Shown here: positions 1-64,000 of the stretch, piece by piece
How positions within the stretch are numbered: the first letter of the stretch is position 1
Layout of the letters: every line of letters starts with the position of its first letter
NCBI GenBank assembly: GCA_000320545.1
Contig: ADNK01002140.1
Location: 124,001-188,000, forward strand
From: Bigelowiella natans CCMP2755
Lineage: Eukaryota; Protista; Cercozoa
DNA length: 64,000 nt
Direction: 5' to 3'
The notes under the pieces: generated by a model
The model's input: only the letters and a program-made list of their open reading frames with translations
The model's database searches: none
What the model was told of the DNA's origin: nothing
Made by a program: the position numbers and the translations under genes

Positions 1-728
1 TCACTTCCATCTATCATCATTTCCAGTTCACTAAAGCCTCTTCTAAAATCGTCTTCGTCAATGTCTTCGAAGGGTCTCATACTCCGTATTGCTTCTGTCC
101 AGTCATCGAAGGAAGTGTGGACGATTATGCTGGAGCTTTTCATTTTCACATCGAAGCCGACCTTTTGCAGACGTTCTGTGAAGAACGTCACTGGCGGATG
201 TGATCTCTTCCAATAATCAGCTAGAAGAGGGAAGAATGGATAATGGCTGCAATCATGAGGTCGAGTGTAAATGACAAGTCTCCCGTCGGCTTTCATCTGT
301 TGGAATAAACCGTAGAAGAAATCTGCCATTGATTTAAGTTCAACGTCAAGTGCAGGGTCGATAAGAAGCGCCCTATCAATCCAAGGATCGTGCGCTCGTT
401 GAGAAAAGCTGAAAAAGTCTGTGGTGACCACAGTTTCCGTCGACTTCGAGTTTTCGGCATCATTATGAGACTTAGGGCTTAAGATGTTCGTTTTCTTTAT
501 GTCAAAGCTATCGAAAAGGGATGCCATCTCGGGGTCTGATGTGAAATCAACGACGACGTTCGAATCCGTTGGAAGAATACTCTGGCGAAGAGTATTGACT
601 TTGAAGCTTCTGAACTCCTCGTCTTGGTAAACAGACGACGAAAACTGCCGTTCCAAACACCACTTTGGACGGCGTCGTAGGAAAGCCCGGCGCATTTTCG
701 TTGCAGCAGTGATTCTAGGGATTGCCAT
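1..728 (-). CDS. Class I SAM-dependent methyltransferase-like protein with an Arg-rich, possibly mitochondrial, N-terminal leader; 3' end runs off the window
   Basis: Hand translation from ATG 728 is open to the window edge: MAIPRITAATKMRRAFLRRRPKW...VVVDF...DFFSF...WIDRALLI...FFYGLFQQMKADGRLVIYTRPH...YPFF. This resembles the later MTase motifs. It is absent from the ORF track because there is no stop in the window. Confidence 0.55.
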   Translation of the reverse strand, partial: MAIPRITAATKMRRAFLRRRPKWCLERQFSSSVYQDEEFRSFKVNTLRQSILPTDSNVVVDFTSDPEMASLFDSFDIKKTNILSPKSHNDAENSKSTETVVTTDFFSFSQRAHDPWIDRALLIDPALDVELKSMADFFYGLFQQMKADGRLVIYTRPHDCSHYPFFPLLADYWKRSHPPVTFFTERLQKVGFDVKMKSSSIIVHTSFDDWTEAIRSMRPFEDIDEDDFRRGFSELEMMIDGS

Positions 729-1829
729 TGTACTTGATATCACTATAGACTTGAATCGATGGTTGGTAAATATTCGTAGTGGATGCGGTGACCAGGAGAG
801 AGAGAGTGACGTAGGGGGTTGTGGTAGTTCATGCACCACCACTTGCGACAAGGGTTCTCAAGGGTTTTTGGCTAATACAGCCTTTTGATTCCCTGCGACA
901 TCCCATATTGATTGTCGTCTTGTCACCACCGCGAAAAGGCTTGAAAATGCGTGCAGCTGCTGGCACCTCTTGATGCTGCACTGCTCTGAGCGGTCCGAGT
1001 TGTTCTACAAATCGACCACATCGCAACAGTGATCGTCGTTTCTTTGATGTGCACATTCCATGGCTAGATGTGGAGGAACACACCGTCTTGAATTCTTCAG
1101 AACCTCACAGCCACGCGATCACTAGGTCAGTCCGCGCAGAGCAGCCGGTCACGCGCAGTGAGTGCGATGTGTTCGTTGCCTTGTGGACTGACACTCCAGG
1201 ATGTTTTCTCCAGTTCTGGGACCTTCAACAACTGCACGGGCTTGCTTCGACGTCCATGGATGAGAAGTGAGACACACACATGCAATGAAGAGTTTTGTCT
1301 CGTCTAGTCGTCGCCACGTGATCACGTGTCTTGCTACTTTTTGTTTGCACGTGCACCACTCTGCATTGCAGGCAGGCGCAGCGAACGCCAGGATGCGCCA
1401 TCCATGCGCGTGGACCAGCTGTAACATTGACTGGTTCCTACACCTTGCACACACACACACACACACACACATGCACGTTGATCAGCGCGTGCGTGTCTAG
1501 ATGTGAGCATGAGCGCGATTCCATGGCCATTAGCAAGCTGGTCCACAGACATGCTAGCGCATAATGACTAGATATCGCAGAATGGAGCATGGCATGACTC
1601 GGTCATAGTATAATAGAGCGCGCACTCTCTAGCGATAGTCTCTGATTTAGCGCTTGTGATGGATAAAATTGAGGTTTCATTAAATGCGCAAGATCGTAAA
1701 CTGAAATGGCTTTCCACTAGCAGTTGAAATGCAATCTCTTGTTCATCCAATTTCTCAACGCGCTTTCAAGCTGGTGAAACACCGCAGTGTCATGATCATG
1801 ACAGCATATGTGATCATTGTCACCATCCT

Positions 1830-3076
1830 TCAATCGCCATCATTCCCCTCTTCACCTTGGATATATGGAGATATCTGCACGGCGGTAGAAGGTTTGAATT
1901 CGCTTATACCGGATGGGTCACGCACCTGCTTTTGCAACAATAAGGAACACAAAAAAGGTTGTCGTACTGTTATCTAATAAGGCTTAATTAAACTGTCAAC
2001 TCTATATCTCTCATATTTATGTCAATATAGTAGCTGGTCAAACCTCCCACGTGAATGGAAATGGGACATCAAGTAGAAGATTCATTTTGTACACGGTTTC
2101 CATAATTTTATATCTGGTATCGTTGCTCAAAAATTGGCCTTGACCACCCCGAACATGGTTCCCCTAGTTTGATAAGGAAAATTTGCGAAAATTATTGCCA
2201 ACACAGCTGTTTGTGTCCGAGTGTTCAGGTAAAAGGGACGTTATCATGTTTTCCTTTCTGCAAAAATGATGCTTACATATACTTATTCTCGTACAGAGAT
2301 ATGAATATACCAAGTTATGAATAACATTTCCAATGTGGTTGTAGATAGTGTCGATGTGCTGACGGCGACCATCCGGACGAATCTCGAAGTCTTCTAATTC
2401 AGGAATCCTTTTGTATTATGCAATAAGAAATATTTTCTCATAAATGACGTCGAATACACAGAATCAGGAAAATACATCATCACCACTAATCCCCAATCTA
2501 TTTATCCTTCCGCCTTCATTATCACCACCTTACAACAGCGTACTTTGACTTTAGGAAAACCGTCCAAAGATCCTTTGTGCTATTTATTTTAAAGACCATC
2601 TTCCTCGGTTGCCACAACTCTTTGCCCTTTTCTGGTCGTACTCTGAAAAGCAATTCATCCTACGTAGTCGATAAATTAACAAAAAAAATGATGATGGCTA
2701 ACACTAATAATAATCTTAAATTTCTTATTTTCATTTCTGGCTGGGAAATGTTTGATTTGACACGGTATCTCTACTTCAAAGCTATGAACGTATCGTGAAA
2801 ATCTCACTGTCTCCTTTCGAACTGTCTCCCTATTGTCTACTAATATGAATAATAGTTTTCCTCCTCGTCCTCCCTGAGCCCAAAATAGCACAACGTCAAT
2901 ACCGTTTTCTTTGGATTGGTCTTTGTTTGAATGTGCGGGAAGCCTTGCATAAAGGTGCTGAACTCCATATTGATGGCTGAATTTAGTTCATCTGTGAAGA
3001 AGAAACAAGAATGTACATGAAATGAGGACAACTTTTACCATTAAATTCACACACACACACACACACACAGACACAG

Positions 3077-3121
<45 letters not shown>

Positions 3122-3554
3122 CTTGAATGATATATTCAAACATCAAAATATTTCCTTTGATACTGTTGTTCTTCTTGCTGAAAGAAAAACTCACTGAATT
3201 TATACCAATATCTTCGTATCCTAGGTTGTATGCAACAAGGTTGCCAATTGCACTCACAGGCAGCCAACCCTCAGGTTGAGATTCAAATATCTGTATTAGT
3301 TAATAGTCATTACGGCAAGCTTTTTTGAATTCACGTAAAGCTTTTGTTTATTCCTGCTACCAAGAATAAATTATTACAGAGTATCTGTTTGCTTAATATT
3401 GGCCAACCTGCTGTAAGAGGGTTAAAATGTCAGTTTTCGCTACTACCTGTTCAATCTCAGTCAGTATCGCTTGTACTTCTTGATGTCCCAGATCCACGCT
3501 ACACTGTTCTAGGAACGTGCTGGTGTTTGTGATTTTATTTCTACCATCATTCAT
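1830..3554 (-). CDS. Multi-exon protein with a C-terminal ZPR1-type A/B-like domain; no zinc finger seen
   Basis: Spliced in frame via GT-AG introns: ...IFESQPEGWLPVSAIGNLVAYNLGYEDI|DELNSAINMEFSTFMQGFPHIQTK...|DELLFRVRP...VFKINSTKDLWTVFLKSKYAVVR|IPELEDFEIRPDG...IDTIYNHIGNVIHNL|...LLDVPFPFTWE|VRDPSGISEFKP...stop. The KS-IPEL-EI and FT-x-x-x-DPSG-S elements recall ZPR1. Start codon uncertain (3554 or 3680). Confidence 0.6.
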
Positions 3555-3739
3555 CGAACCGGACTGGGAAACTCCTTGTGATTTTGAACAAGTCTGTAAT
3601 GCAAGAATGGTAAGACTAGGTTCTCCAATATAGCACGGATGTAAACCCAGGATTATAAATACTGACAGTTTCAGCAGCATCGCCGAGGCTTTTCTTCAGA
3701 ATAGAACTGAGGTATGCACCGCCTCCGTGCAACCTTCCG

Positions 3740-4600
3740 ATGGATTTTGAAGACAATGAAAAAGAAGTTCTAGATGGTACGAACGACGATTTCGGCGAAG
3801 TAGATTCAGAACCCTGCGAAAACATACCAGAATCATCGCGAAAAGTTAAAGAGACACCTTTCATAATTTTCCATCATCATCATACCTTCGATCTAGATGC
3901 TGAGCGACACAAATGCTCGGCAGGCGATTGAAGTAAGGAGAACCCAGCGTTTGATGTGATTATTTGGTGAAGTTGATATTTGGACTTTGAAGACTCATCT
4001 TTTGGATAATTTATCGAAGTATGATGACGTAGAAGCCCACAGATGGAAAGCAGCAATATTGAGGACACTCTAAAGTCGTAAATCAGGTGAGCGTGACGAG
4101 GCATGGGATGGATTGACTTTAAATGGACTTCGGAAGATCTTAGATCTGCAGCCACACGGCCTCTAGACCTACGGTTTACAATGAAATCGCTGGAAAGTAA
4201 TTTAGCGCGTACGTCGCCGTAAATAGTGTCTGCTCTCCCACCAGATGCCTCTCCCGACCGTTGTGTTGCTATGATGTATGCGAATCGAATTATCCCAGAT
4301 CCGCAACAGGCACTCTTGAACGCCGCTGCTGCTTCATCATTGTTGCATGACAATGTTTCTAAATATTTGGTTGTTTTAGGTTGTCGCAGGGTCAAAATGC
4401 TATGGGATCATTCTTCATTTATTTGCACAGGAGGCATGAGCGTAGGACTCAAAACTCACTTTCGTTCAGTCCTCACTGAAACCAGTTCGAGGCACTGCAT
4501 TTTGCACGCTGCAAGTGTCTTGCAACACTTTGGAAATGTAGTTTTTCATCATTGTTTCATTGTTTTCAGTCTTGCAACACTGTGGAAATGCAGTTCATGA
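3740..4600 (+). CDS. Hypothetical multi-exon protein whose last exon runs into the TpA-depleted block (possibly damaged)
   Basis: In-frame model with canonical introns: MDFEDNEKEV...SSRK|MLSDTNARQAIE|MESSNIEDTLKS|SAATRPLDLRFTMKSLE|NASPDRCVAMMYANRIIPDPQQALL...YLVVL|GGMSVGLKTHF... No family recognised. Confidence 0.4.
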
Positions 4601-6045
4601 CACATTGTTCAGCTCCAACACTCGTTCATTCAATGGAATCACTTCGTGTTTCATGTCAAATTGCGGATGACGCAACGTGATGTGTGTGGCATGTGCAATG
4701 TCACTGCCTAGCTGCGTCCATCATTCAAATTGAAATCAATTGTGTTTCAATGTTCACACTCACGCAAAGCTCATCATTCACTTGTTCGTTCGTTCAGCAC
4801 ACTCCAACGATCCCCTCCAGGAAGGGCACATCCGTGCTGCATCGTGCCGCCCACACGTCACGTGTTGCACCACTGTGTCCAGAGCGCGTCGGTGATCGAT
4901 GTGTGCACTCATCTGGCACTGACAACAAGACTGCAAGACTGGAAGAACAAATCGTCACGAGGCGCGACCGTCGATCGATCGATGAGTTCGTGGCTTGTGG
5001 AGACAAACCAATGACCTGCGCAAGCGAGTTGCGCTTCGCCAGTCGTGAAGGACAGAGCCGCAGTGTGGCTGAACAAAAGTGGCTCACGTGCCACACCGCA
5101 CACAAGGGGTTGTGTGCCAGGCCAGCCAGCGGGAGCTGACGCAGTGCAATGCGCGCAACTGGACAAGCACGTGCAATCACCGTGCACACGCACGCCAGCA
5201 CGGCCTCGATCTTCCAACAACACCGGATCATCCGGCGACGACCAATTTTCGGACGCTCCCGGGACGTCTAGACGTCGTCGTGTCGCTTCGCAGCGAAAGT
5301 GCGAGCGAGGCATCGTGCAGGAAGCTGGCATTGCGATCGTGACCATCGTTCTGACAAAAGTGAGCGTCATCATCACCGGAAACTGCGATGCACATGGCGG
5401 TGTGGATGACAGGCAGTGCTAGCTGGGGTGCGTGTGATGAGGGCAATTTCACTGGTCCAGTGTGCAGCGGTTTGCAAAGTGAGTCTGGAAGTGAGGCTCG
5501 CATGTTGTTTTGCACGATGAACAATGAGCGCAACAGCTCTGAGCTAGACGTGCTGGAGTGGCACAGTCTGACAGTGAGACTGGAGACTGACGGCCAGACC
5601 AAATCGCGCAAGACTTGGTGGGACAGCGAAATCGACCAAGTTTTCATGTTGGGCCTAGCGCGTCAATGTTCGCCCATGCCAGCATGCGGCGGAGAGACCG
5701 TGTGCCATGAGCTTCATGCACATCATGCAGGGCTAGAGGGGACATTGCGTGTTGCTGGATTGCAGCATGCACATTCCAGCATTGCGGACAATGCGACCAA
5801 TGCATGCGTGCAATGGATGCAAGGTGTCTGCCATGCATCACAAATGCAGTGGCAACTAGCGGACACCACGCCATCACGCGTTGAACACGCACCCAAGTTT
5901 TTCCCAGACTTGAATTGGAATTGCACTCTGTTCCACACACTTTGGAGGCCTCTTTCGATTCACTGCCATTCATGAAAATGTGCTCATGATGGATCTGACA
6001 AATCCAAACACAGCTTTGACAATGCGAATGTTCTTCGCTTCTTTG
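4541..6045. other. TpA-depleted hypermutated block, core 1
   Basis: Only 7 TA dinucleotides in about 1505 nt, all within CTAG (4708, 5268, 5419, 5544, 5655, 5733, 5856). CA/TG-rich; CpG, ApT and ApA remain common. Confidence 0.9.
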
Positions 6046-6486
6046 CTACACGCTACAGCTTGTCCACTACTCTCAGTGTTGTTGTCCTTCCTGTTCTGTT
6101 CTTCTCATCGTTCCCCGCTGTTTCAACAGAGAGTGTCGCAATGAAGAGCAGTGATCACGTGTCTACATGCCACAAAGCTTTCCACCGTCGTCCTCATCAT
6201 GACCGTTAGAGTCGTTTTTAGGATTGGAGACACGTCAACTGATGTTGAAATGGATGAGGGCTCTGTGCTGCATCATGATCTAAATGTGAATCAACAAAAA
6301 TGAATGTCAGGGAGGGCAATGTGAGAATGGAGGACAATGTGTCTTCAACATGATGACAATGGACAACACATGTACCATGTACATGTTTTCACATACCACA
6401 CATGTGCCATCATCAGTAGCAGAGAATTCTGCATTGTGCACGAAGTGTGCACTGTGTAGTTTTGCTGTTGATCTCCACACATTCAC

Positions 6487-7101
6487 TCACTGCCCCGTCC
6501 TAATTCTAGACAATCTTTGGAAGGCAAATTTTGTGCTTAATGCTAAATGCGATGACACAGTATGCGTTGATCCTATCGCAACTACCGGCTTAGTTGTAGC
6601 CCATTTGAAGAGGTCCCTCGCAAAGTGCTGGCAATTGCTCGAAAGGTAGTCGCAATGATCAGAATGGCCCATGACGAACTTCTTGATGTCCATCATGGTC
6701 ATTTTCCTCCATGGAGTGCGGCGGGTGTGCTTTGCATCGATGAGATGCGTGTGAATATGGTGATACGCACAGTACTCACCGATCCTTCGACATTCTTTCT
6801 CATCCTGGCAGGCGATGAGTTCGACACCTCGGCGTGATTTTTGAGCAAGGAACCAGAGAAATGCCGGGTGGCCCTTGTCATCATCCCACGCCGCTGCTTT
6901 GATCTGCAACCACCAGTGCGCCATAGAAATCCCTATTGCTGGGTGTGAGATTGCACTTCCTATCTCTCCTGGCACCCCTCCAATGTAGGCAGACAGGACG
7001 CTTAGGTGCACCACCAGAGTTCGTGTTGCCTGCGTGTCGCTCAAAGTAGACACGTCATAGCCTACGTGCCCCTTGTCCGACGAAGAAGAGGAAGTACCCA
7101 T
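6487..7101 (-). CDS. Single-exon PPPDE/LRAT-like (permuted papain-like) protein, apparently eroded by TpA mutation
   Basis: ORF contains AHWWLQI (candidate catalytic His) and HCDYLSSNCQHFARDL, matching the Y-x-x-L-x-x-NC-x-HF motif with Cys at the expected Tyr position. Confidence 0.55.
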   Translation of the reverse strand: MGTSSSSSDKGHVGYDVSTLSDTQATRTLVVHLSVLSAYIGGVPGEIGSAISHPAIGISMAHWWLQIKAAAWDDDKGHPAFLWFLAQKSRRGVELIACQDEKECRRIGEYCAYHHIHTHLIDAKHTRRTPWRKMTMMDIKKFVMGHSDHCDYLSSNCQHFARDLFKWATTKPVVAIGSTHTVSSHLALSTKFAFQRLSRIRTGQ

Positions 7102-7751
7102 GAAGGGGAAAGAATGCACAGACAGTTTTGGAGACGTGGACTGTTTCAGGAGAAATCCTCTTAGGTCTCATACTGTTCGTTGGGAAGGAGCTGGCTCGCG
7201 TCATAGTGCGATGTGGGTATCGGAAAAACATCGAAATAAAAATATAATTAATGAGATAAATGGGACGTAATCCACATTTACGACAATCCTTTATTGAAGT
7301 CTCTTAAACGAAATTAGGAGTATTTCTGTCTGCTCCGACAGGTATCTCAGAAGTTACGACAATAAAATATTTCTGGGAAAAGCACATACGAGTCCCACAC
7401 ATCCCATTGAAAACGTGATGCTACATCTTAAACAAAACCTTCGAGCATGAATTCTTTTCTGTGCGACAGTTCCCTCTTGATATGGCACACTTTGATGGAT
7501 TTTGAACGTTAAGACTTTGTGTTTAAGCTGTCGTTTTTCTTTACCTCCTGCATTCGAGGATGATTCACAGGAAGGAAATAAACTTTCAGAACAGTAATTG
7601 ATTAACCATAAGATAAAAATACATAAATCTATCTCAGCAATATATGTTTGGAAAGGACGTCAACAATCATGTGACCATTCCAGGAATTTTAGACGATTTA
7701 GATCTTCCTCTAAAATCTTAAAAAGAAACTTCGACTGCACAGAATATTAAG

Positions 7752-9646
7752 ATGGAGACTGCCCGACCCCCACCTGAATCAACATCGGAGGCTGGGGAAG
7801 AATCTATGTTCCAGAATCACAACCGAAAATCACTCGATCCAGATATTCGTAGAGATGATGCAGATTCATCTGCTAAATCCGAAAGGTGCGCTGTCGCATT
7901 TTCCTGAGTTGCGGTTCACGTGGTGATAGATGTTAAAACAAATGTTTCTAGGGATAGCTCAAGACCAAAGATAGTCTACACTAGAGAAGAAATGCTAGCG
8001 CTCTCACAAATTCCAGCATCTAAAAAGAAGCCCGCTGGGCTAAATAATGACTTCATGAGGTCCACAAGCGCCACTTCTTTAACTTCCGGCAAGTGAGTGT
8101 GATTTGTTTATTAGTGGTCCAAAACATCTGACTGATGCGCGGAATCGTGGTCGTAAAAACCGGTGGGAGGACCGGGGGCGAAAGTGGAGTGATGGTGAGA
8201 TTTATCGCTTTCTTTTTGTCAAAAATTAGCCCAATGACATGAATTACATTTCAGATTCGTCCAGTAAGAGAGGGGATAAATATCGTCCCAAAATTGGAGA
8301 TAGGGATAACAGGGGAGGAGGTGGCTGGCGTGAGCAACGATCGAATAGGTAATTACTTCCGCGAATCCCTGATTCATTACAAATCATACCTTATCCCTTC
8401 CATTTTATGATACAACTCTTAAAACGAAATAATCGTGACAGGTCGCGGAGAGGTTCAGACAAAGACGCTGAAAGATCTTACGGGCGAAGGGATGACCGGG
8501 GAGGGAAGAGACGAGATGGATATCAGGAAAATAACAGAAATCATGATGGGCATAGAAGGGATTGGGATCGTGAAAGCGAAGAGATGCCGGAATGGGCAAT
8601 GGACGAAGGAGATGATGATTTTGATTTTGACAAAGCAAATCTTGAGGATGATAGGGAAAAGTATAAACGTAAACATGGTTTAAAAACCAAAGAAAAGAAG
8701 CCAACAGAAACGAAGCTTTCCACCAACGATATAGTGCCCTCAGAAGAGAAGAGGGGAGAAGTAGCCTCCAGAGATCCGAGCGACGCGATAGAATCTAGCA
8801 AAGTTGATAAAATGTTCGCGTCGTTTGGAAGAGACCTCAAGCTAGGCAAAAATGATCTTTCATCTGCAGGATTGGGTTTTTCTATTTCTGATCGAAGACA
8901 GGGAAGTCAAAGATCCAGATTTGGTTTTGGAGCTGACGGACAGAACTCGATAGAGAGGCGCTCTCGCTTTGGATTTAAATTGAAACAGGACGACCCTACT
9001 CCTCCAGGATTTCCCGCTGGGGAGGAAAACAGACCAATTGCACAGTTGCAGCAGCAACTTAAAAATTCTAATGGTAAAGACAGGGATGGCAACAATGTTA
9101 AAACCAACAATACTGCTTTCACACAGCGAATTAGTGATCTTTTCAATAAAGGATCGGCCGGACAAACAATGACAGCATCATCATCATCATCATTATCATC
9201 ATCCTCAACACCATCCATGAGTAAAAGACCGCATGTGCCTACGAATGTAGACGGAAATGGTAGTCAACAACAAGAAGGCGGAACCCCCGCTCTTCCGACT
9301 CTACCAGATTTACCAAACCTTTACGGAGAGTCGCCATCAAAGGAGCATCCACCTCGTCTTTCAGAGAAACAGAGGTTCTTGATGCAAGTTAAAGACGAAA
9401 AGTCTAAGGGTAATATAATGTCACAGCAGAGGCGGAATGTGGAAAATGTACACTCAGCAGAATATAGTAAGCAACATGGCCATCAGAATCGAGTAAACTA
9501 CTATAGGAATGACTCTCACCAACATGCCGCTGCTCAAAAGGCTCGTAAGGCTCAGATGCAGCAACAGCACCACCACCATCAAGCTTACAATCAATATCCT
9601 TCCTACAATTTTAATCCTGGGGTTCCACCACCACATCCTGGTCAAA

Positions 9647-9678
<32 letters not shown>

Positions 9679-10199
9679 AATATGATGTATCAATCGGCAC
9701 AGATGCATAGTATGAAGAGGGCAGCGTCACCACAGCAGTCTCAACATCAGCATCAGCAGTATTACATAGAACGCCAGCAGCAGATGATGCGCCAACAAAA
9801 TGTACAGCAGCAACAACGTCAGTCACGCCATCAACAACCTCAGATTCAGCATCATCCTAATCATCAACATCCTCCTCCTCATGTAAACTACCAGCCTCCC
9901 CACCCTGCTCTCCAACAATGGGCAGGGGGATCCCGAGCTCATTCTGCTCCACAGGGTGGTGCAGGAGAAGGGTCAAACTACGCTGCTGCAGCTCAATCAC
10001 AACGTCAGCATGTATATAGTAGTACCAGGTAATCCAATATCTCAATTATCGTGGCTATTTGGATTCAATTGTGAATGAGTTCTTTGTTTAAACTTGCAGG
10101 CAATCCTATCATCCCGAATATACGAACGGAGAGAAATCAAGTCGCGAGCAGAATGATAAGCAGCAGTTCAAGAAATTCTTCGGCCATATGCTAAGCTGA
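7752..10199 (+). CDS. eIF4E-binding, Gln-rich protein (4E-T/GIGYF-like)
   Basis: ATG 7752. Exon 2 encodes PKIVYTREEMLAL, a canonical YxxxxLphi motif similar to GIGYF YGREEMLAL. Later MPEWAMDEGDDDFDF and a Q/H/P-rich tail. Large exon in ORF 8407-10032; last intron 10029-10099; TGA at 10197-10199. Confidence 0.6.
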
Positions 10200-11279
10200 T
10201 ATCTCGAAGTCACCATTGGGTAGATTTCCCCAGAGTCGCGTTTGCGTGAGCTTGCATTATTTCGCAATTTGCCATTGCTAGCAGTACAGGGTTGTCGTAC
10301 TTCTACAAGATCGTTTATGCACAAATAATGTCATTCTTACTAGAGTCAAATCGCAAACCTTTGGTGTGTACAGAGAGCCCCGAGGGTCGATGCATAAGAT
10401 GAGTTTACTATGGTCATGCCAAATACGTGCATCCACAAATGGATGTCATATCGAACGTTTGCATTGTTTCTCCGCCTGTACGTTCAGCGCTACCGATTTG
10501 GGCTTTGGTCACGTCCCACAGCATAATCCATCGTCAGTGTTGTACGTGTGGTGGATTTGCCTTGTTATTGCACGCAATGCACCCATCTGCATGGCAAGCT
10601 GCTAGATCGTACGCGAATATAGCCTTCGTGGCTCTATCACCCCGCATGCACAGTCAGTACATCTAGACATGCTAGCTAGCATGTGCAACCGCTAGACGAC
10701 TATCTAGCCGTGTACGTGTACTAGTGTGTGCGAGTGGCTCATGCCATTTGCATCGATTTGATCTAGCGACGGGCATAGTCTAAAGGGCTCTGCCGCGTGC
10801 CCCTCTTAAAACATGCTAGCATGTGTGCTTTAGGACATATGTGACATGTGACATAGTTCACGTGTGCTTAACCACGAGCCATTATTAGCCTGCCCTTTTC
10901 CATGCACTAATCTAGTAATTGCCATGATGCCGTGCAAGCTATACTTGTGATGTTAGCGCTATCTAGCTATGCTAGTATGCTGCGATACATTTCACACATA
11001 CTGCATAGCATGCGAACAAAGTGCCGAACACGACACAGTTGTGGACACAGCTCGTGGATACAGCTCGATCATGCTAGCATGTATAGCATCGTATTAGGCA
11101 AATGTCAAGCAAAAATACCGTCTACATCTGTAGCTAGCTGCGATCGCGATACTCACAACGCAAATCAATGCTAAAACACATAGAATAGTCATTTTATGTT
11201 TTTGTCGATTGTTGTGAGTAATAGCTAGATGTGTGCCTGCGACTCAAATAAACAGGAATGAAGTACATAAATAAATTCT

Positions 11280-13503
11280 TTAAATTTCATAGCCAAGAAA
11301 CCATGATTTATCAGGATTTAATACCGAACCGAGAAAAACAACCCCCCCGAGTACACCAGTGAAAAGAGAGCATGGATTGTCAGAGTTTAAGGATAATTTG
11401 TTGAACTTTTCTACAGTCATGGATGCAAAGTGCTGAGCCCGCCTACAGGAAGAAGAAATCATTGGTAGGACGGGAATTATGATATTCGAAACTTAAAATG
11501 TAAACGATGCATTTTCTTTGTACACATATGAAGGAATACCTAAGCCAAAGCTCATTCTTTGTTTTTCTGTATAAGCTGAGGAGAACCATTCCGTTTCCTG
11601 GCATCCCGTGACATAATCCGAGTCCTTTCGTGCTTAGCATTCCTCTCTAGTATGCATAATAATATCCACAACATATCTCATAATATCAACAATCTTGGTA
11701 CGGGAGAAAAATAATGCTGCGAAACTAGCAAAAAAGCAAATGCTCAATTCGAATACCAGCCAGATAACATTTCCAAATTCCCGCGCATGTTGCAGATATT
11801 TTTCATCCTTGAATACTTTTTGTGCATTGAGGCATAAGGAAACAAATCCCGTGGCACCGTGACACCAATGCACCAACTTGTCTCTGGAACTACCTAGGCT
11901 CGACGGCTAAAAAGTTATGATCATTGGTGAAGAATAACTATGATTTCGAGTTACTACTTGCTGAAATGAAAGGGAAGGAAGACCATGTTTTTGGAGTCAA
12001 ACTTCATCTCAAGGAGGGCGTCTATTGATCGACGCAGAATATCTAGGTACCCAAGCTCTTCAATCTCGTCACTTACATATAAAAGAATCTAAATATGTAT
12101 CATAATTCTATGTTAGAAGAGAGGTTATGCCACACATCTAAAAGATAAGACGGTGCGTGTTTCTACATTAAAGATTCCACAAAGACCATGAGCAGCTCCA
12201 ATGTAGCATTTCTCATGCCAACTGTAGAAGAGCTCGAGGTTGCCGGCATATCTTTTGTTACGCTTGGCAGATTTTACACCCTCTTCTACTATGTCCTTCA
12301 CCAAATCCTTGACTTGTTTTGCAGCTAATTTATTATCATCCTTAAGGCATCGGCGGAGAAAGAGTAAAGAGTATAAATATCCAACTCGCCCGTAGAGGAC
12401 CTAAAGAGAGTGAAGTAGCCAATGTAGTATCAACAATGATGGCGATTAGTCTTCATCATTTAACAATAGTAATTTCAGCATTATATTTGGTACTGTATTG
12501 TATCACCTCACATTCCGATGGCTTGAGTTTTTTGACTTGTTTAAAGGTATCACAGACACAGGTTTTCACATATGACTCTTCTACTTTCTCCAATTTTGTT
12601 CCCGGATATAGAACATTAGATGATGAGGTACTCAGCTTTTCTTCATCCCCCTTTACCTGTTGACGAATAAATGCTTTCAATCTGACGGTGTCTTATGGTA
12701 TTAATTATAATTAGTATCACAGTGGACTGTTGTGAAGAATGTCTTATTTCTCGAATAATAGCAGCAGCTAAAGCCATTGGCCCTGACCACCCTTCGACGA
12801 AAGTCACACGTGATGGATGGATCATCTTCGATCCATTAATACAATAATGAAGAGCCCTTTGCAATCGTGCATTTCTTTCTTGTGAATCATCATCATCCCA
12901 ATAACCCAGCTCGTTGAGATAGTATATGGCCATTCCAACGCCTATTTCGTGTTACAGCTGCCTGTTATTCTCATTCAGAAACTCACTACTGTTGAAGTTT
13001 CTCGCATTATTGGTTGCCGTAGATTACATAGAAGTACTATTTACCGGATAGCCCAGTATATATAGATCCCCTTCTATGACGACGTGGATCTTCGCAAATC
13101 TGCGCACACATAACACTTATGCGCCATCCATGACGGTGCTAGGTTTTAATATCTTTAGTCAGGACTCTGATATTTATTATTTACGAAATTCGAGTGCAGT
13201 GTGCATGTGACTGAGGGTGATCATGGAGGAGAATAGAGGGGGCAACGATACTTCAATGGTTTTCTGGATGATCTTCCTTGCATCTGCTTGCCATGTCGTT
13301 GGTGGTGATGTTGCATCAGAAAATTCATTTTTGAAGTGCCTAAGTTTGTAATTTATTATATTATTTTAAATGGATTTACCAATGTAAGCTATATACCTCC
13401 CATCCTCTACATGGTATGATGAAAAATCATCCTCTGCTTCATCATCGGTGGAAACCTTACAATTATACTTCTTTTCCAACAATATTTGCTGCTTCTTCTT
13501 CAT
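11280..13503 (-). CDS. LANCL: LanC-like protein (LANCL/GCR2 family)
   Basis: Spliced motifs GSIYTGLSGVG, RVTFVEGWSGP, ECE|VLYGRVGYLY, WHEKCYIGAAHGLCGI, LVHWCHGATG, KGLGLCHGMPGN and DNPCSLFTG...GYEI-stop. Start approximate. Confidence 0.9.
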
Positions 13504-13799
13504 ATGATTAGTCAGGTTGGAAATGCTGCTGCTGCTGCGTCTTCCCTTATGCAAAGGAGGAGGAGGAGGCGATGAAGCAGAAAGCAGCACGAGCGCAAAG
13601 AAGAGCACGAGAATCGTTCCTTCTTCTTCCGCGTCGATCCAATTATAAACTCGAATGAATGGGATTTATATACTGCGACAACCACAAACAGACGTCGCTT
13701 GACCGAAACAGAAGCAGATAGAGCATTTTGTTCCGAACTCCTCCTCCTCCACCTCCTCCATCTCTTGAGCTCATACCTGTAAGCAAAACAGATGGAAAT

Positions 13800-15690
13800 T
13801 ATACGAGGGTCAATGATGGATGGATAATATTCCTCGCACTAGCACATAAAGAAGTCAAAGCGATACTTACAATGTCGAGTAACGACGCGGTCTCCTTTCC
13901 CAAGCTGGAGAGAGCACTGGGGATGAAAGCCAGAATTTTAGCGCGATCATCTCAAGAGTTGTCAAGAAGAGGAAGTCTAATCGTACAAGAAGGCGCACGT
14001 AACTGCAACAACGGGAGAAAGGCATCGGTGCTTCTTTCGCATACGCTTTGATATTGCTGCTACTTCTTGACATACAAGTGAAATGGCCGAGTAGAGCATA
14101 GCTATGGTTTATAAGATAGGTATTAAAAATGTAACATTTGACTCCTGATCTTCCGCCCCGTATCAGGATTATATCCACTCTGTTGAACAAAAAGTCAACG
14201 AAATTTCTAGCAGCATGCATGATAATGTGAAGCTCATCCAGGTAGCTCACACAAACGACGACATGATACCGATATGATGCCGTTAATATTCGATGAACTA
14301 TACTGCCTGTGATGAACTATTATTTGGAAAATTGATGCCCACGAACGATCATATTGAGGTGTTATTACTTTAATATCGTTCATACTTAGGATTCAGTTTT
14401 AAGATCAAATACTATGCTTCAATGTTGGGTTGATAAAACAAAACTCAAGACAGGGCCAACATCCTCCGCACTACGAAGTAGGCCATTATAAAATCAGAGG
14501 ATCGATGAATGATAGAATGCCTTCGCATATTAGGGAGCAAATCAAAGAATGCCTCATTTCTTGTAAAGATTGATGTTGCTTCCCTACTGCCACTAATATT
14601 ATTCTACTACTATCACTACTACCACCACTGCTACTACTGCAACAAAAAGCACCGTTGTGTTTAGCTACTAACACTACAACTACATAGTTCACCAATTTGT
14701 TGTTGTAATAGCAGTACACAAAAATCACGATCAAAGCAATGGTCCTTGGACCGAAGAAGAAACAGTCAGGTCACCAGTAGCATCCATAAAAAGTGCAGTA
14801 AGACGGGGCACTACAATTTCCTCTAACCGAGAGAACAGTACGCAAGATTCCCGGAGCGGCAGCCATCAACCACCATCTTCTTGTGCTGATAGAAAAATTG
14901 AAACTGATGAGAATCATGATGATGATCATCAAAGGACTCAGTCGCTAGAATGGAGGGATTTAGTAGCGGCTACGAGGTTATTGTTCTCAATAATCTGTCA
15001 ACATATGTCTTGTTATTGATATGCATTATAACACATGCAAAAGGGTGTGGAGGCAGTCAAAGCTCTGTACCATTTTTAAGAAGATGCGTATCAATGCACA
15101 AAGGTACCACATTCATGAAACAACATGATCTTTACAACATGATCTTCTAGATAATGGATTATTCTTCATAATGCCAGGAGAATTTTGTGGAAAAAAAAAT
15201 GGTCTCGAAAACTTCGCTACTGGGGAAATCTAGTACACCTCACTTTTCGCTGCCCCGAACTACATGGAACATCAGAGGGGCAAGAGGTCTTGTGAAAACT
15301 ATTGAAATGAGATATTTCATTTTGAACTTGGGGGGGCACGGGTAGACTTGGTAGAGCTAGTCGTCCCTTCAAAATACAACAATATAGTAAACGACGACTG
15401 AAAAGCTAATCTGTTCAGGAGAATTTCATTTATGGTGAAGAGGATGCACGGGAACACTACAAATGGCGGTTGCTCAAAATCGGGTTTGTGAGATGGTGTC
15501 TCTGGGTGGGGTGGAGAGGCAAACGAGTCTACCCCCCTAACATGATTGGGACAGCAGAATGAGTCTACCCCCCTAACATGATTGGGACAGCAGAATAGGC
15601 GGTATAATAATTATCAAAGAGGGGCAAAGGTACAAGAAAGGAGATTCTTTATCTAGCCTATCGGGTCATCTCTAGATCTCCTTCTTAATC
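13800..15690 (+). CDS. Hypothetical multi-exon protein; C-terminal Trp-containing segments weakly resemble Sfi1-type repeats
   Basis: Plus-strand exons with GT-AG borders, e.g. DYIHSVEQKVNEISSSMHDNVKLIQ, EWRDLVAATR|VWRQSKLCTIFKKMRINAQR, EHYKWRLLKIGFVRW. Boundaries uncertain. Confidence 0.35.
15525..15596. repeat. Perfect 36-bp tandem duplication
   Basis: GAGTCTACCCCCCTAACATGATTGGGACAGCAGAAT occurs twice (15525-15560, 15561-15596). Confidence 0.9.
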
Positions 15691-16490
15691 TCAAATGAAG
15701 ACAATTGCGATTCTCAATAAATCATTATACACGGCTCCCTCTATACGATTAGTACAAGTAAATCACGCTCCTCGAAAGAAATGTATGGTTCGTGTCGAAT
15801 TGGAACGGCATGGAAATCTGTGCATGCTAGCGTATACGTGCATCTCAATGGACACAGTTTACACGATGTAATCTTTATAATGTGTAGATGTGTACATCTC
15901 ATGTAAACGTACGTTGTACACACATCTCACATGTAAACGTGTTCGTATCAAATGATTCAAGTTATATTCATAGCATGGTTGTGCGCGACTTTTTAGTTCG
16001 ATTGTACATGTAGTATGCATGCACAGTGAAATAACGCAATCTATATGTGTAATATGTGATGGTCAAACATTAAAACCCGGTACTGTGTGCTAGCATGGGC
16101 CAAAATTATTAAGCGCCTTTCGAACGCATTACAAGCGCTACATCGCGCATTTTATGCATGCCCGCCAAGGCCAAAAGCGATGCTCGCTCTACTAGTCTAG
16201 TGGACAATGCTGCACAGTGACACCACCTAGCTATACTCGAGCAAGCACACGATAATCATCACGGTGACGTATAGAGATTTAGCTGTATGTATCTTGAGAC
16301 TTATAAATAAATGTGACCACGCCTTTCTAGATGTCTACACGGCCATAGCTTATGCTAGATAGCATGCACACGCATGACACCATACAAGTTTAATTGCACA
16401 CCTAGCGCTCCTAGCTGTAGCACTGTAAAACTTAATCAATATTCATTAAATTTACGCACTAATAACTTAAATAATAATTATAGAAAATAT

Positions 16491-18090
16491 TTACAGCGTT
16501 ATATGTCCATTCCAACCTTGGAACACTACGAGATAAGGTCCAGGAAACGGCACAGGTCCTAGATACGGGAGAACATTATGCACATACATTTTGAATAGCA
16601 AAAATATTAGATAGGCTATTTGGGATTTATGTTACGCGTGATCTGGGAATCAAATTGAGCGAAGAACGGATATTTTAGACGTGTACCGTGATTCATACTA
16701 AACAATGTATACAAAAATGCTCGCTGCCTGTGTAATTACTACCAGTAAACGGATTTAAACCGGGATTTACAGGATTTGGTATTCCTGAAAAATCACAAGT
16801 ATTCATTTCTCTTTTCTTCCCATCAACAGATTGGATGAAAGAGAAAACTCTGATCCTTATTATTATGATGACAGTGATGATATAGATCACACTGCTATGC
16901 GTAAAAGACGCAAATAATACACCTAAAATCCATGCGATGGGAGCTAACGTTCCAGTCCAAAAAGGTGCAAGAAACGACCAGTCCGAAGTTGCTGCAATTT
17001 AATGCTGCATTCATCACAATACCTCCTTTACCAAGTGTGTTTATTATCACAAACTATTTTATTCTTATACTTTAAATGATGATGAGCCACCACCTTGTTA
17101 TATCTACTGTATAACTCCTTATCATTCACGTCGTATTAATCGTTGTGATATATGTTTGTAGTGTTATTGCACTTCATGATTACGAGTTGCAATAGCAATG
17201 AATGCTCCAACTGCAGCAAACAAGGAACACACGATCAAACTAGTTCTTGCACCCAAATCGGCTTCAAATTTTAAGATTACTCCTAAAAAAACAGCAGCAG
17301 CAGCACAGTTAATATGGTAGTAGTAGTAGCGGTATTGGTAGAGAAGTTGGATTTGAGCGAGAAATAAGGAGACTCTCTCCTAGTGGAGGCTATTAAACAA
17401 ATGCTGCAATACGACAGTCAAGAAGAAGAAAAAGATGAAGAAGAAGATGATGATGATGAGAATGGTGCAAAAACTAAGTGTCAAAGAAAAATCTCTCAAG
17501 CAATGATGAAAACAGGAGCAACTATCCGCAGTATTTACTACCCAAAATGACTGTTACGATTATAATGCTTAATGTCCAGAGGATCTTGATAATCCTGATA
17601 ATAATAATGGTGATTATAAAATAGTAAAAAACAGCCATCTTGACGATGACGACGACGTATCTATTTGTTGTACTAAAAGTTTTGGTTTTACTAGTACTGG
17701 CCACTTATAGCGGATGAAGTACTTCTTCTTCTTCCTCTTCTTCTTCTTCTTCATATTCTTCTTCTTCATATTCTTCTTCTTCTTCTTCTTCTTCTTTTCC
17801 CTCTTCTCACTCTCTCATTTTGTTATAGCCAAGAGGAGGTAACACTACCTATTGGTTTTGAGTTGTGGGCAAATAGTTATTGGTAATAGCATCAGAGGGG
17901 ACAGTGGAAGTAATCCCAAAGAGATGGATAGCGTAACTACCAACAAACATGCATGCAATAATAATAAGCGCCACAATGTATTATAACCCACCCACCCCCT
18001 CCCCTCATATTTCGTATAGATAGCAACATGCCGAATTCCTTGCTACCGTGGGTAGATGTGATGGTATGATCTCTGAGATGTGCCATCGTA

Positions 18091-18122
<32 letters not shown>

Positions 18123-18567
18123 AATGACGTAGTACATGTGTGTGCGTGCGTGTGTGTGTGTGTGTGTGTGTGTGTAGTGTATATCTCTCCTCCTACCACT
18201 CACAATGATAACAATACTTTCCCCCCTCCTCCTCCTCCTCCTCCTCCTCCTCCTCCTCCTCTCTTTAGCACCTACTACTACAACTACTATAACTACTACC
18301 TGGTGAAGATACCATGTACCACAAGGCAGCAATTCCGAACTTTCCAATCATCACCTGCCATAGGAAGGACATCGAATGACAAGCGCATAGTAGTAATCAA
18401 AATAAGAATAAACTGCTCGATCTCATTTGTATTCCTCACCGCCCATGTCGGCAGAGGTCCTTCATACTTGCTGAATATTTCGAGACTATCGTCCATAAGC
18501 CTGAGCTCTCTGGTGATGCATACATATTCTTGTTATTATTGTTTGAAAATAAGAAGAGTAGTAGGGA

Positions 18568-18616
<49 letters not shown>

Positions 18617-20521
18617 GAAAACAGAAAGAGAAGAGAAGGAGGGGAGGAGGAAAGACGGAATAAAAAAAACCCCACGACCGATAGATAACTATTTAGAAGT
18701 AAGTGGACAACCTGCAGCAATGGACCCCTCTCTCTCTCTCTCTCTCCCTCCCTCCCTCGCCCACACAGCTGGCTAATGCTTACTACTGCTACATGTGATG
18801 GAGAGTATATGCTCAGTAGTATGCAGGAGGAGTCATCATCCTTTGTTCGTTGATTCACAGTAGTACATGCTCATGCATATATGTATACATACGTCCATCA
18901 TACCCATCTTGGGTTCCAGCTAATCCAGCAGCAGTAGGATAATGGATTGAGTAGAGAGGGAAGCTTATGCCAGAATCGACACAACCAACCACCATGATAC
19001 CAACATATATCAGATATCCTACACCTGCAAGGAGGATGAACGACGATGATGATGATGATGATATGGTGAAGATCAAGTGCACAACACAGCTGTTGATATA
19101 CGGAGGAGGGATTCAATAGTGCTGTTGGTGTCTAGGAAGAGTAGTTGGAAAGTTGTAAACATATCGTTATTTTGTGTAAGAATTATGAAGACTAAGTAGT
19201 GATAAGGATGAATAATTGACAAACGAAGAACAACCAAGAGGTGCAAATATGCATGCTATTAACATTGCCACTGCCAGAAGCTGATGATAAAGAGAGAATT
19301 GTCATTATTGATGGCTACTAGCCTCACACTGCTTGATTTTCGATGGTAGACTCATCATAATTATCATCATCGTCATCATCGTCATCACCAGCATTATATT
19401 TAACTATGAAGAACAGGTATCTATCTTTTTGTGTAATGTACTATTTGACGATAAGCTGTTGTAGTTGTAGTAGTTGTTGTTGTTGTTATAAAGGAGCAGC
19501 AGCAACATGATACAAGAGTCTAAATAGTGAGATGGATCTGACCGTTGGTATTAGGAACAGAGAAGTGATTGGACAGAGCCAATACGACTCACAGCTCTCA
19601 GGGTTACGATCGTTAACTAGATGTAGTAGTAGTAGCAGCAGGTATGGGCATGTGTTAAGGCGATGATAAAGAGGCGGAGGAAGTAGAAGAAGAAGAAGAA
19701 AAGAAGAGACAACAGGAGGAGGATGCACAAATTGATTTAGTTCTATAATAATCTAACACATTCTTAGCAATAGTAGAATAAGTGATAACTATGGCGACTA
19801 TCAGTTGAAAGCTATCTCGATTATTTGCTTCCTTTCACTGCCTCATTGTTCATTTCTTCTTCTTCTTCTTCTTCTTCTTCTTCTTCTTCTTCTATTTCTC
19901 TCGTAAAACACGGCCACAACTACTACCACTATGACAAACGATGATACAACTTGCAGCATATCGTTTGATGACGAGCAGATAGAATCATAACGCATACATC
20001 TATATACTATATCTTAGTAGTATCCGTACCTTGGCCTGTGCAACAAACAGCCATCGATATAAACAACCAAACCTATGGTGATGATTACGGAGGAGGAGGA
20101 GGAAGAAGAGGAGGAAGAAGAGGAGGAAGAAGAGGAGGAAGAGAAGGAGATCCGTACATTATCATTAGTCCTTTGGAATAAAAGGAAAAGGAGGAGATAG
20201 AGTATCTATAACTCTACATATCTACTACTAGTATTTACTACCACTACTGCCACTGTTACTACTACTGCTGCTGGTGCTACAAAACGTGAAGAAGATGATG
20301 ATGATGATGGGAAGACTAGTACTTGTTCTTTATCTACATGTACCTACCTACCGGGGCAAAAACGACACATAGCATGCAGCAACCCATTCTCTTAAGATAC
20401 AGTATTCTGTTTTGAGTGGCAGTTATCTTGTGCTCTTCCTAAACATAAAGAAACAAAGAAAATCTAAAGGTGTGAAGAAACCACAAGTGCTCACCAAACG
20501 AAACACTGATATCCTCAAGGG

Positions 20522-20564
<43 letters not shown>

Positions 20565-21932
20565 TACGATGTACACGCTTTTCTTTCTTACTATAAAAGT
20601 CAAAAAATATATCCTTATTATCAATCAATCCATCTCTCAATCCATCGGTGTTAGTATCGACATTGTAAAATATGCAAAAGTCATGATGATCATCTATGAT
20701 AATAAAACTTTATATTTATTTCACCACATGATGGGGGAGAGAGAGAGTTGTGGTAGATTAATACTAATCAATACCCGAGACATCGGCAATGCAACGGCTT
20801 CCTCTCTCTGTCCGCAAGCATTCGGACAAGGATATGGTCTAGTCACGACAGAGGGAGGGGGTGGATAAGAGCGAGGAGGAGGAGGGGGAGGAGGAGGAAG
20901 GAGCATTACAAGATGGTAAAGAAGAGAACTAAGGGAGAGAAGGCAGAAGAAGTAGTGATGATGATGATGATGACAATGATGATGACAACATCTCACTTGG
21001 ATAATCACAAGACGATTCATGAGTTGAAACGAATAATGATGATACACATTCACCACAAAAGTCTGTGTGGTGTCGTAATCTAGTACGCAAGGCAAATCCA
21101 GCAATAACGATGTCCGCATATGCACGTTATGTTCTTGCACCTGTTATTATTAGTTCATATTTTTTGTATCATTAGCATTAAACGGAATAATGTGGATGCG
21201 TGTATTGTGAATGCTACAAATGCCTCAATTATGACTAGAACACGTCGTTTTTATCATCATCATCATCAATAATATTGATTATTATTATTGTTATTCTTAT
21301 TTATGTACTCGTATTACACGAGCAGCGCATTATCAATATATACTACAACTGCCTTCCACTGTGTGATTCATTCATCCATCATCTTAATGTGACGATTGAT
21401 GGACACTGCTTTCGTGTTATAATAAGCCTCTGTAGCAGGAGTTTCTGTGATCTTCTTCTTCTTCTTTTACTACTACTACTACTACTACTACAACCCTGCC
21501 ACTAACTCCGTCGTCCTCCGGCATGAAGGACAGGTGCGTAGCTGCCTTCCATTCCTTTTCGCCTCCGCTCTCCATTCTGCAATAGCGCTCATATCCTCTG
21601 TTCTGTCGTGTCGCTTATCTCTCCACAAGCAGTATGGTGAAGAAGAAGACGATGATAAGGAAGGGCAGCCTCCTGCTGATGAAGTAAGCACACAAAAGCA
21701 TCACAATTCAGAATATCTTCCAATGTAGTAAGTATGCCCGAAATACTTAAAGTTATCATCATCCAACCGAGTGATAGTAGTGGTAGTAGCAGTAGTAGTA
21801 GCAGCAACAACTTCATTCTCACCTCACCTTTATTACTACTTCTACTATGGTAGGGGCGGCGACAGTGTACACACAACTCCGTGCTGCAGAAGGGACATAC
21901 GCCTCGTTCACAGCTAATAATGAATGGCAGAT

Positions 21933-21995
<63 letters not shown>

Positions 21996-22041
21996 TCGGA
22001 TATAGATAAGGAATAGGCATCCTAGTCATACCTCTGCTGTG

Positions 22042-22078
<37 letters not shown>

Positions 22079-25000
22079 GATAATGATGATGATGATTTTC
22101 AAGAGGGTGTTGCTTGCTTGAGGGTGATAGCTTCCAGAGGGCCAATTGCCATCAATGATGGATTGGATTGGATGATAATAATTATGATGAGGATTAGTCA
22201 ATTAGCATTTATGTCGAATATATATCTGGTTGTGATGATATAACTTATGCTGATTATCTATCTTGGTGGCGATTTCTGAACATGATCTCACTTCTTTTGG
22301 TTGGTTTGTTTGTTGCTGAGGCTCTCCTTCATTTTCTCATCGAGGACAAACGCTCTCAAGCATTTTGGGTTGACACACCATCTAAGATCGACGACAAGAC
22401 AAGAAGAAGAAGGGCAAAGGTATCAGGCACCGTATAAGTAGAACTTGCAACAGTATTATTATCGATATTGGCTGCTTTAATCATCATCAGAATCACTATT
22501 CCACCATTATCATTATGATATGGTTGTTACCTAGTAAATGGATTTCGCTCTATGGTACTGCCTCAACCGACAGCAAAACAACGAACGACGTACAAATGAA
22601 CGTACAAATTTAAAATAATAACCAAGAACAAGAAGAAGAAGAAAATACAATGAATGAATAAAAACGAGTAATCACGAAAAAGCAGAGTGAGAGAGGTAGA
22701 CCAAGAATTCATGCGGAGGGGCATGCTTCAACGACGATGTCTGCTGCTGCACGATAGTTGTAGCAATGCTGTTTCGAAGAGAGCATGCAATAACAACCCA
22801 CCCTCCTGCCTTCCTCGTCGCTTGCTGCAAATGATTTCTTCATACTTTTGTTAAAAAAAGTGCGCCTACACTACTTATGATTATAGGTTTTACTACTACT
22901 ACTACTTTTCCTCCTGGAATCGCTTCATTTTAAGAAGTATTTCATCTCCAGCGATTTCTCTGACAACCTAAAAAAAAAATCAATAACACGTAACGTAGTA
23001 GCCGTATGTTCTCACCAAACACCATGACGTATTTTAAGAAGAAGTAAGTAGTATGACTGACCTCGTCTAATATCTCAACTTTGCAGCCATTCACAGGCTT
23101 CATCGGACAAGGCATGCAATTCACTTTCCTGGACTCAACTCTAAGAATAGACGAAGAAAACGGAGAAGAAAATTGTTTGATTCATGGATTGATCGCCTAC
23201 TACCAGAATGAATTAACCCAACAGCTGACGCAAGTAGGGATCAATCAATGCATGCAAACCAACCGTGTTCGCATGTGTCGCACCACCTTAAGGATACGTA
23301 TTGGCGGAGGCACGAAGAACAAAATACGTGAGAGCATCCTTCTAATGGAACTAATTTGGAATCCTCATTATCATGGTCCTGCTGATATGATGATCAAAGG
23401 TGGTGCTGTGAGCTACTATCATCTCAGCGACTACTTCAGAATTAGAACATTTTAAAACCTCAAAGCAAATGGAGCAAGCCTTTGAAGTTTCATTGCTGCT
23501 TCTTTCTCTTCTTTCGTTATCTTGACTGGAAACTGGTTTCTTTGAATCGAGTTTACCTTCCGACCCTACTGCATCGCCTTGTGATGATGCACAAAGAGTA
23601 TGAATTTTGTTACGCTATTATTATAGGCTCTAAGGCATCAATTGCTGGTACATGATTACCTATTTTTAGGACAACATCCAGAAGTTCTTTTTTAGAACTC
23701 TCGAGGTCATAGCGACTTTCCAATACCTTCTTTAAGATTTCATTTATTGATATACTGTTGAAAACTAATGAAATTACAAGAAAGGTCATGATGAATCTTA
23801 CAGAGCTCGCCATGTCCAGCAAAGGGACGACGTTATGAGGCTGCTGCCTAAAGGACATAAGATATTCAAGTATATGAATACAGTTTCGTGTATACCCGCT
23901 ACAATTCCGACGCAACTACATTGCAAAAAAGATGTTATTTTAGGGCTATTTTGGATTGGGTTCCAATGAAGTTGTTGTAGGTATACTACGTGGTCATTCG
24001 TCGGTGCTGTATCTTCCCCTTGCTCTAGGATCCTATAGATCCATAGGATCCTATGGAGGTTGCTTTTGTTGGAGAATGTATATTCGTATGGGTCTTGTGT
24101 TTCCCCTCTCCCCCCCTGTTCTGAGAGCAATCGTGTGCTCGTGGATCTGGATACTTGCAGCTGGATGTCCTAGAAGGCATTTCCACCTACAGACATGGAA
24201 TATTCATGAATTCTCAAAAAAAAGGGACTGGGTTTTTCTTTTTACAAACTCAGTATATTTATAGGAAAAGACAACACATTCGTGCCGTGTTCCTGAGAGT
24301 CAAAGGTCAGCGGAAATCGCATGCGTACCAATCGATTATGCAGGGGATTCTTGAATAAAAATACATAAATCGGCTTCAATATAGAGAAAATCACCTTAGG
24401 CTCCGCACATTGGAAAAAGCAGAGCAATGGTCGTTCCCCCTTCCTTACTCCCTCCACCTGTAGCGTACCTAACATGAATAATAAATTCATTTCATGCTTG
24501 CAGGAAGCAAAAAGCGCAGAGATTTTAAGGCAACCTTTGGATGTCCTTCGCACCAAAAATAGCAGTGTCGAAGCAGGCGTAGCTTCACACCCTGTGCAAA
24601 TCATTCAGAAGCAGGTTGTTGTCTACTTTTTGGGATGAGCATTCTTAACTGGAATGGCCAGAATTGGTAATGATTATGTTTTCCTCAGCACAAGGTGAAT
24701 ACAGTAGAAGGAAAGATGAAAATGTTAGCGAAGATCCATGGCGTTCACGTTCCAATGAGATTGAAAATGGATCAGGTTTCATTGTGACGCTATCATTTTA
24801 AAGATGGACATAAAAAGTTATATAAAGTCCTATAATTTTGCAGACTATCTTAGCTCAACAAAAGAGATTCCCTGTTCCAGGATTAAAGCCTAGTTTTGTG
24901 GGTTTGGAAACAATGCTTGGACAAGACGAGACCATCGAATTCGAAGATTATCTTAACAGTAATAAAGATAATTTATTTCCTTAAACTCCAATGACTAACC

Positions 25001-25172
25001 GATCTTGTGCTTTCTTTTTGCAGAACAAGAATTCTCCGAGAAGCAAATCGATATTCATACTGAGATTGAAAAGACTATGTTCAAGGCGGGAAATTGAGTT
25101 GGAATTTTTGTTAGGACGGATATGTCGGCAAATCTTAGTCGTTTCTGAATCGCTATCTTTGAAAGTAGGCAT
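16491..25172 (-). CDS. RBR (RING1-IBR-RING2) E3 ubiquitin ligase with a hydrophobic, probably multi-pass, C-terminal region; many introns
   Basis: RING1 CSICFE...CSHVFCSSCLRQYV...CP (about 23.0-23.5 kb); IBR WCVNPKC...CPFCSTELCVHCRRPYH (21.85-22.4 kb); RING2 CPSCRRTTELVAG|CKNITCICGHRYCWIC (21.1-21.6 kb). Hydrophobic exons follow at 16.9-19 kb; stop at 16491. N-terminal exons and start are approximate. Confidence 0.8.
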
Positions 25173-25943
25173 GATATCTCTTGCATGTAGGGAATCATTG
25201 CGAGAATTTATAAGCTGTGCCACGTGCATCTACACTGCAACACATTCTAGCATTGTTCACACATGCTAGCATGGCAGATGCACATTGCTAGACAAGATCT
25301 GGACATGCATGCGCCCATTTGTTAGCCATGCTAGCATGCTGTGCAGCTAGATGGTTATATGGCATGATGCATGCCCAGATGCACGCACAAATATCTCTAC
25401 ATGCATAGCTAGCTAGACAGCTGCATCACGCTAGCGCGTGCAAATTTCATTGGATGAATGATCACATTGAAAACATTCAATCACTTTGATCATAGCATTG
25501 CATCCGTCTCATCATGCACACATCTAGACATCCAAATGTGATTGTTTCCACGCACATTTCACATGTCATTGTTTTCTAGACGTGGAACATACTAGCATGA
25601 AATGCTGGCACAATTATGTCGATCATGTACGTGACGTGCGGCATGCGGTAGTGCGTCACGTTGAGCATCATGCAATGCTAGAATGGCTAGATTGCCGCAT
25701 GATGGAAATCATGCGTGCGCATTTTTGCCTTGTACGTAGCTAGGTAGATTTAGACACGTGCATGGCTCATGCGTGCGTGGCTGTTCAAGATTGTTGTGTT
25801 ACTCAAACATGCTGGATTTTGTATCAGTCGTCTGTGTCACACTACTAAATCTAGCGCGGAATTACTAATCCAAAATCCACAGCGATTTACTACTAGTCTA
25901 CAATTCAGAACACTGCGTAGATCAAAATGCCGAGAATAGACTA

Positions 25944-27303
25944 CTAAGGAGAACAGTCCATATTTAAGAACTCTAAGAAAGGCTCACAATTTTTCATATG
26001 GTCAACACAAGCCATGGCGTTTATGTACCTGAACATGTTGGGAACGAGATTAAGAGCCCATTGAAGAAATGATACGATCGGTGGAATGTTATCCAATGAT
26101 GTGAAAACTATGTGTCCCTAGCATCTCATCGATTATCACCTTTCCAACTTAAGTTTCCGCTCGTTTAAGAAAGTGTTCTTTCGCTTTGAGAAAACTGCCA
26201 TTGAATTCTGTCGGATAATATGGTTGCTTTAATTCAAAGTACTCATCGCTGTCCGCAAAACAACTTGACAACCTTTGGGGGAGGTGCGGGTAGATCTATG
26301 CTTGGAAACTTCTTACGATACCTAATTTCGTTTGTTTGTTACCAAATACAACGCATGATCGATAGGACAATCTATGTTCATGTGAATACTCTTCCTGCCT
26401 CTCAACAACTACTACTGCTGCTATTACTAGTACCATTTCTGCACTTCAGCATGCATTTCGATGAATTGAGAGAATCTTTTGGTGAAACGAACCTTTTGAT
26501 TAATTAATACAGCATCATTATCATTACCACTCATCAAAGTATCATCACGATTGTAGTTGTGATAATGTGATGAAATGCAAACATATGGTGCGAACGGTAT
26601 AATCTAGATGAATGGATGAATCACGACAAATTTTGCACGTAATCATCACAGTGTTTGGTATTTACATTTCAACGACCCATTTGACTTGATTTCACCCTCC
26701 TCCTCCTCCTCCTCCTCCTCCTCCTCCTCCTCTTCTCTTTTCAACTAAAGAACTAAATACCAGCTTCGCAACGTTGCTCTTATTTGATGGTGCTACTGCC
26801 TAAAACACACATCCGCACATACACAAACGCATGTGATGATGATGATGTATGCAGTTTCTCATTAAGAAAACGACAACGACAAAAGCCATTTCAACACCAA
26901 GAACCTGCATTGAATAAAAGGTGACAATCCGTAGATTCACTCTCGATGCAGATACGCCTAAATAAGATTAACATGATAGAATAAATCGATCAACGGAATC
27001 AGTAACTTTGATGATTGTCATTATCATCATTCTCACGATGATTCTACTATGACTGCAGCATTCGTTGCTACTACCTATGATTTGAATCATCATCATGATG
27101 ATATTAACAATGATGCCCAAAAAATCCATCCCCCCCTAAAAATATTACCCGTGACCGCGACACCCTTGAGCCAAGTTGATTTCTGAATTGCTGCTGAGGA
27201 TCCATCAGCATGTTCCCCTTGATTATGTTGATCTGCTGTCGGCCATTCATCACCACCAGCACTTTCCCTGCATAACATCATAAGGACTCCTCATATACTC
27301 AAT

Positions 27304-27343
<40 letters not shown>

Positions 27344-27650
27344 GGGATGAGATGTAATCCACGCATAGAGACACACACACATGAACACATTACTACCATT
27401 CTATAAGCTGAAGCGTGTGCTTGCTGTTGCTTTGATCTTCCCTCTGCTTGATGTGATTCTTTCAACATTGGCAGAACAGAAGGGCAGCAAGACAACATCG
27501 TCATCACCATCATCATCATCAACAACACCAGCAGTCGAGGGATGGAAGAGAAAGGAATCAAGTCAGAGGACAGTGTTTTGTTGCTCTATCTTTACACAGT
27601 AAGTAGCAGCAAGTTGTTGTCTTAATCTCTAATTCACCATTGTTTGAACA

Positions 27651-27719
<69 letters not shown>

Positions 27720-27946
27720 TATATACACGGTTTTGTGAAGTAGTAATTCCACTCACCGCCAAAAGCTCTGACAGGACCTCAATTTGCTTGTTAAACACTA
27801 AAAAGATGATGATGATGATGATGATGATCATGAAGATGATAATGATGATATGGTGGTGGTGGTGGTGGTGATAGTTCTAAGATGGTGCCAAATGCAAAAC
27901 ACAATATCATAAGCTATGTTGTTTATATCTACGACACACGCACGCA

Positions 27947-27985
<39 letters not shown>

Positions 27986-28444
27986 ACTTAAAAACAAAAT
28001 ACCGTCAATTCGAGTGGGTGAGACTGGATCATCCTTCATCTATGAACATAGAGGTACGGGGAAGAGGGATTTCATCATATCAAGACTAGAAGTGTTATGT
28101 TGTAAGTTACTGCGTAGGAAACAGTTGAAAAAAAAAAAGACAAGCCATATATCTATTTAGTTTAAATAGCAGCACATACCCTCCCCTCAGCAGCGATGAC
28201 AAAATTGAGATCCTCCAATTCCTTTGTTTAAAGTCAATATTTAAATAATACTTTGTCGAGGATAGAACCACGAATCAAATGCATGCATGCATGCGTACAA
28301 CAAAGAGGAGCAAGTACTCATCCAGAATGATTTATTATCTATGAACGGCAGTGCTAACAACGTACTTGCTCGAGGGCTTCAAGAGGATCAACCGCCAAGT
28401 GCCGGTAAACCTGTATGTGGTAGTAGCGACGACATGTTAGGAGT

Positions 28445-28476
<32 letters not shown>

Positions 28477-28520
28477 AATGATTATGAAAACTACATGTAC
28501 AACTGCCAACCACCATTCAG

Positions 28521-28556
<36 letters not shown>

Positions 28557-29341
28557 GAGCAACAATATATCACGAATCAAGGAATACTGGAGGGTATGTA
28601 GTTACGTTTACAATATTATTGTCATTCTTCCAGCATATTTGCATCATCACCATCTATTTACGCACTAACCGCACAAGCAAAAGAAAATAGAAATATACAT
28701 AATATCGATTGTGATTCTCCTACTCGCTTCTTCTTCTTTTTCTTCTTCTTTTTCACACCTTTTTGATGACAGATACAGGCGCTGAACAAGCACCAATCGT
28801 CTGCACCCATCCTATACGAGATCGCACTGACGCTGCCTGTGTGTGAACCAAAAACAAACACGACGATAGATGACAACAACGACAACGATTATGACTTCAA
28901 CGATGATAATGATATAACAATAAACGATGATAATGACGATGATGATGATGACGATGCTGATTATATCACCTTTGCTCGAAGTGGCTCATCAGACTGCGTA
29001 TGGATGATGAATTCAGTGGGATCACTCCCTAGAATGAGGAGGAGGAGGAGGAGGAGGAGGAGGAGGAGGAGGGGGAAGGATAAAGTTACAAACAACCATC
29101 AACAACATCAATTATCAGTACTATCGATGCTGCCAATTTCTAAGCAAATGAAGTAGAAGCAAAGCACCAGCACTGACGACAACAGCAACAACAACAATGA
29201 CATAGTTATGATAGTCGATTGTACAAATGATTTGTGTATGATTTGAATAATATCGGTCCATACCAACTTGCACGTTGCATCCTAGAAGCCCGTACCGCAT
29301 ATAGTCATCTGCGTTTGGAGACTCGGAAACCTAGTGGTGGT

Positions 29342-29375
<34 letters not shown>

Positions 29376-31914
29376 CAGCAGCATTAAGCAGCAGCTTATT
29401 ATTAGTATAACAAGGAGTATGATACGGATAATACGGATGATGATATTAGCTTCTCATCACCTGTAATCCCATCCCAGTTATGTTATCGTCATCGCCTTTT
29501 CCTCCAAGAGGAAGGCCACTATTCTGTTTCTTCTCTCCTCGTATTGGCTGCAAATATTCATCATCATCATCATCATCATTATCGTCAGCGTCGTCGTCAT
29601 CACATGAGATAGGAAATCATCATAAAACAGCAACAACTGCCTCCCACTACTTTCTTTTCAATGTATGTTCACTACTTCTACTAGTACTAGTACTAGTAGA
29701 AGTGTACTAGTAGTACCGAAACAGCTCTGAAAACGGGTATGATTTCCACATACGCTGCTTTGTAACTACTCTTCTCTTGCCTGCTGCTGTTGCTACCGCT
29801 ACCACCGCTTGATATCAATAGATAACCAGACTTTACACGAACCCTCTTCGCCTCTCCTCCCCTATGATGATGATGGTGATGATGGCGGTGATGATGACGA
29901 TAATGAAAAGGAGGAGACATTAATTGTTAACCATGATAATAATTGTGATGATGGTGATGGAGGAGGAGGAGAAAGAGGCTTGTTATGAAGAAGAAGATGA
30001 TAATGATAGCCTTTAAAATGACGAAGACGACGATGATAATGATGATATTGATAGTCGCTACGATCAATCGTCTAAAACTAGGTGGTGCTGGCGACGTCTC
30101 ACGCAGGCTAAGGTACTAACTAGAACAAAGGGGGAGGGGGAACTGTTTCTACCTTGCCAGCAGTTGTTGGCCTTTCCCCTTACTATCATCCATTTTCGTA
30201 GCTGTTGTCGTCGTCGTCGTCGTCGTACTACTCTTTAATTTAACTTCGCTCTTTTTATTTTTGTTCGTGGCATTTCTTCTTGTTGTGTTTGCGTTGAAGT
30301 CAGTATGGTGTGAAGAAATAGGTAGGTCGTCACATGTTCCTCCTCCTCCTCCTCCTCCTACCCCCCCTAGCTTGGATGAGGGGGAGGAAGAAGATCCGTC
30401 CTGTCGTCCTCGTGCATTATTTCCAGCACTACTATTACTACTACTACGATTAATACTACTACTACTACTACCGACGAGTACTTTTGAGGGTCTTGCTGTT
30501 GCTACTACTGCCACCTGTGCTTGTATTAATACCCGATCATCTTTGCCTCCTGCTGCTGCTGCTCCACTACTAAAACCACCATCTTCTGCTCTCTTTGTTG
30601 TCGCTCCTTGCCTCTCTTTTTCTTCTTCGTCTCTCTCCTCCTGTTGCAACCCTCCTTTTGTGTTGTAGCGGCTGTGATTGTCATAGATTACATCATTCGA
30701 TTCATTTTTTGGGTTGTCAATATTCTCCTCCTTATCGCCAAATTCGCCTCCTCTTCCTCCTCCTCCTGCTGCTGCTTTCATTTGATCTTTATGTGCCTTT
30801 ATTATTCTAACATCCTCTTTCGCCTTTCTGCTACTTTGGTATAGTTGTCGTCCATAGACGCTGCTGCTCTCATGTTGGCCATTATTATTATTATCATTAT
30901 TATTATCATTATCACCATAATTGCCACCACCACCAGTAGCAGCAGCAGCAGAAGCAGTGTGATCATCATCATCATCGAGAAGAAGTTGCCTAGCATTGGG
31001 CTGGTGATGAGGATGGTGCGATTTCCTTTCGTCGGAATCCATTATCACGGCAGTAGTAGTGCCATTATTGCCTCTTCTATGGGATGATTCTTTGTTTGCA
31101 TTTGCTGCTACCATGTTGTTGTTAATTCCTATTATACCCCTTTCTTCTGCTGTCAGCGTCTCACCCTTTACCTGCGACAAAAGAGAAGAGAAGGTGATTA
31201 TCATCGATCAAACTACATGCATGAAAATGATCATGGCTGTTAACTTAATAATAATTACTACCACCTGCCCGTAGACTATTTGTGTAAAATTATTCACATT
31301 ACTGCATGCTTGTATACTATGGACTATTTCTCATGTCTTCAAACTTTAATGATTAGCACCACGTACACACACACAAACACACATTCATACGATGTCATTT
31401 ATATTATTTTTATTATTATTATTATCATTTATGTATTGAGTCCTGACCACTTTATGATGCAAGTAGTCTATCTTCTCATTTGTTGCAGCCAGCTGATTGC
31501 GTAATCTAAATATTACAGATTAACTATTCTGAGAGCAGCCTTCTTTTGGGAAAGATGGAAAATAACATTAAAAAAACACACATTGTCCTCCTCATTATTC
31601 ACAACCATTATCATCATCATCATCATATGAAGAAATCTTGCCGTCGTCTTGTTACCGTTCCATCTCAGCTTGCATTTTCCTTTTCTCTGCTTCCTCCGCA
31701 GCTATTCTTTTCATTTTTTGTTCGCGGCGTCGTCGCCTTTCTTGAGCAGTCCGTGGCAATCTCTTCCTCACACCTAAGGCATCTCCATCTCCATCAAGAT
31801 CTGCAACTAGTCTTGCTTTCTTTTTCTTTTTCTTTTTCCTTCTCGGCTTTTCACCACCACCAGTGGGAGGACCAGCACTAGCTGATGCGGAAGCAAACGT
31901 TGCCAATCGCGACT

Positions 31915-31959
<45 letters not shown>

Positions 31960-33579
31960 TTGATATTATGTGTGTGTGTGTGTGTGTGTGTGATAACAAT
32001 CGGCATTACGAAGAGGCCAGCAACACCAACATTACTCATCTACTAGGTTCATCTCGAGAATCAGGATAACAAAGAGAAGATTGGCTACGTTTGACTACGT
32101 GACGAGTCAATAAAATACATGAGGTTGATGAGGACACTGAAAGATCCTCTATTAGATTTATTCGGTGCGGTGATTGTGCGGTGCATGTGCTAGTTGCAGA
32201 TTAAAAGGACTGATGATGACATTGTGGTAGTTCTGCATTTCACTATCAAAACATTCGTTTCCGTTGATCAATACCGTGAATGTATTGTCTTCGCTTGCTG
32301 TACTACGAACGGTTCCTGCTTCCTAAATATTTTATGTATTTATGTGATGTTTTGCGTGGTATACATGCTTCGTATATATGTGAATGCGATGTCTCTCTCT
32401 TCAGGGAGATTAGTAGTTCAAAGAAGAAAATGACAAGAAAGGGAAAAATGCTAGTCATTATCGCCACTACTCTCTTTCGCAATCATCACATAACACCGTG
32501 CTATCGCATTATCGCCACTACTCTCTTTCGTAATCATCACATAATACCGTGCTATCGCGAGTCCTGGAGCTTCCTTGCGAATTGGTTACTATTCCTGCTT
32601 CTACATCTGCTGATGCTGTTACTGCCCCCACCGTATTATTAGTATTATTCGTAACATGTGCCCCACCAATGAAGCTGCTTTTATTATCTATGCTTCTCTC
32701 ACTCGTTTTCTCCGTTAGAGCTGGATCACGAGTAGTAGTAGTAGCAGTGGTGGTGGTGGAGGTGGTGGAAGTAGCGGTGGTAGCGGTAGTATTAAAAGCT
32801 AAGTTGTTGTCCGATTGAGCCACTACTATTTGATTTTCATCATCTTCCTTCACAGTCATAACAACCCCGTTGTTCATTGAGGAGGTAGACGAACTGGATG
32901 CGTATGTACTTCTACGAGACTTATTGGGACTTATGATTGCACCAGGACCACTTACACTACCCCTGGCACTCGGAGGGTACCTTGTACTATTATGCTTATC
33001 TTTGGGTGGTGGAGGGGGGGCATGGTGGCTTGGAGATAGCGGGGCCCTATTTGCAATTCCCCCACCGTCACTTAAATTTGAAGCAGTTTGGGAGCGTTTA
33101 AAAGGTGAACGTGGGGGTGACACATTATTACTGAAAGAAGCTCGGCGGTCCCTCCTCCCAAGCGGAGAAGGCGGCCTTGAATTGTGAGGTGTTGTGGCCG
33201 CAGTTCGTGAATAAGGAGCAGGTCCTTTTGGCCTCCTCAGTTTTCCTTGTAGCATAACCTGCTTTACATACTCTCGAACATGGGTTTCGATGATAGCATC
33301 AGCCTCTGGATGCTGCATTCCCTGCGCCATCCACAAGTTCTGCTGAGCTACGCTGGCTTTATTCAACATTTTAGCTTGCTCGGAAAGGCCGTGGGCATAA
33401 AGAGTTTTCAGAAGCTTTGCGAAAATCGTTTGTCTGAGAGCTATGAATGTGGGAGATGAAAGCATTGCCATCCGAATTCCCCGTTTTGGGCCAGGCCGGC
33501 CGCTTCGTACCTTCCCTTCATCTTTCTTTTTGCTTGTGGCAGATGAAGGAGAGTTGATCATAATGTCTTTGCTCTTCAC
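25944..33579 (-). CDS. Large low-complexity protein with a C-terminal PX domain; many microsatellite-rich introns
   Basis: Spliced C-terminus KRFSQFIEMHAEVQKW|YRKKFPSIDLPAPPPK...FLNERKLKLER|YINAMACVDHMKNCEPFLEFLNMDCSP-stop has PX hallmarks. Upstream low-complexity exons lie in ORFs 30149-31204 and 32518-33579; their linkage into one gene is inferred. Confidence 0.6.
32456..32557. repeat. 51-bp tandem duplication at an intron donor, two mismatches
   Basis: Copies at 32456-32506 and 32507-32557 differ only at 32480/32531 and 32494/32545, both C versus T in a CA/TA context. Confidence 0.9.
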
Positions 33580-34771
33580 GCCCTTATTTTATGAAAAAAA
33601 GTTCAGTGATAAAATCAGACAATGTTCGATATTCTATGTGCAGAGTAACACCATAACCTTAACCAAGATAACAGCAAAAAATGATGTGGGGAAGGTATTA
33701 TTGAGAAAGCAGCTCACAGCTCCATTTTTGACAATAACACCGAAGATTACAGTCTCGAAGAAATCTCAGGTATTGTTGTAGAAATTTGAGGACGACCTCA
33801 TAAGCTGAACTGGAGTTGTTAACCCGACTGACACATGGATGTACGGGGTGAGCACCGGAGGCACTTTCTCAAAGTGTATCTAATTCTTGTCCTCCGAGCC
33901 TTAAGAATGCTTATTTATAACCCAACGACATAAAAAAAGAGATGTCGCATGAAGAAACTGTGTGGATTCTAAGAATAAATACTTAGTATATGGATGTTTT
34001 TCATTTGTATACTTTTTAATACGGGGAAACTTGTACTCAGCTCACTTCCTTTGTTAAAGTCTTAACGACAAATCATCAGGACAATCGAGACATTCTTCTT
34101 TTTTGCAACAAGGCTCTTTATATCTGGTCGTACAACCAAAATTGGTTCAATCGAACACCACATGAGAAAGCAAACTAGTAAACAGCAGAAATTGTGGCTT
34201 GAGTACATCACACATCTCCAACTTTCATCAATTGGGCAAATCTTTTTGAGTCGCATGAATAAATTACAGGATATATTCGTTGAGTTTTCCAACTTTTCGC
34301 TCCACGAGACTCCAAAAGGAGGAGGAGGAGGGGGAGGGGTGCTCCTATTTTCGAAACCACAGGGCTGCTAGCTGGGAGAAGGTCTATGGAGGAACAGGTT
34401 GACTAATTGATGTGTTGGAAAATGACATGGCATTGTCGAGTTGGCGAGTTGGGGGGCGCTTCACCTCCCTAACAGATGAAAGAATATGCACGTTATTCAA
34501 GAAGATGCCCGAACAGACCTGGTTTTCTTTTCCCTGTGATATGCTTTTCGTCTTCGAAACATATCCGGATATTGTAATCAGTTCTGTCTAAATTTTTTTT
34601 ACTTAGTTCTTCGACAATGAGGAGGACGAGGAGAAGGAGGAGGACGTTGGGGTCGAAAACATACATTCCTCCGTCGACATAGGGGAAATCGCTGGGTCTC
34701 CTCACAAAAGCAGCTCCCCCGATAATGCGAGAGCAATTAATGAATCACCTCTTATAGGTGGAGGAGTAAAT

Positions 34772-35752
34772 TTGTCACCGTCGGCAAATGTAAAAAGAAA
34801 TAGATCACCCAGTGCGATGAGCCAAACTAGTCAATTTCGAGAACAGGATTTCGCTCTTGCGGATGACACAGAAACCAGAGGAAACGATCTCCAGTATCTT
34901 CTCAGGGATGGGGCATTTGATGATATTCTAAGCCCAGAATTAACACCTAGGAAATTATTAAATACCGAGACAGTATCGGAAGAAGAAAGAGAGATTCTAG
35001 CCAAAATCGAAGCAGCAGCTTCCCGAATGGACTTTGTCGAGGCTCAAAAATTAAAGGAACTGCTTGTTAAAATTCGAAATGGTGAGGAAAGGGGAAAAAA
35101 AGAGATAAAGAATCTAGAAGTTGAGGCTAAAACAAAACCAATCGTGTCGGCTCAAAATGTTGAACGGTTGATGAATACACACAAAAGGGTTAGAGAAATG
35201 ATATTCCAACGATGTATTATGGGACGGCGGCGACGAATACTTCGGAGCAGTTTGAATCGCTGGCATGCCAGGAACAAACAGAAGGCACAGATAACGGCAT
35301 CACCACTTGAGAATAAATCTTCAGGAGGGAGCGGAAGAGTCCATCATAATAGCAAATCCCTTGGCATGAGCGAAGTTCTCACAGTTGTAAAGAGTATTAG
35401 AAAGAAACTACTCAGGGTCATCCTTCGGAGGAGGCTCCACGGAGAGTTGCGATTTGTAATTCGTAACTGGACACGTATTGTGCACTTGAGCAGAAGAAAA
35501 CTTGGCAGCGACCAGCTTCCCGACCATAAACATAATCATGATAGTACTCCGAAGGCGTTACAAAAGTACATGGAAGTTGAGAAGAAAGTGAAGGCTAATA
35601 TGATGAGAGATGAAATGAAGAAGATAGCCAAAGGTGTTGCACGAAGGGCAAGCCAACTTAAAAGCAATGCACGAGCAGAATCTTTGAAACAAGAGGACTC
35701 GAAAGGTGATTCATCATCATCATCATCTCTTAAAAACACAAGTTCGACTACA

Positions 35753-35784
<32 letters not shown>

Positions 35785-37772
35785 AGCAGTGGGTCGGAAC
35801 CACCAGCTCATCATGAAATCGGAAGAACCTCACAGCGACGATCAAGGAATTGGGAGACGACTTGCTCTGTATAGAGTCGTAGATGAAGACGGGGTGTGCT
35901 TTCGAATTTCTCCAGGGATGAGTGAGAGTTGTAGACACCCAGGTGAGGAGGGAGTGGATTTAGGTGACATCATCCTGGGTTCTGAGGGACCCCCGGGATG
36001 GATCAGGACATTTCCGGAGAACTTCTTCATCCCCCTTACGATAACAGGTGTGATGTAGTAGTAGTAATAGTAGTAGAAGTGGTTAGAGTAGTAGTCATAG
36101 TAATAATAGTAGTAGGGTTTTGGTCCAATTCAACAATAGCATTATTTGGTATTTTCAGGAAAGCCTGTGTTAGAGAGAGCACGTCTTCGCACTACCAAGA
36201 CAAAGACTGGATCCAACAAGGCGGAAAAGGAAGAGAATTCGCAAAATCTGATAACCAAACTTCGTCTTGCTCTTCATGGCGACGATCATCATAGCAGCAG
36301 CGAAAGCAGTGATCTTGATGTGGTAGGTGTAGGTGTCAGTGTTCACACTCACAAACACTACTAATTGTTACACATCATCTTCTGCACTCAATTGCGCGCG
36401 TTTGCTACTAAATTACATACTTGATATCCATCCACTCTCTCTTCCTGCTGCCATGACTCATTGACTACGGATCATGGCGCTGTAAAACCAAATTCAATCA
36501 CTCGTGCACGTGCTGACTCACAACCATACTCATCACAAATGATGAATTGCTATGTTGCCATTTTAAGGATGATTTAGGAGGTGCTATAGACCATGGAGGG
36601 TATGCGGATATCAATGAGGAAAGGAAGAAGGGCCGTGCTCCCCCATCAGTGCCAATAGCAATTGGTATGCTTAGGGTTACTATTCAGGAGATCGCTCACC
36701 AGAAGAACAGGAACCACCGCCACACCCATCAACCCACGTACAGAAAATCCTCTGACAAGAAACTGTCTTCTCATCCGAGGAAAGCAGCAGCACCACCACC
36801 AGCAGCAGCAACAACAGCAGACGACAGCACCGGGACACTCGCAATATCTCAGCACGTCCTTACTGGCGTTGGGAAGCTAATACCCGAATGGGTTCACTCC
36901 GAAAAGCATGGTGGATGGATTGTGCTCAGAATAGCTTTGCATCTGTTTAACATATCCCCTGACCCCATGAAACAATGTGGCCGTAGACGTTTGAATCTAC
37001 CACAACCTGGTGCGTTTGTCGCCAAGTATGAGCTAGAGGGCAGCTTAGTAGAAGCAGACCCCAAGAATATCAAGACATTTATTGTTCATCTTCCTGGAAA
37101 GTTCCACAGGATCATCATTGAGTGCCCTGAATCTGAAGCTGCTGGTGGTGGTCCCAGTAATAATAGTCATGTCAATAATCATGCTAGTGGTAGCAGCAGC
37201 GGTGATTCTTCCTCCTCCTCTGCAACAAGTTCAGCACTGAAGAAGATATTTCCAGTCGCACTACCAACCGTCCCTCGTCATCGTGGTCAGTGGCTAGGCC
37301 TTATAGCTATGTGCAGTGGACCTCCTGAGCTGATTGACGTAGGATCTACCCTTAGAGCCATGCTTGCATTGCTAGTATCAAGAATAGAAGATGAGGGAAG
37401 GTTAAATACTATGAACGAGACCGAGACTAGGGAGAAGCTCATCCAGAACCTCCACAACCATCTTTCCGAGATCAGTAGATGGATTTCAGACGTGGCGCTT
37501 AATGAGAACAAAAACTCTAGCAGAGATGGAAAAACATCATCATCATCATCATCCGAGCCGAGCAAGAGCGACACCATTTGTATGGTAAGAGTCGAGTTAA
37601 AAGGATATGGATCCAGCACATCGCAGTGCCGATTACACGAAACAATAGCTCAAATCAAGTTGAATGCTATAACTCAACTTGTAGAGAAGCGAAGGCCGTC
37701 CTTATCCACATCATCATCATCATCATCACCACCACCATTGTCCTCCTCCAGCAGCCAACAGAAACAACAGCA

Positions 37773-37807
<35 letters not shown>

Positions 37808-37819
37808 TGTCGTCGGGGC

Positions 37820-37856
<37 letters not shown>

Positions 37857-38379
37857 TAAACGGGCTAGTCTTAAGACGAAGGACTACCGCTTGCTTATCC
37901 TGGGAAGAGGTCGACCGATACATTGTGACGAGAGCGAGACTTTGCAGAATGTCACAGAGCGCTCAGGAGTAAGTGCTGCTACCGCTAAGAACAGCTCTTC
38001 TGAATCAGCAACCCCCGCACATCCTCAGTCGAAAGCTTCTAAAGGCCGTCCAGTATTGAGGCTTAGCTTCACTTTGGAACCTGTTGCTGATGACGAGCCT
38101 ACTATTAATAGATTCCATAAGACCGAGGTGCTAGAGAGTCATTTTCCTGTGGCAGAGACAACAATGGAATCGACGAAACAATCCGAAATAAGCGAGCAAC
38201 AGTTGCATGATGAGGATAATCAGGCTGCTGCTCTTTCACAAAGTATGATAGCTTCCTCATTCTCGAAGAAAGTTACATTATCCGAGAACGATAGTCAGAA
38301 GGGCCATTTGCCAAAGGTTGGTGCAAAAAAAACAAGAAGACGTAGTTTTTGGGACAAACTGCGTGGGAAAAAAATCTAG
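34772..38379 (+). CDS. Large hypothetical protein (coiled-coil, SH3-like and ubiquitin-like-looking segments, poly-S/T/Q runs)
   Basis: ORFs 34772-36058 and 36547-38379 join through a middle exon: FFIPLTIT|GKPVLER...DLDV|DDLGGAID. Upstream exons are possible. Domain guesses are weak. Confidence 0.55.
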
Positions 38380-39400
38380 TAGACATCGGTCATGCAGCAG
38401 CGATACGATCTTCGTCAGTCAAAACTAATGACTTGATGTGCCTCCTCTATTAGTTTGCTAAGCTAGTAAGGCTACGACCTAGTTTAAAATTTTGTGGTGT
38501 GTATATGAGACGGATGTAATGAATTGATTAAATCTTTTCAATGGTCATCCTAGCTGTGCATAGGCAGCGGCTACAGCTAGACAGCGCTAATGTTGTGTCC
38601 GTTTGTTTCCATGGTCACGTGTTTCATGCATGTGAAAGCATCTTCTCAGTTGCGTGCATGTCGAGATACAGCGCGATCTATGCTAGCTATGGTGCATACA
38701 TGTCATCCTCATGAGCAGGTATGTGAACAACTAAGCAAGCGATCTACTCCTGAACAAAGCGCACAAGCTAGCAAGCGCAAGAACAGCCGCAAGAGACACG
38801 TAGCAGCCTTGCAGTCACGTAGTGTCACAGTGTAGCCTTTTTCCTGTTCGATCAGAACATGGATCGATGCTGAGTAGTACTAGAGTACGACTAGAGTAGG
38901 CTAGCTAGCTAGTAGGCTAGTAGGGGGGCATTTATTAGAAGAATCTGTTGCAATGTCTAGCCATTCACATTACAGTGCTACACTACTGATCAAATTGAAT
39001 GAGCTATGCTAGTCCACCCAGCACCCTCGATTTGCCGCTCCAGCTCTAGAGCTAGCTAGCTGGCGCAATGCTATTATGTGATGCTCGTATCACTACATAC
39101 ACGCTTCCCTGTGCCACCCTAGTATGCTCTAGTACTAGCTAACTTCGCGCGATCTGAGTATGTGCCACATCGTGCACACCTATGCTATTGGACACGCGCT
39201 TACGACAAAATATGAAATACAATTTTTGCTGCGATCGATGCCCATGTGCACATGGAAGTTACACAGAAACAAAGTAGCTGGATATCTAAATGTAAAGTCC
39301 GCCGATTGATGTTCCAGGAGAAAATATCAGTTTTAAAATATTATTGCACCCGTAGGGAGCCTATATGATGTGATACCATCATGTCCACAAAAGGAAACAG

Positions 39401-41238
39401 TCACCGTGTGGAACTCAAATATTTTCCGAGTGCCTTCAATCCGAAAACAATACTTGCTTGTCTCCTTGCCTCGAAGACAAGTAAGGTAACATGACACTTC
39501 TCATCGTCCGTGAAATCGTACCCAAATACTTCATAGTCACTTCGTGTGATATCTTGAGGGTAGCAAGCACATTTCTTGATGAATTTCTTTACCTGCTTAT
39601 TGAGGTATTTATTTATTGAAGCGTAATCGTAGTCATCGTTCTCTATCCCATATAGACGGTGCACGTAGTACCATACTGCCCTTCGAAAAGGCCCCGTGTC
39701 TACATTTCCAGCACTGGTTAGCCGTTGATACGTTAAATTGTAGATCAGATCGAACTCGCTGTTAAGCATTGGTGCAAATCCTTGGTAGTATCTCGACATC
39801 AACCCGTATCCGTGAGAGCGCCAATCGTAATCCTGTCTTCGATGTAATTTTTCTGTCTTTATATTGAAATCAACGTAACGCTCAACATCCTTTCCAGTGA
39901 ATTCTGGATACTTGCTCGACGTGTCAGTGAGGTTGGTCAGGCAGCAAATATCAACTGAACTGGCTTTCTGTGCCGCCAGCTTCTTCTTCTCAACTATCTG
40001 TGGACGTTTTTCCTTAGTATCTAACAGCTTCAAGAGATTTTCTCTGTTCTTTTGTACCGTCTCCCTTGTTTGGTCGTCAAGCTTGTAGTCTTTCGATATT
40101 AATGTGGAGCGGGTTGGATTCTCCATATCTATCTCTGGAAGAAGACCCATCCCGTGCACCAAGCCGGTGAGTGAGAAAAATGTGGCAAAAATTGCAATAA
40201 TTTGGACAAGCTCGGCTACTGTCCAGCCATTTGATCCTTCCATCTGGCCGCCTATGTCCTCGGGAGTAAGTTTCCAAGGCCGGTGAGCCAACAGTTTTCC
40301 TAGTTTTAAGAGTCGTTGTATCTTTTGGGGTGCTTTATCAAGGCCCTCTAACCAAGAAGGTTCTCCTCTGTTGAAAGTAAATTCGCTCTCTTGAAGGGAG
40401 ACTAAGTACTGACAGTTGTGCAAACTACTCGCAATGATAGCAAGATAGTTCCGGATTGGTACCGATAATTCCCCCTCTTCCCTCATTAAAAACTCTGTTG
40501 TCATTGTGAAAGCTTCCAAATACAAAGGATGCCATCCTAAAACTTGATCAATATGACTTAACCTTCCCCGCGAGGCGAAAATGTCCTCGAACATTTGCCT
40601 TACCACTTCATCCTTCGGTGAAACGGGAACAAGAAGGTTTGATGGGACGAAACTAGATGCTTGGCTAGACGCCGGATTATCATTCTCATGTCTACGATAA
40701 AGACATACAGTAAGCGCGATTCATCTTAAACGAACTATAAGATGACCTTTTCAAGTAGTCCTGCATTAGCTCTCTTACTTCACTGAAAGGACACTGTAAA
40801 AGAATCACACATTGGATATTTGTTCAGTTACGTTGTCGTGTTTGTTGGGATCGTATGGATTACCTTGAATGCAAGACGTCGAACCGTTGGCAATAAAATA
40901 TCCGAATAATCCCCAGTTTTCAAAGGAAACAATATTTTGGCTGACTCCTCCTCCTCTTCCCTCGGAACCAAGTTCTCAAGGACAGAATAAACGCACGAGT
41001 GTAGTGCCTTCGCCCTGTCGATGATGATGACTAAATAAGAGCAATGTCTAAATTCCTATCCATATTGTTACCTTTTTTGTTCGCAAGAAATTGTCTGTTG
41101 GATACACTCCAGTATGGAACCAAAGTGCAAGTGGAAGAGTACATCACGCTTCTGATCCAGGCTCCTTAAGCTTTTCAGCTGGTCTTCTTTGGCGGGCATG
41201 CGCTTAAATCCACAGGTTTGGGGTCTCTTTGAGGTCAT
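39401..41238 (-). CDS. SESN: Sestrin (PA26 family)
   Basis: GWHPLYLEAF...EGELSVPIRNYLAIIASSLHNCQYLV, KLLAHRPWKLT, WTVAELVQIIAIFATF, DYDWRSHGY, FRRAVWYYVHRLYGIENDDYDY, EKCHVTLLVFEARRQA. Short 5' exons extend to ATG 41238. Confidence 0.9.
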
Positions 41239-41719
41239 CTTAACAAACTGCAACACCGGGGCGGTTTCTCAAGAGATTGATTATTGCTATGTTGTGGTGT
41301 AATGCTTCAGCTCTTGGAAAAGCCAAAGGGGTACCGCCCAGCAGGGGCGTTGCTCACAATATTTAAGATCGATTATTGATCTAAAATATCAAATAAACAC
41401 CTAGTAAATAGAGTAAATTACCCTATTTAATTGTCAATTTGTCTTACTTACGCATGTAATGCATATTTCCGGAATATGTAGGTTGTTTATTTAGCACTGA
41501 ATCATTATCTGACTTAATAATGATTGTTCCGATGACATTTGATGAACAAACAAGATTGTTCAAACAGAATGTATTGGAATATTAACCAAGAACTGTTGTC
41601 GCATAATTTAAATGGCATTAAACATGAAGTATTTTGTTAAAGCCGAATGTTGCGGAGCTTATTTTCTGGAAATTTCTCGTGGGAAAACAAGAAATTATTT
41701 GAGACACTCGAAATGATAG

Positions 41720-41720
<1 letters not shown>

Positions 41721-41782
<62 letters not shown>

Positions 41783-41783
41783 C
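41721..41783. repeat. (AAC)n microsatellite in the sestrin-D27 divergent intergenic region
   Basis: About 21 perfect AAC units. Confidence 0.9.
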
Positions 41784-42012
41784 TTAGTTCCTAGATCTAA
41801 TAACACAAAGCAACTGGTATCATACTAACTACCCTACCATGTGTGTGTGTGTCAATGATAGCTAGTAGGGGGATCCAAGAGACAGTAGGTGTCTAACTCA
41901 TCAAATGATGCCTATCTTGCCTAATACAATGTAGTTTATAACAGGAAGAAGCGGTAGGAAAGTCATCACGGAAAGAAGAGGGGTGGCACCCCTCTTACGC
42001 AGGTCGGAAACT

Positions 42013-43107
42013 ATGTTCCGGAAGGGGAAGCTTTCGCACAACAGAAATCGAAATCGAGCTACGACTTTGGCATTGATGGCAATAACGTTTCTTTTCTTTG
42101 GATCAATAATGTTGAAGGGAGACATAGCCTGGAATTTGATCTCGGGCAATTTATCGAAGCCTAGATCAAGCGTACGCGTGCTGCAGATGAAGCACAAACC
42201 ACTCTGTATGCCTCCACGTCGTTTAACCATTCAAGCTTCTCATACTGATAATTGTGAAACGGGCTCCTTTGAGCGCATCAAATATTCTATTTTTGGCCAA
42301 AGCGAAGCCGTTTTCCCAGAGGGTTGGAAACAGCAGGCTGCCAAGGTGCAGTATAGTGATTCGATTATCGACAGGCATCTACTTGGAGTTTTCATGGATC
42401 GGATGTCTACTGCAACGAAAACTTCTATACGAGGCCCTGTCAATTATGAAAATTTTGTTCGGCTATGCTTCGATTCGATAAAAGGGAAGAATGCCACTGC
42501 ACAGACACAGCAGTCCCTGGATGTGATGCAAAGTTTTCTCCCCCCGGGAGGCGAAAAGGTAGCCAACGTGTTCTTTTATTCGTTGCAGTATCACCACCAT
42601 TGGTCTCTCTACTTAGGCATTCCATTTTTTATTTCCGAAAGGGAAGGCCTCCTATGAAATAAATGCCAAAATTACTGAAATCGGGTTTTCTTGGTTGGTG
42701 GGACCTATTGCCATAGATACGACATCAGAGAACGATATTGGAATTCCAATGAAGACTAGCGTTAAGATCAAGAAATGCAGATGGTTACAAGAAAGCGCAT
42801 GCACAGGTCCATAGCTACAATGTGATCTCAAGTATCTATTTTAATTGGATTTTTATTAGGTATGTGCGTAAACTTGTGCAAGCGACCTACGCAGCAGTTC
42901 TTTTTGGAAACTTTTGGCCTACCATTGACCATAAAACCTAACTTTGAAGATAAAAGCTGCGAATTTTGTTTTGGACAAACCCCCCCACCTCAAGAGGAGG
43001 ATCCAGCATACAAGTTTCCATGCCATGTGTCATGTGAATCCGGACGCATAGATGAGAGTGGAGACAAGCCATGTTATAAACTTCCCTCTTCACATAAATT
43101 GGAATGA
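42013..43107 (+). CDS. D27: Beta-carotene isomerase D27-like protein (DUF4033) with a bipartite plastid-targeting leader
   Basis: WLVGP...VKIKKCRWLQESACTG|MCVNLCKRPTQQFF...GLPLTIKPNFEDKSCEFCFGQTPPPQEEDPA. The N-terminus has a hydrophobic stretch followed by an Arg/Ser-rich transit-like peptide. Confidence 0.88.
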
Positions 43108-43905
43108 TTATTATCACAATGTAAAGCTTCGAAATGTCGTCTCTTTGTGACACAGACATGTACACGCATGTGTCTGTTAGATGTGCACACGCGAAACATG
43201 TCAGATGCTCGCGGTGCAAAAGCAGTGCCTCACTACAAAACTAGAAAAGTAGGATGCATGCACGGACGCACACCGCATAGTCAGCATGCATGCACAGTCA
43301 CAGATGTACATGCACATCTAGACATGCCTAGATGGACATGTGTGTGCTAGCTCTAGCTAGCTATATAGCGTGGTCATGCATGTCATAGTCATGTCTAGAT
43401 GTGCGTTCTAGCGTAAAACAATGGTAATTACAATGGCCGGAATATAGGAAAGAGAAATGTAGTAATGGATCGATCACACGATGCTGCCATTTACAAGTCA
43501 CACGTAATAGACAGCCTACCTAGCCACGTGTGTGTACACGTACGTGCCTACGCATGCGTGCGGCACCTACAACTATAGACTTTGTCTATTGTTACACGAC
43601 GTACACCACTAGAAAATGCTAGTGCGCATGCAACACATCATACTGTCCTACGTCATGCCATACCATTATTGCACAACCGTTTACATGCAGGTGCACGTAC
43701 ATTCATCGTGACACATCTTTTTAACTAGATAACAACTAGGCGTCTAGTGCTCGTGCGCCCCTGGCACTGTGTGTTGTTCCCGATCATTTCCTAGTCGTTA
43801 CACAAACAACACCTGACTCGACATGCCTAGAAATATACGCCCACCGCTTGGAATTTATGCCAACGAATTTTGAAAATAGAGTTCACAGTCAAAATCATTT
43901 TTGCT

Positions 43906-45523
43906 TCATTGTTGAGGCTCGTTTCTGACTAACTTCTTTCTATCCTCTTTCTCCATCTCTACGGTTTTGGCCATGAAGTCCAAAAACTCTAGAGCTGTCG
44001 TTGATTGGGATCTCACGAATACTGCATGACATTTGAAAGGTAGTTTTCGTAAAGTTCTTCCACTAAACCCGTCTGTCTGGTGAGCTAAAGACTCAATCTT
44101 TGATGTCAGTGAATCCTTTCCATGACTTTCAGCCTTCTTCATCTCATTGTCTCCCCAAAGCGTTGAATTATCCTTCGCATCCTGTAGGATTCCCTTCCGA
44201 ATAAGTTCGCCAGTACAGGATCTGATTATTTCATACCGAGCCCGCAGTCCCGGAAGGCCGATGTACTGCTTTATATCAGCCCGATCTATAAATGCCAAAT
44301 CGATAGCCTCCGTGATGTTTGATGTTGCAAGAATGATGACATTTTCCTATTGTGAATAAAGTTAGCTTCTGTTTCCGGTTTTAAAGCAGGAACTTACATA
44401 TATTTTGAGCTTGTCCAGCTGGGTAAGCAATGCATTAACAGCTCTGATGGCATCGGAGGGATCTCCGGAACCACCCTGTCTGTTGGCGGCAAGACTTTCT
44501 ACTTCATCAATGAGAACACACACGAGAGAATCTTTGTCTTCTACAAGGTCATGGATTTTCTCGAACAATTTCATAACAAGCTTTCCACTCTCAGAAAACC
44601 ATTTTGAAAATAGACTATGTGCGTTTATTTCCAACAGCATCGAGTTGGAATATCTGCCTGATAGCCGTATTGATAATTTCTGAGCCAACGCTAAAAAAAG
44701 GAAACAACACTCAGAGTACAACTAAGAATGTAATGGAAATAGTACCCTTGCATAATGTTGTTTTCCCCGTTCCTGGAGGTCCGTACAGGAGGACCACTCG
44801 GTTGCAGCTTATTATGCTAGGATTCACTTTTTTATCCGCAAATAACATAGATGTATACGAAAATCGAAGCAAGCGTTCCTTCACGGACTTTTCCAGTATA
44901 AGATTATCCCAGTAGTTATCAAAATCTCTCGCTGGCAGGCTCCAGGTTTCGCAGGCTGTGACATCGTCCTCGCCATCACCCTCCATTTCTTCGGATCCCA
45001 CCTCCTCCGCAAGTCGATACACATGAATAATCACTTTGGCTTCCCAAACAGGGACTGTGTGTTTGGACTCTGGAAGATACACTTGAATCTTTTCAACATG
45101 CTGCTTGAGAGTCATATCCTTCGAAAAATCTATGGGTCCGTTCTTGAAAATCGCTACATACTTCTTTATGTGCTGTTCCAAGTAAGCTATCATAAATAAG
45201 AATAAAAAGAAGAGAGTATGGAATTGAACATGACGAGGAAGAGGACTAAGGTTCAGTACCTGTCACTTGATTCCGTTTAGCACTACTTGTTGGTCTAAGA
45301 GCCACCTCCACTGATAATTCGACAGGTCCAAATCAGAATCTCTTTGGGATTCCATGGTTCATCGCTCTACGTCTATCACTACTACTCCAGGTATATCTTC
45401 TATTCAACACTTATTACTCTAACCCTCTTTTATCCTACATATAATTTAACCTTCGACTGTTGGATGAGTACTTCGGGGGTGCTTGGAAGAGGGCGAAGAC
45501 GTCGTAGAGCTGGAAGTCTCCAT
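43906..45523 (-). CDS. TRIP13: Pachytene checkpoint AAA+ ATPase PCH2/TRIP13
   Basis: Five exons (45451-45523, 45260-45310, 44746-45186, 44398-44690, 43906-44346). Motifs [79 protein letters not shown]. Confidence 0.95.
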
Positions 45524-45675
45524 TTTTTAGCACGGTTGTGAAATTCTTCCTTCGGGTCGATGAAAGAATGTTGAACAAACTCATGCTGTTTCTTCATTAC
45601 GACATAATCAAACGGAGAGAAACCAATATCGAAGATGCCAAAGACACTCCCGCCAAAACTCCATCATCATCATCT

Positions 45676-45763
45676 CATCACGATCTGGAAACTCCTAACA
45701 TCACGATCTGGAAACTCCTAACATCACGAGCTGGAAACTCCTAACATCACGAGCTGGAAACTC
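45676..45763. repeat. 23-bp tandem minisatellite, about 3.8 copies
   Basis: CATCACGA(T/G)CTGGAAACTCCTAA repeated between the divergent TRIP13 and MKKS starts. Confidence 0.9.
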
Positions 45764-45999
45764 GAGGAAACCCCAACATACATCCCCACGTTATGAGATT
45801 ATGAGCAATCATGAGCACTACAGCAGAATGACCACCCCGTTCATCACTACGTACTTGCACATACTCATGTAGTAGTAGTAGCACTAGTGGTAGAAGTAGC
45901 TTTAGTAAAAAGGGGGTTGCTGCATAACAGCGAAACAGATGCCATTCGAAGACATAAATCTCTCGATGATTGCGAGTTAAATGGACGATTCGAGATTGG

Positions 46000-47457
46000 A
46001 TGGACAAGAAAAGCACGGACACACAGGGAAAAACACAACATGTGTTTACCACACCGAGCCGAGTGCCTGTTATTTTCCGTCTAGACGTTATCAAAGGCTT
46101 GGCGATTAGTGCGATGGGTCCCGATGGAACACCAAAGATCATTCGCATGCACAAGGATAGCGACTCCGTGCGCGTGACAACGAGCTCACAACGCATCTTT
46201 AAGAATCTTCCTGTTCGGTGTGCAATCACCAATCTTGCAATTTCAATGGCACTTTCACATAAACGTTTTCATGGCGATGCAGGGCTGTTTGTTCTGAGTA
46301 TATCCTGTGGTCTCATGAAATCAGCTGTTGGTTCAAGCCTCCCAATCCGTGCAATTCTGGAAGGGCTGAGAAAGGCACTTAGAACGTCGATATTGTATTT
46401 GCGCAGTGATAACTGTCCAGTTGCGCGACCTGTTAAGTGGAAAGATCCAAGAATTCCGGTAGGCATTGTAGTCGGGTGCATATCGCCTAAGATGTCCTCG
46501 TCTCCCAGCTGTGCTGTCGAACACCTGGCAAAACTCGTTGCAAGGGCTTTCCTGTTGACATTCAAAAATCAAGCTCGCACCGGGCCTCAGAATACTGTGC
46601 GAATACACCCCGTAATAGATCATTGCCGACCTCTAATTGGAGAGGAATGTATGAATGAACCAGATGATGAGGAAAATTTCAGTTCGGGAAGGAAACTTAA
46701 TGAGATTTCAGTTCCTATTTTGCGCTCCACGTTGATTCGAGCAACAGTGTTGGACATTCCCCTTCCTCCAGGAGTCCCCATCGCAATCAAATCTCGCTTG
46801 AACATATTGATCTATAATGTTAATCTGACTTTTGAGTTCGAAGATTTGGTTGGAAAAGGTGTTAAGGTAGAGAAAGACATTGCTGATAACAACCTTATCG
46901 GAGACTCATGGAGTGCCACAGACGTTCAAATATCCCTCATGAACGAAATATTTGAAGCGTGGGTGAAGTTAGATGTGAAAATAGTTGCATGCCAAAAGCT
47001 TATTCATCCTTACCTCGGATCCAAGCTCATTGAGCACGGTATGATTCCTCTACCCCGGCTCTCCATACGCCATATAGACGCTGTTCGTCTCTGTACTGGA
47101 GCGGTACCATGCTCTTCAACTGCTATTATCGGTGATGATATAAAGTCAAGTATTGGGGTTCTTGAAGGATATGAGCAATATTCTCTTGGAAACAAAAGGT
47201 ATCTCCTCATGCATCCAGGGAGAAGTAAGAACCACACAGACACGAAATCGGAAGCGGAGCACCAAGGCGACGCCTACGCTATCATGATACGAGTTAGAGA
47301 CGAGGAACACGGAGCTGAAGTTGTATCCGCATGTAGAAATGCTATGGCGGCGCTACGTGCTACCATTCGGTATTTTAGACCAAACACCATGAAAATTCAG
47401 AACAGTAATCCGTATTCTTATCGTCGTCGTCTTCGTCTACTTCATCATCATCATCTT

Positions 47458-47492
<35 letters not shown>

Positions 47493-47969
47493 TCTTCCAG
47501 ACAACCGAGAGTTTTAGCTGGGGCAGGTGCAACAGAAGCAATTTTGGCAAGTCATCTTCTCAATTTAGCTCGTATTTCCAAAAAGGACAGACCATATTGC
47601 TTTGCTCTTAAGATTCTTGCGTCCCAACTCTGCATTTGCGCCCGCACGGTCAATCGAAACCATGGTCACAGGCCTCAAATTCTCGGTAGTATCGAGAAAG
47701 AAATCGTGGATATCTTCGATTTGAGTTCAACAGAACTTCGGCGTTGGAAACTCGCGGTGGAAGGGAAGGAGTCTGCCGACACCCCAAGCCCATCGCGCAT
47801 TCAAACACAGACGGCGCCGATAGATACATATAGCATAAAACTTTCTGCAATCGAAACTGCAGTTGGAATAGCCAGCACATTATTAAGGATTGGAAACGTT
47901 GTCCACAAGAACGAGGAGGTAGATGCTACCATCGAGGAGGACGAAGAGCCCATTGTTGTCTCGGCCTGA
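46000..47969 (+). CDS. MKKS: Chaperonin-like BBS protein MKKS/BBS6
   Basis: SAMGPDG...VTTSS...HGDAGLF and VKIVACQKLIHPYL...GMIPLPRL match MKKS blocks. One intron at 47370-47500 gives LRATIR|QPRVLAGAGATE; the protein ends KLSAIETAVGIASTLLRI. Confidence 0.8.
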
Positions 47970-49034
47970 ACTAGCTGAAATTGGGAATAGCTATATCATG
48001 TCTAGAAAATTATGAAAAGTAGGTCTGAAAATACGAATTCGGTTCAGTCCACACTGTCTAGCTAGCTGCGGCTTGTTTTGTACGATGCTAGCGATGCTGT
48101 GCAAGCTGTGCATGCTAGCATGCCTTATTCTACATATTATATTTGTGGCAAATCCGAAGAACCATTCATTCTAGCTATCTAGCTATGCTAGCTACCTAGA
48201 TATGTTGCACGACACAATATCGCGATCGGTCCGTACGTAATTCCGTATGTACCCTACACTAGATACCTGTCACGCGCTACACATCGTAGTGCGCATGCAC
48301 TGCATAATAATCGCGCCGCTCTAGCGCTATATAGCTGGAGCTAGCTAGCTAGCTCTAGAGCTGAACGGATGTGTATATGTGCATGTGCTTCGCGGCATAG
48401 CGTACGCGTATCAACGCACTAGCATTAGCTAGTTAGAGCCAGCCGCGTAATGCCCAACTCTAAAACTATGTTTCTTGAAAAAATATTTATTAATAAAGTA
48501 CAATGTACATCAATCTTCGTGTGCAACCAACCTCGTACGTTACATGCAGATAAATTACCTTGACGAATGACGGTAATTTGTATTTTGACGCTACATTGCG
48601 AGAAGCAGACTTTAAAATATTCCAGGACAGAAGAAAACTAGTTATTTACTAATCTGCTAATTTTTCTTTTCTTTTTTCTGGAACTTGACTAAATGAGAAT
48701 ATCTGACGAGATTCCTGTACTCTCTGAGGTACCCTTTTGCTCACATACCATCTGTGCATAACTTACACGATGTTTATCAAAGAAAGACGCATTGGTGCAT
48801 AGAATATATGAAAGACGTTGATTTTAACTTTGTTTAGGTACACTTGTACGAACACGAATAAATTCTCTTAACCATCCCAGTTAACCAATGTGATGTGAAT
48901 TGAAGTAATTTCTTAAAAGGAATGAAACATCTTATTTGTAGAGATCACCTCTAATATTGCCAAAATATTGAGGGATTGACCAAGAAATGCTATACTTCAT
49001 GTGTGAAAACTTTCTGAGGGTTGTCAATCATCAA

Positions 49035-50576
49035 TTATTGAGTGACGGAAGTCCAGTCTGTGAACTCTTGCAGAACTTCAGTTACATCTGAAATCATTTC
49101 CATCTCCATTTCAGCATGCTCTGATTTGATCATGGATATACATGGGGAAAGTCTGTAGCTTGAAAAGAGTAGAGAGGGTTCCAGACGTGGAGATGGGAAC
49201 GTGGCTTTATCATCATTGTGATGGTGAAATCTGTTATGGAGAGAGATAGAGTTTTCATCCTCAGGGCTTCCGAGGCTGCTATAATTGCTGCTTGGAATAC
49301 TGTTGTCACTAGTATTATCACTGGTATCTCCCGCAGTAGCAGCATCGTCACCGCTTCGTGGTTCTTCGATAATTTCCTGGATTTCCTTTTCCACATCTAC
49401 GTCCTCGTCATCCCGACCCCGCATTTCGACCACCTCCCGTTCAATTTCTTCCAATTCTTCTTCATGTTCCTCGACATCGGAGCTTTCTCCCGTCTTCTGC
49501 TTTGCTTCATTCATCCCAATTGTGCTTCGTCTTTCCCTACTTCTTCCTCCTCTTGTTTTTCTTCCTTCAATATTTCGAACATTTTTCATGCTCTTAGAAG
49601 GCTGCTGAGGTTTAGGTTTCAACTGGCTGGACTGGTAGCATGTGCGGAGAGCATCAACATACGCGCTGTGTTCTTGAGCATATCGTTTCTTATCACGATC
49701 AGCCATCGCCTGATAGACAACCCTTTCCTGCTTGGTCAAGGCTTTCCATCTCTTTCCGATCACACGAGCAACTTTCTCATTGTGGGTGACTCGGTCCTGT
49801 CAGTATGATCATTGTATAAGTTTTGGGGAGAATACAAGGGATAAATTCAGACATCACCTTAGGACCATCGATGACAGGATTCAATTCTTCCCAAAGTTCC
49901 TCGCGAATTGCTAGTTGGAAGTAATTGTAAGCGGTTTTAGGCCTTTTAGGCTTCTTCGCAGAACGGTAGAGCGATCCTTTTTGATGACGCTTGTTTCCAG
50001 AAACACGTTGACGCTTAGCTGCCGGTGCTTTCGAAGAAAAGGGAGATAAATCTGCGCCAACCTTGGGAACAGTTTTCGCAAAGCAAGCTCTTCCAGCAGC
50101 CGTGGTCTTCGAAGCTAACGCAGCTTTGGCAGCTGCTTTCGCCGCCTTTGTGGCAGCTGCTTTTGCTGCAGCTGCAGCTCGAGCACGTGCGCGTGCTATT
50201 TCCACTTCCCGCTCGCCAGGTTGTTCACGGGATACTAACAATATGGTTTTTAATTAGGAAAGGAACCACGAGTAATATAAAGCTCATAGTATACGGTGCT
50301 GAATATAATTTGATTTGTACCTATTTTGCGTTTACGTTTTGAAGTTCTCACTGGAACTACTTTGGCAATTTGATCCCTCGCCACCTTTCTCTTTTTACTT
50401 CTGGTTTTACTTCCAGCATTTGTTTTACTGGATTCAGAGGATGCATGAAGCAACGATAACTTTGTGTTTTCGAAATTATCTCCTGCGCTTGAGATAAGAC
50501 CGTTTTCTTCCACCGTTGTATTCTGGGCCGTCAGCAAGCTGTCTTTCCGGTCAATATTGTTGTGGAGCATGTACAT
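49035..50576 (-). CDS. HMG-box protein
   Basis: KPKRPKTAYNYFQLAIREEL...GPK|DRVTHNEKVARVIGKRWKALTKQERVVYQAMADRDKKRYAQE is a canonical HMG box. At least two introns. Confidence 0.85.
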
Positions 50577-52014
50577 GATGAATCCTCAAAATATTCAAGA
50601 GATCCTTATTGGTTCTTCGTGAACAGTTGTGGTGTGAAAAACTATGGTGAGTTATTCCACACTGCTTGTCACAAAACTCAGTTATTACTTATGACAATGC
50701 TCTTAGGGGAGATTCACACCCCTTTATGTTCGTGTGGAGAGCTCGAGACCCTTGCTATTTGCCTCGTTCAGAAACAGTTATTACGGACCGGTGCGCGGAT
50801 TCTCCGGTTTGTTGGTTGGTTGTGTTTTACACGGCGGCCTCCGGAATAGGAATCGCTTGCTTTTTGTACTACCAACCAGCACAGTCGTAAAGTAGTAAGA
50901 CTCACTTTGTCCTTCGAACGCTGCTCAGCTTTCGGTAAACTAGTTCTTAAGATTGGGGCAATGAAGCCTACCGTTGGCGCAATACTACCCTACTTGCTTG
51001 GAAATATACCTCATTAGGCTAAAATTCCCCTCCATTTGTTAGAGAAATAATGTCCTTGTTTAGGTATATATTGGAGCTACAATACACAAAAGTATGTGGA
51101 ATATTTGAAGAAATATTATCATTTTGGTGATAATCAAAACAAAATAGCATGATTTAGACACCAATTGAAATTTTAGAGAGCACATCTTTTATCTTGTAAA
51201 ATATTCTTAAATCTCTCTCATACTTAATTATTGCAGACTGAAAGAGCAACATCGACAAAATGAAGGATACTTTAAAGTGGAAAAACTAAGGCATATCCCA
51301 GAATCATTGATTTCGCCATATTAAAACATGCAGCCAGTGCATCGGATAACATGACTTCACAGATCAAAAGAACACAAGAAACTAATATCTACTTCCTCTC
51401 TCTTATGTAATATTCCCCAAAGTTTTATAATACGAATTTTGTATTGCATAGGCATATTTTATTGTTCTCATCTTTGTTGTATATTCTCTTTATTGTTAGC
51501 AAACTTGGAGAACCCCTCTTTCCGATTCAGACTTTACTACCCAATAACAAATTTAGATTATATTCAAAAATGGACTACAAACAAAATAGGCGACATCAAC
51601 AAAATGAATATGCTGTTAGTAGTTGCACTTCATTCATGTCGCGGGTTGCAGCAAAAAAGAATTAGGCCCGTTTGATTGTATTTTTTAAGTTTCATTGCTA
51701 AAAAATGGAATTAGTCATAAGAATGGCATTCTTTTTGTATTTATATCAATAATACCGGCGCTATCGGTGTCTTTATGTACTTCTTAAAACTTCCTCGCTC
51801 TTTGAATATCCGATAGTTTCAATATTCTCGGTGGTTCCGCAAATTAAAAAGTCCCTTTTTCAGAATGGCCGATGCTTTCAATAATTTTCGCCGAGGGAAG
51901 ATTTCAGGATGGATTAGCCTACTTTTTCATCAAAATTGTTAACATGCGAAATGTTATTTCTTTGCTCTTTGGTGAAAGTCGGCTCGGCTTTTAGGCGAGA
52001 TAGGATTTGAGTAC

Positions 52015-53596
52015 AAGGGGCAGATTGATTTGACATGCGGCCGCTGTGCAACAACTTGACCCACGTTCAAACTCGTGTTTTTCCTTTGATCTTCTCGTCT
52101 CTCTGCCCCCTGTTCCGTTTCTCAAGTCCCATTGGAATCACTTCGTCACTTTGTGCTTCTTTTCTTCTTTTTTTTTCTCAACTCGTTCATCGTTCACGGT
52201 GCTTGTTCCTGCATCACCCTCGACATTGGCTAGTTGTGTCACTCACCACCATCAGGGTGCTGACAATTCCTCGCAATGCCAGAATGGTTGTTGTTGAGGC
52301 TCTGCTGCACGCAAACGCCTGTCTCCCATGTGGTTCAGGCGCATGCAGATTTGATCAACGCTTTGTTCATTGTTCATTGTTCATTGTTCATTGTTCATCG
52401 TTCTTCTTCTTCTTCTTCTTCTTCTTCTTCTTCGCTCTCCTTTGCGTTCGTCCCGCACCGATGATCCTCCACACATTGCACCTGCGCAGTGATCCTCTCA
52501 CCGTTGAAACCACTTCGTTCAATCATTCACTCATTCGTCTTCGTGTGGTGGAGATTTCACGCCGTCAACTTTTCGGGGTGGCAATGACAACTCACAACCC
52601 AGAACTGGAGGTAGTGGGTCGTGACACTTTCTCAAGTCCAGAAGTCACGCGCCTGGGCATCACCTGCATGGACCCCCACCCCCCACTCAATTGCAACTAG
52701 GTGATCAGTGTGCCTCGCTGTGACGACATGCACGGAACCCTGGAACTGCCAACGCTTCACCACGCACGTTGCACCCCACGCGACACACAAAGCCACGTGC
52801 GTGCAAACACCTTTGTGTGCACTTTGTTTCTCCCAGCCTTGATTGTTCTCTGTGCACGCATGCCAATGTCATGCCCACTTCGTGCCACTTCAATGCACGT
52901 GTGCTCTTTCGTGACTCCACGTGCACGCACTCGTGTCTGATGTGCCAATTTGTGCCACACGTGCGATGCGTGAACCCCACCTCTGGCCTCTGGCCCTGGC
53001 TAGCTGGTGACAGCGAAGTGATTGACGTTGCTGCACACGCCTAGACGCACACAGAGAGAGACACGCACGCACAAAGGCATTTGTGTGCACTTTCCAAAGC
53101 TTTGTCTCTCTGGACAGCTGGACAGACTGATCAATCGGATTTGAGAAACCCAAACCCAGTTGCCATGATCGAACTCCGGCACGACTAGCAGCATCGTTGA
53201 CTAGTTGAATCGAACCTGTGCCCTCCTAGCCTCCAGCGCATCCAGCGCATTCAGCATGAACCCTGAACGAACGTGACGTAGTTTCTCTGTGCATGCCACC
53301 CCAAGTTCACCATGGCACACACTGGCAGACGCATCGCAGCATTGGAGCACACAGCACACAACATGCACGATGTCTGCAACGCTTTGTGGTCACGGAGTGC
53401 CAGAGTGAGCTAGTGAGGGGACAAAGCCAAAATGCCATCATGCCAGCATGGCTAGATGGTTCGTGGCGTCATCACATCATCAGTCGATCTGTCTGTGAGT
53501 GAACGTGACGTTGAGACAGTCAGTGCTCTGCTGTCCACCCCAGCACCCGCTGTCGCTCGCATCGCCGCATGCTGGCATGCCCTGCGCTAGCCTGGC
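52015..53596. other. TpA-depleted hypermutated block, core 2
   Basis: 12 TA dinucleotides in about 1580 nt: 10 in CTAG and 2 in GTAG. Confidence 0.9.
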
Positions 53597-53777
53597 GTAA
53601 ACATGGCGGAGGAACGTGAGGATGTATGTTGTGATGTTTTCGCATCAGATCCAACATCAAATGGATGATGACGTGCCATGGTGCACATGCATTAGGCGAA
53701 GCTGCCCACGCAATGTGGTGTGTTTGCACAATCTTTATATTCAATCGACAGTGATAATAGACACAGCAATACACTAA

Positions 53778-53812
<35 letters not shown>
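53778..53812. repeat. (TA)n tract near the right edge of core 2
   Basis: Near-perfect TA repeat. Confidence 0.85.
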
Positions 53813-53816
<4 letters not shown>

Positions 53817-53978
53817 GTATTGCATGTCTATCATAGTGAGCCACCACTGCATTCGCTTACACCTCAACTTGCTTCTGTAGCTTGCGATGCCACCGCTCAC
53901 ATGATGATGTCACATTGATCGCAACACAGCTTTGTCCCGAGCCCTGAGCACACTCCAGCTCCCTTTAAGGTGCCAAAC

Positions 53979-55188
53979 TTATGCAGAGCAGGTGTCGGCA
54001 TCACACAATTCTCTACAATATCTTGATTTTTTAGGCCAACCATCGACTGTCTCGTTCTCGCACCATTTAAGGATTGATAGACGTAACTTGTCCTCAGACT
54101 CTTTAGAAAATGGTACTGAAGGATATCTAGCATCTCCCACCGATATGGAGGGAATCAAATTTACAGCATTTTTAAACCCATCCATACCTGGCTCAACGTT
54201 TGACTTCCATACATCCATAAAACTAGTGCACAATGCCTGTAATTTACGAGCTTTGGATAGGTCACCTTTTAAGTATGTGTCACGGAAATAATTGTAAAGG
54301 TCTCCAAGTACGTTGAACTGCGAACCGACGTTGCCTGTAATGCCCATCGATAATGTTCCAAGCATTATCTCCTCTCGACCAGAAAGAACCTCAAACTTAC
54401 CAGACTCATAATTATGAAGTTCTGTTGCATCTGCTAATCCCTGGTTGATGTAAAGTCCTGTGTATTTAACCCCTGCGTAGTTCACCACCCCAATCGACTC
54501 AAATGCTCTTGTGAGCCCCATCATGCCATCACTGAAAGCAACATTGGTCATGTGAGGAATATGATAGTAGTAGAATGGGAGTCCAGGTACTTCGTTTGCA
54601 ACCAATGCCATCGTATTTGCGAGTGCAATCGTTGATATTGGGCGGAAGAAGGAGGGAGCCATTGCAGCGATAGCGGATGCTCCGTGGGCTTTTGCATGTC
54701 TTGCTAGCTTCTTTGCCGTGCCAATATTCTCGCATCCTACGTGCACTATGGAACGAATACCATAGCCAAACCTTTTTTCGACAGCTTCCCATTCCTCGAC
54801 GAGAGCCTCCCTCTCCTTCTGGTTCATCTTGACGGACTCTCCCGTCGTTCCCGTGAGGAAAATCCATTTCACACCAGTAGAATTCAGCCATTCAGCTTGT
54901 GCCTGGACTTTTGTCAGATCCAATTCCCCCCGTTTGCTGAATGGGCTATGTATTGCGGCGATTACACCGTCAATTTTCAATGGCTTTATCTGCAAATCAA
55001 TGTAGACTTCACCGATCATCTCAATCGACATCAGTTCTGTTAGCACGCACCACCTTTTCTGGTCGGGAGGCATCTGCTGCGTTCGAAGTGGGCACGAGCG
55101 ATGCAATAAGTCCTAAACACAACATCATGGTTGCACTTCGAAGTAAAGGAGTCCTCCCCCTTCCAAACTGCACCAGCAAATCCTGCAT
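53979..55188 (-). CDS. NPL: N-acetylneuraminate lyase / DHDPS-family aldolase with an N-terminal hydrophobic leader
   Basis: IFLTGTTGES, IVHVG, AMAPSFFRP, LPFYYYHIP (Tyr relay), GVKYTG (Schiff-base Lys) and VGSQFN. Intron 54990-55053 gives RPEK|IKPLKIDGVIAA. Start at 55188 or 55128. Confidence 0.85.
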
Positions 55189-55610
55189 GTTGTTCCTCAC
55201 CACACTCTGGGGACATGCGATCGATATTTTTCCACACATTGCTATTCAATAATATCGGCAGAACTTCTAAAAGTTTCTTCCCAAATCAAAAGGCTGATTA
55301 TGATTGTGTTAGATATTATTAGTTTCAGCTGCGACAGAGCGACGACACGATATTATTTCGATGTGTTTGGGTCGGGATCCCTTTTCCCCTCTACTACCGG
55401 GGATTAATTAAGTCAAGGCGATTAGATAAGGACGACAAAGCAATGTGATACAAAATATAAGTACGTACTCGTAGTGGAGTACCCTACTACGAGTACTCAT
55501 ACGATTCATCGCATGTAGCAGATAGGGAGAGGACAACTACTGCTACTGCTGCTGCTACTGCTTCTATTACTTTTCGATGACGTCGACGGTGTAGAAACGA
55601 CATCCGAACG

Positions 55611-56429
55611 ATGCTTAATAAGTTAACTAAATACGCTGTTGAGCTCATATTTCTTCTTTCAACGATCGTTGGGTGCAACTCAGGAGGGCACAGCCTGTCT
55701 AAAAGGGCTCTTCATTCGTCCTCGAAAATATGTTGTGCTGAAATGAATTATCCCGTAAGTGCAGTAGTCCATATACCTCCTCCTGTACAATTGCGCAATC
55801 GAAAGTGGTGCAGGAGAACACAAAGTATACAACAGCACCCATTGGTAGGACTTAGACGGATAAAACTGCAAAGTAGGCAAGCGACACCAGTGGCAGCCAG
55901 TATACCTCAAACCCAACCAACTGCTCGTCGCCATAAATTATTGATTAAAGTTGAGATCCCGAGCTCTATATCAAGGTTGGCATACGCGCAAACTAAAAGG
56001 AATAGGAATATATGTTCCGAATTGCTTATACCTGATGCCCCTTCACCTTCTCACTTTCCCTCATTACTCTCCCTTCTCCGTTTTTAATTCTCTCTCTCTC
56101 TCACTCTTTGTGGTTGCGTGTGTGTGTGTTTGTATGTGTGTTTGTGTTGATCATAGAATATTCACATTGCTATAACAGATCTGACTTGATGGAACAGTTC
56201 CTTAGATGGGCATTTGTCGAGGTTCTACAAAAATATCGATCGTACAAGTCATTAAAATGTTGATTTTTATGTATTTTAGCTGGCCGAGAATGGAAAGGAA
56301 AACATTGGCATTGACAACATTGATGTTAGTCTTAGCGAAAAACGCATAGTAACACGCTTAAAGTTCACATATATATATATATATATATATGATTTTGATA
56401 CGTAATTTATTTTGATACGTATTTATTAT

Positions 56430-56468
<39 letters not shown>

Positions 56469-57509
56469 CGGATGTTGTGCATGGCGCAATTCAAATCGTC
56501 CTTTGTCGATATCGACACGATGATGAGTATGCTGACTTAAAGCTTCTAACTTTCAAATTTAGGTACAGGCTGTATATCTTAAAGACGATTCTATTTTACC
56601 GACGGCAGTAGAGGAATCATCATCATCATCATCTCCAATGGAAACGAGAAGCGCTTTCAACAGTAAGGAGGTGAATTTAAAATTTCGAATGGCGACTACT
56701 AACTGATAACAAAGAATCATCGACCTGGAAAAGAGGAAATTTAGCTTCTGTTTCTAAACAGCAGGTGATTCATGGATTTCAGGTCAAGGTATACACTGTT
56801 GGATATTATAAACAAACAGATCATGATGATGATGATGATGATGATGATGAGGGGATGATGCTGATAATTAGATTGCAGAAGCACATCTAGAGATAATAAT
56901 GGATAACGAAATCATAAAGGTAGTTATTATCCTGATGTATCGTAAGGTCTCCTAAAATATGCAACTATTTCTCCTTATCCAGAATGTAAAATTGTTTTCA
57001 CATATAAATCGTATAATCGTTCTCGACTTGTCCGTTTTTCTATCCCTATTCACACTATCATCCCGCTGCTATTTTTCTTCAATAAGCATCAAGTCAACCC
57101 CAAGCACGAGATCTTTGATCCGTCTAAATCCCGGGAAGTTGAATTAAGAAGAGAGCGTGCGACTGGAAAGCGAGTGAGGTATGATCGCCTGGGAATGATG
57201 CCGGTCAGCACAAACGATGAATTTGAGCAGCTGTGTCAACAACAAGACTATCACGATGGCAAAGATGGCGACGATATTAATAACATATCTCCTTCATACG
57301 CATACGCTTATGAGAACGAGAAACATTATTATGAGGTATAAATAATGACATCCGCCGTCTCTTTTCTTTTCATGGTCTAATTCCGTGATTTCCTTTTCCA
57401 GGTTCTAGGAAAATACATGGAGATAAGAAGGCTTATGGGCAATGGTAGTCCAGAGGTGGTGACGGAGGAAACAGCAACTGCCGTGAGGTTACTAGCCAGC
57501 TATTTGTAA
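55611..57509 (+). CDS. Hypothetical multi-exon protein with a possible signal peptide
   Basis: MLNKLTKYAVELIFLLSTIVGC start; exons such as EYSHCYNRSDLMEQFLRWAFVEVLQKYRS; terminal VLGKYMEIRRLMG...VRLLASYL-stop. Confidence 0.4.
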
Positions 57510-58657
57510 AACTAGCAGTAATAGCGGCACGAGCAAACAAAGAAAATAAAGAATAGTATGTTTTATCCTTATTTTTTCATCCAAACCAGGAAAGATAGAT
57601 AGGACTTGCTGTTATAGATGTATTGACAATCATCATAATCAGGGCCTTCATTGCTATGCTTAACGTTGCTTTTGACAAGTAACAAAAAAAAGACACCAAA
57701 CATCGTTGTTGTAGCTTCTTTTGATTACATGTTAGAGTCTCAAATATCAAAACCAAAGCATGCCCCTTCCCCTTAAATATAAAATTACTTGTCTGATAAT
57801 GCTTACAAATTTTACTACAGACCGGTACATTAATTAGTATAAAGTTCATGATTTCAACATCCTGCTCTGTTACAAAATTTATGCAGGTATTATGCATTCG
57901 GTTCCATGTTTGCGGATGATGCAATGTGAGGAGATGCGGTGATAGTGCATAGACCACATTTAGGGTATTTGAGCTACCATGTGGATATGCAAGGCAGATT
58001 GAAAATGGTATGCAGCTGGTTATCCTGCTTGTCAACACAACCTGTCGTATGTATTCTTTGGTTACACCCATGGTTATTAGGCCACAAAAGCACTCTGCTG
58101 CTACGATGTTGCGTCTGTAATTATATTAATCAAATTTACATGCTAAGTCTGCTGTGTGCATTCAGATGCTGCTACTGCTGCACGTGGTATAGTGTTGACC
58201 GTACCTACTATGAATAAAGGGTCACAATGTAACCACTGCTTCTAAGACACACTGTACTAAATAACAATCATGACGCTCTGATCATCACAGCGTAGCCTAT
58301 TTTCACATAGTGCTAGCCAAACCCTAAGGTCTATATTGTGCCGTCGGACATATTTACGATGTACTACTGCTGGCGCAAATGTGCATGGTGTGATCACGAT
58401 GTGATCATTTTGCACGCAATATCAAATAAGCTGCGCTTTGCCGGCGCTGCGTGCTTCTGCAACAAACCTAGACAATAGCATGCATATCTAATATCTAATT
58501 CGATATCATTGCGAAAATTCACTCGTATTTGCTGTTTTGTCCAATTGACCTCCTTGCAACGCCAAACCTCACTTAAACCCATGCCCGAAGGAACGTGTAA
58601 GTGCTATATTATGCGCAACAAACATTACCTCTGCTACGACGTTTGAATAACATCATG

Positions 58658-59842
58658 TTATTCCACGTAGTGAGGGTTTCCCGGTTGCACTCCGCATAAC
58701 TCCAGCATTTGGAGCCAATCTTCTTTACGGATTCCATATTTTGAATAAAACTTGGATCCTCTATCTTTCATCAGGCCTGCGTGACAGAGCTTCCTGTAAA
58801 CTTCAACGTGTACTCCTGGTAAAATCCGATCGATCTTGAAAGTAATGTTGTGCTTATTAAAGGCTCGTTGAATAAAGCCATGGATTTCGATGTCATTCTT
58901 GGCTTCGTCTCTGAAAACATCGAGAGATAATCTTGCCATCTGCTCCAACCCCTGCGAGGAAGACACTATAAAGTAGAAATCGCCATTTCCTCCTGGATGC
59001 CTGTCAACGTGAACTACATTTGACTGGGGCTTGTATACACTTGATCCAAAGTCCATATCCTCAATTAAAACAATATCAGGGCGAATGAATAACACCCGCT
59101 CATAGAAGGTGTTATTTCTATTGGATTTTATGGCCTGTATCACAGCCATGGCACTCTTTGAAAGAGAAACTGAGAAAGACATCATCCTCCAGTTATCTCT
59201 GTATGCGTTTTTGGGGAGCAAGGGTTTGTATACTTCCTCGTAAGCTAGATTGTCCTCAAACAACGACCACATGAGCTCCATCCCTTCTCTTTTCTTATGG
59301 AAAACTTGCATGTATTCATCTTTGAGGTCGCGATTCCAAGAATGAATGTACAAATCGAAGTTCTCTGCTCCCCCATTAACCTCGACGATGTGTTTCGAAA
59401 GAGAATTTGCAGTAATATTGATTGGGGTATATCTAACAGGTTCACTATTATCGTAGATCTCTCGAGCATGCATCGAGTGGTACATCCGAGATACGCCTCC
59501 AAAGAAAACCAGAGCGTATTTTGCCTTCAGATAGCAGTGATAAAACAGGCTATAAGTTAACTATATTTGCATGAATTTCTAAACATAGATGGACATAATA
59601 GCAATGTCTACCTGTCTGTTGATGTTCTCCGTTCTGAGGTCCTTATCATCCCTGCGGCCATGGATAGCGCCACCAATACCTGGATCCACTTCGTTCATGT
59701 TCTCCCCATTTGAAAGAAGTGTTGTTCTACCGTGTTTAAAATCATTGTTGGATTTCATCTCCGTCACATTGTATAGGAACAAAATAATGTTCCCAAGGGC
59801 CATCAGAAGAACGAAGCGGGAAGGCCATGCATTGGTCCACAT
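58658..59842 (-). CDS. Type II membrane glycosyltransferase-like protein
   Basis: N-terminal TM (RFVLLMALGNIILFLY), one intron, then YALVFFGGVSR, DLYIHSW, YERVLFIRPDIVL and GDFYFI. This pattern is seen in uncharacterised GT-like proteins. Confidence 0.5.
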
Positions 59843-60635
59843 TGCTTTGGAGCGCAGTGGTGCTTAAATCACATGTACTAACTACTCCAGGTTAGAAACA
59901 ATTTTTCGTCGACAGACAATTAGAGTTCACTGTTGTGCTTTGGTGTTCGTAGCTAACTCCACGCTGGATCGTCGACGGTATGACAATTAGCATCTAAGCA
60001 TCATCAATCGCGTGCACGAAGAAGGACGAGGGGCTAGGTTGGGATTTGGATGTTGATGATCCTTAATGATTATGTACACATACACACACACACACACACA
60101 CACGTATATGTATAACTAATGGATTGTTGCGAAACTGTTGTTTCGTTTTAGATCGACTTCTATCCCAAAAACTACTACAGTAGGTACTCGTATTTATTTC
60201 CCACAAACGAGATCTAGATTTATTTCGCATGGGCAACATCTCGCAGGACATCATTCATCTGCGACAAACAAACAAAAAATCGATTGGTTTGGGTAAGATC
60301 TAGATCCAAGGGGATTTCATGAAAAGGCGGGAAACTGTTACATTCAGAAAGCATCGGAACCGAAGAAGAATACAGTTATAGTAATGGCCATTTCATTGAT
60401 ACGACTTGAATTTATCTCCATGTTATCTAAAAGTGCATGTAAAAGGAAAACTCTGGATTGTTTCACTGTTTCTTGCCTTTACCCCACCCCAAACCTTAGT
60501 CACTCGCTCACGCTCTTGCGCGATTAGAGTCTCACATACGTCGAATTGCGCCGATATTTCTCGGGACGGAAATATCATAAACAATTTCAGAGATTTTCCC
60601 ATTATTCTTATCTTGTGGGAAGTGATTCTCGTAAG

Positions 60636-61913
60636 ATGATTCAAACAAGTAGTAGAGTTGGAGGAGGAGAGGGAGGAAGACCCATGACCAGCCCAGGACC
60701 AACATACCGTATAAACAGCAGTAGACCTACTTCGATGCGCAGAAGGTTGAAAAGTAGTAAGCAAAAGATGGCTCTTCCCAAGCCAATCCGGGGTACTAGT
60801 CCATCACTAATAAGAAGACCAAAAAGTAGCTGCGGCTCAGGGCTTCGTGTCACGGTTACAGCTTGGATGGGAGCTGACACCGTGATACCTAAGAAAAGAA
60901 AAGAAAAAAAAATCAGAGCTCAAACGGAATATAGGCCCCAGACTGCAGCTGGGAGATACGTTACAAAAGCATTTTCCGTAAAAAAGAAGTTAACCTTCGG
61001 AGATGAGATCAAAGACGAAGAAGAAGAAGAAGAAGAAGAAGAAGAAGAAGAAGAAGAAGAAGAAGAAGAAGAAGAAGAGGGTTATTTGGAAAACGAACAC
61101 GGAAACTCTCTCAGTATTAGACCCATAACAAGTGTTGGGGAAAAAAGTTCAAAAAAATCATTTCTAATGAAGAATCCTTCATATTTGTCCGGGGGTGCTT
61201 CGCAGAATGAAGGAGGCGAGATGATGAGATCAATACCTGACGACGTAAAAAGGAGTTGCTCACAATCAACACTGATGAGAGATGATACTGAGTATCCAAG
61301 CGCAAAGCCTTGCGCTCTCATAACAATGCGAGCTCTTGGAATCAAAGAGTTCCCAGCACCGATATTATTGCTAGGGAATTTACTGGAAGAAATAGATCTC
61401 AGTCGGAATAACATAAAAGTTCTCCCTCCTTCCATCTCATCACTACGAAAACTTAAAAAATTGAATCTGGCTTACAATAAAATCGAGGTATTGCCTAATA
61501 ACTTTGAAGAGCTACAACATCTGGAAGTTCTCAACGTCGATGTGAATAAAATGTCGATATTCCCTCCACAAATCTGTGCATTATCAAACTTAAAAATTCT
61601 CAGCTTTCGTTTCAACACAATCAAAAGGATACCTAAAGAGTTGAACAGATTATCAAATGTAATTGAGCATGTGAAGTTAGAAGGCAACTCTCCGAGCTTA
61701 ATGGCAAATTTGCTTTCAACCTGTCCCGCCTTGGGTTCAGCTCTAACCGAAAAATCCTTGTTCTCCAAGAATTATCGATTTTCCGCCTCTGCTTTGCCGA
61801 AAATGCTTGATGAGGCACTTGGAGACAAGCTCGACGACGAAGGAGTTGTGGTGCTTCGTCTCGGTGATGATGGTGATGATTCGAAACCACCGCAGAAAAA
61901 TGGACGCCATTAG
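60636..61913 (+). CDS. Leucine-rich-repeat protein with an acidic poly-Glu linker
   Basis: LEEIDLSRNNIKVLP, LKKLNLAYNKIEVLP, LEVLNVDVNKMSIFP, LKILSFRFNTIKRIP; (GAA)n encodes poly-E. The ORF track starts at 60546; the first ATG is at 60636. Confidence 0.85.
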   Translation: MIQTSSRVGGGEGGRPMTSPGPTYRINSSRPTSMRRRLKSSKQKMALPKPIRGTSPSLIRRPKSSCGSGLRVTVTAWMGADTVIPKKRKEKKIRAQTEYRPQTAAGRYVTKAFSVKKKLTFGDEIKDEEEEEEEEEEEEEEEEEEEEEGYLENEHGNSLSIRPITSVGEKSSKKSFLMKNPSYLSGGASQNEGGEMMRSIPDDVKRSCSQSTLMRDDTEYPSAKPCALITMRALGIKEFPAPILLLGNLLEEIDLSRNNIKVLPPSISSLRKLKKLNLAYNKIEVLPNNFEELQHLEVLNVDVNKMSIFPPQICALSNLKILSFRFNTIKRIPKELNRLSNVIEHVKLEGNSPSLMANLLSTCPALGSALTEKSLFSKNYRFSASALPKMLDEALGDKLDDEGVVVLRLGDDGDDSKPPQKNGRH

Positions 61914-62786
61914 TAGCTGTGACACACATTACATGCATGTGGCTTCTTGACGTTTATGAGCGCCCTGCTCAAAATTTGTAAATACAAATGAGTTAGAGTA
62001 AGGTTGCATGAACATGCCAGATGCAGCCAATGATGCGATGACACGTACGACGAAACGAACAACATCTAGAACTAACTAGAGAATGAGATCGGCTACATTG
62101 GTTGTAGCGATGAATGTTCTTGGCTCTCGCTAAACAATGGTAGAGGATGTTGAAACAGACACTAGAATTAAGTCATGTTTGTAGCACACGCGCGTCTCAT
62201 TCGGTGCACTTCCAACAGTGATGCCATCATGTCATCATTAGCGTGCACGTGCATGATCGAATCGCTACGCTAGCACGCATCTGGTGGCACACACACAGAC
62301 ACACAAGCAATCGCTACAGCATGCAACGTTACGTTGTGGCCATCTTGCTGTGATCATGCATGAAAGTGCGCGGCATGCACATGTGTGGTGCATGTTGTCA
62401 TGCCTCGGCACGTGTGAAAAAGGTGTGGCAGATGGGCTACGCATGGTCTAGATGTGGTGGCGGACGTGTCCGTTGTTAGCGGCGCACTAAGCAATAACAA
62501 CGCGGCACGCTGTTGCCGTGGGACTGCTGCGGCTAGAGCAACAAACAAATGTACGTCGTCTCCAGATGTGCACGCACACGCCTAGTTGTTGAAGCTCGTC
62601 GCTACGCTGTCCTTCATTTCGCACATGTGTTGTTGTGTTGTTGCGTTTGTCTTGAGGCACTGACATGTGTTGCATAGGCTCAAATTAACATGTGGCAATG
62701 GAAACAAACAGACACAACATAAGTGCTGTAGCCGCTGCATTGCACAGCTACAGCAGGATTACCATTGAAAAGATTTAATGAATCCA

Positions 62787-62931
62787 TTACATCCATCTCA
62801 TACGCTCAAATTCTCCTTTGCTTGACTCATCGGATATTAGTGCTATTAGACCTGGCTCTTCGATTTGTTTGGTTAAGACCTTTGACCTTTTTAAGTGTGA
62901 TAATGCAAATCTTTGAATGAAAGGAATATGA

Positions 62932-62968
<37 letters not shown>

Positions 62969-64000
62969 AACTTTGTACACAGTGAAATCACCAATAATGG
63001 AAGGGAAGAGTACCTTGAGAGAGTGTACGTTCTCTTTAATGCACAATGCTGCTAAAATGTCTTCGTGATCTTGTGACTCTGGTTTCTGAATGAATTTAGG
63101 ATAAGATGAACAAATCAATGGGTGCGATCATTCCAAATTACTTGTAAAGTTCATTTCCATCGCTTTGTTATTACTTTCTTAGTGGATTTATCCTCATTGC
63201 GTGATGGGAGGATACAGCAGGAACTGGCCATCCTCGATCACTTGGTTCATTCATCACCATCATCATTGCCGTCTTTTCGCGCTGTAATCTTGCCATGTCT
63301 AGGGAGTGGCGAGTTTTAATCGAAGTCATAACCTCAAGAGCTGCTGACCCAGGAGACTTGAGCGACGACGGTGGAGGAGGAGGAGAGTTTCTGATATCCT
63401 TATTATCGAAGTTGTGGTCAATTCTGGTCCTTGTCGTCCGCTGTTGAGTACGGGGAAACTTACCAGCTGCTAAAAAAGTAGTGGTAGTCTTTGGTAGAGG
63501 AGGTGACGATACTCTTCGTTTGATGTGCATGAGTCGTAAAGACATGATGCTACCCCTCCTCTCGTCGGCATTTCCCTTCTTTTGATCGTTGTCATTGCCA
63601 GCCGATTGTCCACTCCTCCATCCTCCTCCTCCTGTTAATTCTTTATCGGTGATGTCGGCTCTACCCCCCTCTTCTTCTTCCTCCTCCTCCTTCTCCTCCT
63701 CATCATCATAGAAATTGTATATCCTAAATAGTGATAAAGATGGAGATTACAGATATGCAGAGGATGATAATAATATAATGAGGTAATGAATAATGATGAA
63801 GAGCAATCAATCATCCCCATCCCCACAATTGTCGCCACTACCACATACATCTCTTAGTAGAAGTAGCAGTAGTAGCAGTGGTAGTTTGAACAATCGCTCG
63901 TCAGTCGATGCATATCAATTTCATATATTAGAGCACGTGACAAAGTGAAAAGGGTGACGACGATTGTATGTATGTCAGCAAACAACGTTAAATACTGACA
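62787..64000 (-). CDS. 3' part of a hypothetical multi-exon protein; 5' end outside the window
   Basis: Minus-strand exons (ORF 63171-63545; ...HEDILAALCIKENVHSLKVLFPSIIGDFTVYK|; terminal ...EFERMRWM-stop) with microsatellite introns. Confidence 0.4.

What the first reader, a model, noticed from the sequence alone, without database searches (positions are those of the whole stretch)
1..64000. A TpA-erasing mutational signature is confined to non-promoter intergenic DNA
Most spacers that begin downstream of a stop codon show TpA loss and/or CTAG excess: about 0.9-1.6, 4.5-6.4, 10.4-11.2, 25.2-25.9, 38.4-39.2, 43.1-43.8, 48.0-48.45, 52.0-53.7 and 61.9-62.7 kb, with weaker signal at 15.8-16.4 and 58.2-58.6 kb. 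Divergent promoters and introns stay TA-rich (for example 11 TA in the 60 nt at 19741-19800). Introns are also largely neutral DNA, so relaxed selection does not explain the contrast. Inference: the process targets untranscribed or silenced chromatin, or transcription-coupled repair protects gene bodies. That would be a genome-scale system I cannot match to a described one.
Basis: partly seen in the sequence, partly recalled or inferred. Interest (0 to 1): 0.8.

Follow-up and report, generated by a model that had tools for sequence, protein, structure and literature searches.

The report
TpA-erased islands in Bigelowiella spacers
Three kilobase-sized stretches between genes of the alga Bigelowiella natans have had almost every TA step turned into CA or TG; this is the footprint of a TpA-specific hypermutation described in a 2026 preprint, whereas the CTAG-rich spacers listed with them are a separate, unexplained feature.

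Summary
The window is Bigelowiella natans nuclear DNA: MMETSP transcripts match it at 100%. The finding merges two things.

(A) Three islands (908-1530, 4445-6163, 52014-53597) have almost no TpA. One run of 1508 bp has no TA outside CTAG. CpA+TpG rises to about 1.7 and GC to 0.53. Two or three other 3' spacers are partly erased.

(B) CTAG-rich, palindrome-rich zones lie in 3' spacers. CTAG is 4.5-10 times the composition expectation there, and about half of these zones show no TpA loss.

(A) matches the TpA->CpA/TpG hypermutation shown by mutation accumulation in this species (bioRxiv 10.64898/2026.01.13.699255), so a described system exists.

What this window adds:
- The islands are too short for that paper's cluster rule.
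- They show no viral or transposon signature.
- They carry CTAG-zone motifs, both intact and in converted form (ATGCCAGCAT/ATGCTGGCAT), so native spacer DNA was hit.
- Surviving TAs follow a hierarchy, CTAG >> CTAC/GTAG > the rest. This fits my tally of the preprint's Table S2, where an A followed by G is hit least often.

The proposal that repair protects gene bodies is not supported. The CTAG excess remains unexplained.

The parts
908..1530 (.). Island B1: TA-erased spacer core between the 5' side of a minus-strand gene (ATG near 728) and a small CTAG cluster
   Evidence: TA o/e 0.24, CA 1.82, TG 1.61, GC 0.53. Surviving TA contexts are CTAG 4, CTAC 3, GTAA 1.
4445..6163 (.). Island B2: the largest TA-erased island, with a core at 4541-6046 that has no non-CTAG TA
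   Evidence: TA o/e 0.11, CA 1.78, TG 1.60, GC 0.52. The 1508-bp run has P about 1e-39. Survivors are CTAG 7, CTAC 3, GTAG 1. Two consecutive 1-kb windows pass the preprint's thresholds.
52014..53597 (.). Island B3: TA-erased island with sharp borders, lying between the DHDPS 3' end and an AT-rich kilobase upstream of an HMG-box gene
   Evidence: TA o/e 0.14, CA 1.73, TG 1.61, GC 0.53. Survivors are CTAG 10, GTAG 2. Non-CTAG TA counts in 100-bp bins run 5,5,2|0...0,1,2|17,11 across the borders.
62180..62700 (.). Partly erased core of a convergent 3'-3' spacer
   Evidence: For 61900-62700, TA without a 5' C or 3' G has o/e 0.36 and CA+TG is 1.71. The remaining TAs are mostly CTAN/NTAG.
25247..25896 (.). 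CTAG zone with partial TpA erasure
   Evidence: 16 CTAG, non-CTAG TA o/e 0.46, CA+TG 1.77, CC+GG 0.42.
38376..39138 (.). CTAG zone between convergent genes. It begins at the stop codon of the plus-strand gene and ends about 70-100 nt beyond the sestrin poly(A) site
   Evidence: 21 CTAG (27.5 per kb). Sestrin transcripts L005-L007 end at 39203-39236.
10602..11228 (.). CTAG zone downstream of the stop codon at 10032, with no TpA loss
   Evidence: 15 CTAG, non-CTAG TA o/e 0.92, two exact copies of ATGCTAGCAT.
43241..43830 (.). CTAG zone in a probably convergent spacer, with no clear TpA loss
   Evidence: 16 CTAG (27 per kb), non-CTAG TA o/e 0.84.
47971..48432 (.). The densest CTAG zone, in a convergent spacer, with no TpA loss
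   Evidence: 18 CTAG (39 per kb), non-CTAG TA o/e 1.04, (AGCT)n runs at 48339-48354.
16090..16414 (.). Smaller CTAG zone whose flanking genes are uncertain
   Evidence: 8 CTAG, non-CTAG TA o/e 0.97.
1497..1720 (.). Small CTAG cluster abutting island B1 on its upstream-gene side
   Evidence: 5 CTAG in 224 bp.
5676..5685 (.). ATGCCAGCAT: the TA->CA derivative of the zone palindrome ATGCTAGCAT, inside B2
   Evidence: All three central-TA variants lie in islands and none of the other 15 hits does.
53440..53449 (.). ATGCCAGCAT: a converted palindrome copy inside B3
53569..53578 (.). ATGCTGGCAT: a TA->TG converted palindrome copy inside B3
53785..53812 (.). Intact (TA)14 microsatellite about 190 bp outside the right border of B3, between the island and the DHDPS stop codon
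   Evidence: It shows how sharply the erasure ends.
53979..55031 (-). DHDPS-family gene whose 3' end faces B3
   Evidence: Pfam PF00701, E 4e-37. The 350-aa product is present exactly in EukProt as P0027. CDS TA o/e is 0.71 and CA+TG 1.21, both normal.
6487..7101 (-). Single-exon gene of 204 aa whose 3' end faces B2
   Evidence: The product is present exactly in EukProt as P0029. CDS TA o/e is 0.60 and CA+TG 1.31. The 323 bp between its stop codon and B2 are partly erased (TA o/e 0.35, CA+TG 1.97).
39203..41364 (-). Sestrin gene with four exons, used to identify the organism and to place one poly(A) site
   Evidence: Transcripts L005-L007 are 100% identical. Introns are 53-68 nt.

Best explanation
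The three TA-free islands, and the partly depleted cores at 25.2-25.9 and 62.2-62.7 kb, are footprints of the localized TpA->CpA/TpG hypermutation of Bigelowiella natans. In the islands it has run almost to completion.

The likely chemistry is that proposed in the preprint: deamination of the adenine of a TpA step in DNA. It acts on either strand independently, so each TA becomes TG or CA.

An adenine followed by G is a poor substrate. CTAG has that protection on both strands and CTAC/GTAG on one strand, so these contexts outlast all others.

At least the halves of the islands nearest the upstream gene's 3' end are native spacer DNA of the CTAG-rich kind, not recognisable foreign DNA.

The CTAG-rich, palindrome-rich zones of 3' spacers are a separate native feature. 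They resist the process relatively well but were not created by it.

Shown here: the composition, the mass balance, the context hierarchy, the converted motif copies, the position relative to genes and the identity of the organism. Taken from the preprint: the direction and rate of the mutation. Inferred: the enzyme, and what selects a region for hypermutation.
For: - Organism: three MMETSP transcripts are 100% identical to the window.
- Signature: islands have TA o/e 0.11-0.24, CA 1.73-1.82, TG 1.60-1.61 and CpG about 0.9. One 1508-bp run has no non-CTAG TA, P about 1e-39.
- Mass balance: reverting 72-86 CA/TG per large island returns TA o/e to 0.81, CA/TG o/e to 1.29 (baseline 1.22) and GC to 0.47-0.485.
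- Known process: in the preprint's mutation-accumulation lines, 230 of 231 mutations in two viral regions are A->G or T->C, nearly all on TpA. [quoted passage not shown]
- Context: island TA o/e is 0.01 with neither a 5' C nor a 3' G, 0.11 with one of them and 1.39 for CTAG. Of 31 survivors, 21 are CTAG (binomial p 1e-17).
- Graded series from unerased zones to partly erased zones to islands, per kb: CTAG 28.4, 18.2, 5.3; CTAC/GTAG 8.5, 12.4, 2.3; every other context falls to 0-0.3.
- My tally of the preprint's Table S2, by the base 3' of the mutated A: A 71, C 56, G 23, T 76. The relative rate for G is 0.47 (p 5.5e-6).
- Both strands are hit: CA and TG are intermixed, with no strand patches.
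- Native DNA is hit: the zone palindrome ATGCTAGCAT appears in islands only as ATGCCAGCAT or ATGCTGGCAT (3 of 3 such variants in islands, 0 of 15 other hits). TGC(CA|TG)GCA occurs 4 times against a null of 0.5. Intact GCTAGC and AGCTAG are above the Markov null. CC/GG depletion is shared by islands (0.64) and zones (0.54), against 0.92-0.98 elsewhere.
Against: - No polarised substitution data exist for these particular loci. The direction is inferred from composition, from converted motif copies and from a different part of the genome studied in the preprint.
- The preprint links hypermutation to viral or transposon DNA, and nothing of that kind was detected here. Complete erasure would itself degrade such signals.
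- The three-base preferences from the mutation-accumulation lines do not explain why CTAT/ATAG and CTAA/TTAG vanish while CTAC/GTAG persists. Wider sequence context or the ancestral sequence must also matter.
- The availability of contexts in the viral regions is unknown. I used this window's frequencies as a proxy.
- The left halves of B2 and B3 carry few zone motifs, so their origin is open.
Confidence: 0.8

Rival explanations
1. The islands are degraded insertions of foreign DNA (a transposon, virophage or giant-virus fragment) that the host recognised and hypermutated, as the preprint proposes for its clusters. On this view the borders are the insertion borders.
For: - The preprint finds the signature enriched in reverse-transcriptase and DDE-endonuclease genes and in unannotated genes.
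- The borders of B3 are sharp.
- Spacers that hold islands are 2.1-3.4 kb, against about 1.0-1.3 kb for the convergent spacers here.
- The left parts of B2 and B3 share a 13-mer and lack zone motifs.
Against: - No Pfam domain, homologous protein or viral-contig relative was found for any island reading frame. The one weak match is to a short repeat motif.
- There are no terminal inverted or direct repeats at the borders, even when transitions are tolerated.
- There is no paralogue elsewhere in the window.
- Intact and converted copies of native zone motifs lie inside the islands.
Confidence: 0.25
2. One reading: the process acts on untranscribed or silenced intergenic DNA in general, and transcription or transcription-coupled repair protects genes, introns and promoters.
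For: - In this window every footprint lies in a spacer core. Coding sequence, the likely 3' UTR next to B3, verified introns and four divergent promoters are spared.
- Erasure is graded among 3' cores.
- The preprint's giant-virus region is transcriptionally silent.
- Two TpA-type mutations in the preprint fell on scaffolds with no virus-like reading frames.
Against: - Within the hypermutable viral regions, exons, introns and intergenic DNA mutate at similar rates (Table S1).
- About half of the 3' cores here show no TpA loss.
- Sparing of genes and promoters could simply reflect purifying selection.
- No expression or chromatin data were available for these loci.
Confidence: 0.3
3. TA is removed by selection rather than by mutation bias, for example to avoid TA-targeting transposon insertion, a TA-cutting nuclease, or a structural property of TA steps.
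For: Avoidance is nearly total and depends on context, which a recognition-site model could also produce.
Against: - The islands show no sign of function: no coding signal, no RNA family, no tRNA.
- Neighbouring spacers of the same kind keep normal TA.
- The species has a directly observed TpA-specific mutator with the right spectrum.
- Converted copies of a palindrome that is otherwise kept intact argue for decay, not for selection.
Confidence: 0.05
4. The pattern is an assembly or base-calling artefact.
For: None was found.
Against: - Flanking genes match independent transcript assemblies and EukProt proteins exactly.
- The preprint re-sequenced the strain with Illumina, found 90% of the genome callable, and saw the same compositional class genome-wide.
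- The pattern is specific to context and to region.
Confidence: 0.02

Closest known systems
Localized TpA->CpA/TpG hypermutation of integrated viral DNA in Bigelowiella natans (Mettrop et al., bioRxiv 10.64898/2026.01.13.699255, April 2026)
   Same: Same species. Same compositional signature: TpA depleted, CpA+TpG enriched, GC raised. Both strands are affected, and the signature is bounded by region rather than spread across the genome. The island 1-kb windows pass that paper's own thresholds (rho TpA <= 0.43, rho CpA+TpG >= 1.52).
   Different: - The islands are 0.6-1.7 kb and never give three consecutive passing windows, so they fall below the paper's cluster definition.
- They sit between ordinary host genes and show no viral or transposon signal.
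- They contain native spacer motifs.
- Erasure is essentially complete, whereas the paper's giant-virus region still has rho TpA 0.45.
- The flanking-context hierarchy (CTAG spared) is not discussed in the text or in the supplements held.
[quoted passage not shown]
   Same: A dinucleotide-specific, region-limited transition hypermutation that leaves a strong compositional scar. It is thought to disable invading or repeated DNA.
   Different: - The direction is opposite. RIP turns CpA into TpA (C->T), raising TpA and lowering GC. Here TpA is lost and GC rises.
- RIP needs duplicated sequence. The islands are not repeats of each other or of anything else in the window.
Deaminase hypermutation in animals (ADAR A-to-I editing of double-stranded RNA; APOBEC3 C-to-U editing of viral DNA)
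   Same: ADAR prefers a U before the edited A and produces A->G changes. Both systems cause clustered, context-dependent hypermutation of invading nucleic acid.
   Different: - Here the change is in genomic DNA and on both strands in equal, intermixed amounts. It is therefore not a retro-copied, one-strand-edited RNA.
- G after the A is disfavoured here. From general knowledge, ADAR2 favours a 3' G, and the tRNA substrates of ADAT2/3 often have G at position 35.
CpG depletion through cytosine methylation and deamination
   Same: Loss of one self-complementary dinucleotide, with a matching gain of TpG/CpA.
   Different: CpG is not depleted in the islands (o/e 0.80-0.93). The lost dinucleotide is TpA, and GC rises rather than falls.

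Membership tests
B. natans TpA hypermutated regions (bioRxiv 10.64898/2026.01.13.699255) | The sequence is Bigelowiella natans nuclear DNA | tested here: met
   Transcripts L005-L007 (JGI copies of MMETSP assemblies) align at 100% over four exons. The closest named relative of the sestrin is Amorphochlora, at 62%. Window GC is 42.6%, against 44.9% for the nuclear genome.
B. natans TpA hypermutated regions (bioRxiv 10.64898/2026.01.13.699255) | TpA depletion: rho TpA <= 0.43 in 1-kb windows | tested here: met
   B2 and B3 windows pass at nearly every tiling phase. Island TA o/e is 0.11-0.24.
B. natans TpA hypermutated regions (bioRxiv 10.64898/2026.01.13.699255) | Coupled CpA+TpG enrichment: rho >= 1.52 | tested here: met
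   CA+TG o/e is 1.66-1.71. The mass balance closes.
B. natans TpA hypermutated regions (bioRxiv 10.64898/2026.01.13.699255) | A cluster of at least three consecutive passing 1-kb windows (the paper's 124 clusters) | tested here: not met
   At most two consecutive windows pass for B2, one for B3 and none for B1, at any phase.
B. natans TpA hypermutated regions (bioRxiv 10.64898/2026.01.13.699255) | Foreign (viral, transposon or bacterial) origin of the affected sequence | tested here: inconclusive
   No Pfam, protein-database or viral-contig relatives were found, and no terminal repeats. Native zone motifs are present. Complete erasure could hide an old foreign origin for the left halves.
B. 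natans TpA hypermutated regions (bioRxiv 10.64898/2026.01.13.699255) | A directly observed, elevated A->G/T->C rate on TpA at the locus | not testable with these tools
   This needs the mutation-accumulation reads or strain polymorphism mapped to these coordinates. The islands also have almost no substrate left.
B. natans TpA hypermutated regions (bioRxiv 10.64898/2026.01.13.699255) | Transcriptional silence (reported for the giant-virus region only) | not testable with these tools
   No RNA-seq coverage was available. The metagenome collection lacks B. natans transcripts, so the negative scan is uninformative.
Fungal RIP | C->T at CpA, giving TpA excess and lower GC in duplicated DNA | tested here: not met
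   TpA is lost, GC is raised and the sequences are not duplicated.
Retro-copied ADAR-hyperedited RNA | A->G changes on one strand only | tested here: not met
   CA and TG counts are similar and interleaved (runs-test z -0.07 to +2.6).
Methylation-driven CpG decay | CpG depletion | tested here: not met
   CpG o/e in the islands is 0.80-0.93.

The most novel reading that the evidence does not exclude
The TpA editor of B. natans is not restricted to foreign DNA. It also works, in bursts, on native untranscribed spacer cores throughout the genome. This would leave thousands of islands of a few hundred bases to 2 kb that the published 3-kb cluster rule misses. On this reading the CTAG-rich palindromic cores of 3' spacers are functional elements, for example termination or boundary sites, built from the one TA-containing motif the editor handles poorly. 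The abundant (CA)n repeats of this genome would partly descend from edited (TA)n repeats.
Probability: 0.3. Interest if true: 0.65.

Novelty: new member of a known kind. Interest (0 to 1): 0.42.

Why it matters
A programmed, dinucleotide-specific A:T->G:C mutator in a eukaryote is rare. It was reported only in 2026, as a defence against integrated viruses.

This window shows the end state of that process at single-TA resolution, in ordinary gene-dense DNA. Three things follow:

1. It gives a sequence-context rule: an A followed by G is protected, so CTAG survives. Any candidate deaminase must reproduce this rule. The rule appears to run against the known preferences of ADAR2 and the natural substrates of ADAT2/3.
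2. The target set includes native spacer DNA. That bears on whether the system recognises foreignness or chromatin and transcription state.
3. The published cluster count probably understates how much of the genome has been hit.

The main claim of the finding, an undescribed genome-scale system, does not hold.

Tried and rejected
- Repeat-family origin. blastn among islands and zones, the repeat finder, and a transition-tolerant Smith-Waterman search of each island against the whole window found only microsatellites and short CTAG palindromes.
- Transposon ends. No inverted or direct terminal repeats were found at the island borders.
- Coding or foreign origin. Pfam on ten island and flanking reading frames, two word-index protein searches, one exhaustive HMMER search and two viral-contig scans gave nothing usable. 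The one hit, P0030 (E 5.5e-5), matches a 39-residue repeat motif and is not evidence.
- Transcription of the islands. The positive control (DHDPS) showed that the collection does not hold B. natans transcripts, so the negative result for B2 is uninformative.
- Exact-protein look-ups for more transcripts. Most failed. Two genes were confirmed only as EukProt proteins.
- My own exon-chaining gene finder over-chained and was abandoned. The simpler codon-score map is noisy. Gene orientation around 11-30 kb and around 1.7-4.4 kb is therefore uncertain, and Pfam on the reading frames there was blank.
- Strand-coordinated patches of conversion. None were found.
- Structure. The CTAG zones fold no better than shuffles as single strands (z -1.4 and 0.04). 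There are no Rfam families or tRNAs in the window.
- CTAG excess as a by-product of sparing. Rejected by reasoning: protection can keep CTAG at its neutral level but cannot raise it 4.5-10 times, and several zones have lost no other TA.
- The contig carrying the 60%-identical sestrin (L001) is a compact, intron-poor genome of another organism. It was not useful for comparing spacers.

Full report
**Identity of the window.** The window has 42.6% GC, short GT-AG introns and many microsatellites. A sestrin reading frame at 39401-40606 (minus strand) has a 100% identical JGI protein. Its closest named relative is the chlorarachniophyte Amorphochlora, at 62%. Three transcript contigs carrying that protein align to the window at 100% identity over four exons, 41364 to 39203. 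Two further genes give products that are present letter for letter in EukProt. The window is therefore nuclear DNA of Bigelowiella natans.

**Two phenomena, not one.** A 500-bp profile and a census of gaps between TA steps separate two things that the finding merges.

(A) Three islands are almost free of TpA: B1 908-1530, B2 4445-6163 and B3 52014-53597.
- B2 contains a 1508-bp run with no TA outside the context CTAG. At the window's own density of such TAs (0.06 per base) the probability is about 1e-39.
- The islands have TA o/e 0.11-0.24, CA 1.73-1.82, TG 1.60-1.61, CpG 0.80-0.93 and GC 0.52-0.53.

(B) Eight CTAG clusters hold 104 of the window's 240 CTAG sites, at 15-39 per kb.
- In the main zones CTAG is 4.5-10 times the composition expectation.
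- In about half of them the other TAs are at normal frequency.

- Three are fully erased: 0.9-1.6, 4.5-6.4 and 52.0-53.7 kb.
- Two are clearly partly erased: 25.2-25.9 and 61.9-62.7 kb. TA with neither a 5' C nor a 3' G has o/e 0.36-0.40, and CA+TG is 1.71-1.77.
- One is weakly erased: 38.4-39.2 kb.
- Five show no TpA loss.

**Direction and mass balance.** I reverted CA/TG steps to TA in silico until TA o/e reached the level of ordinary non-coding DNA (0.81). This takes 72-86 reversions in B2 and B3. At that point CA/TG o/e has fallen to 1.29 (baseline 1.22) and GC to 0.47-0.485. One process, TA->CA or TA->TG, therefore accounts for the missing TAs, the extra CA/TG and the raised GC together. 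CA and TG are equally common and interleaved along the islands (runs-test z between -0.07 and +2.6). Both strands were hit, site by site. This excludes a retro-copied RNA edited on one strand.

**The process is already described.** A literature search found bioRxiv 10.64898/2026.01.13.699255 (Mettrop et al., April 2026). Its main results are:
- In mutation-accumulation lines of B. natans, 231 of 302 nuclear single-nucleotide mutations fell in an integrated giant-virus region and a virophage region.
- The rate there is about 1000 times background.
[quoted passage not shown] - They propose an ADAT2-like adenine deaminase acting as a defence against foreign DNA.

By the paper's own thresholds, B2 gives two consecutive passing windows, B3 one and B1 none, at any tiling phase. 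These islands carry the signature but fall below the published cluster rule.

**Context rule.** The held text and supplements of the preprint contain no analysis of flanking bases.
- In the islands, TA o/e is 0.01 when there is neither a 5' C nor a 3' G, 0.11 when one is present and 1.39 for CTAG.
- Of 31 surviving TAs, 21 are CTAG, 9 are CTAC/GTAG and one is GTAA (binomial p 1e-17 for the CTAG share).
- Unerased zones, partly erased zones and islands form a graded series per kb. CTAG goes 28.4, 18.2, 5.3. CTAC/GTAG goes 8.5, 12.4, 2.3. All eight other contexts fall to 0-0.3.
- I tallied the three-base contexts in the preprint's Table S2 by the base 3' of the mutated adenine on its own strand. 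The counts are A 71, C 56, G 23 and T 76.
- Against the availability of contexts in this window, the relative rate for G is 0.47, compared with 1.04-1.29 for the others (p 5.5e-6).

A two-strand model in which an A followed by G is a poor substrate explains why CTAG, protected on both strands, lasts longest. With those rates, CTAG survival at the islands' degree of erasure should be near 0.17. The observed value is 5.3/28.4 = 0.19, if the ancestor resembled an unerased zone.

Two caveats apply. The availability of contexts in the viral regions is unknown. The three-base rates also do not explain why CTAT/ATAG and CTAA/TTAG disappear while CTAC/GTAG persists.

**What was hit.** No island reading frame has a Pfam domain, a relative among 5.8 billion proteins, or a relative in viral contigs. 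An exhaustive HMMER search gave only a weak match to a short repeat motif. The borders have no terminal repeats, and the islands have no paralogue in the window.

The islands do carry the hallmark motifs of the CTAG zones:
- The palindrome ATGCTAGCAT occurs exactly five times in the window, always in zones.
- Its one-mismatch variants inside the islands are ATGCCAGCAT (5676 and 53440) and ATGCTGGCAT (53569). These are exactly the TA->CA and TA->TG products. None of the other 15 hits lies in an island (3 of 3 against 0 of 15, p about 0.001).
- TGC(CA|TG)GCA occurs four times in the islands, against a Markov null of 0.5.
- Intact GCTAGC and AGCTAG are also above the null.
- Islands and zones share a depletion of CC/GG (0.64 and 0.54, against 0.92-0.98 elsewhere) and a bias towards alternating purine-pyrimidine steps.

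At least the parts of the islands nearest the upstream gene's 3' end are therefore native spacer DNA. CTAG is resistant, not immune. The left halves of B2 and B3 could still be old insertions. They share a 13-mer, which could be chance (p about 0.08).

**Position relative to genes.**
- B3 lies between the DHDPS stop codon (53979) and an AT-rich kilobase upstream of an HMG-box gene. Its borders are sharp: non-CTAG TAs per 100 bp run 5,5,2|0...0,1,2|17,11. An intact (TA)14 repeat sits about 190 bp outside the right border.
- B1 starts 180 bp upstream of a start codon, and that 180 bp has normal TA.
- The right edge of B2 grades into the 323 bp downstream of a confirmed gene (TA o/e 0.35, CA+TG 1.97). 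The coding sequences on either side are normal.
- The one mapped poly(A) site, for sestrin at 39203-39236, lies 70-100 nt before the first CTAG of its zone. The same zone starts at the stop codon of the convergent gene.
- Every well-supported convergent spacer has a CTAG zone or a partly erased core. Four divergent promoter spacers have 0-3 CTAG and normal TA.

The proposed cause does not follow from it. In the preprint's hypermutable regions, exons, introns and intergenic DNA mutate alike (Table S1). Sparing of host genes and promoters can also be explained by purifying selection. Gene models around 1.7-4.4 kb and 11-30 kb are uncertain, because my gene finder failed and Pfam was blank there.

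**The CTAG zones remain unexplained.**
- They are rich in (AGCT)n runs and in short palindromes. There are 56 eight-base palindromes against 23.7 +/- 4.6 in Markov shuffles, and 22 ten-base palindromes against 6.6 +/- 2.5.
- They do not fold better than shuffles as single strands.
- Resistance to the editor can preserve CTAG but cannot enrich it several-fold, and several zones have lost nothing else.
- Possible causes are slippage of the self-complementary AGCT repeat, a bound palindromic site, or a role in 3'-end formation or termination. None of these was tested.
- I found no literature on the zones.

**Verdict.** The TpA-erasing process is real and striking, but it is already described for this species. 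The islands here are new, small members of that known class. Three modest additions come from this window: a flanking-context rule, evidence that native spacer DNA is hit, and the likelihood that small islands are undercounted. I rate interest at 0.42.

Noticed in passing
window 10602-11228, 16090-16414, 25247-25896, 38376-39138, 43241-43830, 47971-48432, 1497-1720: CTAG-rich zones in 3' spacers. They are palindrome-rich and biased towards alternating purine-pyrimidine steps, with (AGCT)n runs and five exact copies of ATGCTAGCAT. CTAG is 4.5-10 times the composition expectation. They are absent from four divergent promoter spacers. The cause and function are unknown, and I found no literature on them.
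   Followed up: partly
window 21935-21994, 27652-27714, 31919-31992, 56370-56464: Four of the seven (TA)n microsatellites abut a (CA)n or (TG)n run. All four have the same polarity, 5'-(CA)n(TA)m-3' on one strand. This could be one-strand TpA conversion of (TA)n. B. natans is reported to be rich in (AC)n repeats (PMC13746701).
   Followed up: no
window 4635-4647, 52134-52146, 52504-52518: The 13-mer GGAATCACTTCGT is shared by the left parts of islands B2 and B3, with a third copy at two mismatches in B3. All hits with two or fewer mismatches lie in islands. The flanks align only weakly, and the match could be chance (p about 0.08).
   Followed up: partly
window 4517-4543 vs 4569-4595; 6363-6378 vs 6395-6410: Two short local duplications at the edges of B2 differ at a TA step: GTAG against GCAG, and TGTAC against TGTGC. 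These are small in-window examples of the TA/CA/TG polymorphism.
   Followed up: no
window 37184-37520: A cluster of five CTAG sites (14.8 per kb) lies inside the long reading frame 36547-38379, not in a spacer.
   Followed up: no
window 8407-10032, 30149-31204, 36547-38379, 41700-41790, 60997-61097: Many reading frames carry long homopolymeric amino-acid runs (Q, S, T, D, E, G) encoded by trinucleotide repeats. These runs make codon-usage gene finding unreliable here.
   Followed up: no
preprint Table S2 (scaffold_10 positions 402688, 416158, 450385, 431449): Four of the 211 listed hypermutations are T->C in the contexts ATG or ATT, which are not TpA. The text says that all GC-biased mutations fall on TpA. 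Separately, TAG (3) and CTA (17) are unequal, although they are the same context on opposite strands.
   Followed up: no
L001 (ENA metagenome scaffold, 89 kb): The contig carrying a 60%-identical sestrin is a compact genome with closely packed genes called as single uninterrupted ORFs, from a different small eukaryote. It is not a chlorarachniophyte-like locus.
   Followed up: no

Follow-up and report, generated by a model that had tools for sequence, protein, structure and literature searches.

Sequence context of TpA hypermutation in Bigelowiella natans as read from a TpA-depleted island on scaffold_54

Hypermutation of TpA to TpG or CpA has been demonstrated de novo in Bigelowiella natans by Mettrop et al. 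(bioRxiv 10.64898/2026.01.13.699255), who passed mutation-accumulation lines through single-cell bottlenecks. In two hypermutable regions, 230 of 231 mutations were A>G or T>C, almost all of them at TpA, with per-site rates per generation of ~1e-7 to 1e-6. Across the genome, 124 TpA-poor, CpA+TpG-rich clusters were mapped, using window thresholds of ρ(TpA) ≤0.43 and ρ(CpA+TpG) ≥1.52 and a cluster definition of at least three consecutive 1-kb windows. The candidate proposed for the activity is an ADAT2-like adenine deaminase, Bn78255, and the same preprint cites a report that amphioxus ADAT2 edits DNA. A literature search for a second description of the process, or for CTAG in Bigelowiella, returned only this one preprint; its main text and the supplements examined contain no analysis of flanking context. 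The process itself was already reported in 2026 with experiment. What is new here is modest sequence-context detail, namely a hierarchy ending in CTAG, CCAG/CTGG relics, and secondary targets at CAY and AAT.

Fungal RIP resembles the process at the present locus in that it produces regional, saturating, dinucleotide-specific transitions in nuclear DNA with fairly sharp borders, and it is presumed to serve genome defense. RIP, however, changes C to T at CpA and makes TpA, whereas the island referred to here as core 1 displays the reverse, as had been recognized at the outset (TpA at 0.08x and CpA at 1.8x of expectation). In addition, RIP depends on sequence duplication and on a premeiotic stage; no duplicate of core 1 is detectable within the 64-kb stretch of DNA that was analyzed (the window), and the lines of the preprint passed through single-cell bottlenecks. 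Enzymes of the TadA and ADAT2-ADAT3 type target an A that follows T or U (U33-A34 in tRNA), in agreement with the need for TpA. Natural ADAT substrates often carry G after the edited A; in the islands described here G in that position is disfavored, and such a deaminase is only a candidate. Hyperediting of double-stranded RNA by ADAR is likewise clustered, A>G, and partial to U before the edited A, but ADAR prefers G after it. The contrast with ADAR drawn in the first-pass annotation was borne out: T before A is required, G after A is disfavored, and the change has become fixed in the genome itself, on both strands. The AID/APOBEC enzymes also mutate foreign or mobile DNA by context-dependent deamination with graded neighbor preferences, although theirs is cytosine deamination (C>T) rather than A>G.

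The window is part of Bigna1 scaffold_54, nuclear DNA of B. natans. An ORF for a sestrin at 39401-40606 on the minus strand is 100% identical to the protein record P0001, whose 90%-identity cluster includes EP00466_Bigelowiella_natans and jgi Bigna1 89738 (estExt_fgenesh1_pg.C_540123). Core 1 extends from 4541 to 6046, without strand assignment. Within the 1508 bp from 4540 to 6047 there are only seven TA dinucleotides, at 4709, 5269, 5420, 5545, 5656, 5734, and 5857, where 83 would be expected from its own base composition (Poisson P ~5e-27); elsewhere in the window, 1508-bp segments contain a median of 101 and a minimum of 64. Each of the seven lies within CTAG, a context that accounts for just 5.5% of background TpA sites (P ~1.5e-9). 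The remainder of the background consists of 62% unprotected and 33% (32.6%) half-protected sites, the latter being those with either C before T or G after A (CTAH/DTAG). Relative to its own composition, core 1 has CA at 1.80x, TG at 1.64x, CpG at 0.93x, ApT at 1.09x, and AA/TT at 0.99x. The erasure of TA outside CTAG, the excess of CA and TG, and the retention of ApT that had been noted from the sequence are thus all confirmed. With 170 CA and 152 TG, the two strands were equally affected.

Two other islands share this signature. Core 2, an independent island at 52013..53598 (no strand assigned), retains 12 TA, 10 of them CTAG and two GTAG. Island 3 is short (1007..1335, again without strand), has three TA, all CTAG, and is bounded by CTAC, the sites that remain in its flanks (1006, 1335, and 1439) all being of that kind. 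Together, CTAG makes up 20 of the 22 remaining TA, and CA approximates TG in every island. Outside of the three islands, the longest stretch in the window lacking a non-CTAG TA is 183 bp. Core 1 falls within the window thresholds of the preprint (ρ(TpA) 0.08 and ρ(CpA+TpG) 1.72), and core 2 is similar; at 1.5, 1.6, and 0.33 kb, however, the islands are shorter than a cluster as defined there. The two sets share the organism, transitions from TA to TG/CA that affect both strands, and the combination of low ρ(TpA) with high ρ(CpA+TpG). The preprint system involves integrated viral DNA, whereas here there are short islands 3' of host genes, with no viral or transposon protein signal and no second copy in the window. 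Table S2 of the preprint lists one mutation on scaffold_54, an ordinary G>A at 98484; since TpA is exhausted at these islands, few de novo events would be expected there.

The islands are non-coding and are situated 3' of host genes. An ORF at 6487..7119 (minus strand), with a weak match to PPPDE/Peptidase_C97 (E 0.017, below the Pfam cut-off), has its stop codon facing core 1, which therefore lies downstream of it. A DHDPS-family gene at 53979..55106, also on the minus strand (Pfam PF00701, E 4e-37), likewise has its 3' end toward core 2, and its own TA content is normal. The maximum stop-free lengths reached in the islands do not exceed those in dinucleotide shuffles, and so give no sign of coding. 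Pfam searches with core 1 ORFs of at least 109 aa and with ORFs in the flanks yielded no meaningful match, an exact-protein look-up of the largest island ORFs found no record, and no Rfam family matched in the window. On a marine metagenome scaffold (L001) bearing a related sestrin locus, a search for like islands gave none, an uninformative comparison.

On the basis of these features, together with the published mutation-accumulation data, core 1 is very probably the outcome, carried to saturation, of the A:T>G:C hypermutation that B. natans directs at TpA, with rates set by the flanking bases. The borders of the island speak to the latter point. To the right, a graded, partly mutated flank (6047..6650, no strand) contains 22 TA in ~600 bp: five unprotected, 16 half-protected, and one CTAG, as against the 62/33/5.5% of the background. 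The first seven of these, at 6047-6281, are all half-protected (CTAC four times, TTAG twice, and CTAA once; P ~4e-4 against the 32.6% background share), in keeping with the earlier expectation that sites protected on one strand reappear first at the edge. The left edge (4224..4540, no strand) is comparatively sharp, with 11 TA, seven of them half-protected; the final two before core 1, at 4443 and 4539, are GTAG. A 27-nt direct repeat on the plus strand spans this boundary (4517..4595, with copies at 4517-4543 and 4569-4595), and the inside copy has CA where the outer copy has TA; the two differ by one transversion besides, and this is a single anecdotal comparison.

One alternative is that CTAG is physically shielded, for example by site-specific adenine methylation or by a protein bound at a functional motif. 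Indeed, patches 0.45-0.76 kb long and dense in CTAG occur repeatedly 3' of genes in the window, which suggests that CTAG is such a motif. The protection is graded, however: at the edges a single flank, as in CTAC, TTAG, and CTAA, is already protective, and in the viral DNA of the preprint mutations in TAG contexts are under-represented. An enzyme preference fits these findings better than does a 4-bp shield. We regard shielding as unlikely.

Somewhat less probable still is the strict form of the rule proposed in the first-pass annotation, whereby a change of A is confined to TA[A/C/T], whichever the strand, CTAG is immune, and the survivors are all of the original CTAGs. It accounts for the seven of seven and 20 of 22 CTAG counts, for half-protected survivors at the edges, and for an island CTAG density that is not below background (20 versus 12.7). 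Yet in Table S2 of the preprint, 23 of the 235 de novo mutations at TpA occur in TAG/CTA contexts, including 19 T>C changes at CTA, which an absolute rule does not allow. Such contexts represent 9.8% of de novo events as compared to 21.8% of strand contexts (P 1.7e-6), as normalized with the background of this window rather than the NTAN make-up of the preprint NCLDV region itself. They are thus under-represented about 2-4-fold among de novo mutations, but not to zero. The strict rule further predicts that half-protected sites yield CTGH/DCAG only; the observed products are symmetric, CTGH/DCAG being up by 19 and CCAH/DTGG by 18.

Immunity of CTAG is also at odds with the presumptive products of its conversion. 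When the ordinary DNA of the window is converted in silico at all TA except those in CTAG, 7.4 and 7.8 CCAG/CTGG are predicted for cores 1 and 2; each contains 22 (~3x), no 1.5-kb null block has more than 14, and the excess is distinct from other GC3 tetramers containing CA or TG. Some of these tetramers fall in runs resembling the CTAGCTAG motifs. The CCAG-G-CCAG-CCAG run at 5117..5129 (no strand; CCAG at 5117, 5122, and 5126) can be read, from its sequence, as the relic of a CTAG run, its spacing being like that of CTAGCTAG runs in unmutated CTAG-rich patches. At 5419..5426 (no strand), CTAGCTGG places one remaining CTAG beside CTGG, and core 2 carries the run CTGG..CTGG..CTGG-CTAG-CTGG at 52983-53007. 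The de novo TAG/CTA events and the CCAG/CTGG enrichment together indicate that CTAG is the slowest context, eroded rather than spared, and roughly 60% converted. Judging from the motifs, which look like remnants of CTAG patches of host type, the islands may derive from host intergenic DNA.

The preferred reading, in which flanking bases set the rate of TpA hypermutation, may be expressed as a multiplicative model with a single flank factor, f. Survivors in the islands number zero of ~142 unprotected sites, two of ~38-75 half-protected sites, and 20 CTAG. From these f would be ~0.34, as compared to ~0.25-0.6 from the mutation-accumulation spectrum, such that an approximately 3-fold rate reduction per protective flank would fit both data sets. 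The right edge of core 1 kept seven half-protected sites where an f of ~0.35 predicts ~2, a surplus the model does not explain unless the original sequence was rich in GCTAC. On scaffold 10 of Table S2, TAG A>G occurs three times and CTA T>C 17 times (P 0.003), and here the strand-symmetric model fails. If nothing but the base following A mattered, half-protected products of ~31:5 would be predicted, whereas 19:18 was observed, and a TAG-type share of ~4% rather than 9.8%; such a model is disfavored, on thin data.

The balance of dinucleotides bears on the chemistry. Over the three islands, CA+TG totals 707 as compared to 711 predicted by the in-silico conversion (322 versus 330 in core 2), and a loss of 142 unprotected TA is accompanied by a gain of 147 in DCAH/DTGH. 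The gain in CA+TG matches the loss of TA, which indicates, indirectly, that the losses were almost all transitions. With the de novo events observed in B. natans itself, this balance upholds the first-pass view of A:T>G:C transitions targeted to TpA on both strands, and adenine deamination remains, as suggested there, the leading candidate. The same annotation had entertained, in place of deamination, error-prone patch synthesis at WA hotspots by a polymerase resembling pol eta. In somatic hypermutation, TA is the strongest pol eta hotspot (the WA motif) and A>G is its commonest error. But pol eta also yields A>T and A>C and strikes AA; in core 1 AA/TT stands at 0.99x, the CA+TG balance of the islands leaves transversions no room, and 230 of the 231 mutation-accumulation events are transitions, all of which make such a polymerase very improbable.

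Searches for other copies of core 1 gave nothing to align. Self-BLAST of core 1 against the 64-kb window matched only itself, transition-blind purine/pyrimidine 28-mer matching within the window found only microsatellites, and transition-tolerant local alignments of the three islands with one another scored no higher than shuffled sequence; self-BLAST of the whole window revealed a single unrelated 120-nt repeat. The direction of change at core 1 is thus drawn from composition, the 27-nt repeat, and the preprint rather than from alignment with an unmutated homologue. Least probable of all, and hardly to be credited, is that a foreign insert or selected sequence was TA-free originally, for instance in avoiding a TA-cutting nuclease or a TA-targeting transposase: no homologue reveals the ancestral state and island GC is 0.53 versus 0.48 for converted background, but CA+TG, CC/GG, AG/CT, and GA/TC match in-silico converted host DNA, the context-ordered, graded edge is mutational in character and unlike an insert boundary, the pattern is common to three unrelated sequences, and TpA mutations arise de novo in B. 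natans itself.

The retention of CpG had been remarked upon in the first-pass annotation. It holds against the composition of core 1 but was understated, for CpG in the islands is ~1.7x the converted-background prediction. In both cores the excess is concentrated in ACG/CGT (2.0-2.4x) and CGC/GCG (1.8-2.6x), with CAT/ATG at 0.7-0.9x and AGT/ACT at 1.4-1.5x. In the NCLDV region of the preprint, all four non-TpA transitions are ATG>ACG (three) or ATT>ACT (one). A much slower activity on C-A-Y and A-A-T thus appears to raise CpG (ACG/CGT and CGC/GCG) after TpA has been depleted. Note that the CpG and CCAG/CTGG excesses could both be partly ancestral.

Taken together, hypermutation with flank-dependent rates at core 1 would have proceeded as follows. 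Some 1.5 kb of non-coding DNA 3' of a host gene, with ~0.6 kb of graded flank to its right, was presumably attacked at the A of 5'-TA-3' on either strand, A becoming G, most likely through enzymatic deamination of adenine to inosine in the DNA to give TG or CA. A C before T or a G after A would each slow the reaction ~3-fold, roughly multiplicatively, so that CTAG would react about one tenth as fast as an unprotected site. Such a dependence dictates the order of loss: unprotected sites, then half-protected ones (CTAH/DTAG), and CTAG last. In the cores, unprotected sites would all be gone, as would ~95% or more of half-protected sites, and CTAG would be ~60% converted to CCAG/CTGG, the seven CTAGs left in core 1 probably being the remainder of a CTAG-dense patch such as lies downstream of other genes in the window. 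At the rates given in the preprint, saturation would take on the order of 1e6 generations, and since no unprotected TpA has been regenerated, the islands were still being struck within the last ~2e7 generations.

The process in B. natans represents a regulated A:T>G:C hypermutation of chosen segments in a eukaryote, the reverse of RIP. The window supplies a sharper footprint of the enzyme, made up of a hierarchy among flanks, a CTAG that erodes slowly, and the C-A-Y/A-A-T secondary targets, and against this footprint candidate deaminases can be tested concretely in vitro. The islands also hint that the targets may be neither viral nor repeated. More tentatively, and with somewhat less than even confidence, we suggest a mutator that reads a 4-bp duplex context, with D-T-A-H fastest, a ~3-fold slowing for each C:G flank, CTAG ~10-fold slower but still open to attack, and C-A-Y/A-A-T as slow targets that raise CpG once TpA has run out, and that strikes short (~1.5 kb), sharp-edged, apparently single-copy, host-type segments 3' of genes in addition to viral inserts. 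If this is true, targeting would track the local chromatin or transcription state rather than foreignness or repetition.

The first-pass annotation described core 1 (4541-6046) as nearly devoid of TpA with CTAG as the only survivor, and this is borne out. The 1508 bp from 4540 to 6047 contain seven TpA, all of them in CTAG, where 83 would be expected from the base composition of the core (Poisson P about 5e-27). Elsewhere, windows of 1508 bp have a median TA count of 101 and a minimum of 64. CTAG accounts for 5.5% of background TpA sites, and seven of seven by chance has a P of about 1.5e-9. The CA and TG dinucleotides are at 1.80x and 1.64x of expectation, respectively, and CpG (0.93x) and ApT (1.09x) are retained, as had been noted. 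The feature is real. The same pattern is displayed by core 2 (52013-53598; survivors ten CTAG and two GTAG) and by island 3 (1007-1335; survivors three CTAG), and after these three islands the longest stretch in the window without a non-CTAG TA is 183 bp. The window is eukaryotic sequence with many microsatellites. A JGI protein matches its sestrin ORF (39401-40606, minus strand) at 100% identity, and the 90%-identity cluster of this protein includes EP00466_Bigelowiella_natans and jgi Bigna1 89738 (estExt_fgenesh1_pg.C_540123); the next relatives are from other chlorarachniophytes. This places the window on scaffold_54 of B. natans. A sestrin homologue with 60% identity over half of the query is located on ENA ERZ23491473 scaffold_361, a gene-dense marine metagenome scaffold of 56% GC with coding DNA generally low in TA. 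The 21.8 kb examined contain no TA-erased, CA/TG-rich islands.

The phenomenon is already known and published for the B. natans genome. Mettrop et al. propagated 15 mutation-accumulation lines and recorded 302 nuclear single-nucleotide mutations, of which 231 were located in just two regions, one of integrated giant-virus DNA (scaffold 10) and one of virophage DNA (scaffold 146). A>G or T>C changes made up 230 of the 231, almost always at TpA, and rates in the hypermutable regions were about 1000x background (bioRxiv 10.64898/2026.01.13.699255). The same preprint reports 124 clusters genome-wide (1-kb windows poor in TpA and rich in CpA+TpG) and 324 gene models low in TpA, and puts forward the ADAT2-like adenine deaminase Bn78255 as a candidate. 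Its de novo mutations demonstrate that both the direction and the targeting deduced in the first-pass annotation were correct. A literature search provided no further paper on TpA hypermutation in B. natans, and neither flanking context nor CTAG is analysed in the accessible parts of the preprint and its supplements. The graded flank hierarchy presented here appears not to have been described previously.

TpA sites in the three islands (pooled, 3423 bp) were classified as unprotected (D-TA-H, where D is not C and H is not G), half-protected (C-TA-H or D-TA-G), or CTAG, with expectations taken from background density. There are no unprotected TA versus 142 expected (-142), two half-protected versus 75 (-73), and 20 CTAG versus 12.7 (+7). 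The product of unprotected sites, DCAH/DTGH, is observed 475 times versus 328 (+147).

CTAG had been thought immune under a strict rule of A>G in TA[A/C/T], which does not hold. The 235 de novo TpA mutations in Table S2 of the preprint were tallied from the column "3 nt around", cross-checked by word counts, and collapsed by strand, giving 74 TAA-type, 57 TAC-type, 81 TAT-type, and 23 TAG-type events (four TAG A>G and 19 CTA T>C). The TAG-type thus constitutes 9.8% of events versus 21.8% of window-background strand contexts (P 1.7e-6), such that G after A, or C before T on the opposite strand, is disfavored and confers no immunity. Likewise CCAG/CTGG, the product of mutated CTAG, occurs 22 times per core versus 7.4 (core 1) and 7.8 (core 2) predicted from the converted background, namely the ordinary DNA of the window with every non-CTAG TA changed in silico to CA or TG. 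The maximum among 1.5-kb blocks of that background is 14, and among GC3 tetramers with CA or TG, CCAG/CTGG stands at 2.8x and the remainder at 0.8-1.8x. Runs of these words (CCAG-G-CCAG-CCAG at 5117-5129 and CTAGCTGG at 5419 in core 1; CTGG..CTGG..CTGG-CTAG-CTGG at 52983-53007 in core 2) resemble CTAGCTAG runs in the unmutated CTAG-dense patches of the window. Once the excess is restored, each core originally held about 22-24 CTAGs, the content of a 1.5-kb block with one CTAG-dense patch (15-21 CTAG per patch), and thus about 37% survive. A graded flank hierarchy takes the place of the strict rule.

The half-protected products are symmetric (CTGH/DCAG +19, CCAH/DTGG +18), which suggests that C before T shields the A of its own strand about as well as G after A. 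In a model where the rate is multiplied by f per protective flank, the islands yield an f of about 0.34, with decays of 1.0 for CTAG and 2.9 for half-protected sites; the predicted unprotected decay is 8.7, leaving 0.02 expected survivors. The mutation-accumulation spectrum gives an f of about 0.25-0.6, and the two values would agree under the assumed ancestral composition and window-background normalisation. A shield specific to the 4-bp CTAG is still conceivable, but it is unneeded given that single flanks already protect. Note that on scaffold 10 Table S2 lists three TAG A>G versus 17 complementary CTA T>C (binomial P 0.003), and TAA/TTA, TAC/GTA, and TAT/ATA are all strand-symmetric, hinting at a strand or orientation effect confined to the disfavored context.

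Relative to the converted background, CpG is at 1.85x in core 1 and 1.55x in core 2, with ACG/CGT at 2.0x and 2.4x, CGC/GCG at 2.6x and 1.8x, CAT/ATG at 0.88x and 0.70x, and AGT/ACT at 1.47x and 1.39x, respectively. The CpG excess is far weaker in CCG/CGG and CGA/TCG. In both cores it concentrates in R-CG-Y, with ACGT, ACGC/GCGT, and GCGC at 2.3-3.2x. The four non-TpA transitions of Table S2 in the giant-virus region are three ATG>ACG and one ATT>ACT, the changes implied by the core word ratios, which suggests that A>G also takes place slowly, as a second step, at C-A-Y and A-A-T, with G after A likewise avoided. Ancestrally CpG-rich sequence is another possible source of the excess.

An intrinsic or foreign composition of a TA-poor insert is contradicted by the de novo mutations (bioRxiv 10.64898/2026.01.13.699255), the mass balance, and the graded edge. 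The islands contain 707 CA+TG versus 711 from the converted background (322 in each core, with 313 and 330 predicted for cores 1 and 2), and CA:TG is even in each island. The losses are thus essentially all transitions, on both strands, from host-like starting DNA, which argues against such an insert and against polymerase-type errors. As had been claimed, one-strand-protected sites return first at the right edge of core 1: the seven TA at 6047-6281 are CTAC (four), TTAG (two), and CTAA (one), a half-protected make-up with P about 4e-4, and the decay extends over about 0.6 kb with survivors ordered by context. The left edge is sharp, and a 27-nt local repeat across it carries TA in the outer copy and CA in the inner. 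Both edges of core 2 are sharp, and an intact (AT)19 repeat lies 180 bp outside. A 30% GC patch (51001-51500) is positioned directly left of core 2, and the composition changes very abruptly at about 52013.

For a process that is transition-only, both-strand, and context-graded, the simplest chemistry would be deamination of the adenine of T-A steps in DNA. Pol eta-type patch synthesis, suggested earlier, fits poorly in that transversions and AA targeting are both absent. An ADAR-like specificity fails at the base after A.

The preprint data imply about 1.1e-5 mutations per generation at each TpA site of an active region, and saturation therefore takes a number of generations of the order of 1e6. 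If GC>AT proceeds at the ordinary rate of 3.4e-10 at the 475 DCAH/DTGH sites, the absence of regenerated unprotected TpA would cap the quiet time at less than about 2e7 generations.

Core 1 contains no ORF longer than chance, no meaningful Pfam match, and no Rfam match, and the 64-kb window holds no second copy by BLAST, purine/pyrimidine words, or transition-tolerant alignment. It lies downstream of a minus-strand ORF (6487-7119, stop codon at 6487) that matches PPPDE/Peptidase_C97 weakly; the 3' part of this ORF falls within the graded, partly mutated flank and may represent collateral hypermutation of a host gene. Core 2 is situated 3' of a DHDPS-family gene (stop at 53979) and 5' of an HMG-box gene.

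CTAG/GCTA-dense patches are found at 10602-11228, 16090-16562, 25247-25896, 38376-39138, 43241-43830, and 47971-48432, with weaker ones at 1497-1720 and 62001-62500. They span 0.45-0.76 kb with 9-21 CTAG each, the densest at about 8x background, and show few unprotected TA and much CA/TG, the overall TA not being low. Two lie between convergent gene ends. The only real dispersed repeat of the window is a conserved element some 120 nt long, with copies at 38504-38623 and 62687-62802 (reverse complement) that share 80% identity and lie in or near two CTAG-rich patches. The CTAG density of the patches is beyond what sparing alone explains, and a putative termination-region motif is one possibility. 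Several other genes of the window have a CTAG-dense patch directly beyond their 3' ends. On our reading, with copies checked within the window, the islands would be host-type DNA 3' of genes that was turned into targets.
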